The position numbers and the translations under genes were made by a program. Source: Mobula birostris (taxonomy: Eukaryota). From it: DNA of 64,000 nt. Below the pieces are notes generated by a model. The model was not told the DNA's origin. It was given only the letters and a program-made list of their open reading frames with translations, and searched no databases. Of the stretch, positions 1 to 64,000 are shown in pieces; within the stretch, counting starts at the first letter, position 1, and every line of letters starts with the position of its first letter. The stretch covers positions 44,564,935-44,628,934 of the forward strand of contig NC_092376.1 in the NCBI RefSeq assembly GCF_030028105.1, written 5' to 3'.

Positions 1-769
1 TATCACTTACAACATGGTTACTTGGATGTTTCTGTAATAAATCATGCCAATGCCTAGAGCCACAAGAGTTCATTCTTTTATAAGATAAGCTGTTTTCTGC
101 CCACTTTAAATGAATGAGATGCACCCTGAGAGCAGAAGTTTGTAAGATCAGAACACATAAACTGGGACTTGCATTAAACCATAAAATATTTCTTACTAGG
201 GTAGTACCATGACCATATGTTTAGGAACAAAATCAACTGAGGGAAAATTGGAGGGAATATGAAGTCAGTATTAATGATCTAATCTTTTGCTAGTTGGGAT
301 TATTTGTAATAGTGGTCATTGAAACGGTTATAGTGTAATTTTTGTGTATGACCTCCATTTCACTGAATAATTTTACAGATAAGGTGAAGAAGCAACAGCT
401 AACAAGAAATAGCCGGTTGTTTTTTTTTCCACAGATCGTTGTACACAGTCAATTCTGTGGGGTATGCTAGTTTTATTTTGGATTGTTAAGAAATTTCAGG
501 TGCACTCAAAGCTTTTTCTGTATTGTGTGGTTACAGAAAGTAGTATCTTGTCTGTTGCAGCCACATTTCTAAGGTTTGTATTTAGCTGTCTCATTTTCTC
601 CCCCCTCTCCTGAAACCAGAGTGTTCCCACCCATCTTACATTTTGACTCCTTGAAAACCTTTTGCCACTTGCAAGGCACCCACATGAGGAATATTCTTCA
701 CCTGCCTGGATAAGAGCAGTTTCGACACTGATCAAGAAATTAGACTTCTTTCAAGATGATTAGTGCTCT

Positions 770-895
770 TTATCAGGACTTGAGGCCCGAAATGTTGATT
801 GCTCTTTCCCTCCATAGATGCTGCCTGATCCGCTGAGTTTGTAGCGTTTTGTATGTGTTGCTCAAGATTTCCAGTGTTTGCAGAGTTTCTTGTAG
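770..895 (+). repeat. Degenerate copy of the Penelope-associated short repeat (hammerhead-bearing family)
   Basis: gcccgaaatgttgatt...ccatagatgctgcctgatccgctgagtt...ttttgtatgtgttgctcaagatttccag matches the repeat at 37500-37600 and 44836-44935. Confidence 0.7.
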
Positions 896-1004
896 CTTTA
901 ATAAGCAACTACCTTCCATACACTTCCTCAGCCTCCTTGACTTCCAGAAAACGTAATCCAAGGTGGCGCCAAGATCTGATTTATTTGTCTTCAAATTGTT
1001 TAAT

Positions 1005-1400
1005 TGTTTGACCTTTCTTTCTTTTTTAATCTTTTTATTAGTTTTCAAGTTCATAAACATAATAACAATAGTGATATAAAGAGATTGGAATTACATTATT
1101 GGTAATAAACATATACAAGAGAGACTACAAATAGTACAAGTGTAATAGACTTCCAAGCTCTTAATATAATTAATCATGAAGAGAAAAGAAATAAAAAGAA
1201 AAGGATATCACAAAGAAAAACCCCAAAAACAAAAAAAACAAACAAAACAAAACAGGGCTGAACCAATATATTAGATCGAATACATTCATTAATGTCGTCA
1301 ACTCCGCTCCTCAATTCATATATTCTAAGTTAATAAAAAGGATTTGGAAAAGGTCAAACTACGTCATATGAAAATATTGAATAAATGGCTTCCAAGAGAC
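1005..1400 (-). mobile_element. 3' end of an L1/Tx1-like LINE
   Basis: Minus strand reads SWKPFIQYFHMT* (L1-type ORF2 C-terminal W-x-PF motif), followed by a 3'UTR, AATAAA (tttatt ~1034-1039) and an A-rich tail. Confidence 0.6.
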
Positions 1401-1699
1401 CTTTAATTGTTTTTTGGGTTTGTAATGATTGTTTTCAGGACTGAGTTAGGAAGTAGGGGTCAGGCTGGGGATTAGGAACAGGGATACGAGGGAATCAGAG
1501 GAGTTTAAGCCTCTGCACTGATTTCAAAGATCATTGACATGGACATGGGACATCTGTGGTTGGACGTTGGACTGGCAGTGAGTGGACAAGGGCAATAGAT
1601 TGTTGGCAGGTTCCGGAGTTGGATTTCCATGCGGGCAGGAGGAACAAGTTCCAATGACCCCCCTAGCTTCATGAATCGATAAGACCGAAGTTCAAGATC

Positions 1700-2110
1700 T
1701 ATTATTCAGGATCCCATCATCGGCAAGCCCAAATTTCGATGATCAGCGTGTCGATGCCCGAGAGTCAAAGGTCGAGGCCTGTTGGCTAGAGCCGAGTCTG
1801 TGTGTCCACTGGGAAGTTCGAAGCACGGTCTCTGCTCGCCCGAGTCTGTGTCTGCTGGAGGCTGCAGGTCTGAATTGAGGTTAAGGGACTGTGTATGTGC
1901 ATGGGTGAGAGGGAGAGAGGATCGGGACTTGTTTATATGTTGTTGTGTTCTGCCAAACATTGTGGGCAAGCTATGTTTGCAGTGGAATGTATGGCAACAC
2001 TTGTGGGCTGCTCCCAGCACCCTCCCTGGGCTGTGTTGGTTGTTGATGCAAACACCGCATTTCATTGTATGTTTTGATGTACACGTGACAAATAACTTCG
2101 AATCTTGAAT
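1700..2110 (+). repeat. Interspersed repeat whose 3' half is shared with the SINE at 2555-2880
   Basis: ggcaacacttgtgggctgctcccagcac...tgtgttgg...gatgtacacgtgacaaataa resembles 2770-2875; ends in a gaatcttgaatc tail. Confidence 0.55.
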
Positions 2111-2134
2111 CAATACTGCAATAATTTGCTGAAC

Positions 2135-2490
2135 CTTGTGGAACAGTTACTACCCTTCAACCATCAGACTCTTGAACCAAAGGGGATAACTTCATTCAAC
2201 TTCACTTGCCCCATCATTGAAATGTCCCCACAACCAATAGTTTCACTTTCAAGGACTCGTCATCTTGCTTGTTTATTTATTTATTTGTTTGTTTGTTTAC
2301 ACAGTTTGTTATCTTTTGTATTTGCACAGATTGTTATCTTCTGCAGTCTTGCTGAACGCCTTAGCTGGATGGTATTTCATTGATTCTGTTATGGTTATTA
2401 TTTCATAGATTTGTTGAGTATGCCCACAAGAAACTGAATCTCATGGTGGTTTATGGTGACATTTGATAATAACATTTACTTTGAACTTTG
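2135..2490 (+). mobile_element. Rex1/Babar-like LINE 3' tail
   Basis: ggaacagttactacccttcaaccatcagactcttgaac (NSYYPSTIRLLN C-terminus) and a tail ending tttactttgaactttg; the same tail follows the RT at 53990-55255. Confidence 0.65.
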
Positions 2491-2554
2491 TTTAAATTCA
2501 AATGTGGCTAATGCTACCAGAGTCGCAGTTATTTTCCATTCCGTATTGAATTAG

Positions 2555-2880
2555 GCCACAGGGGCATAGCGGTGAATGCATTGCTTTATAGTGACAGCAG
2601 TCACCAATTGAGGTTCAATTCTCACTTCTTTCTGTAAGGAGTTTGTATGTTCTCCCCACGTCTGCCTGCGTGTGTCCCCTCTGGGTTCTCTGGTTTCCTC
2701 CCACATTCCAAAGATTGTACAGTTAGGGTTACGAAATTGTGTGCGTGCTACATTGGTGCCTGAAGCTTGGTGACACTTTTGGGCTGCAGTCAGCACAACC
2801 CTTGGAATGTGTTGGCCATTAATGCATTTTGCTGTAATGTATGTTTTAATGTACATGTGAGATGTAAAGCTAACCTTTAA
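2555..2880 (+). mobile_element. V-SINE-like element
   Basis: tRNA-like head (ggttcaattc B-box) followed by the V-domain-like gagtttgtatgttctccccacgtctgc...ctggtttcctcccacattccaaaga. Confidence 0.7.
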
Positions 2881-3144
2881 AGTGATGGGGTTTATTTTTA
2901 TAAACTGCAGAATTGTTTCTAACAATGCTTTTGATAGGGAATTTCAGGTTGTTGATCTCATGATATGTTTCATGTATGACCGAAACATGAAGGGAAGGAC
3001 ACAGCACCCAAACAATACATATGGGCTCCGTACAACCTGAATTTCAAAGTACTAAAATATTTTACCATTGAGAGTTTAAAAGAAAGATTTAATTTATTAC
3101 AAAGTGAAACAAAATGAGTGAAGATTAATCTTGGGGACATAGTC

Positions 3145-3280
3145 TAGAGCAAAAATTGCTGGAGGAGCTCAGCAGGTCTAGCAGCATCCATGGAGACAAA
3201 AGGATAGTTAACATTTCAGCTCGAGATTCCGTATAAATCCAGATCCAGAGTCTCTATCGGAAATATTGACCATCCATGAC
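3145..3280. repeat. Degenerate Penelope-associated repeat with a short inverted second half
   Basis: ttgctggaggagctcagcaggtctagcagcatccatggag...aacatttcagctcgaga followed by agagtctctatcggaaatattgac. Confidence 0.55.
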
Positions 3281-3734
3281 TTATCTTGCAGTGGAATAGA
3301 TTTGGATGCTATTTTAAAACAAAATTGCACGTGGTGTACTCTAGTATTTCACCCAGTTGTCTTATGCGCTTTCAGATAGTTTAACTGCATGTGCTAAAGC
3401 AATCAAAATACCTTACTTATGTTTTTTGGCCTTGGGCAGTCAGTGCTGAGATCTTTTAGTAATACTAAAGCTATCTACTGAGGATATTTAGTTTAAAGTT
3501 ATTTGGGTATCTGTCTGACAGATAACCCTAAAACATTTTTGCTTTGAGGAACCAGAAGAAAATCTGTCACCCACACACTCAAACTTCACGCAAGTTGACT
3601 AGAAGTGATCTCCATTAAGATGTTCATTTTGCGTCCGCATCTCACCAGTTCTGTTAAGTGAAGCCAGAGTTTGAAGTGCTTCACTCTTACGTGTGCTTAC
3701 TGGTGCCCTCTACTGCTGTCTGTGTAGCTATAGG

Positions 3735-3925
3735 GTAATAACAGCGCAGAAACAGCCCCTTTCAGCCCATCTGGTGCATGCTAACCAAGATGTGCATCCA
3801 TGCCAGTCCCTTTTGCTAGCGTTTGGCCCATAACTTTCTAAGCCTTGTCCTATCCTTGTAACTCTCCAACTGTCTTTTTAAAGCAAAATTATGTTTGTAC
3901 CTGCCGTAACCAGTTCCTCTGGCAG
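3735..3925 (-). mobile_element. CR1 LINE 3' tail fragment
   Basis: acagcgcagaaacagcccctttcagcccatc... resembles the CR1 3' ends at 24256, 50155 and 60978. Confidence 0.5.
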
Positions 3926-4963
3926 TTCAGTCTGAAGAGAATAAAAGCAGGGCCCTTGATGCACAGGCCGACACCACTGGACTTGAAGATGTTTTTAATA
4001 TGTGGCTTCCAGAGGAGAGTTACTTGTGAGTTGCAAAATTTCAAGCTGATACAAGCAAAATTTAAACAGCTTTCCTACAAATGGTTTGAAACCTCAGAGT
4101 ACCTTAATAAGTTTACACAAAGTTTTGATAAGGAAGTTTTATTTTCCAACCCCTCACACCTACACATCCTTGGAGAAATGTCACCTTGTTTTGGAATTGT
4201 TCTTGTGGATGGGATCAAATAAATGGGCTTTTGCTCCTTTCTTCCGTTCTGTGGTAATGAAGACTCTGAAATGATCAGAACTTCAATAAATGCCCTTACA
4301 TACAATAGTCATGTTGCAGCATTAGAAGAAGCCATTCAGCCAGTGAGTCAGTGTTAATTATATTGAGATAAGTTGGCACAGGTCAAATCTGTAATCAAAA
4401 CTGTAATCAAATCTGGAATGGAATTTTCCATTGAACTACAAAGACTCCATTCTGAAAGGCCTTGAGGTGTTTTGTTCTGCGTTTGTGACTTCAGTTTTTA
4501 TGGTTTGTGGTAAAACTAAAATTCTATAGATTCATGTTAATTGTGGTTCTACCAGAAACTATTAATATTTGGAATACTACAGTTGATTCTGGTATTTGTC
4601 AACATTTTTAGACAAAAATGCATGATCAGCATGATGAGATTGAACTTGCTGTTTTCACCTCAAACTATCATTGCACTCTGGATAAGACGGTCTGTCCTCA
4701 AGATGATATTTTTCCATGTTTGTGTATCTGTGTGGGGAAGTCAGTTGTTTGTTCTGGTTGGAGGTAAATATTTGGATTATCTGCAGTGTTGCAATGATGC
4801 CTTTAGCTTACTAGAAAACCTTAATTATTGTTGTTGTTCCAGTTTGAAATTTTGCAAATTGACCAATATAACAGAATCTTGTTGAAAAATTAATAATAAA
4901 TCTGTGAAGTTTACAGTAGATGTAATTTCAATATAAAAATAACACCAAAAATCAAAAACACAA

Positions 4964-5112
4964 ACACAAGAAATTCTGCAGATGCTAGAAATCCTGAGCC
5001 ACACACACACACAAATAACGACCCCCCGCCCCAGGAGGAACTCAGCAAGTCAGGCAGTACCTATGGAGTGGAATCAACAGTAGACAGTCTGAGCTGAGAC
5101 CCTTCATCAGGC
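4964..5112 (-). repeat. Penelope-associated short repeat with a decayed hammerhead motif
   Basis: Reverse complement reads cctgatgaagggtctcagctcagactgtctactg (CTGATGA retained, GAAA lost). Confidence 0.75.
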
Positions 5113-7320
5113 CAAAAATCAAATCTCGTTTAGAACAATTGATCATTGAATGATTTATTAATAGCAATTTTGTTTTTTCTGATCAACCCAAAGAAATGGC
5201 ATTGGAGTAACTTTAGGCCAGCATTCAATGCCTTTGTGATGTGACCATCTTGATAAATTGAGGTGTGTAATATGCCAGGTGCCCCGAGTTCCTTGCTGTT
5301 CTTTGTGAATGAGTGCTGCTGGTGAACTCTGGCAGGCTGTTTAACAGAGGAAGATATTAGAACCAGACATGATGATGATGTCATCTGATCCACACTGCAT
5401 TCCCTCAGTGGTACAGTTTCTGGTAGAGCCACAAATGCTATCAATGCATTTATTTTCTGTTGCTGACTTAAAGCTAATAACAGTTACTGGTGTTTGCCAA
5501 AATATAACGGTGACTAAAATGATAACGCAGAATTAGCAGCCAGCTGGGAATTGCAGTTGCTCATCAGGTTACTAACAGCGTTAGCATGAGAAGCCATGCT
5601 TTGTTTTTATCGCCACCAAATAAGCGACTGGGATTAATTATTCAATCCTAGGCCTGGTTGAGAGATATTAGCTATTGAAGTAGTTGGTTGAAGAGGCACT
5701 GTGCTGACACAGGCCAGTGGTTACCAAATTAGCAAACCAATGAAGAATGTGCTTTCTGAGAATGAAGTGCACAACATATTTTGGTTTGTCCCCTGAGTGA
5801 TGAGCTATTTTCTATTTATGACCCTCCCACCTGCATTGCAATGTGAGCACTGCACCTCCCAGCTTTCAGAAAATGCCAGTCTGCTGCCAGAACTTGCCCG
5901 AGGCAGGTTTTATTTATTGCATTGTACATTTCATCCAAACAGTCAACTGAGGATGCTTTCCTTTCTGAAGTGCCTTTTGAGATATTACCTAATGCAAGAG
6001 CAATTTAATTTCTAGAAAGCTGAACCTTGTCACTGTCCACAGGACTTGGGTATTGATGCATCATGACCTAGTTAGATTCATTACCCACAATGTTATTACA
6101 GAGCATGTTTTCTTTAAAGGGGAATTGTTACTATATTCTGGCCCTGCAAAGTGTGATCAATTACTAATGCAATACGAGTACAAATGTGCATTGAGCTCTG
6201 TCTAAATTTGCCATGGAATCACAAGCTTTAAATTCATGAAAGCTGATTGCTGCTCAGTGAACTCCTGGTTCTTTTTCTGTTAGTCCAGAGAGGTCAGAGC
6301 AGAGGTTAGATGCTTCCCATTGCTGGAGAGACAAGGTACTACTGAAATTCTGCACATTGTCTTGCAGATTATTTTGTAATTTCTGCATCTGAAAAAGCTC
6401 GCATTCTGAATTGAATTAATGTGCTTCCAAACTAATTTTTTTTGGAGGGGTGGGTCATAACTTACACTTATTTGTTTAAAACTAAAGGTTACACAATGTC
6501 CTTCTAAATATTGCAGTCATGTTCTAGATTTCCACTGCTATTGAAAAGAGAGGGAGTGAGGTCAGGACAATCATATGCATCTTGAGATCAAAGATGGGGT
6601 TTAAAGGAACTGAACACATAATATGAAGGAAAGGTTGATGAAGTCAAACAATATTGCCATTTTCACAGTGGAGGGATTTAAATATTTGCCTCGTGTTCAG
6701 TGATCTATTGCATTTTCTGCTGAAACAAACCACAGTCACTCACTTCAGGTAGAATAAGAGAGAAAACTTCAAAGGAGCACTGTTGAAAGTGACATTAATG
6801 AACTGGGGCAAATATTTTTAACTTTTTAACTAGGCTGAATACCAAGAATTCATATCCAAAGATATGTACTGGATGAAGTTAAAATTGGACCATTTGTTGT
6901 GTATGTCAGAATGAGAAACTGTGGCTCTGGAGTTTCAACTGAGAATTAAAAGAGAAAAAATCTGGCGTATGTACAGAATAATTAACATAATGGAATTCTG
7001 ATTGTATAGGCAGTCTAGTTTAGATGCAAATCAGTCAGCTGCCAATACCAATGGGTTAAGAGAGTGTTGAACTAATGGAAGAATGACAGCTCTTTAAAAC
7101 AATGGAAGCAGGCAACAATCCTCCCAGTCTGTGGGCAGCATTTCTTTACGCAGGGCCTCTAGATACTCTGAAACAGCAAGTGCTCATAAATGTGCTGTGC
7201 TTGGGAGTCCAATAGCAACTTTTTAACCCATTTTTGTACTGTAAAACTGATTGCGTTAGGCTAGTTTTTGTTTGCAGTTTTAAAGCTAGCATAAATTATT
7301 CAGCTGGATCATTTTTTTAA

Positions 7321-7350
7321 TTTTCTCTCTTTACTGCTATTAATACTCAG
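7321..7350 (+). promoter_or_regulatory. SACS: Splice acceptor of the SACS terminal exon (phase 1)
   Basis: Polypyrimidine tract ttttctctctttactgct, then taatactcAG|gt cga ctc tgt aca caa ctg cag, in frame with the 3846-aa ORF. Confidence 0.9.
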
Positions 7351-10300
7351 GTCGACTCTGTACACAACTGCAGTTGCTGACTCCCGAACGTTCTGCACGT
7401 CTTATCAAAGAAATGATGAATGCCTGCTGGCCTGGCAGAGAGATGATGGTGCAGTGGTCACCAGGAAGCCCAGAGAGGAAGCATCCACCAATGTCTTGGC
7501 TGACAACAGTATGGAGATATCTATATCATAACTTCCCTGAAGACCTGACTCTGTTTGAGGAGTTGCCACTGATCCCGAAGATGCCTTTGGATGAATCCCA
7601 AAGCACAGTCAAGCTTTTACGTCTCCGATCTCCTTCTCCCATAATCTTGGAATCTGAAAATGAAACGCAGCTCCCTGAGTTTCTAGCCGATGTCATTGAG
7701 AAGCTTGGTGGAGTTGCCATTAAAGAGCTAGACCCATGTTTGCAGCACCCCCTTATGAAAAAGTACATCCATTCTCCTCTGCCGAGCACCTTGTTGCAGG
7801 TCCTGGATAATGCACTGCCACAAAAGATTACCAGTCAGGTCATGTTGTTGCCCCCAACACATAAAATTGCACTTAGGTGTTTCTTAGCTAGTTTGCCAGA
7901 AGTTAATGAGCGAGACAAGAAAATTCTTCAGGAATTAATTATCTTTAACAAAATTGAACCATCCTCTGAGAAAAGTAGCCAAAGTTTTATTGCATTGAAA
8001 GGAAGTAAAGTCTTGCATCATACTGCAAAGCTTCTGCCAGACATACGGATGTCCATTCCTGTAATACATTGCACTGATGAAGCATCCATTCGGCTAGTTA
8101 CCTTGCTGAAAGCTGAACAACTAAAAAGTACGGACTGCCTAAAAATTATACTGCAGGACATTGAAAAAGGCTTTTATTCTAGTAAGGATGTAACAAATAT
8201 TGTATCTTGGATTCTCATTAATTTATCTTTTCTTAAAGATGAAAATGCTTTGTTTATAGAATGGCTGAAATCTTTGAAATTTATTTCTACTTCTCAGGGA
8301 AGATTACTGTCAGCTAAAGAGTTGTTTGATCCCAAAATAGAAACATTGCAGGATTTGTTTTATGCTGATGAAAAAACATTGTTTCCACCAGAGAGCTATA
8401 CCTCAACTCCAGATATTTTACATGCTCTGAGACAAATAGGCTTGAAGAATGAAGATCAGTTAACTGAAAAAGAACTCGTCCAAGTGGCCAAAAGAATTGA
8501 GGTACTGCAGAGCAGTAGCAAGTTTGAGCAGGAACTGGTTATCAGAAAAGCCAAGACATTACTAACAATTCTTCATAGACAAAAGACTTCACTGCTTTCT
8601 TCTGAAGCAAAGGCAACATTGCAAAAAATAAAGTGGGTTCCAGTTTGTAAGAAACGTCCTCTGAATTACCCACAATCCCTTGCTTGGAAAGGGGATGTAT
8701 TAACTTTCCACAAGGCTTGTGAAATGCGGGATATATCTGATGCAGTATTAGTTGGCTCTGCCGTGCCTCTTGTGGAGAACATCTCTGCTGCAGTTAGAAA
8801 ATTGCTAGGGTTTTCCACGGAACCCAGCTTGGACCGGGTTTTGGGGCACTTGAAGAATGTTGTGGATTGGCACAATTCCAAGGATTTCAATAACGATGAA
8901 TGGTACCAGTTTCAGCATTTCTTGCTTGACATTTATGACTTTATGCAAGGACATCTGGAGAAGGATAAAGAAGGGTTCAAATCATTGACCTTTCCCTGGG
9001 TATGGACGGGGAAGGTCTTTACTGTACCTGGACATGTAGCTACAAAACCCATAGAAGAACTTGATCTGGAGCCTTACCTATATATCCTACCAAAAACAAT
9101 GGCAAAATATCACAAGCTGTTTACGTTCTTTGGAGCACTGGAAGAAATAACAACCGAGCACATCTTCAATATTATTAAGATTATCAAACAGAAAAGTGAT
9201 GGTGAAATCACTGAGCAAGAAAGTAAGCAAAACTTACTTCTGGTACTAAACATCTTAAGGTGGCTGTACATCAATCAAATCACAGTTAATGCTGATACTT
9301 CAATACCTATTCATTACAGTAAAGATCCCAGCAAGCTGGTAATGGAGCCCATTAAGAACTGTAGTTACTGCGACATCAAGGTGGATGACCTCAGTGACTT
9401 GCTTGATGATTCATTAGAACCCATTAATTTGGTGCATGAGGACATTCCTATGAAAATGGCTGAGGCATTGCAAGTGCCCTGCCTTAGTACAAGGCTCATT
9501 AACCCAGAGAATTTAGGCTTTGAGCAATCTGGACAAAGAGAGCCCCTCACTGTGCGTATCAGAAACATTCTAGAAGAATATCCATCAGTTGCGGATATCT
9601 TCAAAGAGCTCTTACAAAATGCCGACGATGCTGAGGGAACTGAGTGCAGCTTCCTGATTGACATGCGGAGAAACTCGGATATCCGGGAAAACCTCCTAGA
9701 CCCAGGCATGGCACTGTGCCACGGGCCTGCTCTTTGGTCATTCAACAACTCTGACTTCAGTGATGCTGACTTTGTAAATATAACCAGGCTTGGTGGATCC
9801 CTGAAGAGGACTGAGGTTGACAAAGTTGGCAAGTTTGGACTTGGTTTTAACTCTGTTTACCACATCACAGATATCCCTATAATTTTGAGCCGTGAATTTA
9901 TGATAATGTTTGATCCCAATATTAGTCATTTGGGAAAGCATATTCGTGATAAAACACATCCTGGGATAAAAATTAATTGGAACAAACATCAGAAGAGATT
10001 AAGAAAGTTCCCCAATCAGTTCAAGCCATTTGTCAATGTCTTTGGTTGTGATTTGCCACTGGACAAGGAAAGACCCTTTTGCTATATGGGAACTCTTTTC
10101 AGACTTCCCTTTAGAGTGGAGGAGGAGGCATTAGTCAGTGAAATTAGCAATGTTTCCTATAATATCACTGATATTTATTCTCTTGTAGATGAGTTCAGTC
10201 TGTGTGGCCATAGGCTGATTCTCTTCTCTCAGAATGTCAACACCATGTTCTTAAAATACTTAAAATCAGAAGAATCTGATCCTGGCTTAGCACAAACTCT

Positions 10301-13300
10301 TATTGCAATCAAGAAAATCTTATGTTCATCAAAAGCTGTGACCACACCCATGAATATTTTAAAGGAGGCAGCAAAGTTGATGAAAACACTTGCCAATACA
10401 AGACAGCTTCCTTCTGAAGCGCCTCGGTGTGCCTGCATAGTGCAAATAGTGGTGCATGAATTTCTTCAGGTATTCCAAAGGATAGTTGATCTTCAGTCAC
10501 CTCTGTTCAGACTTCCAGATGATGGAGATTTCTTGGATTTTTCAGCAAAGGTAGCACACAGCAGGAAGGGAAGTGAAGAGGAACCCCCTGAAAAAATGAC
10601 TGAATCCACAACGTGGCTTATATGTTCATGCATGGATACTGAAGAAGCACTGATGTTTTCACTGCAGGAAAGTGGACGGAGATTGGGACTTGTCCCTTGT
10701 GGTGCTGTTGGTGTTCTGCTATCTGAAACAGAAGACAAAAAATGGAGCATCAAGACAAACGGTAGTGCTTACGGGGAAGTGTTCTGTTATCTGCCTTTGA
10801 GAATCAAAACAGGATTACCAGTGCACATCAATGGCTGCTTTGCAGTTTCCTCCAATCGGAAAGAAATCTGGAAAACAGATACTAAAGGCAGGTGGAACAC
10901 CATCTTCATGAGGCATGTGATAGTTCAGGCATATTTGGAAGCACTTGCTGTATTGCGGGACATGGCTGTTAATGCAGAGCTTGTTGATTACAACTATTAC
11001 ACACTATGGCCTGATATTACCTTGGTTCATGATGACTTTGCTGTGGTGTGGCAAGGTCTTTATGAGGACATAGCCAAAGGAAGAGGAAACAAGCTGACAG
11101 AGGTCTTCTCAGATGGAACTTCCTGGGTTTCCATCAAAAGCATAAGGTTCTTGGATGATACTTTGCTTCGTAGACCAGTCGTTGGGCCTTTGGCTTTTAG
11201 GATTCTCTTGCAGTTCCTCAAAAAGGCTGAGCCTCAACCACTGTGTGCTGTGGAACTTCCACCTTGGGTTAGAGCTGGCTTTGAAGAAGCAGGCTGCAAG
11301 AATATATTACTGGAAAATACATTTTCTGAGAAGCAGTTTTTTACAGAGGCATTTTTCCCATATATTGAAGAGATAGAGGCTGAGCTTCGTGATCCATTAA
11401 TGCTTTACATTCTCGATGAAAAGGTGTTGGAGCTTTCTGGGCTGCTGCGTACAACCTGTTGTATTCCATCGTCAGGAGAACAGCAACTGTTATCTGTTCC
11501 TTCAAGACTCATTCATCCTGAGGGTCGAGTTGCTAAGCTCTATGACATTAGTGATGGGAGATTCCCTTGTGGAACTACACAAGACTACCTGAACCCAGTC
11601 CGTCTAGTAAAGCTCGTACAACTTGGCATGATCAAGGATGATATATCCTGGGAAGATATACTGGAACGAGCGATGTCTGTGGCAGCACTAAATGAAAGTG
11701 ATCATGCAGCAGCCTGCCTCCGGAGCAGCATCATACTCAGTTTAATTGATGAGAAATTAAAGTATCGGGACCACAGAGCTAAAGACTTTGCTGTGAAATT
11801 CCAGTCTGTACCTTTCCTTCCTTTCCTTAAAAAGCCTCCAGGTTTCTCATTACATTGGAAAGGAAATGATTTTCAACCTGAAACTCTATTTTCAGCTAAG
11901 GAGGTGTACGCACTTGAGTACCAGGAGATAGTTTGTCTTCTGCAGCCGATTCTAAATGAAAATCCTCCCAGTAAAGGGTGTGGTACCCTGTCATCGAGTG
12001 TTAAAGATTTTTTGGGGTTGTTAAAGAAGCCACCTATTCTTGTAGTGTTAGAACAGCTGAAGAAAGTAGCCACTGGCTTTGATGGCATTACTCTTTGCCA
12101 AGAGAACATAACAAATGCTTGTTACAAATATCTTCATGAAGCCATGATGAAGAATGAAGGTGCAAAAGTGCAGATCAATGGGGAACTTGAAAATTTTGCC
12201 TTTGTTCTGGTTGAGAACACTTACGTTGAGTCAGCGAAGGTTGCCTTCCACTTGAATTTTGATGCAACTCCCTACCTTTACCAGCTTCCAAACAAGTATA
12301 GGAACAATTTCCGTGAATTCTTTGAAAAGCTGGGAGTTCAATCCTCATTCACAGTTGAAGACTTTGCATCAGTCCTTCAGGTCTTAAAAACTGAATGTGA
12401 TCCTGAATCACTAAGTGAAAATAATTTTCAGCTTTGCCGAAGAATCATTAGTGAAGGAGTCTGGGGTCTCATTAGGGAGAAAAATCGAGATTACTGCAAG
12501 CGAAAATATGGAACCCTTTTGTTACCAGATGGTGATGGATTTCTTGTTCCAGCTAAATCTTTGTGCTACAATGATTGTCCTTGGATTAGAGTGCGCGATA
12601 AGAGTGTGAAATATTGTCACCCTGATATTCCAAGAGAGGTGGCTGTTAAGCTGGGGGCATTACCAAAACGTCATAAAGCCCTAGAGCGCTATGCTTCCAA
12701 TATTTGTTTCAGTACCCTTGGCAGTGAATTTGGACAGAAAGAGAAACTGACCAGTAGGATTAAAAGCATTCTCAATGCGTATCCTTCTGAGAAAGAAATG
12801 CTAAAGGAGTTGCTTCAAAATGCAGATGATGCAAAAGCCACAGAAATCTATTTTATATTTGATCCCAGGGAGCATCCAGGAGATCGAATCTTTGATGAGA
12901 AGTGGGGACCCCTCCAAGGTCCTGCAGTTTGTGTGTACAATAACCAACCCTTCACAGAAGATGATATTAGAGGGATCCAGAACCTGGGAAGAGGGACAAA
13001 GGAAGGGAATCCTGGCAAGACTGGGCAATATGGAATCGGATTTAATTCTGTGTATCACATAACCGACTGCCCGGCATTTATTTCTGACAACGACGTCCTC
13101 TGTATTTTTGATCCCCATGCTAAGTATGCACCCGGATCTACCAATGTCAGCCCTGGAAGGATGTTCAGAGATTTGGATTCAGACTTCAGAAATCAGTTTC
13201 ATGATGTATTGAGTCCGTTTTTAGGTAACCTCTTCAAACTGGAAAATGCTACAATGTTTAGGTTTCCAATACGAAATGCAGAGATGGCCAAAATATCTGA

Positions 13301-16300
13301 AATCTGTCAAGTCCCTGTGTCAGATCAGATGGTCCAAAATCTTTTGGACAAATTGCGTAGCGATGGAGCTGAGCTCCTAATGTTTTTAAATCACATGGAG
13401 AAGATTTCCATTTGTGATATTGAAAAGACAACAGGGGAACTGAATGTTCTATACTCGGTGAAAGCCAAAATCACAGATGCTGACAGGCTGAAACGGAAGC
13501 AATTCCATGCCTCTGTGCTTGATAGTGTAAATAAAAGAAAACAGCTCAGCCAGATACCAGTTCAACAGATCACTTATGCTATGGACATTGAAGATTCTGA
13601 AGGCAACCTTACAACATGGTTGGTCTGCAACAGGTCAGGTTTCTCAAACATGGAGAAAGTTTCAAAGTCTGTTATTTCAGCTCATAAAAATGAAGACATC
13701 ACGCTTTTCCCTCGAGGAGGTGTTGCTGCCTGCGTTAGTCATAATTACAAAAAGCCTCACAGAGCTTTCTGCTTTCTGCCTTTGTCACTAGAAACGGGTT
13801 TACCTGTGCACGTAAATGGACACTTTGCTTTGGATTCAGCAAGGAGGAATTTATGGCGGGATGACAATGGAGTTGGGGTACGCAGTGACTGGAACAATAA
13901 CCTCATGACTACCTTAATCGCTCCTGCCTACGTGGAACTGCTGGTACAGGTACGGAAGCGCTACTTTCTCGGTTCTGACCCAACAATAACCGTCTTGCAA
14001 AACACACCCATTCATGTTATGAAGGATTCTTTAAAAAAATTTCTGACATTCTTTGCAGCCAACAAGCAGGACATACAGCCGGATTGGCATTGCCTTGTGA
14101 GATCCGTATATTGTTGTCTTCATGACGATCTCAAGCGTCTTCTTCCAGTAGTCAGGATACCAAATGCAGACAGTGGAGAACTGCACCCTACAATTTTTAT
14201 TAGCTGGGTGAATACATCAACAGCTAATAGAAACCGGTCGTTCTTTGATAATTTGCTTCAGGATGAGCTGCAGCACATGAAAAGTACAGAATACAACATT
14301 GCAGTACGAAAGACGATTGCTGAAAACGTTTACAGGCTCAGAAATTTATTACTTGATATAGGATTCAACTTGGTTTATAGCTCGGATGAGACTTCCAACA
14401 TTTATCTCTGTTTTCAGGAAGCTGGGATTCCAGTCCACTATGTAACGCCTGCTGATGTCCGAGAGTTCTTGCACACGTTTACATCTCCAGATTCAAGCTG
14501 CCACCTTGGAAAGTTGCCCTGTCGACTACATCAGACTGCACTAAAGCTCTTTCACAATTTGAAACTTCTGGTTGATTACTGCTTCAAAGATTCCGAAGAG
14601 AATGAGATTAGGGTGGAAGGGCTTCCTCTTCTCATTACTCTGGACAATGTCGTGCAGGCTTTTGATGCTAAGCGTCCAAAGTTTCTGACAACTTACCATG
14701 AGTTGATCCCATCCCGTAAAGAGCTATTCATGAACACACTTTATATGAAGTACAATAATATCTTGCTCAACTGCGGTGTTGCAAAAGCTTTTGATATAAA
14801 CAGCTTTGCCGAGCTGCTCTCATTTGTGCTTCCCAGAGATTATAGAACGAGATTTGTTGTGAAATGGAAAGAAAGTTTTGTAAGTGAACCGTGGTTGAAA
14901 AGCTTCTGGCATTTCATCAGTGATGCGATTTCTGTGAAGGAAGGTGAAGCCGAGATTGGGCCAACATTTGAAATGATTGTTGAGACATTGAAGGACTGGG
15001 CTTTGTTGCCTGGTACAAAATTTACTATTTCCAGCAACAAAATGCTGGTACCAGAATGTGATGTTCTAGTACCACTTAGTTTAATGAATGTTTCAATTTT
15101 CCCAACTGGCCAAAATGAAAAGGTTTTCAGTACGCTGATGAAAGCTGGCTGTATTCAATTCGCATTGAATAAAACTTGCTCTAAAGAGAACATATTAGTC
15201 TCACAGTTGGTTTTACACTTGGCAAATGTTGAGAGTCCAACTAGCATTCTGAAGGCTCTCGATTATATGAACCGAACATCAACACTAAGGACAAATAATC
15301 TGAATGACAATGACTTTGATGTGCTTCTGATGTATTTCAATTCCAACTTGAATCAGCTGACTGCTCAAGAAGATGGTAAGATTCTGAAGTCATTGCCTTG
15401 TTACAAGGCCATAAATGGCACCTATATCAGCATCTTAAAATATGGGTCTTGCTTTGTTCTAAGAAAAAACATTCCTCTAGCTGAAATTGAAAGATGGACA
15501 CTGTCTTCTAACTTTGCATTTCTTGCAGACAACCCTCAATTGAAGGACTTGTATAGTTTCCTCAACTGTGTTCCTGTGGATGACCTTGAGGTGTATTTGA
15601 AGCACTTGCTGCCAAAGTTTGATAATCTGACTACTGTGGCTAAGATCGAGCATTTGGTGCATCTGAAGAAAAAGCTTTCCAACCTGGATGAAGGTACGCC
15701 AATCAGACAGCAATTGTTTGATAAACTTGAAGGCCTTGCAATCATTCCTGATTCGTTCAACCGCCTAAAGCCTACAAAGTGTTTCTATGACAGGACAGAA
15801 AATGTTTTTAAAGCAATGTTGCCAGAGAATGCTTTCATTTCTCAAGACTTTTTTCGACGACTGGAACAAGTTGAAAAACCCAAGAACCGTGCTGCATTCC
15901 TCACGTCATGGATAACGTTCTTTCGAAACATTGGACTGAATTACACAGTCTCCCAGCAACAGCTGCTGCAGTTTGCTAAGGACATTGGAGTTCGAGCTCA
16001 GGCAGAGAATTGGTCCAGAGAAACAATACAGAACAAAGTTGACGTTCTATTAAATCATATATTTCAAGAGAGGACTGATCTGTTTACCGGAACCTTTCTT
16101 AAAGACCTCTCGTTGATTTCATTCATCTACCCAGAACGCGCTTCAGCAGAGCTCTTGAAACTTCATCCTCAGTATAAGGAACTAAATGGGACTCTCTCTC
16201 TAATATGTTTCAGTGGAGCTCAAGTCAATCCCAAATTCAAGCAGACTGACGTTATGCAATTATTGTGGACATCATGCCCGGTTCTTCCAGAAAGGGCAAC

Positions 16301-18914
16301 ACCTTTGAGTATTAAGGAGCAGAAAGATAGCAGACTTGATAAACAGCAACAGGTAGAGGAACTTCTAGCAATGTTAAATGTTAGCCTGGATCCCCCACCA
16401 GACAAAGTCATTAGTAACTGCAAAAACATCTGCAACATTCCATCTCCAGAAGATGATATGATTAAAACAAGAGTCAAAGTGTTGCAGAGTACTTATGAAT
16501 TTCTGAATGCAGAAAAGAAAGATTTCCGCTCCCATCTTCGAGGTGTTGCATTTGTTATGGTCGAAGACGGCCGGAAGCTACTTAAACCTGAAGAGGTTGT
16601 CATAAATCTTGAAAATGAGTCTGATTTTAAACCTTACCTGTACAAACTGCCTTTGGAACTTGGCAGCTTCCACCAGTTGTTTAAACTTCTGGGCACAGAA
16701 GATAGCATTTCGACAAAGCAGTATGTCGAGGTACTAGGGCGTATATTTAAAATATCAGAAGGGAAGCAACTGGAACCGAATGAAATGCGAACTGTAAAAA
16801 GGGCTGTGTCCGGACTTTTTAAGAGTCTTCAAAGTGAACCGGTAAGGGTCAGAATTGACTTTGAAAGTCTACGTGAGATAGGTCTTTATCTCCCAAGTCA
16901 TGACGGGAGATTAACAAAGTCAAGCATATTGGTTTTTGATGATGCACCACATTATAAAAGTCGAATGCAGGGGAATGTGGGGATGCTAATGCTGGTGGAT
17001 CTCAGCCAGTGTTATTTGGGAAAAGACCATTCATTTCATACAAAGTTAATCATGCTGCTCCCTTCAAAATTTAGGCCAAGGTTGCTCAGCGGAATCTTGG
17101 AAGAGATCTTAGATGAAGAAACGCCAAAAATATGTCAATTTGGGGCACTTTGTTCACTACAGGGCCGTCTTCAGTTGCTGCTTTCCTCAGAACAGTTTAT
17201 CACAGGCCTTATCCGGATTATGAAGCATGAAAATGACAATGCCTATTTGGCAAACGAAGAAAAAGCTAATCGACTTTGCAAGGCGTTGCGTGAAGGTCTA
17301 AAAGTTTCCTGCTTTGAGAAACTACAGACAAGCCTTCGAATAAAAGGGTGTAGTACCATTCCTCATAGTAAAAGTGAAACGTTGGCATTCCTGAAGAGAT
17401 ATGGAAATGCAGTGATACACTTGTATATCCAGCATGCAGAGGGCAAGGATATTAATTTTCTATTGGCCCTGGCAATGACCCTTAAAACTGCCACTGACAA
17501 CTTGATTTTGGATACTTCCTACCTAATAGCCATGCTTGGCTGCAATGACATCTACAGAATCAATGAAAAACTGGACAACTTAGGTGTGAAGTATGATTCT
17601 TCTACTGAACGTTCAAAACTTGAACTGCCTTTACCAGGCACACCTATACCAGCTGAAATCCATTACTTACTCCTCATGGATCCCTTGAATGTATTCTACC
17701 CAGGTGAATATGTTGGGTATCTTGTCGATGCTGAAGGTGGTGATATATATGGATCATACCAGCCAACGTACACTTATGCCATCATTGTGCAAGAAGTAGA
17801 ACGTGAAGGAGCTGATCATTCCAGCTTTCTGGGAAAGTATTTCCAGATTGACATCGGCTACAGTGAGTACAAAATTGTAAGTTCTCTAGATCTGTACAAG
17901 TTTTCAAGACCTGATGAAAGTTCGCAAGGGAGAGATAGTACACCCACCACTCCTACAAGTCCCACTGAATGCCTTTCTCCAGGCCTCAGGCCGATACCTC
18001 CCCATTTTCCTGGAAGGGAAAGCCATCGAGCACCAACTTCAAAGCACCAGTCTCCAAAGAAGATTAAGCTACATGCCCTGCCTGAAATCCTTCGAGAGGT
18101 CACCTTGGTACTGGAACAGGCTTGGAGACTTCCTGAGTCAGAAAGGAAAAAGATAATACGACGGTTATACCTCAAGTGGCATCCTGATAAAAATGCAGAT
18201 AATCTGGAAATAGCAACTGAAGTCTTCAAGCATGTACAGAATGAAATCAATAGGCTAGAAAAGCAAGGGATAGGCGGTTCTGAATTCAGTACTGACCGAG
18301 CTTCTAGAAGAACCTACTCTTCTTCATCTGCTCGCTTCCAATCAGAAAAGTTTTCATTTCAGAGATTTTACACATCCTGGAATCAGGAAGCAACTAGCCA
18401 TAAATCTGACAGGCAGCATTTTAAAGCCAGATTTGCTTCAGCTCCAGGTTCGTCTCATTCTTCACGGTTTTTTGTGCCCCCAACCTTCAAAACTGTGGGC
18501 AACCCCATTGAGGCACGAAGATGGCTCAGGCAAGCACGAGCAAACTTCTCTGCAGCTAGAAATGACCTGCACAAAAATGCTAATGAGTGGGTATGTTTCA
18601 AGTGCTACTTGGCAGCAAAGCTTGCTTTGATATCAGCTGAATATGCAGTTAAGGGGAAGTCTGACAAAGACGTCAAACCAGCTGCACTTGCACATAAAGT
18701 GGAGGAATACAGCCAAAGTCTGGCAGGACTTGCAGCAGATGTAAATACTCTGGAAGCATATGGTGTGGATGGATTGAGAACCCGGTATCCAGATCTCCTC
18801 CCCTTTCCTCTAATTCCAAATGATAAATTCACTACGGATGTTGCAATGAGAGTGATGGAATGCACTGCACGGATCATCATAAAACTTGAAAACTTCATTC
18901 AACAAAAATTGTAA
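7351..18914 (+). CDS. SACS: Sacsin, giant terminal coding exon (partial CDS; upstream exons lie outside the window)
   Basis: Uninterrupted ORF starting (G)[22 protein letters not shown]. It has two HSP90-like sacsin-repeat ATPase modules ([40 protein letters not shown] ~9520-9870; [31 protein letters not shown] ~12730-13060), a DnaJ domain with HPD (~18180) and a C-terminal HEPN domain ([23 protein letters not shown]). TAA stop at 18912-18914. Confidence 0.98.
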
Positions 18915-20889
18915 GGTTACAATTGGTAAGGTTAGGAAACACATAGGCATTAATCTGGACAACAGTTAACACAAACAGAAGCATTATGTCATCTAGGATG
19001 AATCAAGGATATCTTATCCTTCTGTAAACGTAGCTCTCATGAAATGTTCATGTAGTCTTGTTAAATTAACTTTGTTTCATGAATTAAAACTGAAAACATA
19101 GCACAACACTTGTTGCAATAGTTCTGAGCCAGTTGCCCTTTCTAAATGGCCAAAAACTCTTTTACTTATGCACCAGATCATAACCAGTTTGCCACCTGCA
19201 AGCTCTATATATGAAATGCTTCAAAAAAATGCAAAGAATTCTTCGTAAAGAATTAAAATGAATTAGATGTCCAGCGAGCTATCCTCCAAATGAGTGTCAT
19301 GATTAGTTCAATGCCCCGCATAATATTTAAAACTTTCATTAAGACCAACATTTTCACCTCTAAACCATACGTAATATACTGAATAAATAGTTTTTTGTAT
19401 GAAGTCGTTTCATATTCAGTCAATTTATCAATTTGATTATTATCCTGCTCACACTCGTAAACATTTTAGTGATTAAACCCGCTCAAAGTTTCCTTTGCAC
19501 TTTTTGGACAATATGGAAACCTGTATATACACACCAATATGATTTGAAGGCATTCCTTTCAAGTAACTGTTTTGCTTTGAGAGAGAGGTTTTTCGTAAAA
19601 GATGATAGTCCCACTTTAACTTCAAATTTAACATTAAATTTCTTTCAATGCATTTGGCTAAGCATGATCAAGGTAAGCCGTTTCGTGTATCAGTGCTGAA
19701 ACCCTGTGATCTTTTCATGCATCTTCATCAGCTGGAGCAGTGCAGACCAGGGTAAAGCTGAACTTTACGTAGCTGCTGGAATTGAGCTACTGTTCCGATA
19801 GAAGTATGGACAGGCTTACTTTCCTTAATTTTAATGCCTTAAGTACATGCAACAGATTATAGTAACTTGCACTAGATGAATCCAAGAAGTTACTTAACCT
19901 ATCTCCTTTGCGGGGAAAGGAGAGGGTTAAGATTTAAGTTGTTTTCTCAATGCTTGCAATTGAAGTACCAATGGCTGTTACTAAGTAAGTATCTTTTGCC
20001 AAGTATATATACAATAGAAATCTTGAAATAAACATCCTACACAGTTGAAATCTTGACACATTCTATGAGCATTCACAAAACACAGACTGGGTCTAAACAT
20101 TGGTCTACAAGTATATATATCACACCATAGTTTTACAGAATAAATGAAATGTTTGCAAACTATCACAGGTTTGAAACCTGAAGGTTCTATTTAATTGTAT
20201 AATAAGAAATCATTTTATATATGCATTATTGTGCAATATTTTTGTTTAAGATATTTGAGTACTTCCTGACAATAACAAAAAAATTGTTCACTGAATCAAC
20301 AATGAGGTGTAATGGACTGATGTATTTTTGACTACTTTGCATGACATTTTCATAGTCAGTTTCTGCTATTCATTGTGCAGATGATGTGTGTGTTTAATGT
20401 ATTTTTGGTTTTGATTTTATATTATTGTGTTTTAGTGAACAGATGGCAGAGGTGCTGATCTGCAGAACACTTCTATATTTTTAATGTATTTCCTGTATTT
20501 TATTTAATGTTTCTCATTTTTCTAGAAGAGATGGGATAACTTGGTTGTTATCAGTGTATTCATACTGAATGTAATAACAGGATTCTGCTTTTTAGCTTTC
20601 TATGCAAATCAGTAATTAGGATTTTTATTTGGCACCCTGATACATTGATTTAAATATATTTCAGTGGTGGGAAAGCTGAAAACAATAATTAGAGTTTCTT
20701 TTCACTAATATTGAGTACTGTTCAGCATTTCTGCAAAAAGGTCACTTGTATTTTTTTTCTGTTGAAAAAGGTAGCTTCTTCTCAAGATCATTTTTTTTTC
20801 CCAAGCCAAGTCAAAGTAATATACAAACACCATTCACTTAATTTTGATTCACTGCTTCTTTTTGGAGCTCCATATATGTTCTTTCATGC

Positions 20890-21105
20890 AAAACATACAA
20901 AATGCTGAAGGAACTCAACAGGTCAGGGAGATCAACGGAGAGGAATAAAGAGCTGAAGTTTTGGGCCAAGGTCGATGAAGGGTCTTGGCCCGAAACATCG
21001 GCTCTTTTCTCCTCTCCATAGATGTTACCTGATCTGCTGAGTTCTTTCATCATTTTGTGTCTGTTTTTCTGCATTTTCAGCATCTGCAGAATTTCTTATG
21101 TTTTT
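20890..21105. repeat. Two Penelope-associated repeats in inverted orientation within the probable 3'UTR
   Basis: catacaaaatgctgaaggaactcaacaggtcagg... (one orientation) abuts gatgaagggtcttggcccgaaacatcgg...cctgatctgctgagttctttcatcattttgtgt (opposite orientation). Confidence 0.8.
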
Positions 21106-21761
21106 GTTGCATGCAGAATTTTCTCACTGATCTAATCCTATTGTTACATTCCCTTCGAGGAAATACTTGTTTTTAAAAACTCGATTTTCCTTATACAAGC
21201 GAGGCACATTTGGACACTTATCTCTGACCAAGCACAATATTCCATAACAACAACAGTTCACTGGTTTATGAGAACACTTGTAATACCCATGCAATTTTTC
21301 TACACTATTTGAAGACAAAAGGCTTTCAGCATTATAATTATTTTCTTGTACTTTTCTTAATTTTATATGCTTGTGTTAGAGTTTTAGAATGTTGCCATCT
21401 CAGCTATATTAACTAATTCATCATGACTTTATGCAGAAATATGTGTTCAGTACTCAAAATTTTGAAACAGAGAGGACTGTGTAGCTAGTTAACTGTCAAT
21501 GTTTCTTTGATACACATCAGCAACTTCAGTGCCATTTAGGAATATGATCACATGTCGTACATACTGTCTTAATTGATTTTGCTGTTGTGTATATATTTGA
21601 CAGAACTGTTACTGCAAGACTATGGTGTGACATTTACTAGCAGCAGGTAATCTGGGCATAGACTGCTGCGATAAATGTATTTTTGAGAAGTGATTATAGT
21701 ACTGCTCATGAATTTGGAGCAGTGTAGCTCTGTCAGCTGATGTACCAAGTTTCACAACTAC

Positions 21762-21767
21762 AATAAA
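21762..21767 (+). terminator. Candidate distal polyadenylation signal of SACS
   Basis: acaactacAATAAAgcaacttcagtatatatgtgtc; a more proximal AATAAA also occurs at 19382. Confidence 0.55.
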
Positions 21768-21856
21768 GCAACTTCAGTATATATGTGTCATCATTACTGT
21801 AATTGTTACAATAGTTATAGTTACGGTATTGTTGTATTATTGGTTCATTCCTGAAC

Positions 21857-21955
21857 CAATGAAGGGTCTCGGCCGGCAATGTCGACTATTTATCCATTTC
21901 TATAGATGCTGCCTAACCTGCTGATTTCCTCCGGCATTTTGTGTGTGTTGCTTTG
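21857..21955 (+). repeat. Penelope-associated short repeat
   Basis: atgaagggtctcggccggcaatgtcgact...tagatgctgcctaacctgctgatttcctccggcattttgtgtgtgttgc. Confidence 0.75.
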
Positions 21956-22290
21956 GTTTATTAATGCCACATGTACCAAGATGCAGTGAAAAGGTTGTCT
22001 TGTGTACTGTTCATACAGATCAAATCATTACACAAGGCATTGAGCTAGAATAAGTAAAACAATAGCAATGCAGAATAAAGTGTAAAAGCTACTGGGAAAA
22101 AGTGCAGTGCAGGTAAATGATAAAGTATAAAGTCATCACATGTAAGATTGTGAGGCCAAGGATCTGTCTGATTCTACAAGAAGTCCATTCAAGAGTCTGA
22201 TAACAGTGAGACAGAAGCTGTCCTTGAGCCTGGTGGTACATACTTTTAGGCTTCTGTCTGATGGGAGAGGGTAAAAGAGAGAATATCGAG
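21956..22290 (-). mobile_element. Rex1/Babar-like LINE 3' fragment
   Basis: Minus strand encodes a ...TTRLKDSFCLTVIRLLN-type C-terminus (gtccattcaagagtctgataacagtgagacagaagctgtccttgagcctggtgg). Confidence 0.55.
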
Positions 22291-22294
22291 GAGG

Positions 22295-22520
22295 AGGGGA
22301 ACTTTCTCTGTAACTCAGGTCCTCAAGTACTGTACTGGCAACATCCTTGGAAATATTCGCTGTGCTCTTAAAATCTTTTTAATATCTTTCCTGTAGGTAG
22401 GTGGTGAGAACTGCACAGCACATTTCAAATTCAGCCTCACCAACATCGTATGGAACTGCAACATAACATCCCAAATGCTGTGTTCATCACTTTGATGGAT
22501 CATGGCTAATGTAGCAGCAT
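22295..22520 (-). mobile_element. CR1 ORF2 C-terminal fragment
   Basis: ORF 22315-22587: LVRLNLKCAVQFSPPTYRKDIKKILRAQRIFPRMLP, a degenerate LVRPHLEYCVQFWSP. Confidence 0.75.
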
Positions 22521-22739
22521 GTGCAAGAAGTGTCTCTGCTTTTGACTTTTTATCATGATGACAGTGCTCAACCAATGCTGAATGCAATTTATTGTATTAC
22601 AGCATATGAACAAACACAAACTTGTGAGCACTAATACCAGCTGAAGTGAACTGGTACTATAAAATGCTCTTCTTGCCCCCTCACAGAGCAGTTGGTCATT
22701 GTCTGTGCCTGCTAGCTGAAGTCACTGCACGAATGTAGA

Positions 22740-23185
22740 GGAGATGGTAGAAGTCAGTGTGATCACATGGCTAGTTTTGAGGATAAGGTAAAGGATGGAG
22801 TGGCCCTCAATGGAAAAGGCTTGGGCAAGACAGAATTTGTTAGATGCAGCCAGGAGGATTTCTTCAAGCAATATGTAGACAGTCTAACTAAGAAAGGGTT
22901 GTGCTAGACCTTATACTGAGAAATGAACCTGGCTGGGAAGCAAAGTTTTAGAAGCAGAACCTTTTGGGAACAATGGTTATTAAGATAACTCCAGATTAAC
23001 TGGAGGAAACCTAATTACAACAGTATTAGACAGGAACTGGGGTGAATAGATTGGGAGAGGCTGTTTGGAGATAAATCCACCAATGTCATGTTGGGATCTT
23101 GTAAACAGCAGCTGTTTGAAATTCAGGAGCAGCATGTTCCTGTCACAGTGAGAGATAAAGTAGGCAATTTTGTTGGATCTGGAGA
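22740..23185 (+). mobile_element. CR1 ORF2 endonuclease-region fragment
   Basis: gaatttgttagatgcagccaggaggatttcttcaagcaatatgtagacagtctaact...ctagaccttatactgagaaatgaacctgg (EFVRC..FKQYVD..LDLILRNEP). Confidence 0.7.
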
Positions 23186-24255
23186 TATTGTGATCCAGAA
23201 GGCTCTTCGGAAACCAAGAATGAGATTAAAAAAAGCTTAAGGTATAACAGTTTTATTAGGTGTTTACAACAAGAAAATAACAATAACTCAATCAACTATA
23301 AGGGAGAGATTAATTACACACGAACAAATGATTATATTAAAACAAGCACAAATAAAGTTAAACAACAAGAAAAATAACAATTTAGACAAATCCAACAATT
23401 TTAAATGATCCACAACATCCTGTTCAATGAAAATTCTGGCTTCTTCACTTGATGCAATAGACTTTAAAAATGTATTTTATGCTGCATAGGTATTTCTATA
23501 GAATAATTAATTCCTGAACGTAAAAGCTCTACTTGAGCTCCACTTGCATTGACTGTTGAGATACAAGTAGCCCTGAACAAATTATCTTTCCCAAAGATTC
23601 ATCATACAGAGTTGTAGATCCCGAGGTGATTAATCTGTGTTTTAAATTAAGCTGCAATTTATCAACAATATATTGTTCAAAAAAAGGTGGATATAATGGT
23701 CATGTCTTTTTGAATCAATTTCTTCTTACACTAAGCTGTGGAAATATCTCTTTGATGTTGGTAGATAGGTGATATTGTAGAACTCCATCAACATTTCTGG
23801 CAGAATGTCCATCCGAACTTCTAGACAATGTTTTTTCAAATAAATATGCAGTTTATCTTGATAATCTTCCTTGAGGTAAGCAGAAATAAATTCCCACTGT
23901 TTTGCCTTTGAGTTTCCTCTTTTTATGTTGCACAGAGGCCAACATTTTCTCTGGATTTTTAGCTTTACGAGACTCTCTGATTTCAATGTTATTGTTCTCC
24001 TTACTTGTCAGCTTCTGAGGATTCTACAATATTCACTGGTGGAGGTGAACCCATAAAATTTCTGAAAGATGATTTAACAAAGTTTGGAAGTCTCCTTATT
24101 TGATTGATGAACTTTTTCTTTACATTAAATTCTATTTTTTTTCAACATTGAGTGCATACAAGGAAATTGACTCATTGTTTTAACCATGGTGGAATCAGCT
24201 TTGGAGCAGTTGGAATGAATGCTTCAATTGAATTCTGACAAAAATATGATAAGGC

Positions 24256-26416
24256 CATAAGACAAAGGAGCAGAATTCGGCCATTCGGCCCATCAAGCCT
24301 GCTCTGCCATTTTATCATAAGCTGATCCATTCTCCCATTTAGTCTCATTCCCCCGCCTTCTCACCATAACCTCTTATGTCCTGGCTACTCAGATACCTGT
24401 CCATCTCTGCCTTAAATACACCCAATAACTTGGCCTCCACTGCCGCCCGTGGAAACAAATTCCATAGATTCACCACCCTCTGCTAAAAAAATTTCTTCGC
24501 ATCTCTGTTCTGAATAGGTGCCCTTCAATCCACAAGTCATGCCCTCTCGTACTAGACTCCTCCACCATGGGAAACAATTTTGCCACATCCACTCTGTCCA
24601 TACCATTCAACATTTGAAATGTTTCTATGAGGTCCCCCCCCCCCCCATTCTTCTAAACTCCAAGGAATACAGTCCAAGAGCTGACAAACGTTCCTCATAT
24701 GTTAACCCTCTCATTCCCGGAATCATTCTAGTGAATCTTCTCTGAACCCTCTCCAATGTCAGCACATCCTTTCTTAAATAAGGAGCCCAAAACTGCCCAC
24801 AGTACTCCAAGTGAGGTCTTACCAGTGCCTTATAGAGCTTCAACATCACATCCCTGCTCCTATACTCTATTCCTCTAGAAATGAATGCCAATATTGCATT
24901 TGCCTTCTTCACCACTGACTCAACCTGGAGGTTAACCTTAAGGGTATTCTGCACGAGGACTCCCAAGTCCCGTTGCATCTCAGAACTTTGAATTCTCTCC
25001 CTATTTAAATAATAGACTGCCCATTTATTTCTTTGACCAAAGTGCATAACCATACACTTCACAACATTGTATTTCATTTGCCACTTCTTTGCCCATTCTC
25101 CCAATCTATTGAAGACTCTCTGTTTCCTCAGCACTACCGGCCCCTCCACCTGTCTAGTGATTCTTGAAAGAGAATTACTAATGCCTCCATGATCTCTTCA
25201 GCTACCTCTTTCAGAACTCTGGGGTATATACAGTCTGGTCCAGGTGATTAATCTACCTTCAGACCTTACAGTTTCCCAAGAACCTTCTCTCTAGTTATGG
25301 TAACTTCACACTCTTAATGCCCCCAGACACTTTGAACTTCCACCATATTGCTAGTGTTTTTTACAGTGAAAATTGATGCAGAATACTTAGTCAGCTTGTC
25401 TGCTATTTTGTTGTCCCCCATTACTATCTCTCCAGCATCATTTTCCAGCAGGCAGATATCCATTCTTGCTTCTCTTTAACAATTAAAGTATCTGAAGAAA
25501 CTTTTGGTATTGTCTTTAATATTATTGGCTATTATTATTCATATTCCATCTTTACCTTCCTAATGACTTTTTTAGTTGCCTTCTGTTGGTTTTTAAAATC
25601 TTCCCAGTCCTCTAACTTCTCACTAATCTTTGCTCTGTTATATGCCCTCTCTCTGGCTTTTATGTTAGCTTTGACTTCTCTTGTTAGCCATGGTTGCATC
25701 ATCATTCCTTTGAATACTTCTTTCTCTTAGGGATGTGTGTATCCTGTGCCTTCCAAATTGCTTGCAGAAATTCCAGCCATTGCTGCTCTGTAGTCACCCC
25801 TGCCAGTGTTCTTTTCCAATCAGTTTTGGCCAGCTCCTCTCTCCTGCCTCTGTAATTCCCTTTACTCCACGGCAATACTGACACATCTGACTTTAACTTC
25901 TCCTTCTCAAATTTCAGGGTGAATTTGGTCATATTATGATCACTGCCCCTAAGGGTGCTTTTTCCTTAAGCTCTCTAATCAATTCTGGTTCATTGCACAA
26001 CACCCAATCCGGAATAGCTCATTCCCTAATGGGCTCAATCACAAATTGCTGTAAAAAGCTATCTCATAGGCACTCTAGAAATTCTCCCTCCTGGAATCCA
26101 GCACCATCCTGATTTTCCCAATCTACCTGCATATTGAAGTCCTCCATGACTATTATAACATTGGCCTTTTTGCAGGCATTTTCTATCTCCAGTTTTAATT
26201 TGTAGGCCACATCCTTACTACCGTTTGGGGGTCTGTATACAACTCCCATCAGGGTCTTTTTACCCTTGCAGTTCTTTAGCTCTATCCACAGTAGGACCAC
26301 AAGACCATGACATTGGAGCAGAATTAGGCCATTCAGCTCACTGAGTCTCCTCTGCTATTCCATCATGGCTGAATCCGGATCCCATTCAATCCCATACACC
26401 TGCCTTCTCACCATAA
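24256..26416 (-). mobile_element. CR1 LINE, internally deleted, plus an extra CR1 3' tail at 26320-26416
   Basis: ORF 24625-25149 (WAKKWQMKYN..LVRPHLEYCGQFWAP) and ORF 26064-26300 (GVVYRPPN..EDFN, endonuclease); RT core missing at ~25150. Confidence 0.9.
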
Positions 26417-26572
26417 CAGCATTTTGGACAGATTTATGATTGATTAGCTTCTTCATATTTAGCTCCAATATCTTCTTATGTTCCTATTTGTCAGCTCAGT
26501 TTACTAGACCATACACCACTGGCATAAATATGCTGACAGAGATGATTCAGGATAGTGTGAATGAACCAGAAA

Positions 26573-26605
<33 letters not shown>
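26573..26605. repeat. (TG)n(TA)n microsatellite
   Basis: tgtgtgtgtgtatatatatatatatatatatat. Confidence 0.95.
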
Positions 26606-27470
26606 GGAACAGCAACTATTGCTGTAAAGGACTGAAGTTTGAGTGCAGCTAGAGGAAAGGATCTTCAACAGAAACCTTTCCACCTTCAAAAAGAGAAAAA
26701 GAGACATTAAATGTAGAAATTACATCCGCAGATGAGCTCGAAGTAGCCACTCTGTAGCACCATCACGGTGCCTGCTCACTTGATGGAACAATAACAGAAT
26801 ATGCATGATATTGTGACTTTAGATGAGACTGCCTTGGTGTGTGAACAATATTATCTAAAGAGTACTCAACATCTAATATATTACTTGTGATTTTTCTCTT
26901 CACATATTCAATTTTTTTTTCATGTTTTACTGTAAGAATTCTCAACCCTCTTTTGTGCCATGGACCAATGCCATTAAGCCTGCGGTCTGTAGACCCTGGG
27001 CTGGGAAACCCTGTTCTACAGTTATGAATGGCAATTTATTGGGAACAACAGTTTCAATTCACTGAGAAGGAATCCACTTAAGTGATGGTGAAATGAGCAC
27101 CTCTATTGGTCTCTCAGCATTTGAGGATAAATGCTGGCTGCATTGTTTACTCTGTGTGATATTGCATTCAAGACAGCTTCTCATTGTTTTCATTATCCAA
27201 CTCCATACCAATGGGCTCTTTTTGAGCATCCTTTGCCATAGTTAAGATCACTGCTTGTGGAGTAATCATTCTTGCTGTTATTGCCAAGTTATTTGGATTT
27301 TCTCAGAAATGCAAAATTAGTTTGTTCTTTAAATTCTTTTCTAAGCAGCTAACAGCTTCCTCCTCAGTAAATGGTATATTCTGTGGTATTTGCCCCCAAC
27401 TCATTGTGCCAGAAGTAATAAAGCATAGGAGATGAATACTGCTAACGGATCCCTGTACATGAGGTGGAAT

Positions 27471-28148
27471 TTAGATAGTTAGATAGATATACTTTATCAA
27501 TCCTGAGGGAAATTTGGTTTCATTACAGCCGCACCAACCAAGAATAGAGAATAAATATAACAATACAAAAACCTCCAACAATCAAACAACAAAATGCAAA
27601 CTATGCCAGATGGAAAATAAGTCCAGGACTAGTCTATTGGCTCAGGGTGTCTGACTCTCCAAGGGAGGAGCTGCACGTTTGATGACCACAGGTAGGAACG
27701 ACCTCCCATGCCGCCAAGTGTTGTATCCCGGTGGAATGTGGCTGAAGTCCAACAGTAAACAGTTCAATATCCAGTCTGCAAACACATTCCTCGATCGTAA
27801 TATGCCCCGGTTTGCACCATCTGTTGTTAACCAGATCAGTAAGCACCCAACTCCTTTACGCTTACCGCTCTCAGTGCACTCCGGTATTACCCACCGAACT
27901 CCTCTTCTCCAAAAGTCTCTGTTGTCTCGACCCGGTCCTCTTTCCTCGGTTTTGTGATCCCCCTCTGCATCCTCTGTGTGTTTTCCTCCAGATTTCAGCA
28001 GGGGTGTCCGCCGCTCTGCTTGCTAAACCGGCCGGTATTTGCTGGTCCGTGGAATACACAATGTGACCTTGCTTCTGTCCCGCGTGGCGGGATGTAACTA
28101 TTTCCAGCGCTAAAGAAAACCCAAATAAAACTCTCTCTACCAGCATTT
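27471..28148 (-). mobile_element. Internally deleted Rex1/Babar-like LINE (5' region joined to 3' tail)
   Basis: Minus ORF ..HRGCRGG..QQRLLEKR precedes an endonuclease-like start; (tagat)n-type tail at 27472-27490. Confidence 0.6.
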
Positions 28149-28404
28149 GGACCTGTTTCTCAGCAATATACATTTCTGGTTCATTCACACTACCCTGAAT
28201 CATCTCTGTAGGCGTATTTATGCTGGTGCTGTAGAGTAAACAAAGCAGACGAATATTTTCATTGATCATTTTGCAGTTCTGCAGCATTCAGTTGTTGCAT
28301 ATTTTTAGTTTCGGTTAATTGAATAATCTCAATATTTCCATTTGCAATATCTTTTTCTTGCAGAACAGATTCAGCCTCTGTTTTTAATAACGTGTGTGTG
28401 AAGC

Positions 28405-29885
28405 ACATTAGGAACAGTTATTACCCCTCAGCCATCAGGCTGTTAAATCAAATGTATAATTTCATTTGCCCAATCACTGATCTTTTCCCACAACTTTGGA
28501 CTCACTTTCAAGGACTCTTCATCTCATGTTCTTGATATTTATTTATCTATATGCTACTAAAACTCTCATGCTCTGTTTGTCTGTTTGTGACCTCCAATTA
28601 GCGCAAATGGTACATTACAGTGGCATTATTTTTCGCTAAATCAACTTAAAATGCGCTAACTTACAGAATGCAGGCAAAGTTCAGTGTTATATCTTCATTA
28701 AAATTACTCACTCATCAAGATCAACAGCTATGAAAGCCGATGTCAGCCATGATGGAAACTGCGACGCACGGCCAGCCTCAGAAGCGACTCACGATGCTTG
28801 CAGCAGTGACACCAACTGGAGCAAAAGGGCAGAACAGCTCTATTTCGAGCAGTCACATTCTGCTTATCACCATCACCATGTGCAGGATTGGGACAGGTCA
28901 AACTGAGACCCATCAATAAGAGATAATTAAATCTTACTTTAGCGACGTACTTCGAGACAATCATAAAACCCTTTGCTGCAGTCAAAGGACAGCGGTGACT
29001 ATATCACGTCCATTTAGGAGAGCGCCAACCACATCATCAAGAATAATCAGCATCCTGGAGGCTTTGGTGTTACTGCGTTGTACCTTCTATCCAGCATTAG
29101 GGTAAAAAAAATGGTCAGCCTAATTATGCTGTGTGGAAAGAGAAGGGGGACATTATGGTCAAGATATGATGCCAAACATCATTGGGAAGCAGCAAGGAGA
29201 GGGAGAGAACAAGAATCGGATGAGGTCAGGGCCACACAACTCCAGGATCAAAGAGTCAAGACAAAAAAGATGAGAGAAGAAGAGACAGAGGAGGAGAGGC
29301 ATGCACGTCTCCAAAATGACAACAACTGGCATAGAAGGAGGAGAGAGGAAGAGACAAAGGAGCTGAGAAATGCACCTCTCCAGGATCAGAGACAAAGAAT
29401 AAACATCAGAAGAGATGAAGAGACGGTGGATGAAAGGACTGCACATCTCCAGAATGATGAAAGGCACACAGGTGCCATCAAAAGTGTCCTTCATTAAATG
29501 AGGAGGAGCTATAGTTGCCTTGCTACGCATCATCCTTCTTTAATAAATTGAGGTTTTCTTCTTCAATTTCCAAAGCAAAGTGATACCAATAGCATTCAGG
29601 AAAATCTAATGTTCATTCTGGTCACACCAGACTGCACTACCTTTCTCTCAAAGGGTGCCCCAACGGGTCACCCCATTGTCTAGTTATTATTATTTCTTTC
29701 TTTTTGTATTTGCATAGTTTATTATCTTTTGCACAATAGTTGAACTCCGAAATTGATGTGGTCTTTCATTGATTCTTTTATGGTTACCATTCTAGTATGG
29801 ATTTATTGAGTATGTATGCCTGAAAGAAAATGAATCTCGGGGTTTATATATGGTGACATATATTTACTTTGATAATAAATTTGCT
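28405..29885 (+). mobile_element. Rex1/Babar-like 3' tail split by the Helitron (28405-28545 and 29684-29885)
   Basis: ggaacagttattacccctcagccatcaggctgttaa...gatatttattta | ttattattatttc...gaaaatgaatctcgggg..tttgataataaattt, collinear with 2135-2490. Confidence 0.75.
28546..29683 (+). mobile_element. Non-autonomous Helitron (1138 bp)
   Basis: 5' A|TCtatatgctactaaaa; subterminal hairpin gggtgcccc-aac-gggtcaccc (29653-29673); 3' CTAG|T; no TSD; internal ORF 29078-29497 with ETEEERHARLQND-type repeats like RepHel N-termini. Confidence 0.85.
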
Positions 29886-31729
29886 TGAGATTCTTGATAT
29901 TCAGTTATGGTGTTTATTGACTCTGGGATAATCTATTATTTCTATGGCTTCATAGTTTTTCCCTTCTTCTTCAGTTGCTTTCGTTATTGATTTCACTTGA
30001 ACCTGAATTACTTGATTATGATACTGGAGAGTTTTCAACATCTAATGCCACTAGAGTAACATTCAATTTAAATGTTCTGTTTCCTACATAGTGCTGGATC
30101 AGCTGATAGTATTAGTTGACAAATTGCATTTTCTCTTTGCCAATCTTTATCAGTTCTTCCCTGATATTGTTTTGGCATTTCTCAACTTTTCAGCAAAAAT
30201 AGAAAAACTAATTGAACATTTTCTTTGGTCTGGAGTAATTCAATCTTGTTTTTTTTACTTTTTCTTGTGTCCATGGAGCAACTTCCTGAACAACTGGATG
30301 TGAGTGAAAATTGGTATTTTTCATCTGAGTGGTAGGTATCAGGAAGAAGAAATTGATTCTTTAACACAAACACCAAATAGCCCTCAGTATGGTGGTCACC
30401 AAAGTGGGTTTCTTTCCATGTGGTGCTATATCTCGATGTGCCCGATTTCCTTGTCCAATCATTTACTAGCATCAATACACTGTTCATCAGAACTTTTCTA
30501 TTCAACACTTATAGTTGTTGCTCATATTTCTTCCGAAGAAAATTGGTCAGGTGTGCTTGTTCCAACTAAAGTGTACTTATGAAGCAAATCTGCTTTTCAG
30601 GGTGTTTGTTTGGTGTCTAATAAGGCTAGACAGCCCATTCCCCAACTTTTAAGGCACCATATTTGGAATTATGACAGGAAATTGAAGTGGAGTTATTGTA
30701 GACTAATGTTTCAGATGTGAATCTGCCAAATTAATGAGCGATTGTTTTCTTACAACTTTCACAACCCAGATGATCAGGAAAATATTTATTGAAGGAACCT
30801 TCAGTTACTACTTTGTTTTCTTTCAGAGCTCCTTCAGCTTTTTTAGGCTTTTTGTTGACATAGGCTTGGATTTGCATGATGTTGATTTCTGTTTGTTTGC
30901 ACCATAGAATCAATACACAAAAATAGTTCTGTACCACTTTTCAATACAATATTTATAAATGAATGCCATGATCAATTCTTTGCCTAAGCACACATTTTAA
31001 AAGTGGAAATGTACAAATTAGCATGCTGTTACTGTTTCACTTTTGTAACATTTTCAGATCTTCATTCTGGAAAAGAAATCATGGTAGTCTTGTGATGGGT
31101 GAACTGAACAGTGCCTACTCTGTGTCACTGAAATGATACTCATGCTGCACTTCATCTGAATTGGCAAGCTGCCCAGACATTCCAGTGTTGGCGGATAGAT
31201 GGATATTTGGGTCGTGATATCATGTAGCTCTAACATACGTAAGTAAGTTTCGCTTATAATACTGGTGTCTCTTTTCACTGACCCTAATTCTAAAATTACA
31301 TTTTTCTTTGTTTCCATGAAGTTGATTTCTGAAAAGGCTACCCAGTTGCTGTGATATGAAACTGGACAGGTTAGTGCAACATGACAGGCAAGTGCTCAGC
31401 CATCAGCTCTTCAATGTGAAAACTGAGTACTTGAATGCCTACAGCATATTTACAACGGTAGGCTGCACACACTGACAGAGAAAAAATACTCCTGAAAAGA
31501 TACATTTATTCCAATCTGCCAGGACATGCTGAAAATGAGCAGCATCAAATGCATGTATAGATTGATAACTACTGCTCAAATTTACCTCTGAGCTCTGCTG
31601 AGCAAATACAGCTACAGCCTGTACACAGCTACACAGCTTCAATAATCCTTGATATTACACTGCTTTTCAGTGAGATTCCATGCAGTGTGAAGGTGTTTCC
31701 TACTTTTCTTTGCCACAAAGGACATTTCC

Positions 31730-33645
31730 TCAAATATAGCAGGCTCTTGCAAGAAACATAAGGTTGTGATAGTAGGAGATTTTAACTTTCCACATATTGA
31801 CTGGGACTCCCATATTGTAAAAGGACGAGATGGGATAGAGTTTGTCAAATCTGTTCAGGAAAGTTTCCTTAATCAGTACATGGAAGTCCCAATGAGAAAG
31901 TGTGTGATACTTGATCTGCTTTAGGGAATGACAGGACTGGTGATAAAAGTTTGTGTAGGGGATCACTTTACAACTAGTGATCACAATGCCATTAGTTTCA
32001 AAGTAAATATGCAAAAAAACAGGTCTGGTTTTTGGATTGAAATTCTAAATTGAAGAAAGACCAATTTTGATGGTATCAGAAGTATCTGGCAAGTGCCGAT
32101 TCGGATAGTCCTTCCAGATGAGGCAAAAGTTCGGCTGTGAGTCTGTTGGGGTCGCATATTGTGTCCAGCGCTCCCGGTGTGGCTTCCTGTGTATCGGTGA
32201 GACCTGACGTAGATTGGAAGATTGCTTCGTCAAGCACCTATGCTTCATCCTCAAGAAAAAGCGGGACCTCCCAGTGGCCACTCATTTTAATTCCACTTCC
32301 CATTTCCATTCTGATACGTCTATCCATGGCCTCCTCCACTGTCGTGATGAGGACACACTTAGGTTGGAGAAACAACACCTTACATTCACGTTTGGTAGCC
32401 TCCAACCCGATGACACAAACATCAATTTCTCAAACTTCCGGTAATGCACCCCACCTCTCCCCCACCCCCCACTTCACCATTTCCCATCCCCTTTTCCCTC
32501 TCTCACCTTATCTCCTTGCCCGCCCATCGCCTCCCTCTAGTGCTCCTCCTCCCTCTTCCTACTTCTGTGTCCTTCTCTCTCTTTCACCAATCAACATTGT
32601 AGCTCCTTACTTCATCCCTCTGCCTTCAGATTTCACCTATCACCTTGCGTTCCTCTCTCCCCTCCCCCACCTTTTAAATCTACTCCTCAGCTTCTTTTTT
32701 CTCCAGTCCTGCTGAAGGGTTTTGGCCCAAAACGCCAACTGTACTTTTTTTTTTTATATAGATTCTGCCTGCCCTGCTGAGTTCCTCCGGCATTTTGTGT
32801 ATGTTGTTTGGATTTCCAGCATCTGCAGATTTGCGAATTGGGACAGGTTGTTTTCTGGAAAGGTGTATTTGGCAGGTGAAATTTTTGAGAGCACAAAGCT
32901 TGTATGTGCCTTTCAGAATAAAAGGTAAAGATAACAAGGAACCTTAGTTTCTGAGAGATATTGAGGCCCTGGTTAAGAAAATGGGGATGCATTGCAGGTA
33001 TAGGCAAGTAGGAACAAGTGAGCTGCTTATGGAGTGTAAGAAATACAGGAAAACACCTAAGAAAGAAATCAGGAGGGCTGAAAGAAGGCATGTGGTTGCC
33101 TTACCAGACAAGGTTATAAAAAATCCTGAGGTCCTCGACAGCAATATTAAGAGTAAAAGGACTGCAAGGGACAAAATTGGTCCTCTGGAAGATCAGAGTG
33201 GTAATCAATGTGTGGAGCCAAAAGGTGGGGGAGATCTTAAATGAAATTTTTGCATATGTATTTACTCAGGAGATACATACACACACAGTCTATAGGAGTG
33301 AGGCAAAACGGCATCAACTTCATGGACTCTATACAAATTACAGAGGACGAGCTGTTTGCTGTCTGGAGTCTAATTATGGCAGATAAAACACCTGAGACTG
33401 ACAAGGTGTTCCCTCAGACCCTGTGGAGGAGTGCAGAAATTGCTGGGACTCTGGCAGAGATATTTAAAACATCCTTAGTGACAGGAGTTTTACCAGAGGA
33501 TTAGAAGATAGTCAATATTGTTCCACTGTTTAAGAAAAGCTCTAAAATTAAACCAGGAAATTATAGCTGCTGATCCTTACATCAGTCATGGGAAAGTTAT
33601 TGGAAGGTATTCCAAATGACCGGATATGTGAGTATTTGGACAGAC
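31730..33645 (+). mobile_element. CR1 ORF2 fragment interrupted by a Penelope-like element
   Basis: gtaggagattttaactttccacatattgactgg (VGDFNFPHIDW); ORFs 32981-33504 (KIGPLEDQSG, TGVLPED). Confidence 0.85.
32103..32833 (+). mobile_element. Penelope-like element 3' part (GIY-YIG endonuclease plus terminal repeat)
   Basis: CESVGV..YCVQRSRCGFLCIGET*RRLEDCFVKHL..LPVATHFN..RLEKQHL; pyrimidine-rich tail; terminal repeat with decayed hammerhead cagtcctgctgaagggttttggcccaaaacg. Confidence 0.85.
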
Positions 33646-35855
33646 GTAAGACATAGGAGCAGAATTAGGCCATTCAGCCCATCAAGTCTTCAGCAACCCC
33701 TCTCAGAACACCGAGATGTAGTCCATCTGGTCCAGATGACTTATCCACCTTAAGACTTTTCAGTTTGCCTAGCACTTTTTCCTTTGTAATAGCAATGGCA
33801 CTCACTCCTGTAGCCTGACACTCACAGACCTCTGACACACTACTAGCGTCTTCCACAGTGAAGACTGATGCAAAGTACCCACTAAGTTCATCTGCCATTT
33901 CTTTGTCCACTATTACTACCTCACCAGCATAATTTTCCAGTGGTCCAATATCAACTCTCAACTTCCTTTTAGTCCTTACATCACTGAAAAAACTTTTAGT
34001 ATCCTGTTTTATATTATCGGCTAGTTTGTTCTCACATTTCATCTTTTCCTTTCTTGTAGCTTTTTTAGTTGTCTCTTGCTGGATTTTAAAAGCTTCCCAA
34101 TCATCCAACTTCCCACTCACTTTTGCTACCTTATATACCCTTTCCCTAGCTTTTATGCAGTCCTTAACTTTCCATGTCAGCCATGGTTGCCTACACTTGC
34201 CACTTGAGAACTTATTTTTCTGCTGGGCATGTCTATCCTGTGCCTTGTGAACTATTCCCAGAAAATTCAGCCATCTCTGCTCTGTCATTATGCCCACCAG
34301 TGTCCCCCTCCAACCCACCTGGACAAGTTCCTCTCTCATGCCTCTGTAATTCCCCTTATCCCATTGCGATACCGATAGATGTGACTTATGCTTCTCCCTT
34401 TCAAATTACAGTATGAATTCAATCATATTTTGATCATTGCCTCCTAAAGGTTCCTTTACGTTAAGCTCCCTAATAAGATCTGGGTTATTACACAACACCC
34501 AATCTAATATTGCCTTTCCCCGAGTAGGCTCAAACACATGCTTCGCTAAAGAGCCATCTCATAGACATTCAACAAATACCCTCTCTTGCAACCAAACACC
34601 AATCTGATTTTCCCAATCCCTTGTGTATTGAAATCCCCCATTATGGTTGTGTCATTACCCTTATTACATGCCTTTTCCAGCTCCCTTTGCAATCTCAACC
34701 CCACATCTTGGCTACTATTTGGAGACCTATATGTGATTTCCACGATGGGTTTTTTTTTACTCTTGCAAATTCTTAACGCCACCCACAAATATTCAAGATT
34801 CTCTGACACTATGTCACCTCTTTCTAGATGTAATTCCATCGCTTATGCTATGCACATTTAAATTCAGCATCTTCCGTCCTGCATTCTTCACCCTTTTGAA
34901 TTTTGCCTCTATGGTACATTTTAACCCTTTGCTCCCTCTGCACTTGTATCCAGTCATTAATTTGTCCTTCCTTACATTCATGTTATACCCATTATCTACT
35001 TGTTGACCTGCTGGCTCATCCTCAGCTTTATCGTCTTGGTTCCCATACCCCTATCATATTAGTTTAAACTACTCCCAACAGTTCTAGTAAATCTGCCTGC
35101 AAGAATATTGGCCCCCTTCGGATTCAAGTGTAACCCGTCCCTTTTGTACAGGTCCCACCTGCCCCAGAAGAGATTCCAATTATCCAGAAATCTGGATCCC
35201 TGGCCCCCGCTCCAATTCTTCAGCCACACATTTATTCTCCACCTCATTCTATTCCTATCCTCGCTGTCATGTGGCATGGGCAGCAATCCCGAGATTACCA
35301 CCCTTGAGGTCCTGCTTCTCAGATTTCTTCTTAACTCCCTATATTCCTTTTCAGGACCTCCTCCCTTTTTCTTCCTATGTAGTTGGTACAAATATGTACC
35401 AGAACTTCTGGCTGCTCATCCTCCCTTTTCAGGATATTGTGGACATGCCCAGAAACAATTCAGACCCTGGCTCCTGGGAGGCAAGCACAGAGTCGCCTAT
35501 CTTACCCCCTGACTATAGAGTCCCCTATTACTGCTGCCATCAGTTCTTTACCCTTCCGAGCTACAGGGCCAGACCCAGTGCCAGAGGCATGGCCGCTTTT
35601 GTTTCCCCCAGGTAGGTTTCCTCCTGCCAACAGTACTCAAAATGGAGTACTTATTGTTGAGGGGGATGGCCACAGGTGTGCTCTCCACTATCTGACGTCC
35701 CCCCTTCCCTCTCCTGATAGTCACACATTTATCTGTCACCTGTAACTTTGGGATGACTACCTCCCTGTAGCTCCTGTCTATCACTGGTTCACTTTCCCTC
35801 AGAAGCCAAAGGTCATCAAGCAGCAGCTCCAGTTCCCTGACATGGTCTCTAAGGA
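33646..35855 (-). mobile_element. CR1 LINE 5' half (ORF1 esterase plus ORF2 endonuclease) with a short 3' tail at 33646
   Basis: ORF 35059-35391 SRVVISGLLP..DGLHLNPKG (SGNH esterase); ORF 34546-34839 YRSPN..MGDFN; ORF 33674-34339 KSSGPDGLH. Confidence 0.9.
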
Positions 35856-36180
35856 CCGTGGACTGATTGAGGATAGTCCACATGGCTTTGTGTGTGGTAG
35901 GTCATGTCTAACCAATCTTATATACGGTAAACCTTTTTGAGGAAGTTACCAGGAAAGTTGATGAATGGGCAATGCAATGGATGTTGTCTGCATGGACTTC
36001 AGCAGGGCATTTGACAAGGTCCCACAAGGGAGGTTAGTCAAGAATGTTCAGTTGCTCAGCATTCACGATTAGTTAGTAAATTTTATTAGATATTGGATTT
36101 GTGGGAGAAGCCAGGAGGCCTGTGACTAGTGGAGTGCCACAGAGATCGGTGCTGGGTCCATTGTTGATTGTCATCTATGT
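35856..36180 (+). mobile_element. CR1 RT fragment
   Basis: gatagtccacatggctttgtg..ggtaggtcatgtctaacc..atggacttcagcagggcatttgacaaggtcc..actagtggagtgccacagagatcggtgctgggtcc. Confidence 0.85.
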
Positions 36181-37192
36181 CTCTATACATCTCTATCATC
36201 TGAGTGGACAGAGTCAGAGTGGTGATATTGAGCTTTAGCTTTACATGGACCAGCAAGAGAGGCTTCAGTCAGAGAAAACAAATATAAAAGCTCTAGGTTA
36301 AGTTTTTTTTATCCTTTTCTTCTTTATCCCTACTCAGCTAGGACAGTAGAGATGTCAGGCAGGATAGATGAATTGATCTCTTGTGGGATGTGGGAAGGCA
36401 GGGAGACCTCCAGTGTCCCTGATGACTGCAACTGTGAGAAGTACATCCAGCTGCAGCTCCTAACACTCCATGTTGAGGAGTTAGAGCTGGAACTGGATGA
36501 ACTCTGGATCATTCGGGAGGCTGAAGGGGTGATAGATAGGACATATAGAGAGGTAGTTACACCCGAGGTGCAGGAAGCAGGAAACTGGGTGACAGGCAGG
36601 AAGGGCAAAGGGGTTAAGGAGCCAGTGCAGAGTACCCCTGTGGCCATCTCCCTCAACAACAGATATATCACCTTGGATACTGTTGGGGGTGGGGTGGGGT
36701 TCATCTATCAGAGGAATGTGGCAGTGGTTGGGTCTCTGGAACTGAGTCTGGCTCCTTGACTCAGAAGGGAAGGTGGGACAAGGGGCATGCTGTGATGATA
36801 GGGTATCCGCTAGTTAGGGGAATGGACAGGAGGTTCCGTGGTCAAGAATGAGATTCCCGGATGGTACGTTGCCTCCTGGGTGCCAGGGTCCGGGACATCT
36901 CAGATTGAATCCTCAGCATTCTTAAGTGGGAGGTTGTGGTCCATGTAGGTAACATGTGTAGGACTAGTGATGAGGTTCTGCATCAGGAGTTCAGGGAGTT
37001 AGGTGCTAAGTTAAAGGTCAGAACATCCAGGATAGTGATCTCAGGACTGCCACCCATGCCATGTGCTAGTGAGGCTAGAACTAAGAAGATTATACAGTTT
37101 GATATGTACCTAAGGAGTTTGTGTAGGAGGGAGAGCATAAGGTTTTTGGATCATTGGGCTCCCTTCAGGGAAAGTGGGACCTGTACAGAAGG

Positions 37193-37600
37193 CCCAATGC
37201 CCTGCTAATGCCCCGCCTCCCCCTCGTACCCCATCCGTTATTTATATACACACATTCTTTCTCTCACTCTCCTTTTTCTCCCTCTGTCCCTCTGACTATA
37301 CCCCTTGCCCATCCTCTGGGATTTCGCCCCACTCCCCTTTTCCTTCTCCCTGGGCCTCCTGTCCCATGATCCTCTCGTATCCCTTTTGCCAATCACCTGT
37401 CCAGCTCTTGGCTCCATCCCTCTCCCTCCTGTCTTCTCCTATCATTTTGGATCTCCCCCCCCCCCCCACTTTCAAATCTCTTACTAGCTCTTCCTTCAGT
37501 TAGTCCTGATGAAGGGTCTCGGCCTGAAACGTTGACTGTACCTCTTCCTAGAGATGCTGCCTGACCTGCTGCGTTCACCAGCAACTTTGATGTGTGTTGC
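37193..37600 (+). mobile_element. Penelope-like element 3' tail with terminal repeat
   Basis: Pyrimidine-rich tail closely similar to 44535-44935, ending in the hammerhead-bearing repeat. Confidence 0.8.
37501..37538 (+). ncRNA. Minimal type I hammerhead ribozyme motif (intact core)
   Basis: Stem I AGUC (37502-37505) pairs with GACU (37534-37537); core CUGAUGA (37506-37512); stem II AGG-gucucgg-CCU; GAAA (37526-37529); minimal palindromic stem III ACGU; NUH site GUU, cleavage after 37533. Confidence 0.75.
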
Positions 37601-37845
37601 CTGTACAGAAGGGACAGTTTACACATGAACTAGAGGGGTTCTATTCTCCTGGCAGGAAGGTTTGTTAATGCTGCACGGTGGGGTTTAAATTGATGTTGCA
37701 GGAGGATGGGAACCAGAATGCCAGTGGAGAGGTTGTGGAGGCAAATGTTGGTAAGACCTCAGACAAAGTCAGGAATCAAAAAGTTGAACATGGTGTGACT
37801 AGTGTGCTGAGCTGTGTATATTTCAATGCAAGAGGTATCACAGGA

Positions 37846-38070
37846 AACAAGAGAAAATCTGCAGATGCTGGAAATCAGAGCAACACACACAAAATGCTGG
37901 AGGAGCTCAGCAGGCCAGGCAACATCTCTGGGAAAATAAGTACAGTCGACATTTCGAGCCGAAACCCTTCCACCAGTCTGGAGAAAAAGGGCTGAGGAGT
38001 AGATTTGAAAGGTGGGGGAGGGGAGAGAGAACCGCCAGGTGATAGTTGAAACTTGGAGGGGGAGGGATGA
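37846..38070 (-). repeat. Penelope-associated repeat and tail
   Basis: aaatctgcagatgctggaaatc..acacacaaaatgctggaggagctcagcaggccaggc..cagtcgacatttcgagccgaaacccttc. Confidence 0.8.
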
Positions 38071-40264
38071 AGCAATGGTGTATGCGCACAATTCACACAT
38101 TCTATTGCAACATATATCAAGTTAAATATTAAAATATTAAATATCTAATGCCATAGCAACAGGCTGTAATTGATAGTATGCTCATATAGTTAAGAATGCT
38201 GCTTGTGGAGTAATCACTCCTGCTGACTTTGCTAAGCTATTTGTATATTCCCAGGGATGCAAAGTTATTCTATCCTTTTAATTCATCATACGCACTTAAC
38301 AGCTTCTTCCTTAATAAATGGTACACTCTGTGGAATTTGCCTCTGACTCCTTGTATCAGAAGATTCAAAACTAGTTGAAAATTTTTGGAAAAGGTTGTGA
38401 ATACTGCTAACTGATCCTTGAACAGGAGATTGTATTTGGACCTGTTCCTCAGCAATTTACATTTCCAGTTCATTCATACTATTCTGTATAAACTCTGAAG
38501 GCATATTTATGCCTGTGGTGCATGGTCTAGTAAACAGAGCTGACGAATATTGTTTATTGTCCACTTTCCTTTGCAGTTCTCCAGCGTTCATATGTTCAGT
38601 TTTGGTTAATTGAAAGATCTATTATTCCCATTTGCAATATCATTTTCTTTCAGAACAGATTCAACCTCTTTCGAAAATTTCCAACTTTAATTCTATCAAT
38701 TGTAAATGTGATTGAACCTTGTCACTGGGCTGAAGTAACTCAATTTTTTTTTAACATACCGTTATTTGTATGTCAATGGAGCATATTCCAGAGTGAAAAT
38801 TTGTAGTTTTCACCAATGTGTATTTTTCATCTGAGTGGTTGGTATCAGGGAGAAAGAATTTATTCTTTAACTCAGACACCAAATACTTCTCAGTATCATG
38901 CCTATGATATTGAGATTCTTTCCACATGGTGCCACTTCTTGATGTATCTGATTTTTTTTGTCTGAATATTTTGTTCTAACTGAAGTGTACTTGCTGAGCA
39001 AATCCACCCTTAAGGGTGTTTGTCTGGGGTTGATGATGCTAGACAGACCTTTTCCCCACCTTTTAAAGCACTATGTTCAGAAGTGTTATGGGAAATTGTT
39101 CATGTAGATTAATTTTTCAGATGTGACTGTACTGAATGAATGAGCGGATGTTTTCTTGCAACATTCACAACCCAGATGATCAGGAAAAGATTTCTCAAAG
39201 GAACCTTCTCTTAAGTCTTTGTTTTCATTCAGAGCTTCTTTGGCTTTTCAGATTTTGTATTAATAAAGGCTTGAGTTGCATGATGTTGTTTTCTGTTTGG
39301 TTGAAACACAATAATTAATTCTATACTACTTCCCAATACGTTCAGTACATCTAAAAGAAACTGCCACAGTCAAGTCTTTGCCATAAGCACACATTTTAAA
39401 AGTGCAAGTTTACAAGTGAGTCGGCTGTTACCATTTCACCTCTGTAAAATATTTCCAGATATTCATTTAGTAACTGTAATCTTATGGTGGGTGAACTGAA
39501 TAGTGCCTGTTCTGTGTCACTAGAATGATGCTGATTCTGCACCTCATCTGAATTGGCAAGCTGCCCAGACATTCCAATGTTGGTGGATAGATGGAAATTT
39601 AGGTCAGAATATCATGTAGCTGTAACAATAGATTCACTTTTAAAGCTGTTGTATCTTTTCACTATTTTGTTTCCATGAAGTTGATTTCTGAAAAGGCTAC
39701 CCAACTGCTGTGATATGGAACTTGACAGGTTAGTCCAACATGACAGGCAAGTGATCAGCCATCAGTCCTTCAATGTGAAAACTGAACACTTGAATGCCTA
39801 CAGCATATTTACAATGGTAGGCTGCACACACTGACAGAGAAAAAATATTCCTGAAAAGATAAATTTATTCCAATCTGACAGGGCACAATGGAAACTGACA
39901 GGGATTCTGAACGAGTGGGCAGCATCAGATGCATATACAGATGAATAACAATAGCTCAAGTTCACTCTGAGCTCTGCTGAACAAACACAGCTACAGCCTG
40001 AACACAGCTATAAAAATTCAACCATCTTTGATATTACACTGTTTTCCAATGAGTTTCCACATAGTATGAAGAAGTTTCCCAATTTTCCTCAGCAGAACCT
40101 TTTGCCTGATGTTTTACCCACTCACTTTAACTTTCTCTAACTAACTTGTAGCGCCTTCATCCCAAACGTTAACAACTTACTTTCTTAGCAATCTTCATGT
40201 CATCAGCTAATTTAACACCAACATCTTTGGCCCCTTCATCCAACTCAGTTGTGTAACCGTAGAA

Positions 40265-40510
40265 AGTTTATTTATTTACTTACTGAGCCAGTGCAGAATA
40301 GGCCCTCCCAGTCCTTCGAGCCTCACCGCCAAGCAATTCCTCCAATTTAACCTTAGCCTAATCACGGGACAATTTACAATGACCGGTACGTCTTTGGACC
40401 GAGGGAGGAAACTGGAGCGCTTGGAGGGAACCTACATGGCCACAGGGAGAATGTACAGGTAGCGGTGGGAATTGAACCCTTCGCCTATACTGTGCTAACC
40501 ACTACCCTAC
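40265..40510 (-). mobile_element. V-SINE-like element
   Basis: cgtctttggaccgagggaggaaactggagcgcttggagggaacctacatggccacagggagaatgtaca (reverse V-domain) and tgtgctaaccactac. Confidence 0.65.
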
Positions 40511-40582
40511 CTTGGAAATGCACACACAAAATTGTGAGGAACTTAGCAAGTCATGTAGCATCTGTGAAGGAGAATAAACAGG

Positions 40583-40936
40583 TGTAATGCCCTGGTTAAG
40601 ATTTCTACCATAATGCTGTAGATATTTCATTTTAACAGTTTCTGCAGAAGGAGTATGCCCTGCTGGTAGAATGTTTTAGCTTCGGCTAACGATGAGGAAC
40701 CCTGCTGCTCAATTTAGGAATGTTGTGTTAGCCAATTAGGATGGCAGAATCGGGAGAAAGTTCTAGAGAGTGGGACGGAAAGAGATTTGTGATGGACGGT
40801 AGTCTGGGATCTTTTGGGCAGGAGCTGCAGAAAGGACAGGAGGGAAGATGGCTGAGGATGCTGGGGGAAGGAGTGTCCCTGTTACACAAAGTGCTTTGTG
40901 CAGATGAATGGCTCCAAGGAGGAAGGGCCAATACTC

Positions 40937-40983
<47 letters not shown>

Positions 40984-41451
40984 TGTTTGCTTGAGATGGA
41001 TTTCAAGCGAAACTCAGAATGTGGTGTGTACTTTCATGCAGACCGTGGGTCCAGCACGAGTGAAAATACAACTTCACAATGAGCTCCAATTTCATGTGCA
41101 CATTTGGACTGGTCTAAGCGTAATGGGCTTTTTTGTCCTTTTCTTTTTCTTACTAACTCTTTGCTAAAGCTGAAATTTGTAAATACACTTCCTTTATAAT
41201 TTTATGTGGTGTACGATTTGTTATTTCTTGCGACTTATTAGTGTGTATGGGTAGAATTTACACAGCATTCGCTGAAATTGAGGTTTCTTTAATCAGAACA
41301 TCACAATATTCCTGTTTGGTTGAACCCAAATCATCCTGATCTTAGACAAATATTGATTATGAAAGGTGGCCTTCTCATTGCTGAGTCCCTTGGCTGTTAG
41401 CAAAGACGGCTAGTGAGCCAAGTTTGCATATGAGCGCGGTGCGGGGTTACA
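40583..41451. mobile_element. Solo LTR
   Basis: Termini TGTAAtgccc...ggggTTACA; flanking 4-mers cagg/caag (near-perfect TSD); cleanly interrupts the host repeat. Confidence 0.75.
40939..40981. repeat. (GA)n microsatellite within the LTR
   Basis: About 21 uninterrupted GA units. Confidence 0.97.
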
Positions 41452-42070
41452 CAAGCAAGGTTTTGACCCCAGATCCCTCATCAGGACTGGAAAGGAATGG
41501 GGCGAAAGCCAGAACGAGAAAGTTGGGGAAGAAGCAGGACAATAAGCTGGCAGGTGATAGGTAAGATCAGGTGAGGGGAGGAGGAGGGGATGAAGTAAGA
41601 AGCTTGTGGTGATAGGTGGAAGAGGGAAAGGGCTGAAGAGGGAATCTAATAGGAGAGGACAGTGGATCATAATGTAAAGGGAAGGACAAGGGGAGCCAGT
41701 GGAATGTGATAGGTAGCTGAGGCGAAGGGAAGAGGTGAGAGGTAATCAGAGTGGGCCATGGAAAAAGAGAGAAAGGAGTAGTAGGGGTGGAATTAGAGAA
41801 ACCCATGTACATACCAGCAGGTTGGAGTTACCCAGACAGAATATGCAGTGATGCTCCTCCAACCTGGCTTGAGCCTCATCATGGCAGAAGCGGAAGCCAC
41901 AGATAGACATGCCGGTATGGGAATAGGAAGTCAAATTGAAATAATCGACCATAGGTGGCTGTTTATTGCCCTCCATAGATGCCAGCTGACTTGATGAGTT
42001 CCTCCAGCATGTTGTATGTGTTGCTGGACATTTCCAGCAAACGCAGAATCTCTTATGCTTATGAAAGATG

Positions 42071-42169
42071 AGACACTTGGATTCACTCTACAGCACAGCA
42101 CTTAAGTGTATCCTTTCCTGGTTGTTAAGATGCACTAAGTGCTGTGCTGTAGAGTGAATCCAAGTGTCT
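42071..42169. repeat. Perfect 34-bp inverted repeat (hairpin)
   Basis: agacacttggattcactctacagcacagcactta (42071-42104) versus taagtgctgtgctgtagagtgaatccaagtgtct (42136-42169). Confidence 0.95.
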
Positions 42170-42342
42170 GTTTCCTGGTCGCCAGCCAAACATCTATCCA
42201 TGCCATTAGATCAACTTTGATGTGGCTCTTTGTTAGAAGCCTTGTAGAAATCCAGGGAGAGTAAATCCACTGACTCCTGTATCAGTAGTTCACGTTACTC
42301 AAAAGAGCTACAATATGCTGGTTAAATATTATCTCAGTTTCA

Positions 42343-42500
42343 CAACAACACACACAAAATGCTGGAGGAACTCAGCAGATCAGGCAGCGTCTATGGAAAA
42401 GAGTAGACAGTCGACATTTTGAGCTGAGACTCTTCATAGGACTGGAACGGAAGGGGGAAGAAGCCAGAATAAGAATGTGAGGTAGGCGAAGGACGATAGC
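42343..42500 (-). repeat. Penelope-associated repeat with a hammerhead remnant
   Basis: Reverse complement reads ccagtcctatgaaGAGtctcagCTCaaaatgtcgactg. Confidence 0.8.
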
Positions 42501-42548
42501 CAGAGGGTAATTTCACAACATAGAGCAGAAGAAAGCACTGGGTCCTGC

Positions 42549-42788
42549 TGTAGGGTAATGTAATTAGTGGAAACGTACATAATTCACAGCCACCCACATT
42601 GGTTTGGGGCTCACTTTAAAAACCTGATCTGACGTGATGCCATAATTACGTAAAATACTTTTACCGACGTGATGCCATAATTACGTAAAGTACTTTCACC
42701 ATGCAGTGTTTGGAGTACAATAAATGAGTTGCTATGGTTTTCCTTAAACATAAAATGCCTCTGCCGTTTTTATTCGTGAAAACCTACA
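42549..42788 (+). mobile_element. Short solo-LTR-like element with an internal 35-bp tandem duplication
   Basis: Ends TGTAGG...CCTACA; AATAAA near 42719; gacgtgatgccataattacgtaaa twice at 42631-42700; no clear TSD. Confidence 0.5.
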
Positions 42789-42794
42789 TTACTA

Positions 42795-43667
42795 CCCAGT
42801 GAAGCTGCATTATAGCCTAGAGTGTTTGATGAAAGCCACCAAAAATGTTCCCTGTGCCTCTGGCTGCAACACAAGCCCAAGGCATGATTGATCCATTCCC
42901 ATGCTTAACAGTTGGAGAGAGGTTCTTTTCATGAAATTCTGCACCCTTTTTTCTCCAAACATACCTTTACTCATTGCGGCCAAAAAGTTTTATTTTAACT
43001 TCATCAGTCCACAGGACTTGTTTCCAAAGTGCATCAGGCTTGTTTAGATGTTCCTTTGAACCATTTGAATAGAACATTTACTGGTAGAGGGAAGAATGAA
43101 TTCAATTAAATACCAGCAAATTCTGGAAGCAACCATCACACTGTCTGTAAAAAAAAAAAGCCAAAGTTGAAAAGAGGATAGCTTCTACAATAGGATAATG
43201 AACCTAAACACACCTCAAAATCCACAATCGACTACCCCAAGAGGTGCAAGCTGAAGGTTTTGCCATGGCCCTCACAGTCCCCTGACCTAAACATCATCCA
43301 GAATCTGTGGATAGACCTCAAAAGAGCAGTGCATGCAAGATGGCCCAAGAATCTCACAGAACTAGAAACCTTTTGCAAGGAAGAATGGACAAAAATCCCC
43401 CAAACAAGAATTGAAAGACTCTTAGCTGGCCACAGAAAGCGTTTACAAGCTGTGATACTTGAAAAAGGGGGTGTTACTAAGTACCGCCATGCAGGGTGAC
43501 CAAACTTTTGCTTCGGTCCCTTTTCCTTTTTTTGTTATTTTGAAACTGTAAAAGATGGAAATAAAAAAGTTTTCTTGCTTAAAATATTAAAGAAATGTGT
43601 CATATTTAGCCTTATGCCTTTAGGAAATATATATATGTGTGTGTGCCTAAGACTTTTGGACAGTACT
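42795..43667. mobile_element. Rearranged Tc1 DNA transposon remnant
   Basis: Minus 42840-43055: LWTDEVKIKLFG..PTVKHG..IMPWAC. Plus 43070-43490: EGRMNSIKYQQILE..DNEPKHTS..WPSQSPDLNIIQNLW. TIR-like end tgcctaagacttttggacagtact. Confidence 0.85.
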
Positions 43668-43739
43668 TTACAAGAAATCGAAACTCATTTTTTCCATTTC
43701 TTTTAGAAGTGGACACTTACTTTGAGCAATAAAAGATGT

Positions 43740-46035
43740 TGACTGTTCTTTTTTTTGTCCAGCTTCAAGGTGCAATTAATTAAAGTGGGCCTGGTCAATC
43801 CTCTTTTAATTGCTCTTGTGTGTCATCCACCAAAAATACATACTCGATTTTTGGACTTCCCCTCAAACACTATGCCCAGACTGAGTTCTGATTTTTGGTG
43901 ATTTTAATATTCATGTTTGTTGTCCCGCTAAGCCTCTCGTAAGTGATTTTATGCATCCGGTTGAGTCTTTTAATCTTGCTCTGCTTATTACTGGACCCAC
44001 TCAGAAGCAAGGCCATACACTGGGATGTGGCATTAAAATGTGTGGCCACTGGAGATCCTGCTTCCTCTGGTGGACAGAGCATTGGTGTTCAGTGAAGTGG
44101 TCTCCCAGTCTGCGTCGGGTCTCACCAATATATAGAAGGCCACACCGGACACAGTATATCACACCAGCCCTTACACTTCCTCCCTCACCACCATTCAGGG
44201 CCCCAGACAGTCCTTCTAGGTGAGGCAACACTTCACCTATGAATCGGCTGGTGTGATATACTGCATCCGGTGCTCCCGATGCGGCCTTCTATATATTGGT
44301 GAGACCCAACGCAGATTGGGAGACTGCGTCACTGAACACCTACGCTCCAGAGGAAGCAGGATCTCCCCATGGCCACACATTTTAATTCCACGTTCCATTC
44401 GCATTCCGATATGTCAATCCACAGCCTCCTCTACCGTCGAGATAAAGCCACACTCAGGTTGGAGGAACAGCACCTTATATTCCATCTGGGTAGCCTCCAA
44501 CCTGATGGCATGAACATTGACTTCTCTAACTTCCGCTAATGCCCCTCCTCCCCTTCTTACCCCATCCCTATTTTATTTATTTATTTATTTTCCTCTCTTC
44601 TCCTCTCATATTAACTCCTTGTCTGTTCTCCATCTTCCGCTGGTGCTCCCCTCCCCCTTTCTTTCTTCCAAGGCCTTCCATCCCATGATACTCCCCCTTC
44701 TCCAGCCTTGTATCCCCTTTTTCTAATCAACTTCCCAGCTCTTGGCTTCATCCCCTCCCCCTCCTGTCTTCTCCTATCATTTTGGATCTCCCCTCCCCCT
44801 CCCACTTTCAAATCTCTTACTATCTCTTTTTTCAATTAGTCCTGACAAAAGGTTCTCGACCCAAAACATCGAATATACTTCTTCCTATAGATGCTGCCTG
44901 GCCTGCTGCGTTCCACCAGCATTTTGTGTGTGTTCCCATTCTTTTCTCTATATATATGCCTCCCCTCGGCCAAATCATTCAAAAATATGACATTTCTTTT
45001 CACTGTTATGCTGACAACGCACAGCTTTATCTCCCCCGAAACCAAACGACCAGTCAAATCTAGCCAGCCTCATGAACTGCCTTGAGGACATAAAGTGTTG
45101 GATGGCACAAAACTTCTTACAGCTGAATGAAGGCAAGTCTGAAGTTGTCCTATTTGGCCCCCCTGACTCCATCAAAGTGATTACCAACAGTCTTGGTAAC
45201 CTGTCCACCCTTTCCAAACCCCATGTCAAAAACCTTGGTGTGATACTTGATTCCACCTTTAAGTTTGACAAGCAAGTTAATGCAGTAGTAAAAGCCAGCT
45301 TTTTCCAGCTTCATACTATTGCCAAAATCAAGCAGTTTCTCTCTTTCAAAGATCTCGAGAAAGTCATCCACGCCCTTATATCTTCCCGCTTGGACTACTC
45401 CAACTCCCTGTATACTGGGATTAGTCAGTCGCCCCTGTCCCGCCTGCAACTGATCCAGAATGCCGCAGCCAGGCTCCTGATAGGTGCCCGGAAGAAGGAC
45501 CATATTACTCCTATCCTGGCCTCCCTCCTCTGGCTGCCAGTACAGTTCAGAATTGATTTTAAGATCCTCCTGTTTGTTTATAAAGCCCTAAATGGGCTGC
45601 CCTCCCCCATATCACAGACCTTCTAACCCCTTATTCTACTTCTAGGTCCCTCAGGTTGGCTGACTTGGGGCTCCTGGCTGTCCCGCGATCAAAATTTAAG
45701 TTCAAGGGTGACTGCACCTTTGCTATTGTAGCCCCTAGACAGTGGAACAGCATTCCCCTCCCAATCAGATCTTCCTCCTCCATCGACTCTTTTAAATCCA
45801 GGCTCAAAACTTACTTTTGTTCACTAGCGTTTGAATCCTCCTGATGTGGCTGATTTTTGGCTTGTGCCTAGGCCCTTGTGTTGTGTCTTTTGTGCCTATA
45901 AGCTGTTTGCTTTGTTGGTTAAATCTGTGTTTCTTGTATTTGTGATTTTAGCTATCTGCTCTGATCTGTACAGCACTTTGGTCAACTTGGGTTGTTTTTA
46001 AATGTGCTATATAAATAAATTTGACTTGACTTGAC
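43740..46035 (+). mobile_element. L2-clade LINE (endonuclease 43740-43995; RT C-terminus 44935-45840) interrupted by a Penelope-like element
   Basis: GDFNIHV..GPTQKQGHTL; HCYADNAQLY; CLEDIKCWMAQNFLQLNEGKSEV..SRLDYSNSL..HITPILASLLWLP; (ttgac)n tail at 46021-46035. Confidence 0.9.
44020..44935 (+). mobile_element. Penelope-like element with an inverted 5' segment
   Basis: Plus strand FTYESAGVIYCIRCSRCGLLYIGETQRRLGD (GIY-YIG); minus 44020-44170 is an inverted copy GVIYCVRCGLLYIGETRRRLGDHFTEH; terminal repeat at 44836-44935. Confidence 0.9.
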
Positions 46036-48026
46036 ATTTTTCCATAGATGCTGTCTGGCCTGCTAAGTTCCTCCAGCATTTTGTGTGTGTTGCATTCTGC
46101 AGATTTTCTCTTTGTAATAAATATTGCGTTTGCTTTTGTAGAAGAGCTGGGAAATATCATTTCTCATTTTCGGCACAATCTCTGATGTTTCATTAGCAAG
46201 CACAGGAGAAATGTTGAAGTTGTCAGTATATCAGATGCTTTTTATACACTGAAGAGGGTTGAAAAACACATTGGTCAGATATTTCATTCATGCCAAAGTT
46301 GTTGTTAATTCTAGTTTCCCAATGTCTTTGAATCATCTTTCAATTGTCTTGCTCTTCATCAAAAGAGCACTAAAAATAAACAAGTACTTCACATTTATCC
46401 AAGCAAATTAAAAATGAACTTGCAATTCAGCAACAGTAACTACCTATGAAATTTAACGAACAATATCATTTCCGTACAGCTTTCCGTAGAAAGAGGGCAT
46501 AGTGTATGCATGCAATTCACACATTCCATTGCAGTGTATATCTAGTTAAATATTAAAATCACAAAGTTATTACATTCACTTCAATATGCACTAAAGGATT
46601 TTACTGCAGTTATGTCTACAGGCAGGAACAGTTGTAAAAATGTCAGTATCAATCTCTAATTTCAATAACATCAGAATGTGAGCATATTGTCAAAAATATT
46701 AGCTGAGAAATTACCTCTTGTAGTTGCAATATAATACCATATTAATTATTCTGCTCTAATTTTACCAAAAGCATATATGCAATAATATACCAGAACTGTC
46801 TCTTAGTGACACAAACAACATCATGAAACCTCTTGAGTCGGGTGGAAGGTACATGCATTTGTATTGGAAAAGTTCCCATATCCCCTAAAACAAATATGCT
46901 ATGTGCTTTCCATATGCCAGTCAGCCTCCAAATATCATAACTGATAATTCAGCTACTTCAGTACTTAATTCCTTGACAAATAGGTTTAATCTGCATTGCT
47001 ACCTCAGACTTTTCTTTGCACTTAGAAGGGAAATAAGTTTCCCAGTGTTAGGTATATTTGTATTTTGAACTGTGAAATGAAGTATCAACCCTTCTCAGAA
47101 AAATGGTAACTGCATTGAAGTGAAACCTCAAACCTTCAATAGAAATGATAATCAACACTTTCTGGGGAAGAAGAGGAACTCTGAAATGACCCTTTCCACC
47201 TTCTCCAATATAAAACCATCAATGCCTTTGCTCACATAACCTTTTTATTTCTTCTAGTATTTCTCTCTCAACTCCCTCTACTCCCCTTTTCAGTTCCTAT
47301 TATCTCCCCATTCGCCAACTTAAATGTCACAATTTCTTATTTCTGATGACACAGATGGAAGGTACATCAAAACCTAGCTTAGATTACATTTCAAGTCTAC
47401 AAATACTTCCTCCTATATCACACATTTCACAAATATACCCTTACACAGACATAGAATAGATTCCATGGAAATACGTGTGGACAACGGGGCAAAGCTTTGA
47501 GCAGCATCCAGTTGAACCTTCTGGAACCTTAAGCCAAAGCAGGGACCTCCTTTCAGTTTGAACAGTGATCTGCCTCATAGGAAACAGTGCTGACAAAACC
47601 GTTGTGCTTTATAAGTTCAGAGGTTCTTCCATTGCCCAGAGGGAAATAATTGTGTGGACAACACAATACGTTTTTTGACAGTTATTACAGATGCAAGACG
47701 TTTAAGATGCAGGGAGGACAACTGATACCTTTTACAGATCACTGGTTACATACCAATGAGAAGAATGTGTATGGCACACTTTTTTTTCCTTTACCTAATA
47801 TTTGAATTCAATATTTAAACAAAATAGGGTCCCATCTAGCTTACTAAGTGTCTCTCTTTTAAGGACAAGATGTACAGGTATTGCTCCAAATGAACAGTAT
47901 GACATTTTTATAATATAAAAAAATTATAAAATGTTTTATAATATAAAATTTACAATGCTATATATGATGACTTTAGAGCAAAATGTTACATATTTGAGTT
48001 GAAGTTTATAGCTAAGCTGGGAGGTG

Positions 48027-48263
48027 TGTTGTGTAGTTAATATTGCCATAATATTTGAGTAAAATTGTAAATATATTGTTTGATTAAATATTTTCATTTG
48101 TTTACATCATTCATTATGGGTTATATGTGAGAAGAAGGTGAATTGCATATGTTATTATGCCACCATTTCATATGTGAGTGCCACACTAAAGAAAAGAACT
48201 AAGTACATGAGTATTGTCGGTTCCTGTGTTTTTTTATTAGTTTCTGAAGTTAGAAAACATAAT
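48027..48263 (+). mobile_element. Probable Gypsy-type LTR
   Basis: Purine-rich tract gctgggagg, then TGTTGTGT... AT-rich body ending gaaaacataa. Confidence 0.45.
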
Positions 48264-48297
48264 CGGTTTCTTCCTAAGTGCAGCTGCTGCTTGGACC

Positions 48298-48585
48298 ATG
48301 ATCTTGGCCCTGCTTGAGCTATTTGGACTGCAGCAGGAGATAGGCGCTCCTAGCATATAGAGGATTGTCTAGCCTTTGCCCAAACCTCACTTCCACAATG
48401 TGATCTGCGATTTAATATCACTCCTCTAGGTCACCAACCTGGGCATTGCGACATTAGTGCACACGGCTTGCTTCCTCGCCGTGCCCTTTGTATGTCCGAT
48501 GCAGTACTTTCACTGGAGTAGGAGGTGGACGGTGACGCCTCCAAATGCAGACGGATCAGAGTGTCATCAGTCACGGTGTGACCAG
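48298..48585 (+). pseudogene. Putative first exon of a decayed plus-strand gene
   Basis: accATG start and 96 codons in one frame up to a consensus phase-0 donor CAG|GTGAGT; three in-frame TAG; hydrophobic VTNLGIATLVHTACFLAVPFVC followed by WSRRW. Confidence 0.45.
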
Positions 48586-48849
48586 GTGAGTGTCAGCAGA
48601 TAAGTAGCATCTTCTCCTTGGTGTTAGCAAACTTGCACAACTCGGATTTAAATCTGGCCAAAAAGCCAGAGATTTTCATTGAGGACAGGGAGCACTCATG
48701 GAAGGAGCAATGGATTTAACGATCCAGGTCAATAGTCTCCAATCAGAACTGGATATTTGAAAAAAACATGTGGGTTTTAAGTTAGGATGTAGGGTGCAAA
48801 GAACGTACCCTGCCTGTGGGTCCAAATGATGACACGTCTGTCAGAGAAA

Positions 48850-49530
48850 TCGATTGGAAGATGGAATATGAGGTGTTGTTTCTCCTCCCTGATAGTGGCC
48901 TCATCATGGCAGCAGAGGAGGCCATGGACCAACATCTCAGAATGGGAATGGGAATTGGAATTAATGCAGTTTGGCCACTTGTTGTGGATGGAGTGAAGGT
49001 ATTCGATGAAGCATCCCTCCAAATAATACTAATAAGTATTACATCTTTGTGCTGCATCCAAACGGAAATGTTTAGCATTCTCAAATTATTGAGCCCCAAG
49101 GGCCTTAGGTGGCCAACCAGGATGATGAAGTTTTGCTCCTTGGGCTTACATTAAACTTGAGTGGAACCGAGATACCACGTGCTGTGTCCTGAATGCCGTA
49201 TATAAAATTGGACGATACTGGGGGAATGACTGCTTCACCAGACAGGAGTTTGGGTCAGTGGAAAATGAAGAGGAAAATGAGCACATGTGGCATCTCCTAC
49301 CATTGCATGGAAAAATGTAGTGAGAGGGAAGTGGCTGGTGGAGATGGAGGAGTGAGATGGAGTGATGGAGAAAGTAGTCTATACTGAATACTGAAAAGAG
49401 ATGCAGATTTAATGCTTCAGACAAAGGGTTTCCAATTTGAACCGTTAACTCTGCTTCACTTTCCACAGATGCTGTCCGACCTCCTGAGTATTTCTGATCA
49501 TTTTTATTTAAGATTTTCAACACTGCAGTT
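48850..49530 (-). mobile_element. Degenerate Penelope-like fragments
   Basis: ORF 48777-49022 CFIEYLHSI..HSHSEMLVHGLLCCHDEATIREEKQHLIFHL; FPCNGRRCHMC; repeat remnant at 49415-49530. Confidence 0.7.
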
Positions 49531-49654
49531 ATTTAAATACAGTATAAGTTTGAGAGCCCTGTTAACAAAGTAGCTTAAAGCCTTTTCAAGCATGGTAAAA
49601 GATAAACTAATTGAAGTAACTCATTCATTTATTCGTTGAGACATAGATGAGGAG

Positions 49655-49835
49655 CAGGGAAATTATGTTTGAATTATATTCCACGCTTAGTATTCATGCA
49701 GCTGAGGACTGTGCAATTCCGGTCACCGTTTTACAGGAAAGATGATACTGCACAGATGATAGTCTAAAGGAGTTATTTATGAGGATATTGCCTGAAAAAT
49801 TGCCGCTGTGAGGAAGGATTGGACAAGCTTAGGAT
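49655..49835 (+). mobile_element. Old CR1 C-terminal fragment
   Basis: cagctgaggactgtgcaattccggtcaccgttttacaggaaagatg (VQFxSPxYRKD). Confidence 0.6.
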
Positions 49836-50154
49836 TTAACCAGTGAGAGGACACTGAGTTGGTTTGCCTATCATTCCAGTGAACTTAGAGCACTTTGCAC
49901 CAACACTGTGCTGTTACCTATCCTCCTCAGGATGCTCTGTGTGCATAATAGAAGTCCCCAAGGCAAACAGCAAAACAGAAGCCTGTGGAAATGAAGGGTC
50001 AATGGGGGCATTAGCTGATCACAAAAGAATAGTAACATTGATGTTCTTTGGAAGAATCTATACAGTAAATATCTCTGGGGATTGTGATCAACATGGCACC
50101 AGCGACCAACATGACCAAAAGCGACATCTTGTAGACAGCTCATAAAACCACTTC

Positions 50155-51722
50155 TTAGAACATAGAACGTAGAAAATCTACAGCTCATTACAGGCTCTTC
50201 GGCCCACAATTTTGTGCCGACCATGTAACCTACTGTAGAAACGGCCTAGAATTACCCTAGCGCAAAGCTTTCTATTTTTCTAAGCTCCATGCATCTATCC
50301 AAGAGTCCCTTAAAAGACCCTATTGTATCCACCTCTACCACCCTTGCTGTCAGTGCATTCCATACATCCACCACTTTCTGTGTGAAAAACTTACCTCTGA
50401 CATCCCCCTTGTACCTATTTCCAAGCACCTTGAAACTATGCCCCCTCGTTGTTAGCCATTTCAGCCCTGGGAAAAAGCCTCTGGCTATCCACACGATCAA
50501 TGCCCCTCGTCATCTTATACACCTCTATCAGGTCACCTATCATTCTCCGTTGCTTCAAGGGGAAAAGGCCAAGTTCACTCAATCTATTCTCATAAGGCAT
50601 GCTCCCCAACCCAGGCAACATCCTTGTAAATCTCCTCTGCACTTTTTCTATAGTTTCCACATCCTTCCTGTAGTGAGGTGACCAGAACTGAACACAGTAC
50701 TCCAAGCGGGGTCTAACTAAGGTCTTATATAGCTGTAACATTACCTCACGGCCCTTGAACTCAATCCCATGGTTGATAAAGGCCAACACACCATATGCCT
50801 TCTTAACAACACTGTCAACTTGCGCATTAGTTTTGGGCCCCAAGTTCTTGCTGATCCTTCACACTGCCATGAGTCTTGCCATTAATATTTTCTACTGTCT
50901 TCAAATTTGACCTACTGAAATGAACTACTTCACACTTATCTGTGTTGAACTCCATCTGCCACTTCTCAACCTAGTTCTGCATCCTATCGATGTCCCACTG
51001 TAATCTCTGACTATCCATAGGACCCCCAACTTTTGTATCGTCAGCAAAATTACTAGCCCACTCTTCTACTTCCTTAACCAGGTCATATATAAAAATCACA
51101 AAGAGGAGGGGTCCCTGAACAGATCCCTGCAGAACACCACTGGTCACTGACTTCCATGCAGAATATGAACCATCCATAACCATCCTTTGCCTTCTGTGGT
51201 CAAGCCAATTCTGGATCCACAAAACAAGGTCTCCTTGGATCCCATGCTCCATTACTTTCTGAATGAGCCTTGCATGGGGAAGCTTATCAAATGCCTTACT
51301 GAAATCCATATACACTACATCCACTGCTCTATCTTCATCAATGTGTTTTGTTACATCCTCAAACATTTCAATCAGGTTTGTAAGGCATGACCTGCCCTTG
51401 ATAAATCCATGCTGACTATCCTGAATCAGATTATGTCTCTCCAAATGCTCATTAGTCCTACCTCTCAGGATCTTCTCCAACAACTTGCCCACCACTGAAG
51501 TAAGACTCACTGGTCTATAATTTCCTAGGTTATCTCCACAGCATTCCAATCGTTTGCAATATTCCAATCTTCTGGTACTTCTCCCGTCCCTATTGATGAT
51601 GCAAAGATCATCACCAGAGGCTTAGCAATTTCCTCCCTACAGTAGTCTGGGGTATATCTTGTCCAGTCTTTGTGACTTATCTAACATATTACCTTTCAAA
51701 AGTTCCAGCACATTCTCTTTCA
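50155..51722 (-). mobile_element. CR1 LINE, 5'-truncated RT plus 3' end
   Basis: [31 protein letters not shown]; LVRPRLEYCVQFWSP; (tagaac)n tail at 50156-50175. Confidence 0.95.
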
Positions 51723-51884
51723 GAATGTGTATTAATGACATCTTCTTTTAAATACACTTGCTCCCCTGAACTTTGATCTATTGCAACTTGTAATTTCCAT
51801 TTTTGGGCCAACTGGGAGATATGGAACTTTTGCTTTTTCCTGGGGAATTAGGCGAGGTTGAGAACAGAGTGTGTGACCATCATT

Positions 51885-52550
51885 TCTAAAAGGTGGAATG
51901 GGAGCCCGTGAAATGCTCCATTACCCCTCATCGATTGAAGTATCGAGCAAGATTGAAACCGATGAGGTGTGTGCAGAAGGCAAGCAGGTGTTCAGCGCTA
52001 TTTGCCTGCGTTTGCTCGGTCTACTTCTCACTACTGCAAAGAGCAGGAGTCTTGGGCCCCACTCTGCAAGGTTCGATCATGACGTGTGGCTGAGAGACTC
52101 CTTTTTTGACGAATTCTGCAGTTTGTTGATGAATATCCTCAGTGCTGATCGCGCTCCACGGGTATGGAGGACTCTACAGTTCACATTCCATGTGTTTCCA
52201 GTTACTCTGTTTTGCTATTTGTGCGATTTGATCGAGGTGCTTCGGCTCGGAGCTGTCCCTGTGGCTGTGGCCTGCATTCATCGACACAGAGCTAAACTGA
52301 ACTGACTCCATGGCTGTCACTCCCGGATCATTTTGGGAACTCTGTGGTTTGCTGTTTAATATTCTGTGTGTTATTTGCTTGCTTTTTGCTGTTTGCATCA
52401 TTTGTTCTTTTTTTTTGCACATCGGGTGTTTGATGTTTTTTTTAAATGGGTTCCAGGGTGTTTCTTTGTTGGTGGTGCCTGTGGGAAGACGAATCTTGGG
52501 GTTGTACTGTGTACATACTTTGATAATAAGTGTACTTTGAAAATTTGAGT
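51885..52550 (+). repeat. Non-autonomous repeat ending in a Rex1/Babar-type tail
   Basis: CpG-richer 5' part; tail gaagacgaatcttggggttgta..tactttgataataagtgtactttgaa as at 2430-2490. Confidence 0.55.
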
Positions 52551-53234
52551 GAACTTTAGCCCACCTGGACCTGATTATATGGGGAAGAGTTTCAAAAGTT
52601 CCTAGATAATATAAATGATAAATACTGACGAGACAAATACAAACCTCCAGAAGTCATAGAATCCAGCATGGACCTAATGGATTACATAAGAGAAACTGCA
52701 GCTTCATGGTTCATAGCAGGAGAATTCCAATTATGCTTACTGCATTCTAATCAGATCAGATCAAAATAGAAGCTAGATAGTTCAGCTCAAGCTGTAAGGG
52801 AAATGTTGAACCTTCATTGTGAGAAGGCTATGTTTTCCTGAAAATTCTCAGTGGAATAAGCACAATAGAAATGAAGGGGAGGGTTGGCAAGGCCAGCGGA
52901 GAGAGCAAAACAGATGAGAGAAAATCTGGATGTTGTTGAGTCGGGACTGAACAGGCAGTAGTAGAGGAGGATGAAGCAGAGGAAGTGTAGGCAAACAAAG
53001 AGGTTAGGGTGGAGGATCAGATACTGTTCAAATCACCTTTGAACCAATGGCTTTAACCTTATTTTAGTCACACATTCATATTAAATAGGTAGCCTGTTTA
53101 AAATTAATATTCCATTGCTTCAGAATTTTAAACATCTCAGTGAGGTTACCCCTCACTTTCTCCTGTGCTATCAAATTTACGGTGCTGTGGATACATATCT
53201 CTGGCCAAATCTTTCCACCAAGCTATTTGCAGAT

Positions 53235-53945
53235 GGAATATGTCTTATTCCACACATTTTCAGGAATGATTGAAACTGTACTGCAACAACTGTGGTCCAC
53301 TGTTACTGGCCAAGAGTTCTGGAACACCAGTCCTTGAGATGAGGTTTCTCATCACATCAACAGTGTGTGAGGCTGTTGGGAACTCTTCTGGCCACCTTGT
53401 AGCTGCATCCATTACTACCAAGAAATTTGTGCCCATGAATGGTCTGGCAAAATCCACATGAATCCTCTGCCAGGGCAATGCAAGCCATTCTCAGGGATGG
53501 AGAGGCGCTGCTCTTGGCATCTTCTGTACGACGTGTTAGTGTCCAAAGCAATGCATGGCAAGCTGCTTGATCTGCAGATCTACCCCAGGCCACCGGACAA
53601 AGCTTCAAGCCAACACTTTCATTTTAACCATGCCTAGAAGACTGGCATGTTGCTCCTCCAACACTTTAGCACTCAGCTTGAATGGTACAATAACTCTCAA
53701 TCCCTACATAAGGCAACCTCCATCAAGCACAAGTGCATTCCGGAGAGGTAAAGATGGGGGAGCTGGGATTTCTGCTGCACAATCCAATCATTCTGGGTGG
53801 CTCTGTAGACCTGAGACAGTATGGCTTCCCTTTGAATCATCGCTGCATAATAGAGAGATATTCAACTTGCACCAGCTGTGACCTCCAGAAAGCCAACTCA
53901 TATGCGAATTGGCATTTCTGGACCAAACCTGAATCACTGAAGGAT
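53235..53945 (-). mobile_element. Gypsy LTR retrotransposon integrase fragment
   Basis: PWQRIHVDFARPFMGTNFLVVMDAATRWPE..GVPELLASNSGPQ; upstream HxxxxG/WPG zinc-finger region. Confidence 0.85.
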
Positions 53946-53989
53946 GCTTGACAGCTGTGGCAGGACTTGAATGCTATCACCTCCAAGAA

Positions 53990-55255
53990 AGCAAAGCCAA
54001 ACAACATATGTGCCAACAAGGCTTCAGTTCCAGAAGCCTTTAATGATTGCTTTGACTGCCTGAAAATGGAGATGATCTCCCACAGTCTCCAGTGCTCCTG
54101 TGATTTCAGTCTCTGAAACTGAAGTGAGAGCATCCATTAGGAGGATGAATCCATCCGTTCCAGACTTTGTACATGGCCAAGACACTGAAGATCTCTAATG
54201 ATTAACTGGCTGCAGTGTTTACTGACACCTTTACCCTTTTGCTTCAGCAGTTTGAGGTACCCACCTGCTTCAAGCAGGCCTCAATCATACTGGTGCCCAA
54301 GATGATCATGGTAACCTACCCCAACGACGATTTTCCAGGAGCACTTACATCCACTGCGATCAAGTGCTTTAAGAGGCTGGTCATGAAACATATCAGCTCC
54401 TGCCTGAGGAGTGACTTGGATCCACTCCAATTTGCTTACCGTCACAACAGGTCTAAACAGATGCCATTTCATTGGCCTTCATTCAGCCCTGGAATATCTG
54501 GACAACGAAGGTGCATACATTAGGTTGCCCTTCATTGACTACAGCTCTGCATTTAACACTATCATCCCCTCAAATCTCATCAATATGCTCCAAGACCTAG
54601 GCCCCGATAGCTCCTTGTGCAACTGGATCTTCGATTGCTCACTTGCAGACTCCTGTCAGTTCAGATTGGCAGCAACATCTCCTGCACAATCTCCATCAGC
54701 ACAGGTGATGATGCACTTGTATAGATGCATAGCAGAGAGTATCCTGACTGGGTGCACCGTGGAAAAGTGTACAAAAAGTAGTGAATCCTTCATGAGTAAA
54801 GCTCTTCCCACCACTGAGCACACCCACAAGGAGCCCTTCCTCAAGAAAGCAGCATCCATCTTCAAAGACTCTCACCATCCAGGCCATGTTTTCTTCACGT
54901 CGCTGCTATCAGGAAGGAGGGACAAGAGCCTTTGGTACCACATCATCAGGTTTAGGAACAGCTACCCTCCAAATGTTGTAGATAACTTCACTCACCTCAA
55001 CTCTGAACTAATTCCACACCCTATGGATTCACGTTCAATGACTCTACAGTTCATGGTCTCAGTATCAATTAGTTTATTTTTATTTTGTATTTGCACAGAT
55101 TGTCTTCTTTTGCACATTGATTGTAGGTCCGTCTTTGTGTGCAGTTTTTCATCAATTCTATTGTATTTCTTTGTATCTACTGAGAATGCCTGCAAGAAAA
55201 TGAATCTCAGGGAAGTATATACCAACAAATACATTAATAAATTTATATTGAACTA
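53990..55255 (+). mobile_element. Rex1/Babar-like LINE RT fragment plus 3' tail
   Basis: [35 protein letters not shown]; [13 protein letters not shown]; IESILT-like; HPGH..LLSGRR..RFRNSY. Confidence 0.9.
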
Positions 55256-55839
55256 TGAAAATCCCACACCTTGCACGTATATGAAAGTATCTGTTCTGAA
55301 AAATAAAGAACTGTGATTTTCTTTGCCTGCAATTTTCTGTGAAATGCTTTTAAGTGTTAGATGATGTACACCATAAAGTAAAACTTCTCCAGGCACTGAG
55401 GATCTGTAAACCTCAAGGCCATTACCTGAGCAAATTCCTTTTCTTCTTCTCTTCAGCTGCAAAATACTCTAGCGCTCTTCTTGGCAGTCACAGTCTTGTG
55501 CAGAAGAAAATCTGAATATCACAAGCTTACAGAACCGTTGGTGGCTCAGACCATGTGCTTATCTGTTTTATTGGTGACCTGTTTAACTGGATTCAATGCT
55601 TCTGAGCTGAGAAATTATGCAGTGAAAGATGAGCACATTACCTGTGCCTGGCTGCTGCTGTACGAGAAGGAAGGGTTTGATCAATTAGAATTGTAAGCAG
55701 CACCTGAGTCCTTAAAGAGGCAATGACATCTGATTTAGGCCATTCAAAACTTTGTACACATCAATTAGTTCAAACCCTAATTGCCCCTGTTTCAAAGAAG
55801 ACTATCCCAGCCTATCCAGTATGTTTCAATAGGTTTCAA

Positions 55840-58105
55840 CAGGTACACCTCTCAATGGGTGAGCATCTGGGGGACAGTAACCACCACTCCCTGGCCTTTA
55901 GCATTATCATGGAAAAGGATAGAATCAGAGAGGACAGGAAAATTTTTAATTGGGGAAGGTCAAGTTATGAGGCTATAAGGCTAGAACTTGCGGGTGTGAA
56001 TTGGGATAAAGTTTTTGCAGGGAAATGTACTATGGACATGTGGTCGATGTTTACGGATCTCTTGCAGGATGTTAGGGATAAATTTGTCCTGGTGAGGAAG
56101 ATAAAGAATGGTAGGACGAAGGAACCATGGGTGACAAGTGAGATGGAGAATCTAGTCAGGTGGAAGAAGGCAGCATAGATGAGGTTTAGGAAGCAAAGAT
56201 CAGATGGGTCTATTGAGGAATATAGGGTAGCAAGAAAGGAGCTTAAGAAGGGGCTGAGGAGAACAAGAAGGGGGCATGAGAAGGCCTTGGTGAGTAGGGT
56301 AAAGGAAAACCCCAAGGCATTCTTCAATTATGTGAAGAACAAAAGGATGACAGGAGTGAAGATAGGACCGATTAGAGATAAAGATGAGAAGATGAGCCTG
56401 GAGGCTGTGGAAGTGCGCAAGGTCCTCAATGAATGCTTCTCTTCAGTATTCACCAATGAAAGGGAACTTGATGACGGTGAGGAGAATATGAGTGAGGTTG
56501 ATGTTCTGGAGCATGTTGATATTAAGGGAGAGAAGGTGTTGGAGTTCTTAAAATACAATAGGACGGCTAGGTCCCCGGGGCCTGACAGAATATTCCCAGG
56601 CTGCTTCACGAGGCGAGGGAAGAGATTGCTGAGCTTCTGACTAGGATCCTTATGTCCTCGTTGTCCACGGGAATGGTACCGGAGGATTGGAGGGAGGCGA
56701 GTGTTGTCCCTTTGTTCAAAAAAGGTAGTAGGGATAGTCTGGGTAATTATAGACCAGTAAGCCTTACGTCTGTGGTGGGAAAGCTGTTGGAAAAGATTAT
56801 TAGAGGTAGGATCTATGGGCATTTAGAGAATCATGGTCTGATCAAGGACAGTCAGCAGGGCTTTATGAAGGGCAGGTCATGTCAAACAAGCCTGATAGAG
56901 TTCTTTGCGGAGGTGACCATGCATATAGATGAGGGTAGTGCAGTGGATGTGATCTACATGGATTTTAGTAAGGCATTTGACAAGGTTCCACACGGTAGGC
57001 TTATTCAGAAAGTTAGAAGGTATGGGATCCAGGGAAGTTTGGCCAGGTGGATTCAGAATTGGCTTACCTGCAGAAAGCAGAGGGTCATGGTGGAGGGAGT
57101 ACATTTGGATTGGAGAGTTGTGACTAGTGGTGTCCCACAAGGATTGGTTCTGGGACCTCTACTTTTCCTGATTTTTATTAATGACCTGGATGTGGGGGTA
57201 GAAGGGTGGGTTAGCAAGTTTGCAGATGACACAAAATTGGTGGTGTTATGGATAGTGTAGAGGATTGTTGAAGATTCCAGAGAGGCATTGATAAGATGCA
57301 GAACTGGGCTGAGAAGTGGCAGATGGAGTTCAACCTGGAGAAGTGTGAGGTGTTACACTTTGGAAGGGCAAACTCCAAGGCAGAGTACAAAGTAAGTGGC
57401 AGGATACTTGGAAGTGTGGAGGAACAGAGGGATCTGGGGGTACATGTCCACAGATTCCTGAAAGTTGCCTCACAGGTAGATAGGGTAGTTAAAAGAGCTT
57501 ATGGAGTGTTAGCTTTCATGTCGAGAGATAGAGTTTAAGAGTCGCGGGGTAATGATGCAGCTCTATAAAACTCTGGTTAGGCCACACTTGGAGTACTGTG
57601 TCCAGTTCTGGTCGCCTCACTATAGGAAGGATGTGGAAGCATTGGAAAGGGTACAGAGGAGATTTACCAGGATGCTGCCTGGTTTAGAGAGTATGCATTA
57701 TGATCAGAGATTAAGGGAACTAGGGCTTTACTCTTTGGAGAGAAGGTGGATGAGAGGAGACATGATAGAGGTGTTCAAGATATTAAGAGGAATAGATAGA
57801 GTGGATAGCCAGCGCTTTTTCCCCAGGGCACCACTGCTCAATACAAGAGGACATGGCTTTAAGGTAAGGGGTGGGAAGTTCAAGGGGGATATTAGAGGAA
57901 GGTTTTTTACTCAGAGAGTGGTTGATGCGTGGAATGCACTGCCTGAGTCAGTGGTGGAGGCAGATACACTAGTGAAACTTAAGAGACTACTAGACAGGTA
58001 TATGGAGGAATTTAAGGTAGGGGGTTATATGGGAGGCAGGGTTTAAGGGTCAGCAGAACATTGTGGGCCAAAGGGCCTGTACAGTGCTGTACTATTCTAT
58101 GTTCA
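55840..58105 (+). mobile_element. CR1 LINE, near-complete ORF2 with frameshifts
   Basis: Collinear ORFs 55723-58046: [60 protein letters not shown]; tattctatgttc tail. Confidence 0.95.
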
Positions 58106-58244
58106 AGTTGCTGACTGGACAACAACTCGACAGCTTAGACAATGGAGTAACGACAGCCAACCTGACTGCCATCTTTGAGGTTCCACCACAGCAGCCAGGT
58201 AGATCAGGTTTACCCGGGTTCCCAAAGGAATAATGCTACAAAAT

Positions 58245-59985
58245 CCTTCTATCCCTCTTATACACCTCTATCAGGTCACCTCTCATCCTCTGTCGGTCCA
58301 AGGAGAAAAGGCTGAGTTCACTCAACCTGTTTTCATAAGGCATGCTCCCCAATCCAGACAACATCCTTGTAAATCTCCTCTGCACCCTTTCTCTGGCTTC
58401 CACATCCTTCCTGTAGTGAGGTGACCAGGACTGAGCACAGTACTCCAAGTGGGGTCTGACTAGGGTCCTATATAGCTGCAACATTACCTCTCGGCTCCTA
58501 AATTCAGTTCCACGATTGATGAAGGCCAATACACCGTATGCCTTCTTAACCACAGAGTCAATCTGCACAGCTGTTTTGAGTGTCCTATGGACTCGGAACC
58601 CAAGATCCCTCTGATCCTCCACACTGCCAAGAGTCTTACCATTAATACTATAGTCTGCCATCATATTTGACCTATCAAAATGAACCACTCACACTTACCT
58701 GGGTTGAACTCCATCTGCCACTTCTCAGCCCAGTCTTGCATCCTATCGATGTCCCACTGTAACCTCTGACAGTCCTCCATACTCTTCACAACACCCCTAA
58801 CCTTTGTGTCATCAGCAAACTTTCTAACCCATCCCTTCACTTCCTCATCCAGGTCATTTACAAAAATCACAAAGAGTAAAGGTTCCAGAACAGATCCCTG
58901 AGGCACACCACTGGTCACCGACCTCCGTGCAGAATATGACCCATCTACAACCACTCTTTGCCTTCTGTGGGCAAGCCAGTTCTGGATCCACAAAGCAATA
59001 TACCCTTGGATCCCATGCCTCCCTACTTTCTCAATAAGCCTTGCATGGGGTACCTTATCAAATGCCTTGCTGAAATCCATGTACACTACATCTACTGCTC
59101 TTCCTTCATCAATGTGTTTAGTCACATCCTGAAAAAATTCAATCAGGCTCATAAGGCATGACTTGCCCTTGACAAAGCCATGCTGACTGTTCCTAATCAT
59201 ATTATACCTCTCCAAATGTTCATAAATACTGCCTCTCAGGATTTTCTCCATCAACTTACCAACCACTGAAGTAAGACTCACTGGTCTATAATTTCCTGGG
59301 CTATCTCTACTCCCTTTCTTGAATAAGGGAACAACATCCACAACCCTCCAATCCTCCGGAACCTCTCCCGTCCCCATTGACGATGCAAAGATCATCGCCA
59401 GAGACTCAGCAATCTCCTCCTTCATCTCCCACAGTAGCCTGGGGTACATCTTATCCGGTCCTGGTGACTTATCCAACTTGATGCTTTCCAAAAGCTCCAG
59501 CACATCTTCTTTCTTAATATCTACATGCTCCAACTTTTCAGTCCGCTGCAAGTCATCAGTACAATCTCCAAGATCCTTTTCCATAGTGAATACTGAAGTA
59601 AAATATTCATTAAGTACCTCTGCTATTTCCTCCGGTTTCATACTCATTTTCCCACTGTCACACTTGATAGGTCCTATTCTTTCACATCTTATCCTCTTGC
59701 TCTTTACATACTTATAGAATGCTTTGGGATTTTCTTTAATCCTGCCCGCCAAGGTCTTCTCATGGCCCCTTCTGGCTCTCCTAATTTCCTTCTTAAGGTC
59801 CTTCCTGTTAGTCTTATAATCTTCTAGATCTCTAACATTACCTGGCTCTCTGAACCTTTCGTAAGCTCTTTACTTCTTGTAGATTTACAACAGCCTTTGT
59901 ACAGCATGGTACCTGTACCCTACCATAACTTCCCTGTCTCATTGGAATGTACCAATGCAGAACTCCACACTGATATCCCCTGAAC
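58245..59985 (-). mobile_element. CR1 LINE ORF2 (RT)
   Basis: 363-aa ORF 58661-59752 with full RT motifs; C-terminal ORF 58236-58688. Confidence 0.95.
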
Positions 59986-60977
59986 AACAGTAGGGAATTG
60001 TTGACTTCTATTAGAGAAAAGTGAATTCCTGCCTCTGTAGAACTGCAGAGAGATAGCAGGAGATGAGCATATAGTAGAGAGATAAAGAGTTGGTACCAGG
60101 CAGTGAAAGATTATAACCGACTCAAATGATCCAAGCCACAAACTGTAGGTTACATTGAACCATTGTGACCTTATGAAGCCAACCAACGGCTTCATAAAAA
60201 TTCAGGATACAAGTTTGTCATTGTACATATTGGGTAAAAGAAGAACTACACACAGCTAATATGCACATTGGTACGTGAGATCGACTCAGCAAAAGGTTTA
60301 CCTCACTCTATGTATACACAATGCATGAAGGGTAGAGATATAGAGGAAAAACTAGTTATGAAATAATATAAGAATGATGAAAACATTGGACTGGAGAACA
60401 TTCATTTGAGAATAAGTAACTCTCCTATTGAATCATATTTCAATAAAGAGAAAGATTGCTCTGAAAGTGAACCCTGTGAATACTTTCCGTCTACAATAGC
60501 GTTCATCATTCTAGCTGATGCCTTGTCTTAACATTGCATTGTGGAACACAAGTTGAGCCCAAAATGAGCTGTCCCCAGTCCTCAGTCAGCACAGCTGAAC
60601 TATACTCATACATAAATTATATATTTTTAAATTACCATGCTTTTGGAATTTTGTTGCCAATTAGTTTTTGTATTGATTGTAGTGACAATCCTGAGTTATT
60701 TCAGTTTGTTACAGGATGTTGTGTACAATGTGCTGTTGAACTAGATTTCAAGTTTCTCCATAAACCAATTGCTTCCATCTGTATAAGCATAAGTAAATAT
60801 TTTCCAGTAGAGTGCAGTAGAGCTGGAAAACTAGCAAAGGCAACCAGAGCAGAATAACTGGTTGGTGGAGGTGGGCCAAGTGACCTTGTTGTAGGAATCC
60901 CAAATCAAGCATGGTCTTTAGGGAACAACTTTTCTACCTGATATGTAGCAAAGAACAGTGTGAAGTGATTATGTTTC

Positions 60978-63830
60978 CCTAAGACATAGGAGCAAAGTTA
61001 GGCCATTCAGCCAATCAAGTCTGCTCTGGCATTCCATCATAACTGATTTATTATTCTTCTCAATCCCATTCTCCTGCATTTCTCCATAATCTTTGACACC
61101 CCAATTAATCAAGAACCTATCAACTTCCAGTGTAAAAATAACCATTGCCTTGGCCTGCACAGCCATCTGAAACAATGGACTCCACAGATTCAACACCCTC
61201 TGGCTAAAGAAATTTTTTCTCATCTCTGTTCTAAATGGACGTCCCTCAATTCTGAGGCTGTGTCCTCCGGTCCGAGACTCCATCACTATAGGAAACATCC
61301 TCCCCACATCTGCTCTATCTAGGCCTTTCAATTTTTGATAGTTTTCAATAAGATCCTGCCCTCATTCTTCTAAACTCCAGGGAGTACAGGCCCAGAGCCA
61401 TCAAATGCTCCTCAGACGTTAACCCTTTTCTTCCTGGTATCATTCTTGTGAACAACCCATGGACCCTCTTGTATGCCAGCCCATCTTTTCTTAGATAAGG
61501 GGTCCAAAACTGCTCAAAATACTCCAAGTGCACTCTGACCAATGCCTTATATGAACGTTATATCCTTGCTTTTGTATTCTAGTCCTCTTGAAATGAACGC
61601 TAACATTGCATTGTCTTACTTACCACCAACTCAACCTGTGAGTTAACCATCAGGGAATCCTGCACAAGGACTGGCAGGTCTCCTTGCACCTCTGGTTTTT
61701 GAATTTTCTCCCCATTTAGAAAATAGTCCAGGCCTTTATTCCTTTTACCAATGTGCATAACCATACACTTCCCTACACTATGTTCCATCTGCACTTCTTT
61801 ACACATTCCCTCAAGCTGCAGAAACCCCGCTTCCTCAACACCACCTGCCCCTCCATCTATCTGTGTATTGTCTGCAAACAAGGCCTTCAATTCCTTCATC
61901 CAAATTATTGACCCGTAACATGAAAAGAAGTGGTCCCAACACCGATCCCTGTGGCACACCTAGTCACCGGCAGCCAACCAGAATAAACCCCCTTTATTCC
62001 CACTCCTTGCTCCTGCCAGTCAGCCAATCTTCTATTCATGCCAGTACCTTTCTTGTAATACCACGGGCTCTTGTTTTGTTAAGCAACCTCATGTGCAGTA
62101 CCTTGTCAAAGGTCTTCTGAAAATCCAAATAAGCAACATGCACTGGCTCTCTTTTGTCTATCTTGCCTGTTATTTCCTCATACTTGACAGACAAGAGTTT
62201 CCCTTAAGGAAACTATGCTGACTTTGGCCTATTTTATCATATGCCTCCAAGTACCCCAAAACCTCCTTCTTAATAATGGGCTCCAATATCTTTCCACTGA
62301 AGTCAGGCTAATTGGCCTATAATATCCTTTCTTCTAACTCCTACTGTTTGTAGAGAGAAGCAATTCTCCAGTCTTCAATAACCATCCCAGAGTCTAGTGA
62401 TTCTCGAAAGATCATTATTAATAATGCCTCCACAATCCCTTCAGCTACCTCTTTCAGAAACCTGGGGTGAAGTCATCTGGTCCAGGTGACTTATCTACCT
62501 TCAGAAACTTCAGCTTCACAAGCACCTTCTCCTTTGTAATAGCAGTGGCACTCACTTCTGTCCCCTGACATTCTCACATTTTTGGTATTCTGCTAGTGAT
62601 TTCACAGTGAAGACTGATACAAAATACTTATTCAGTTCATCCACCATTTCTTTGTCCCCCCCGTTACTACCTCTCCAGCATTATTTTCCAGCGGTCCGAT
62701 GTCTACTCTCGCTTCTCTTTTGAGTGAGGTTTCGAATGTGAGTAATGCGTCGTAGCTGTCTACGTCATACTCAAGCCAGTGCATTAGCCAGGGCAGTTCA
62801 ATATGGAGAAAAAGCTGTTGCCCATGCAGCAAGCTCCCTCTCTCCACACAGTTGATGAATGCAGAGGGAAGGCAGAGACTGATACCGTACAGTATTCGCG
62901 GTGTCGGAGGAGTTGTCAGTCAATGTTGAACTCAATGTAGGACTAGGGACTCCAGCGCTGTGGATTTTCCTTGGGGTTTCCTCCGGAAGCCTACCCCATG
63001 AGTGGTTTTAAGATCAGAGTTTTTTCCTTCTCCTAGATGAGCTGCCAACCACGGCTGGTAAACCCCATCAGTCCGAAGCAACTGATTTTAAGGTGCCAGT
63101 ATCCACCTTGGTCTCTTCTCCTGTCAGCCAGGGTCTATAGCTAAGCCGTACATGAAGGGCAGTAGCTGGACTCGGTTGTCAGGGGCTATTTGAAAGGCAG
63201 GCCATTGTGAGCATTTAATAGGTAGTGGGAGCTTGTCCCCATTACCACCCCTGGCTATGACAACCTTAGGGTCTCTTACTCTTTATATATCTGAAAAAAC
63301 TTTTTGTACCGTCTTTTATATTATTGGCTACCTTACCTTCATATTTCATCTTTACTCTCCTCATGGCTTTTTTCATTGCTTTTTGTTGATTTTTAAAAGC
63401 TTCCTAATCCTCTACTTTCCCACTAATCACAGTATTGCAACATTGACCTTTTTACGTGCCTTTTCTATCTCCCACATCATGTCTACTGTTTGGAGGCCTG
63501 TGTATAACTCCCATTAGGATCTTTTTACCCATGCTGTTTCTTAACTCTATCCACAAGGATTCTACATCTTCCAATCCTATGTCACCTCTTTCTAAGGATT
63601 TGATTTTTTTACCAACAGAGCCACCCCACCCCCTCTCTCTACATGCCTGTCCTTTCCATATAACTTGTATCCTTGGATGTGAAGCTCCCAACTGCATTCC
63701 TCTTTCAGCCATGACTCAGAGATACCCACTTCATACTTGCCAATCTCTAACTGCGCTACAAGATCATCTACTTTATTCTATATATGGCATGTATTCAAAT
63801 ATAACACCTTCAGTCCTGTAATCATCACCC
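60978..63830 (-). mobile_element. Older CR1 LINE interrupted by an RTE-like fragment
   Basis: ORFs 60969-61959 (VRVHLEYFEQFWTP, FADNTQ) and 63452-63712 (ESLWIELRN..GVIHRPPN); 3' tail aagacataggagcaaagttaggccattcag. Confidence 0.9.
62730..63270 (-). mobile_element. RTE-like 5' region or derived non-autonomous element
   Basis: Interrupts the CR1 (which resumes at tctcttactctttatatatctgaaaaaac); contains ttttccttctcctagatgagctgccaacc, a motif I associate with RTE 5' regions. Confidence 0.45.
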
Positions 63831-63884
63831 TTTTTGATTCTGGCCTCCTGTTCCACTTTAACTCACTCCAATGAATGCAATTTT

Positions 63885-64000
63885 CAAAGTCTAAAATTCA
63901 AAGTAAATTTATTATCAAAGTATGTATACTATATACAACTTAGAGATTTGTCTTCTTACAGACAAAGAAACCCAATAGAACCCATAAAAAACAAGAAAAC
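63885..64000 (-). repeat. Rex1/Babar-type 3' tail
   Basis: ttcaaagtaaatttattatcaaagtatgtat is the reverse complement of the tail at 52515-52545. Confidence 0.6.

Follow-up and report, generated by a model that had tools for sequence, protein, structure and literature searches.

Hammerhead ribozymes in the terminal repeats of Penelope-like elements (PLEs), together with dispersed truncated copies, had already been described in 2014, and solo and opposite-strand minimal hammerheads are regarded in the main text of that work as probable truncated PLEs (Cervera and de la Pena 2014, PMC4209133). It is known from published PLE work that minimal hammerheads require a partner copy or a protein to cut, that the endonuclease nicks the target and both strands can be extended, and that there are two internal start sites for reverse transcription, one excluding and one including a tail. 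A CX2-5CXXC zinc-finger linker is given as a trait of Neptune and Nematis elements, not of Poseidon, in the passages of PMC8557442 drawn on here.

We analysed a 64-kb stretch of ray DNA (the window), in which a short hammerhead-bearing module is found many times. We consider it highly probable that a Neptune-type PLE has this module as its terminal repeat (pLTR) and that the copies are decayed end-pieces, likely inserted by the reverse transcriptase and GIY-YIG endonuclease of the element itself and likely neutral since. They are likely to be ordinary dead-on-arrival insertions and not a new SINE-like family. A ray family was not found in the literature; the passages of PMC4209133 drawn on here do not mention one, while the supplements of this paper and of 10.64898/2026.07.22.740005 may list one.

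Copies of the module and the Penelope link

A profile built from 12 copies resulted in 17 matches with E<0.01 (of 23 rows) in the window, and these group into ~13 insertions (I1-I13). Five of the 17 are non-seed matches with E-values from 1.7e-13 to 0.0036, and the best match in the reversed window, which served as control, had an E-value of 0.12. In an all-against-all self-BLAST of the window the module has a multiplicity of 12, compared to at most 5 for module-free segments, so that it is the highest-multiplicity short repeat, as stated in the initial annotation. The dense occurrence of copies reported there is also confirmed: every listed position has a profile match, the consensus corresponds to the majority consensus of the aligned copies, and GIY-YIG coding tails as well as inverted pairs are present. 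An additional decayed copy, absent from the earlier list, is found at 48682-48753. Our sample is limited to one window and 16 aligned copies, the boundaries of which were assigned partly by eye. No further copies were obtained by pattern search in viral, prokaryote-genome or metagenome contigs. Summed contig depth, which is not equivalent to copy number, peaks in the bin with two modules in all four runs.

The proposed link to Penelope machinery was borne out. GIY-YIG coding sequence is located directly upstream of the terminal repeat in 4 of the 13 insertions (tblastn), three further insertions retain 65-310 nt of UTR, and all GIY-YIG fragments that were found lie within module-bearing insertions. 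Colinear copies share the order GIY-YIG, pyrimidine-rich UTR, module. In agreement with this, a pyrimidine tract upstream of position 37502 is entered by 57-123 contigs from other loci (3 of 4 runs), but many of these may keep only ~15 nt of UTR because upstream loose-end agreement is only 0.41-0.50. The plus-strand insertion I6 (32091-32832) is a 5′-truncated PLE which is nested within another LINE-type repeat and consists of a GIY-YIG region with one in-frame stop (32109-32441), 3′ UTR, hammerhead remnant and tail. Six proteins named from Mobula and Hypanus match its 111-aa tail at 32109 with 56-70% identity. The tail can also be aligned with full-length relatives, which have RT and C-terminal GIY-YIG. 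RVT_1 followed by GIY-YIG was found in all five long relatives scanned, the alignment to window fragments being 28-57%. The parent element is inferred from these relatives because neither an RT-coding part nor a full-length parent occurs within the window. Pfam gave no match on the window GIY-YIG fragment, and on relative P0003 (70% identical) its GIY-YIG family scored with an E-value of 4.6e-4, which is below the curated cut-off. A CX4CXXC linker is present in P0003-P0006 and in a minus frame of window positions 49001-49430; this criterion covers Neptune and Nematis alike, and the Neptune label is not tree-based.

The other GIY-YIG-bearing insertions are more complex. In I11 (44021-44937, plus strand) a frameshifted GIY-YIG region (44151-44536), UTR and module are preceded by an inverted GIY-YIG piece (44021-44169). 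I9 (40515-42062) has a minus-strand body with GIY-YIG end (41827-41955), UTR, hammerhead (41452-41489) and module remainder (40521-40582), which has been split by a later LTR-like insertion (40583-41451). At the 5′ end of this body is an inverted, tail-bearing short copy on the plus strand (about 41945/41957-42062). The same arrangement is found in I13 (48682-49535), where an old minus-strand body with CX4CXXC linker near 49300, GIY-YIG (48828-49214) and decayed module (48682-48753) carries an inverted plus-strand short copy with tail (49416-49535) at its 5′ end. UTR without GIY-YIG is retained in I7 (37193-37599, plus strand), a 5′-truncated PLE which starts near the ORF stop and lacks the tail, in I8 (37845-38075, minus strand), with ~95 nt of 3′ UTR, a broken hammerhead, the module and a full tail, and in I10 (42348-42510, minus strand), with ~65 nt of 3′ UTR and a module without tail.

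Insertion lengths range from ~55 to 800 nt, the 5′ ends are variable, and 5 of the 13 insertions have an inverted piece next to their 5′ end. There are two 3′-end classes, defined by an optional ~35-bp tail which was found on 8 of the 15 ends examined and is limited to one arm in I4 and in I9. TSDs of 10-13 bp at p<=0.005 could be assigned to three of the 13 insertions: 12 bp for I3 (4945-4956 / 5112-5123, p 0.002), 13 bp for I7 (37180-37192 / 37600-37612, p 0.001) and 10 bp for I10 (42338-42347 / 42511-42520, p 0.005). The inserts flanked by them are 155, 407 and 163 bp long and each has a different 5′ end. No significant TSD was found for the other ten, including I2.

Several copies are close to SACS, the giant last coding exon of which (7351-18914, plus strand) belongs to an open frame of 3856 aa (7344-18914), with the acceptor AG at 7349-7350 as read from the sequence and with matches to Pfam SACS (1e-155) and HEPN. 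Three short PLE ends are located in the SACS intron. I1 (766-895) is in sense orientation, with the end piece at 784-862, a tail at 863-895 and, as 5′ partner, a 15-nt inverted piece of the hammerhead 5′ half (766-780, 13/15 identical). I2 (3149-3229), which starts in stem II and lacks the tail, and I3 (4957-5111), which carries the tail and starts 1 nt before the CUGAUGA box, are both on the minus strand and thus antisense. I4 (20888-21103) is a head-to-head fold-back pair with a tail-free minus arm (20888-20972) and a tail-bearing plus arm (20974-21103) and appears to lie within the SACS 3′ UTR. The placement of copies in SACS intron and UTR stands for the three intronic copies and for this pair; the copy at 21859 is probably outside. 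This plus-strand short end without tail, I5 (21845-21952), has its 5′ end between 21845 and 21859, is situated ~80 nt past the AATAAA at 21762-21767 and has a TSD-like 10-mer with one mismatch (p 0.054). The I4 fold-back forms an ~85-bp hairpin (-114.9 kcal/mol, z -11.7), and there is an indirect hint that it is A-to-I edited. It suggests that PLE fold-backs could supply edited double-stranded RNA in ray mRNAs.

Decay of the hammerhead

The consensus represents a hammerhead, as had been noted, and more precisely one of the minimal type I. The majority consensus has the core boxes, an extra nucleotide after A9, G10.1-C11.1, and helices I and II, while helix III is palindromic (ACGU). With a structure drawn from the same consensus, 84% of the cells are paired, compared to 14-51% in slid controls. 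The Rfam scan of the window matched no hammerhead family; its two rows were both mir-3202 on the fold-back hairpin, far below gathering score. The best copy has a folding z of 0.0, but the motif is too small for this value to inform.

The initial annotation considered the window to be seeded with ribozyme motifs at very high density, and for working ribozymes this could not be upheld. A core intact at all 13 positions occurs in none of the eight core-spanning aligned copies, with 0.5 expected under neutral decay, and the core of the copy at 48682, which had been excluded from the alignment, likewise reads broken. Both core boxes are exact only in the copy at 37506-37529, the one family member among 13 pattern matches. 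This hammerhead, that of I7 (37501-37538), is the best kept of all and has the cleavage triplet GUU at 37531-37533 and C11.1 changed to U. Non-CpG decay affects 20/122 positions in the core and 78/525 in the downstream neighbours (p 0.67), so that the core decays at the rate of neighbouring sequence; CpG decay amounts to 43/111.

Stem II variation had been interpreted as covariation. We found three double changes in 91 cells compared to 2.2 in shuffles (P 0.36), and in an independent count 2 of 76 cells were double-changed, a value at least equalled by 323 of 500 shuffles. The variants GGG/CCC, AGG/CCU and GAG/CUC do exist as strings, but their reading as covariation fails. AGG/CCU at 37513-37525 is due to one CpG C-to-T change and a register shift in its reading, and nothing has changed on the 5′ strand. 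GAG/CUC at ~42420-42435 (reverse strand), in I10, is the sole true double change, but it belongs to a dead core without G5 and G12, and its C-to-T change occurs alone in four other copies. Covariation at shuffle level and a core without conservation are largely what the initial annotation had named as speaking against its own reading.

Short copies and their 5′ ends

Six of the 13 insertions consist of the module only, and 5′ ends of short copies cluster within ~22 nt in the 5′ half of the ribozyme (6/15 to 8/16 ends). The scan-corrected P is 0.0004-0.03, depending on boundary choice. Purely random truncation does not predict clustered 5′ ends. Of the idea put forward in the initial annotation, this non-random start of short copies survives, but not the separate family. 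Such a family, SINE-like, non-autonomous, ~100-150 bp long, derived from the pLTR and spread from short master genes of its own, is improbable, although module-only insertions and 5′ ends at the hammerhead would fit it, as would I3, a complete unit which begins at the core and is flanked by a TSD. Non-autonomous PLE derivatives do exist, as in Chlamys according to the passages of PMC8557442 drawn on here. However, the short copies have no unique head and can be aligned over their full length with the PLE terminus, colinear with the GIY-YIG-bearing ends. They do not group separately (short-short 0.318 versus short-long 0.336, permutation p 0.26, with the low power of 15 copies), and the single candidate diagnostic column is common to a GIY-YIG-linked copy. 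Their 5′ ends are spread over ~22 nt rather than fixed, and short copies also occur as inverted partners of GIY-YIG-bearing bodies (I9, I13). For a Pol III head of tRNA, 5S or 7SL origin, ARAGORN reported no genes and there was no such Rfam match, both scans being weak on decayed heads. One short end piece, I12 (46036-46112, plus strand), starts downstream of the hammerhead, has a partial tail and abuts the end of another LINE-type fragment.

It is very improbable that the copies are non-LTR retrozyme monomers which spread via self-cleaved, circularised RNA from tandem arrays. The type I hammerhead with its palindromic ACGU helix III, as dimeric cleavage needs, would allow this, and vertebrate retrozymes derive from pLTRs and are present in one chondrichthyan tested. 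But there is no head-to-tail array in the window (11 TRF rows and the map of profile matches), no copy is circularly permuted at the cleavage site, and none of the eight cores is intact. At most one of nine short copies could start at the cleavage site (the inverted arm of I9, which has an ambiguous boundary); 7-8 of the nine start upstream of it. Contigs had no begin or end places in common, a result that for contigs says nothing for or against linear and circular RNA of unit length.

The start of many short copies at the ribozyme may correspond to the start of the template RNA. In the reading which we prefer, and to which we assign nearly an even chance, the first hammerhead stem within the pLTR would be the place where the transcript starts. 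A cDNA primed ~105-140 nt downstream would run off the RNA 5′ end and be inserted as short module, alone or as inverted partner, while longer copies would require a template jump or tandem read-through RNA. In this reading, ribozyme activity would be restricted to the RNA of the parent element and absent from the window copies. In all six aligned UTR-linked copies the module start matches an initiator-like YYANWYY; this match is weak because YYANWYY occurs at 1.1% of positions and 6-7 times per UTR.

Only the run-off step is contested by an alternative that is somewhat less probable than run-off: with the same PLE origin, short copies could be due to RT stalling or template switching at the folded hammerhead, or at a splice junction just before it, and not at the RNA 5′ end. 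All six aligned UTR-linked copies have a pyrimidine tract and then an AG ahead of the core, the 3′ end of the Drosophila virilis Penelope intron maps at helix I, and fold-back junctions recur at other loci. Yet stalling should leave ends on the 3′ side of the fold, and the observed ones sit on the 5′ side. In I1, the inverted piece covers the AG and has its end precisely at the A of this AG, and no copy has a spliced upstream exon.

Going on with run-off, we tentatively suggest that the module is a strong-stop-like product and that fold-backs also provide host 3′ UTRs, here that of SACS, with possibly edited hairpins. No literature on PLE strong-stop products was found. If this reading is true, the thousands of short copies in the genome record where transcription of a Neptune element starts and where its two priming sites are, a template jump is needed for long copies, as in LTR elements, and fold-back products generate hairpins in host 3′ UTRs which resemble those of inverted Alus. 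If the 5′ clustering holds genome-wide, the RNA start and the priming sites could be mapped from copy ends, which offers a cheap handle on the way in which PLEs regenerate pseudo-LTRs and inverted partners. Caution is required with repeat-library consensus sequences, as the consensus would mimic a ribozyme-bearing SINE though no window copy is intact.

Comparison with known systems

Compared to the elements in the main text of PMC4209133, helix II has 4 bp here and 7-8 bp in Schistosoma, and all window copies are decayed, unlike the metazoan pLTR hammerheads described there. The module resembles animal non-LTR retrozymes (PMC7229834; Li et al. 2026, 10.64898/2026.07.22.740005) in being small, non-coding and PLE pLTR-related and in having a type I hammerhead. 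However, a retrozyme by definition has two or more successive units in head-to-tail order, every one with a complete hammerhead (PMC7229834; Li et al. 2026). In the window the copies lie scattered or in head-to-head pairs, none is arranged head-to-tail, and their cores are broken.

The Anolis Poseidon element PAc (Frangieh et al. 2024, PMC11167929) belongs to a different clade but shares the two 3′-end classes with the tail between them, 3′ ends slightly more than 100 nt past the hammerhead, and no sign of copies beginning at the cleavage site. In PAc an AC-rich loop inside the ORF holds the start sites. The corresponding place here is GU-rich on the sense strand, and no ORF start is shown in the module.

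With the EN+ PLE units of Neptune and Nematis (Craig et al. 2021, PMC8557442, in the passages drawn on here) the window element shares the C-terminal GIY-YIG and the CX4CXXC linker, and its copies are likewise strongly 5′-truncated, with an inverted copy next to the 5′ end and a tail of 30-40 bp at one end. Neither partial tandem nor full-length copies occur in the window. The clustered 5′ ends at the hammerhead which are seen here are not described in these passages of PMC8557442.

Origin and detection of the hammerhead-bearing repeat

A profile built from 12 copies of the ~130-bp hammerhead-bearing module recovered it at the positions listed in the initial annotation. The search of the window returned 23 rows, 17 of them with E<0.01 and including five non-seed rows (E 1.7e-13 to 0.0036); in the reversed window, used as a control, the best E was 0.12. 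Self-BLAST multiplicity reaches 12 on the module, as compared to at most 5 in module-free segments. The 17 rows represent 13 insertions (I1-I13), of which six are module-only and which together occupy ~7% of the window (approximate spans). No module was found in the window past 49535. Dense LINE-type RT fragments in both orientations occupy 50285-62721, with 641-nt inverted arms at 56595-57235 and 58803-59443.

Upstream of the copy at 32697 (I6, 32091-32832, forward strand) there is a 111-aa frame with one stop, which matches 6 of 27 candidate relatives at E<=0.001 (56-70% identity). The six carry the species names Mobula hypostoma and Hypanus sabinus, which makes a ray the likely source of the window. 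These proteins have a CX4CXXC linker and end with the same endonuclease tail, and longer relatives show RVT_1 followed by GIY-YIG in all five cases scanned. Remnants of the GIY-YIG domain were detected by tblastn at five places (32109, 41827, 44020, 44151, 48828) in four insertions, while the RT part was not found in the window by this method. A linker of this type is described as a mark of Neptune and Nematis, not of Poseidon (PMC8557442), and the element is classified as Neptune-type by its linker rather than by a tree. Three further insertions have retained 65-310 nt of a pyrimidine-rich UTR, which occurs in three or more subfamily versions that are 66-81% alike. The repeat represents the decayed ends of a Neptune-type Penelope-like element (PLE) that carries a known minimal hammerhead, and is a new member from rays. 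Ray gene models annotated as a kinase-domain protein and as mucin-2 isoforms (P0005, P0006) terminate in the endonuclease sequence of this PLE, which is probably due to annotation read-through into PLE copies.

Decay of the hammerhead and nature of the short copies

Sixteen copies were aligned (the copy at 48682 was excluded), and their majority consensus has a helix I of 5 bp, a CUGAUGA box, one additional A, a 4-bp helix II, GAAA, and the palindrome ACGU 5′ of the cleavage site. This is the minimal PLE hammerhead as described in PMC4209133. An Rfam scan returned nothing matching it. None of the eight core-spanning copies has retained all 13 conserved positions, where neutral decay predicts 0.5. 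Departures from the consensus affect 20 of 122 cells in the non-CpG core and 78 of 525 in the downstream non-ribozyme region (p 0.67); CpG positions are off consensus in 43 of 111 cells. The best-kept hammerhead, that of I7 (37193-37599, forward strand), has C11.1 changed to U, giving the triplet GUU, and its helix III is a single pair for which there is no tandem partner. Judged from sequence, the copies in the window are not ribozymes today.

It had been proposed that stem II shows covariation, which is not supported: double changes occur in 3 of 91 helix cells, compared to 2.2 in shuffles, and in 2 of 76 cells of a second alignment, where 323 of 500 shuffles are equally high. In the AGG/CCU variant, just one CpG position has undergone a transition, and the strands are read in a shifted register. 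The GAG/CUC variant is a real double change, yet its core is dead.

Retrozymes by definition come as successive units in head-to-tail order that have complete hammerheads (10.64898/2026.07.22.740005; PMC7229834). The window contains neither a head-to-tail array nor a permuted copy, and the retrozyme-like reading is not retained. The same applies to a SINE-like family, as short copies are about as distant from each other (0.318) as from long copies (0.336; p 0.26, 15 copies). No head of their own was found in the short copies. Contigs of 4 runs (of 22 listed) were compared with 18100-38099. In three of the runs, 57-123 contigs that derive from other loci extended 5′ of 37502 into a pyrimidine tract, with an agreement of just 0.41-0.50. 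A colinear local duplication (27238-31708 and 38186-40087; 71-81% identity across several blocks) is not high-copy, since part of it shows almost no contig depth.

Insertions in and near SACS

The open frame at 7344-18914 codes for sacsin. As it begins after an acceptor at 7350, I1 (766-895), I2 (3149-3229) and I3 (4957-5111) are by inference located in a SACS intron, one sense and two antisense. Contigs from three studies, presumed to be RNA, extend from the coding exon up to or across I4 (20888-21103) and end at 21742-21769, where an AATAAA occurs (21762). This weakly suggests that I4 is inside the SACS 3′ UTR and I5 (21845-21952) just beyond.

I4 consists of two PLE arms in fold-back arrangement and folds into a hairpin of ~85 bp (z -11.7), with no complete sense-strand hammerhead in either arm. 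In two runs otherwise letter-for-letter identical to the window, contigs over 20266-21026 have 14 and 12 differing letters, while three other contigs of these runs (881, 492, 742 nt) have none. The contig breaks in the hairpin, at 20901, 21027 and 21073, are all on A, as opposed to one of four breaks outside it. Both the differing letters and the breaks are compatible with A-to-I editing and may hint at it, but another haplotype or an error of assembly would explain them as well. Since one continuous contig from a run with ~2% divergence crosses 20888-21103, I4 seems to be common to close relatives.

5′ ends and insertion anatomy

In local alignment, the 5′ ends of eight of nine short copies fall within 22 nt, covering the hammerhead 5′ half and stem II. 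The scan-corrected P is 0.0004-0.001 for all ends, 0.002-0.006 for hand-set ends, and 0.01-0.03 when one I4 arm is removed and downstream positions are assumed for two ambiguous ends. Such clustering does not appear to fit random truncation. At other loci, three apparent head-to-head junctions have their forward arm from the same stretch (among 15 joints and 12 between-letter rows listed). The short ends might result from arrest of the RT at the hammerhead fold, or from a splice junction at the AG 5′ of the core. We prefer run-off at the 5′ end of the RNA, to which we assign slightly less than an even chance. Transcription of Penelope starts within the terminal repeat (PMC2377424, PMC6765202), and the inverted piece of I1 ends at the A that comes first in helix I. 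With run-off, cDNA synthesis begun at an internal site ~105-140 nt downstream would give a short first product corresponding to the module. The clustering and the UTR hairpin may be the notable points here, both from small samples.

Five of the 13 insertions have an inverted piece next to their 5′ end: I1 (15 nt), I4, I9 (40515-42062), I11 (44021-44937) and I13 (48682-49535). The optional ~35-bp tail is present on 8 of 15 3′ ends examined and is restricted to one arm in I4 and in I9. Target-site duplications flank I3 (12 bp), I7 (13 bp) and I10 (42348-42510; 10 bp), with p<=0.005 against random windows; that of I5 is borderline (p 0.054), and nine of 13 insertions have none by this test. The cleanly flanked units are 155, 407 and 163 bp long and differ in their 5′ ends.

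A solo-LTR-like element of ~870 bp (40583-41451; TG...CA ends, 4-bp flanking repeat with one mismatch) lies a few bases 3′ of the I9 hammerhead cleavage site, and a short palindromic element (42071-42169; inverted arms flanking a 25-nt core) adjoins the I9 tail. There is a 35-bp tandem pair at 42631-42700. The perfect short hairpin at the I5 5′ junction (21838-21862) looks like an inverted flank copy written into the hammerhead core through template switching.

For anole Poseidon, two internal RT start sites separated by the tail are reported, along with cutting and extension of both DNA strands and continued insertion by hammerhead mutants (PMC11167929). Minimal hammerheads are described as mostly single, some being close together on opposite strands, and as probably truncated PLEs (PMC4209133). 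The anatomical traits met in the window insertions are exactly those of the PLE insertions described in PMC8557442.

Follow-up and report, generated by a model that had tools for sequence, protein, structure and literature searches.

Background

Among the closest known systems are the mammalian SPATA31 and FAM205A genes, which, as described in two reports, carry FAM75, consist of short first exons followed by one long coding exon, and have undergone repeated local duplication with formation of pseudogenes (PMC5338094, PMC13423385). The same descriptions give proteins of ~1,300 aa with one or two FAM75 domains (together with DUF4599 in FAM205A) and a predicted N-terminal membrane helix in FAM205A. 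According to PMC13423385, mammalian FAM205A is acrosomal, predicted to be transmembrane and contains DUF4599, and Spata31 and Fam205a1 knockouts are infertile, loss of a gene of this class making male mice infertile. The mammalian gene is described as testis-specific in PMC7436996, cited for the function of the family.

In squamates, SPATA31F1 (Paroedura picta XP_077202497.1) and FAM205A (Crotalus tigris XP_039211334.1) represent proteins of 3,200-4,200 aa with an N-terminal hydrophobic helix, 11-12 FAM75 stretches and weak DUF4599 matches (sub-threshold in three of four). Giant fish proteins are encoded by Leucoraja erinacea LOC129698331 (XP_055493389.1) and LOC129698430, Scyliorhinus canicula LOC119977343, S. 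torazame (XP_072332423.1), Callorhinchus LOC103177415, Latimeria LOC106703202, Acipenser FKN15_013083, and genes of Pristiophorus and Narcine; one member of the Pristiophorus cluster is named 'SPATA31F1-like'. We analysed a 64,000-nucleotide stretch of Mobula birostris DNA (the window), and consider it very probable that it holds a dead, partly duplicated FAM75 repeat gene whose intact fish relatives, of ~4,600-5,250 residues, are likely membrane-anchored and likely act in sperm. Like the fish giants, the locus is tandemly duplicated, encodes a membrane helix in exon 1, and has an N-terminus, linker and units collinear with skate and shark proteins at 39-45% identity, which indicates homology by sequence. 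The fish giants differ from the window gene in being open throughout, at lengths of up to 5,253 aa; near-complete units number 11-13 in the full shark and skate models and 18 in sturgeon.

Homologues of the minus-strand remnants carry FAM75

One minus-strand read-through frame matched 7 proteins (best E=7.6e-38) in a search of 1.84 billion protein representatives at a threshold of E<=0.001, and all 7 belong to the same FAM75-repeat family. These proteins are unnamed, mostly 2,400-5,100 aa long, and come from catshark, elephant shark, skate, electric ray, sturgeon and coelacanth; they are built from ~290-aa tandem units bearing Pfam FAM75. FAM75 (PF14650) exceeded the Pfam cut-off of 24 bits in 14/14 homologues scanned (53-568 bits), and precomputed PF14650 annotation was present on 13/13 proteins of a length-limited word search (2547-8105 aa). 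Two word-based protein searches with length ranges of 507-2000 and 825-2625 aa returned no homologue because those ranges left out most homologues. In the ESM Atlas, FAM75 clusters ranked top (0.85) for a 665-aa homologue, a lead only, and Rfam gave 0 matches at positions 19000-49000.

The fish unit aligned with the 230-aa squamate SPATA31F1/FAM205A unit collinearly and end to end over 228 columns (HHalign probability 100, E=1.7e-43), at 25-28% identity between squamate and fish proteins, the squamates having only 4-5 near-complete units. In homologue P0002, FAM75 covers aa 615-734, about unit positions 104-223, and this part of the unit was matched in the window at 24255-24042 (profile 149-230, 53 bits) and 27205-27013 (profile 124-195, 28.9 bits). 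The best score of the homologue-repeat profile on the window was 53 bits; the reversed region reached 0.3, and the highest of 20 shuffles 4.7. Pfam gave a direct FAM75 match in 0/18, 0/18 and 0/4 of the 40 read-through stretches of the window frames, which are short and broken fragments, and single FAM75 units score far below whole proteins in such a scan; the membership of the window in the FAM75 family is therefore transitive. These comparisons support homology, beyond mere analogy, with the SPATA31/FAM205 family; the original prediction had allowed for either. No DUF4599 (PF15371) match was obtained for exon 1 or for any of 10 fish proteins, and fish and squamate N-termini, including the C-D-H-x-G-C-x-C motif against DUF4599, compared at E=0.15 only. 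Judged by DUF4599, the window gene is not classed as a SPATA31 or FAM205A orthologue.

The prediction had also applied a CCDC168-like label. No protein of that name occurred among the 13 matches of 2547-8105 aa, and no CCDC168 Pfam family appeared in the window or homologue scans. CCDC168 is a very large gene. It is listed as a reproductive-tract gene in PMC7436996; its likeness to the window gene, compared by name and Pfam family only, is that of a very large reproductive-tract gene.

Two broken copies in the window

The prediction had placed a single dead large-exon gene on the minus strand, convergent with SACS. The orientation was borne out, the remnants lying mainly on the minus strand, and the gene is indeed dead, with stops and frameshifts in the large exon and three stops in exon 1; the window nevertheless holds two copies, A and B.

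7344..18914, plus strand: intact SACS large exon, convergent neighbour, context only (3,856-aa ORF; Sacsin E=1e-155, HEPN, weak DnaJ)

Copy A spans 30984-23396 on the minus strand, with ~45% identity to a skate protein, 15 stops and 13 frameshifts, and most repeats gone. The search of shark and ray proteins that had been proposed for this locus yielded collinear matches, and frameshift-aware alignment of copy A to skate P0012 covered aa 5-821 (45% of 533 aligned) and then, collinearly, aa 1590-1881 (44% of 266). About 940 codons of the large exon are left, broken and rearranged.

30985..31708, minus: upstream non-coding, likely intron, ending TTAG; a 219-bp block is 93% identical to copy B (copy A/B alignment)
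29903..30984, minus: N-terminal non-repeat region of the large exon (tblastn with sawshark, skate and catshark proteins to E=1e-20; frameshift-aware alignment)
28144..28392, minus: large-exon island between two insertions (59% over 46 aa to P0012, E=3e-5; 78% nucleotide identity to copy B)
27013..27460, minus: degenerate first repeat unit (repeat profile 42.5 + 28.9 bits; P0012 aa 627-788, E=5e-24)
26826..26945, minus: end of the first unit, IEYVKRKI motif (P0012 aa 781-821, 49%)
26485..26575, plus: small inverted duplicate of coding stretch 28170-28255 (81-85% to both copies; catshark P0001 aa 911-943, E=0.001)
26435..26489, minus: isolated head of the fourth sub-motif, LELNMKKLINH (profile 192-211, 8.3 bits, E=0.045)
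24256..26420, minus: LINE block at the deletion junction, which we take to be CR1-like (multicopy in the window; weak endonuclease match E=0.0056)
23440..24255, minus: second half of unit 4, linker and first half of unit 5 in skate numbering (P0012 aa 1590-1881, 44% over 266; 53, 42 and 37 bits)
23396..23503, minus: last fragment, first half of a later unit, FIEQDVVDHLKL (42% over 45 columns to P0013, E=8e-4)

The 5' part carries 10 stops and 9 frameshifts in 632 codons, and the 3' part (23440..24255) 5 stops and 4 frameshifts. The LINE block is flanked by a possible decayed target-site duplication (12/18 letters alike). The insertions at 27460-28140 and 28400-29890 received no Pfam name. Beyond 23396, no remaining unit or C-terminal tail was matched in 19000-23230, the C-tail profile matching only in its repeat overlap.

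Copy B retains only the 5' part, with 415 codons, 5 stops and 7 frameshifts, and the C-D-H-x-G-C-x-C motif of the fish proteins is present in both copies.

38152..39383, minus: copy B large-exon 5' part up to the start of repeat 1 (profile matches to E=2e-20; frameshift-aware path)
39384..40087, minus: copy B upstream non-coding, likely intron (aligns to 31708-30990)
46499..46559, minus: intron-1 stretch, found again as a direct repeat at 38135-38075, immediately past copy B (85% over 61 bp, E=4e-12)

The upstream stretch of copy B gave no protein match, and the stops shared in its three longest blocks occur in every frame. The repeat at 46499..46559 and 38135-38075 marks a putative duplication or deletion junction.

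The five peptides quoted in the original prediction proved real, all on the minus strand, and are remnants of the FAM75-domain gene; in the translated window they lie as follows.

26468-26436, minus: LELNMKKLINH
24243-24196, minus: FCQNSIEAFIPTAPKL
24135-24037, minus: IEFNVKKKF...PPP
26912-26856, minus: IEYVKRKI...YSL
23663-23628, minus: DKLQLNLKHRLI

The joined motif LELNMKKLINH..FCQNSIEAFIPTAPKL was a misreading: its halves lie 2.2 kb apart across the LINE block and belong to different parts of the unit (192-211, then 149-230), so that it is a deletion chimera. The S/N/E/K richness was confirmed, the summed S+N+E+K fraction being 0.32 in each copy and 0.33 in the skate homologue, against 0.26 for SACS. 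For the sparseness of stops, minus-strand depletion per island was at p=0.02-0.24, and one of eight control strand tests also gave p=0.02. When each of six motifs was left out in turn and sought with a profile of the others, using the window alone, it ranked first in 1/6 (E=0.12). The FAM75-repeat signal from the window alone is thus weak, and against the homologue repeat profile it is far above chance. Coding remnants do lie within the 23.4 kb first assigned to the gene, but they amount to only ~4.0 kb, and the gene reaches past that end to the exon at 48298-48585.

The first exon lies on the opposite strand

48298..48585, plus: first coding exon, strand opposite to the rest (N-terminal profile E=1.5e-5 and 2.1e-6)
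46260..46369, minus: weak candidate second exon with AG acceptor (profile E=0.19-0.26 only)

Exon 1 comprises an ATG, 96 codons, a hydrophobic helix and a GT donor in phase 0, with three stops, and matches the S. torazame N-terminus at 33% identity over 87 columns (E=2e-5). One main N-terminal hydrophobic segment was found in exon 1 and in 8/9 homologues tested; the 19-aa hydropathy is 1.99 in exon 1 and 1.9-2.8 in 8/9 homologues. Joined in phase 0 to the end of exon 1, candidate exon 2, for which BLAST found no significant match, would create a C-x-x-C. Of the exon structure, exon 1 with its donor and the long exon, apart from insertions, were seen, and exon 2 is weak.

Relation and loss of the two copies

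Copies A and B are sisters in the tree (support 99.9/100), and orthology of each to one skate paralogue was rejected (AU p<1e-4). The tree used 322 columns and 8 rows, excluding elephant shark, sturgeon, coelacanth, squamates and the short Narcine model, and it gives Narcine no firm position. The A/B dN/dS was 0.94 (0.67-1.38), calculated on the 282 of 396 codon pairs that passed an identity filter; where evolution is fast, a value near 1 tells little. Neutral decay since the duplication would predict 8.5-10.5 stops, in agreement with the 10 seen, and no stop was common to A and B in the 396 codon pairs. A frameshift near 30885/39289 appears common to both copies. A second candidate (30451/38951) was rejected as a shared frameshift because what separates A from B there is one base in an A run.

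Four related organisms carry both copies, at a read depth near single-copy, and the copies are broken wherever checkable, indicating that the loss is old; the window copy likely died long ago. Runs X5 and X11, the only ones with complete lesion accounting, carry copy A with all gap letters accounted for and none at 30641, 30451, 30330 or 30081, so these frameshifts are common to the window and the relatives. With disabling lesions, an intron-bearing copy, neutral decay and lesions common to relatives, the window copy fits an unprocessed pseudogene.

That the islands derive from a transposon or an endogenous virus, or resemble the family by chance, is scarcely conceivable. The region is mostly transposon DNA and the window-internal statistics alone are weak, but the 44-45% matches to host proteins are collinear over about 800 residues, the first exon is spliced, controls reached at most 4.7 bits against 53, and depth in relatives is near single-copy. 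The original prediction had named a transposon or viral match as evidence against itself; the islands instead match host proteins collinearly, and the homologue, profile, alignment and control results refute such an origin. A more serious possibility, though in our view an unlikely one, is that A and B began as two full and working genes in tandem, each lost on its own, before a deletion joined the large exon of B to the first intron of A. This would give an identical junction, agrees with the lack of shared stops, and has a parallel in skate, where independent tandem pairs remain intact; against it, the frameshift near 30885/39289 moves both copies alike relative to the homologues, and dN/dS about 1 and the stop count leave little time for a functional phase.

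The orientation of exon 1 allows another reading, less probable still, in which it was never inverted and starts a third, head-to-head copy running right past the window, either a surviving or a further dead gene. Inversion breakpoints around exon 1 were not found, the sole long flanking inverted pair (44382-44487 / 48859-48964, 76%) being a dispersed repeat. Two paralogues share a contig in skate, two proteins share one in Narcine, and several 'X1' isoforms occur in the sawshark cluster, which indicates that the FAM75 repeat gene duplicates often. Yet exon 1, having three stops, cannot begin a live protein; the plus strand within 48586-64000 showed no later exon, the minus strand showed no exon 1, and the end of exon 1 fits candidate exon 2 in phase, just 1.9 kb off. 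In the history we favour, a single gene with an inverted first exon, the frame would have been lost about when the 5' part duplicated in tandem; later deletions would have taken out most repeat units, an inversion would have flipped exon 1, and transposons would have split the large exon.

Intact relatives and what the locus points to

The intact homologues consist of a single N-terminal hydrophobic segment, a Cys/Lys-rich stretch, a low-complexity region, repeat units and a non-repeat tail. They hold 11-13 near-complete units, each a 230-aa core plus a ~60-aa linker, and each core contains four similar sub-motifs. With low confidence, the sub-motifs may be modelled as helix-turn-helix pairs centred on W-G-L-P along a flexible chain; AlphaFold modelled a 665-aa homologue poorly (pLDDT 38.8, pTM 0.17). 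By analogy with mammalian SPATA31/FAM205, the intact fish proteins likely act in sperm, and could serve as long, membrane-tethered multivalent scaffolds in spermatids, at the acrosome or the Sertoli-cell junction.

The repeat gene is intact in sharks, skates, coelacanth and lizards and has FAM75 in common with the mammalian sperm proteins SPATA31/FAM205, and the family is therefore likely as old as jawed vertebrates. We put forward only tentatively, and rather doubt, the wider proposal that SPATA31/FAM205 was ancestral in jawed vertebrates as a giant membrane-tethered array of 230-aa units (FAM75 covering part of each), shrank in mammals, and had in the window locus its sole copy in a whole ray lineage, a natural knockout. 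A lineage without any intact copy would offer a test of the need for this gene in fertilisation outside mammals.

The window pseudogene itself is ordinary decay. It leads to unnoticed proteins of 4,600-5,250 aa, labelled 'uncharacterized' in databases, from sharks, skates, sturgeon and coelacanth. A literature search by identifier or by SPATA31 and shark, with most subscription journals outside its scope, listed no paper on the giant fish FAM75 proteins. These proteins carry FAM75 up to 17 times and give the complete repeat unit for a family that has been studied in mammals. The opposite-strand first exon at 48298-48585 is new here.

Identification of a dead FAM75-domain gene and its homologues

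The window is vertebrate DNA rich in transposons, and self-comparison revealed two related tracts in it, copies A and B, which are 71-78% alike. The features are as follows.

7344-18914, large exon of SACS, intact
31708-23396, minus strand, copy A, four islands, from self-comparison
23503-23396, minus strand, last fragment of copy A
40087-38152, minus strand, copy B, from self-comparison
48298-48585, plus strand, first exon with ATG, hydrophobic helix, GT donor and three stops

Judged on the window sequence alone, the coding signal was weak; stop depletion was marginal, with one control equally depleted, a leave-one-out test of the motifs was not significant, and a Pfam scan of the window frames gave no relevant match. 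One reading frame of 24250-23320, in which stops were written as X, served as the query of a full HMMER search and recovered seven unnamed proteins (best E=7.6e-38): two from an electric ray and one each from catshark, elephant shark, little skate, sturgeon and coelacanth. A second search with two skate units found 13 proteins; new among them were another skate paralogue from the contig that carries the first, a sawshark protein, a second catshark protein and four squamate proteins, of which two bear the names SPATA31F1 and FAM205A. FAM75 (PF14650) was present in 14 of 14 homologous proteins scanned, and identity to the window gene was 44% for the skate homologue P0012 and 39-41% for sharks, values that point to a cartilaginous fish, probably a ray, as the source of the DNA. 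Against a 230-position profile built from 118 repeat units, the window scored as high as 53 bits; the controls, reversed or shuffled, gave ≤4.7. The hidden dead gene of FAM75/SPATA31 kind in the original prediction is borne out; its CCDC168 label is not supported, no protein of that name being among the 13 matches and no such Pfam family in the scans. The assignment is to the FAM75-domain family, not to an orthologue of any named mammalian gene. The pseudogene itself is ordinary; the literature searched seems to contain no description of the giant form of fishes.

Cartilaginous-fish matches were limited to six species, and stingray, carpet shark and mackerel shark proteins were absent from both searches; gene losses, short gene models or limits of the searches may explain this. 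In mammals, SGCG lies tail to tail with SACS; no sarcoglycan-gamma exon was seen by eye in the minus-strand translation of 46830-64000.

Architecture and possible role of the intact protein

The unit recurs every ~290 residues in the homologues. Full models from sharks and skate contain 11-13 near-complete units, the coelacanth protein 9, the sturgeon protein 18 and squamate proteins 4-6. Each unit holds four similar sub-motifs, W-G-L-P being well kept in two, and FAM75 matches roughly its second half. Fish and squamate units aligned over 228 columns (E=1.7e-43). A low-confidence structure model gave a ~19-residue helix plus a short helix per sub-motif, without a global fold. In 8 of 9 homologues tested, the region close to the N-terminus holds one main hydrophobic segment. 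DUF4599 (PF15371) was absent from the fish proteins scanned and matched weakly in three of four squamate proteins. The array proteins P0004 (sturgeon) and P0007 (Narcine) show exact periods of 271 and 294 aa, respectively, with equal unit scores, which suggests recent array homogenisation or an assembly artefact.

The locus is unable to encode a full protein. Its ancestral product would have been a multivalent scaffold tethered to the membrane and, going by mammals alone, may have acted in spermatids. Mammalian FAM205A is described as an acrosomal protein that contains DUF4599 and two FAM75 domains, and knockouts as infertile (PMC13423385); the fourth exon is reported to be long, and duplications to be repeated and accompanied by pseudogenes (PMC5338094), and these genes are listed among testis- or reproductive-tract-specific ones (PMC7436996).

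Anatomy and lesions of the two copies

Copy A is collinear with P0012 over aa 5-821 (45% of 533 aligned) and, after a jump in which about 770 residues are absent, over aa 1590-1881 (44% of 266). At the jump lie a LINE block, a single orphan sub-motif and a small duplicate in inverted orientation; therefore the motif that the original prediction joined across this place is a chimera. The five peptides quoted there are real and lie on the minus strand between 26912 and 23628. Past the fragment at 23503-23396, none of the remaining ~2,900 residues was found before SACS. Next to the small inversion, the sequence at 26605-26826 is unassigned and gave no match to any homologue in either orientation. 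The large exon is interrupted by two insertions, 28400-29890 and 27460-28140, neither of which has a Pfam match; in the former, a 159-aa frame rich in Arg and Glu contains an internal repeat of 120 bp, which we take to be Helitron-like.

The 5' part of copy A carries 10 stops and 9 frameshifts in 632 codons, the 3' part 5 stops and 4 frameshifts, and copy B 5 stops and 7 frameshifts in 415 codons. The end of copy B is at 38152. A 61-bp stretch that follows it has a second occurrence at 46559-46499, where it lies upstream of a weak candidate for exon 2. Both copies show a D-H-L-G-C-E-x-C motif (30775-30740 and 39181-39146), held in shark homologues as C-D-x-H/x-G/R-C; its alignment with a squamate DUF4599-like cysteine motif was weak (E=0.15).

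The first exon was found with a profile of the homologues' N-termini and falls outside the range originally predicted (23385-46830). An inversion is the simplest reading of its opposite strand; a third, head-to-head copy is a less likely alternative.

History of the loss

A and B are sister copies, and the two skate paralogues arose by a duplication of their own. Between A and B, dN/dS was 0.94 (0.67-1.38), and the 10 stops seen agree with the 8.5-10.5 expected under neutral decay since duplication. No stop was common to A and B in 396 codon pairs; one frameshift apparently was. We infer that the gene died about when the duplication happened.

Part of island A1 was present in eight other organisms. 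In the four relatives compared, copy A diverged by about 1.6%, 5.5%, 6.9% and 7.5%, and each had a contig with copy-B-type gaps. In two of these relatives, X5 and X11, all gap letters were accounted for, and four frameshifts of the window had none at their positions. Among the lesions scored, a 4-base deletion at 30603 is additional in X11 and X17, and the stop at 30461 is younger, since it is missing from X10, X11 and X17.

A 219-bp non-coding block (31526-31308 and 39885-39667), without an Rfam or protein match, is 93% identical between A and B, its flanks being 70-82% identical; it may be a conserved regulatory element or a product of gene conversion.

Follow-up and report, generated by a model that had tools for sequence, protein, structure and literature searches.

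Minimal type I hammerhead ribozymes (min-HHRs) were described as a class in Penelope-like elements (PLEs) in 2014 by Cervera and De la Peña (PMC4209133). According to this source, the class is characterised by an extra base between positions 9 and 10.1, a G10.1-C11.1 pair (a consensus above 80% among min-HHRs) and a palindromic 15.2-16.2 segment, and in tests of metazoan examples the monomer was inactive while the activity of the dimer and trimer was low. The fastest cleavage triplets are given as GUC and GUA in PMC3138052. For the Poseidon element of the anole (PAc, Anolis carolinensis), PMC11167929 reports no cleavage without protein, insertion in vitro that needs no cleavage, and an absence of RNA-seq reads with an end at the cut site; it also traces an optional tail of 30-40 bp to two reverse-transcription start sites. 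Within the PLEs, a zinc-finger-like CX2-5CxxC linker between the reverse transcriptase (RT) and endonuclease domains is characteristic of Neptune and Nematis, two of the clades (PMC8557442). Finally, hammerhead retrozymes have been reported in the one chondrichthyan sampled in the corresponding study (10.64898/2026.07.22.740005), and these may include the ray family considered here.

The locus that we describe lies in a stretch of 64,000 nucleotides of Mobula birostris DNA, referred to below as the window, and its features are collected in Table 1. With the metazoan PLE motifs of PMC4209133 it shares the type I form, the complete core, the additional base that follows position 9, a 4-bp stem II with a 4-nt loop, the palindromic C15.2-G16.2 without a loop III, and a short stem I, as well as a position behind an RT-GIY-YIG ORF and occurrence mostly as single motifs in truncated copies. 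The closest example there is the Neptune motif of Acropora digitifera (Fig. S3 of that publication), which has identical segment lengths and, by our count, the same letter at 19 of the 28 positions from C3 to H17. The window motif differs from those of PMC4209133 in its host, a cartilaginous fish (Table S1 and Fig. S3 of that source include no member of this group), in having U17, and in having G10.1.U11.1 in place of the usual G-C, a feature common to most of the contigs aligned below. In addition, 300 nt separate stop codon and core here, as against roughly 100-120 nt in the distant relatives L001-L006 (see below). With PAc (PMC11167929) the family has in common a hammerhead in the terminal repeat and copies with or without the 30-40-bp tail, but that element belongs to the Poseidon clade, has an intact ORF and tandem loci and was tested in vitro, whereas the window family is of Neptune type. 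The animal non-LTR retrozymes (10.64898/2026.07.22.740005) likewise combine a type I hammerhead with a short, PLE-derived, non-coding unit of a few hundred bases; they differ in forming tandem arrays of at least two units, whereas the window copy is single and its siblings continue into an ORF. A search of the literature, which left most subscription journals and Repbase outside its reach, brought up no paper on this ray family.

Table 1 Features of the hammerhead locus and of its sibling copies in the window (positions are those of the window).
Feature	Position	Strand	Remarks
Minimal type I hammerhead motif (min-HHR)	37501-37538	+	Sequence reading, descriptor, folding, covariance model
Stem I	37501-37505 with 37534-37538	+	5 bp: 4 Watson-Crick and a terminal U.G
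Core C3 U4 G5 A6 U7 G8 A9	37506-37512	+	
Bulged A9.1	37513	+	Unpaired base between 9 and 10.1
Stem II	37514-37517 with 37522-37525	+	4 pairs, 4-nt loop
Core G12 A13 A14 A15.1	37526-37529	+	
Palindromic ACGU	37529-37532	+	C15.2 G16.2 = 37530-37531; U16.1 = 37532
H17 = U	37533	+	Predicted cut 3' of 37533
Competing hairpin (predicted)	37488-37517	+	-9.6 kcal/mol; the CUGAUGA core and the 5' strand of stem II are taken up in pairs with the pyrimidine-rich 5' flank
3' end (pseudo-LTR region), truncated on its 5' side, of a Neptune-type Penelope-like element	37193-37599	+	407 bp
Target-site duplication, left copy	37180-37192	+	13 bp
Target-site duplication, right copy	37600-37612	+	13 bp
Decayed GDSL-esterase-like ORF, host of the insertion	36909-37191	+	Weak OSK and Lipase_GDSL_2 matches, below cut-off
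Longer sibling	44160-44934	+	Linker and GIY-YIG endonuclease remnant, then 3' region with decayed hammerhead
Second sibling	32109-32815	+	GIY-YIG remnant, 3' region, optional tail; decayed hammerhead 32704-32741

The hammerhead motif and its stems

The motif is a genuine minimal hammerhead sequence in the tail of a Penelope-like element. An initial annotation of this DNA had claimed its letters and core, a stem I of 4-5 bp, a palindromic ACGU and a cut after 37533, and all of these are borne out on reading the window: the full set of 11 core letters is present, the topology is that of type I, with stem I within 3-5 bp and stem II closed, and since H17 is a U, cleavage is predicted on its 3' side. 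A minimal-hammerhead descriptor (stem I of at least 4 and stem II of at least 3 pairs) finds this locus and no other in the 64 kb, while of 500 dinucleotide-shuffled versions of the window, 7 contain any locus at all. When a covariance model is made from six motifs found in distant relatives, with no window sequence included, the motif comes top among the 20 matches listed in the window (28.1 bits, rough E 2.9e-6), and the decayed sibling copies rank next after it. The annotation had also proposed an Infernal search as a check; with the Rfam families this matched no hammerhead family, neither in the whole window, where no Rfam family reached its gathering score, nor among the three matches with E of 10 or less in 37100-38000, and we count the outcome as uninformative. 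The stability of the 38-mer is ordinary relative to its own shuffles (z -0.45), and the ACGU self-duplex is predicted to be worth only -1.7 kcal/mol, implying no stable helix III in the monomer.

Only in the case of stem II does the reading need revision. The initial annotation was right that a closed stem is present, but gave it three pairs (A-U, G-C, G-C, with a 7-nt loop), whereas both folding and the relatives favour an unpaired A followed by four pairs (G.U, G-C, G-C, U.G) and a 4-nt loop. In the predicted fold of the 38-mer, the four pairs that follow the bulged A have pair probabilities of 0.77-0.86, as against 0.08 for the 3-bp register, although as isolated hairpins the two lie within 0.3 kcal/mol of one another. 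At the five distant loci found by protein (see below) the base before GAAA is C, so that the 3-bp register would there involve an A-C mismatch, while the bulged register is kept; the 3-bp stem with its 7-nt loop is thus the less likely register. The bulged form is also the one published for the class (PMC4209133). The resulting 10.1-11.1 pair is a G.U wobble in this copy, with C at 24-34% of the aligned depth. As G10.1.U11.1 occurs in 8 of the 56 motifs of Fig. S3 of PMC4209133 (counted by eye), it is a known variant and does not exclude the motif from the class.

Support for both stems comes from distant relatives. Six loci (L001-L006), found by protein alone in two prokaryote assemblies (G001 and G002), encode relatives of the element's ORF; these loci are likely to represent contamination by animal host DNA. 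In five of them (L001-L004 and L006) the ORF is followed, at a distance of about 100-120 nt, by a motif that is laid out in the same way, and there is none directly behind the matched, incomplete stretch of ORF in L005. A pattern search of the two assemblies gave 43 matches (42 in G001 and one in G002), against none in a reversed control, and loci were retrieved for 30 of the 43. Altogether, the loci are L001-L005 and L008-L036 in G001, and L006 and L007 in G002. A separate observation concerns core position 4, which is C instead of U in 29 of the 42 matches in G001; these fall into two families with both stems intact, so that this is a core variant kept at the level of the family (examples are L001:2610-2647 and L027:1898-1941).

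For the analysis of covariation, one motif from each of the six families was combined with the window motif, one variant of the L001 family being dropped as non-independent. The first three pairs of stem I were found paired in 21 of 21 cases (1 of 5040 permutations was as good), as were pairs 2-4 of stem II (21 of 21; 4 of 5040 permutations); if the L001-family variant is retained, these figures become 23/24 for stem I and 24/24 for stem II. In the six relatives taken without the window motif, 87% of cells are paired, 7 of 9 pairs have two-sided changes, and the covariation score is reached by none of 500 shuffles, slid controls being 12-47% paired. The core and the first pair of stem II are fixed by the search pattern and therefore carry no weight as evidence, but both stems covary across the six relative families and the window motif. 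Separate scans of viral, metagenome and prokaryote genome contigs with the motif pattern gave no match, as did protein scans of viral contigs.

The insertion, its siblings and the wider family

The motif lies within a solitary insertion of 407 bp, at a locus where there is neither an ORF of the element nor a tandem repeat-ORF-repeat structure; nor is there any tandem array of the 407-bp unit in the 64-kb window. The 5' end of the insertion lies close to where the ORF of the element has its stop codon (TAA, 37206-37208), and the copy is without the optional 30-40-bp tail. In one frame, the interrupted host sequence gives ...WDLYRR on the left of the insertion and LYRRDSLHMN on the right, and the GDSL-like frame reads on across the site; we take the host sequence at 36909-37191 to be a remnant of ORF1 of a CR1-like LINE, in a window that is rich in LINE remnants. 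The first 11 or so nucleotides of the insertion (37193-37203) are unlike those of its siblings and share a 7-nt word with the sequence that follows shortly downstream; these junction bases possibly reflect a slip of the template during insertion.

What ties this repeat to a Penelope-like ORF is the pair of siblings in which a GIY-YIG remnant stands directly upstream of the shared 3' region, and with this and the anatomy of the insertion the setting in a Penelope-like terminal repeat that had been proposed initially is well founded. The 3' region of the longer sibling is 74.5% identical to the 407-bp copy over 416 columns, and the GIY-YIG remnants of the two (at 44.2 and 32.1 kb) are 70-79% identical to the Mobula hypostoma protein P0002. 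The closest named relatives of the endonuclease are from the rays Hypanus sabinus and M. hypostoma; P0002 has 49 longer homologues, many of them ORFs of 750-950 aa, and the three full-length relatives that were scanned have RT and GIY-YIG domains, a DKG motif also being present in full-length relatives. A single ORF with RT and C-terminal GIY-YIG is thus found at the level of the family only. A CX4CxxC linker is present in P0001, P0002 and their relatives, and from these motifs and the likeness of the proteins the element would be assigned to the Neptune type. Copies in the window end either with or without a further segment of 30 bp, corresponding to the optional tail. In an alignment of 12 window copies, of which some rows are off-register, the present motif is the only one with a full core: none of the 11 others keeps all 11 core letters (each has 2-6 changes), and in these the core is 71% conserved as against 86% for a block downstream, as expected for dead copies.

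Several other features of the window may be recorded here. An inverted GIY-YIG fragment (44020-44168, minus strand) lies beside the longer sibling, an arrangement typical of Penelope-like insertions. Some 260 bp downstream of the insertion is a second, older copy (37855-38075, minus strand), which belongs to another subfamily, has the tail but a broken core, and likewise lies within the LINE remnant region. An uninterrupted frame of 3856 codons at 7344-18914 (plus strand) represents sacsin's giant exon (SACS; with matches to DnaJ and HEPN), and the hammerhead motif is on the sacsin strand, 18.6 kb behind the sacsin stop codon; a search with a single motif for the last exon of a neighbouring sarcoglycan gave no match. 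A repeat of about 1.2 kb is present in two copies (30309-31535 and 38815-39894) that lie 8.4-8.5 kb apart and are 77-92% identical in four segments, and an inverted pair (56595-57235 and 58803-59443; 641 nt, 74%) consists of two LINE reverse-transcriptase remnants in opposite orientation.

A wider view of the family was obtained by aligning a 601-bp stretch around the motif to sequencing contigs at 80% likeness, which gave 71,055 and 119,152 aligned contigs for two DNA runs (figures that are not copy numbers) and 6,124 and 8,477 for two runs tentatively taken to be of RNA, for which the contigs carry no information as to strand, level or ends. Differences from the window are taken from the 40 rows listed of 132, the smallest top share being about 27%. 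Three of these 40 fall within the motif, where C stands in place of T in 70-83% of the depth at 37510, in 81-91% at 37533 and in 24-34% at 37525. No core position is among the rows listed, so the canonical core letters appear to be in the majority, subject to the bias of the likeness filter. Since C predominates at 37533, the usual triplet of the family is GUC, and the GUU of this copy is likely the result of CpG decay. The same explanation had been considered for the T at 37525, but as a private change it is ruled out by C being the minority letter there; within the subfamily, a U at 11.1 is frequent.

At each edge of the motif (37502 and 37539), both DNA runs have over 1,000 contigs with loose ends, a pattern suggestive of subfamilies that have the motif in common but not its flanks. 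The aligned depth rises about 60-fold at 37205, near the 5' junction; such a step is to be expected in any case, because at this point of the aligned stretch the flanking repeat gives way to the insertion. No contig among those listed spans the locus, and the contig joints that bypass the insert probably belong to the flanking repeat in its other copies. Over the 407 bp there are about 10 majority differences among the rows listed, and the core is intact probably because the copy is young, not because the host selects for it.

Origin, predicted activity and alternative readings

By far the most credible account, in our judgement, is that the motif is the 3'-end hammerhead of a Neptune-type Penelope-like element, carried by a truncated copy of 407 bp with a 13-bp target-site duplication, and that this lone copy is likely a passive and fairly young leftover, for which weak or no cleavage is predicted. 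By analogy with published relatives, the family itself would be expected to work through an exchange of strands between the two motifs of a tandem repeat-ORF-repeat element, in which the palindromic ACGU segments of both would pair to give a 4-bp helix III and the arms of stem I would pair crosswise; cleavage of the RNA would follow on the 3' side of position 17, and the protein of the element itself would probably assist in this. As to how this copy arose, its insertion, truncation and duplication can be read directly from the letters, while the chemistry is one that we infer: the GIY-YIG endonuclease would have nicked the CR1-like remnant, and reverse transcription would have begun at the start site that yields no tail and stopped some 400 nt later, on reaching the end of the ORF. 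The copy accordingly has a single hammerhead and lacks both an ORF and a cis partner.

The initial annotation had suggested that the copy may cleave itself, most likely as a dimer; that such cleavage is likely is not supported. The copy is solitary and truncated, none of the 11 other aligned window copies keeps the core, and the flank is predicted to hide that core: with 76-420 nt of surrounding sequence included, adopting the ribozyme shape carries a predicted penalty of 6-10 kcal/mol. For the 38-mer, the double-hammerhead dimer is predicted at -10.9 kcal/mol, whereas two folded monomers come to -15.2 and the best co-fold reaches -23.5; these are nearest-neighbour energies, which leave out the tertiary core and by which active hammerheads would be penalised too. 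The published min-HHRs, inactive as monomers and weak as dimers (PMC4209133) or dependent on protein (PMC11167929), also argue against it. It must be said that shuffles of the flank hide stem I as well or better in 42 of 300 cases, so that the hiding hairpin is nothing special, and the idea of it as a selected off-switch is unsupported. Nor does U17 serve well as the mark of a dead copy, being present in 24 of the 56 motifs in Fig. S3 of PMC4209133 (counted by eye); both U17 and G10.1.U11.1 lie within the range published there, and therefore the sequence itself does not forbid cleavage. The lone copy is nonetheless probably inert.

Other readings of the locus have to be set against this one. 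That the motif is no hammerhead but a match by chance is scarcely believable: the absence of a hammerhead match in Rfam, folding that is no better than in shuffles and the lower conservation of the core in the other window copies could all be cited in its favour, but the descriptor finds so little in shuffled windows, an independent covariance model places the motif first, and distant relatives share its position and layout, with stems that covary, while the weaker conservation of the core would fit neutral, CpG-rich decay of dead copies and stems in part from off-register rows of the alignment. It is also very unlikely that the 407-bp unit is a non-autonomous element, resembling a retrozyme or a SINE, which was transcribed and moved on its own without random 5' truncation. 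Here the step in depth so close to the 5' junction might seem suggestive, as might the average of 363 bp reported for the retrozyme families of one chondrichthyan and the derivation of animal retrozymes from PLE repeats (10.64898/2026.07.22.740005). The closest sibling, however, continues upstream into the endonuclease ORF, the 5' ends of other copies vary widely, and retrozymes are defined by tandem units, of which the window holds no array.

A different question is whether a transcribed copy might work after all, pairing in trans with a transcript of its very abundant family (through 14 intermolecular pairs) or being helped by the element's protein, and so cutting any host RNA that extends through it. 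The motif does have its full core and both stems, it is on the sacsin strand, and protein-assisted cleavage has been demonstrated for the anole element (PMC11167929); moreover, the thousands of family contigs in the presumed RNA runs mean that partners in trans may exist. Even so we think it unlikely, since two monomers are predicted to be more stable than the active dimer, the surrounding sequence is predicted to hide the core, cleavage of the published dimers is poor even in cis (PMC4209133), and the triplet here is GUU as opposed to the fastest, GUC and GUA (PMC3138052). Decidedly improbable is an extension of the same idea, in which the motif family of ray genomes would be huge and transcribed, and young solitary copies in general would be completed in trans by RNA or protein of the family; host RNAs would then contain conditional cut sites by the thousand, held off until that point by U11.1 and the upstream hairpin. 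If lone copies did cut host transcripts in trans, the finding would matter, but only then. For the role of PLE hammerheads in vivo, a truncated and solitary copy such as this one adds no testability, and an intact tandem element would be the better subject. What the locus does provide is an extension of the known pairing of retroelement and ribozyme to a Neptune-type family of rays, with a hammerhead laid out as in the coral element.
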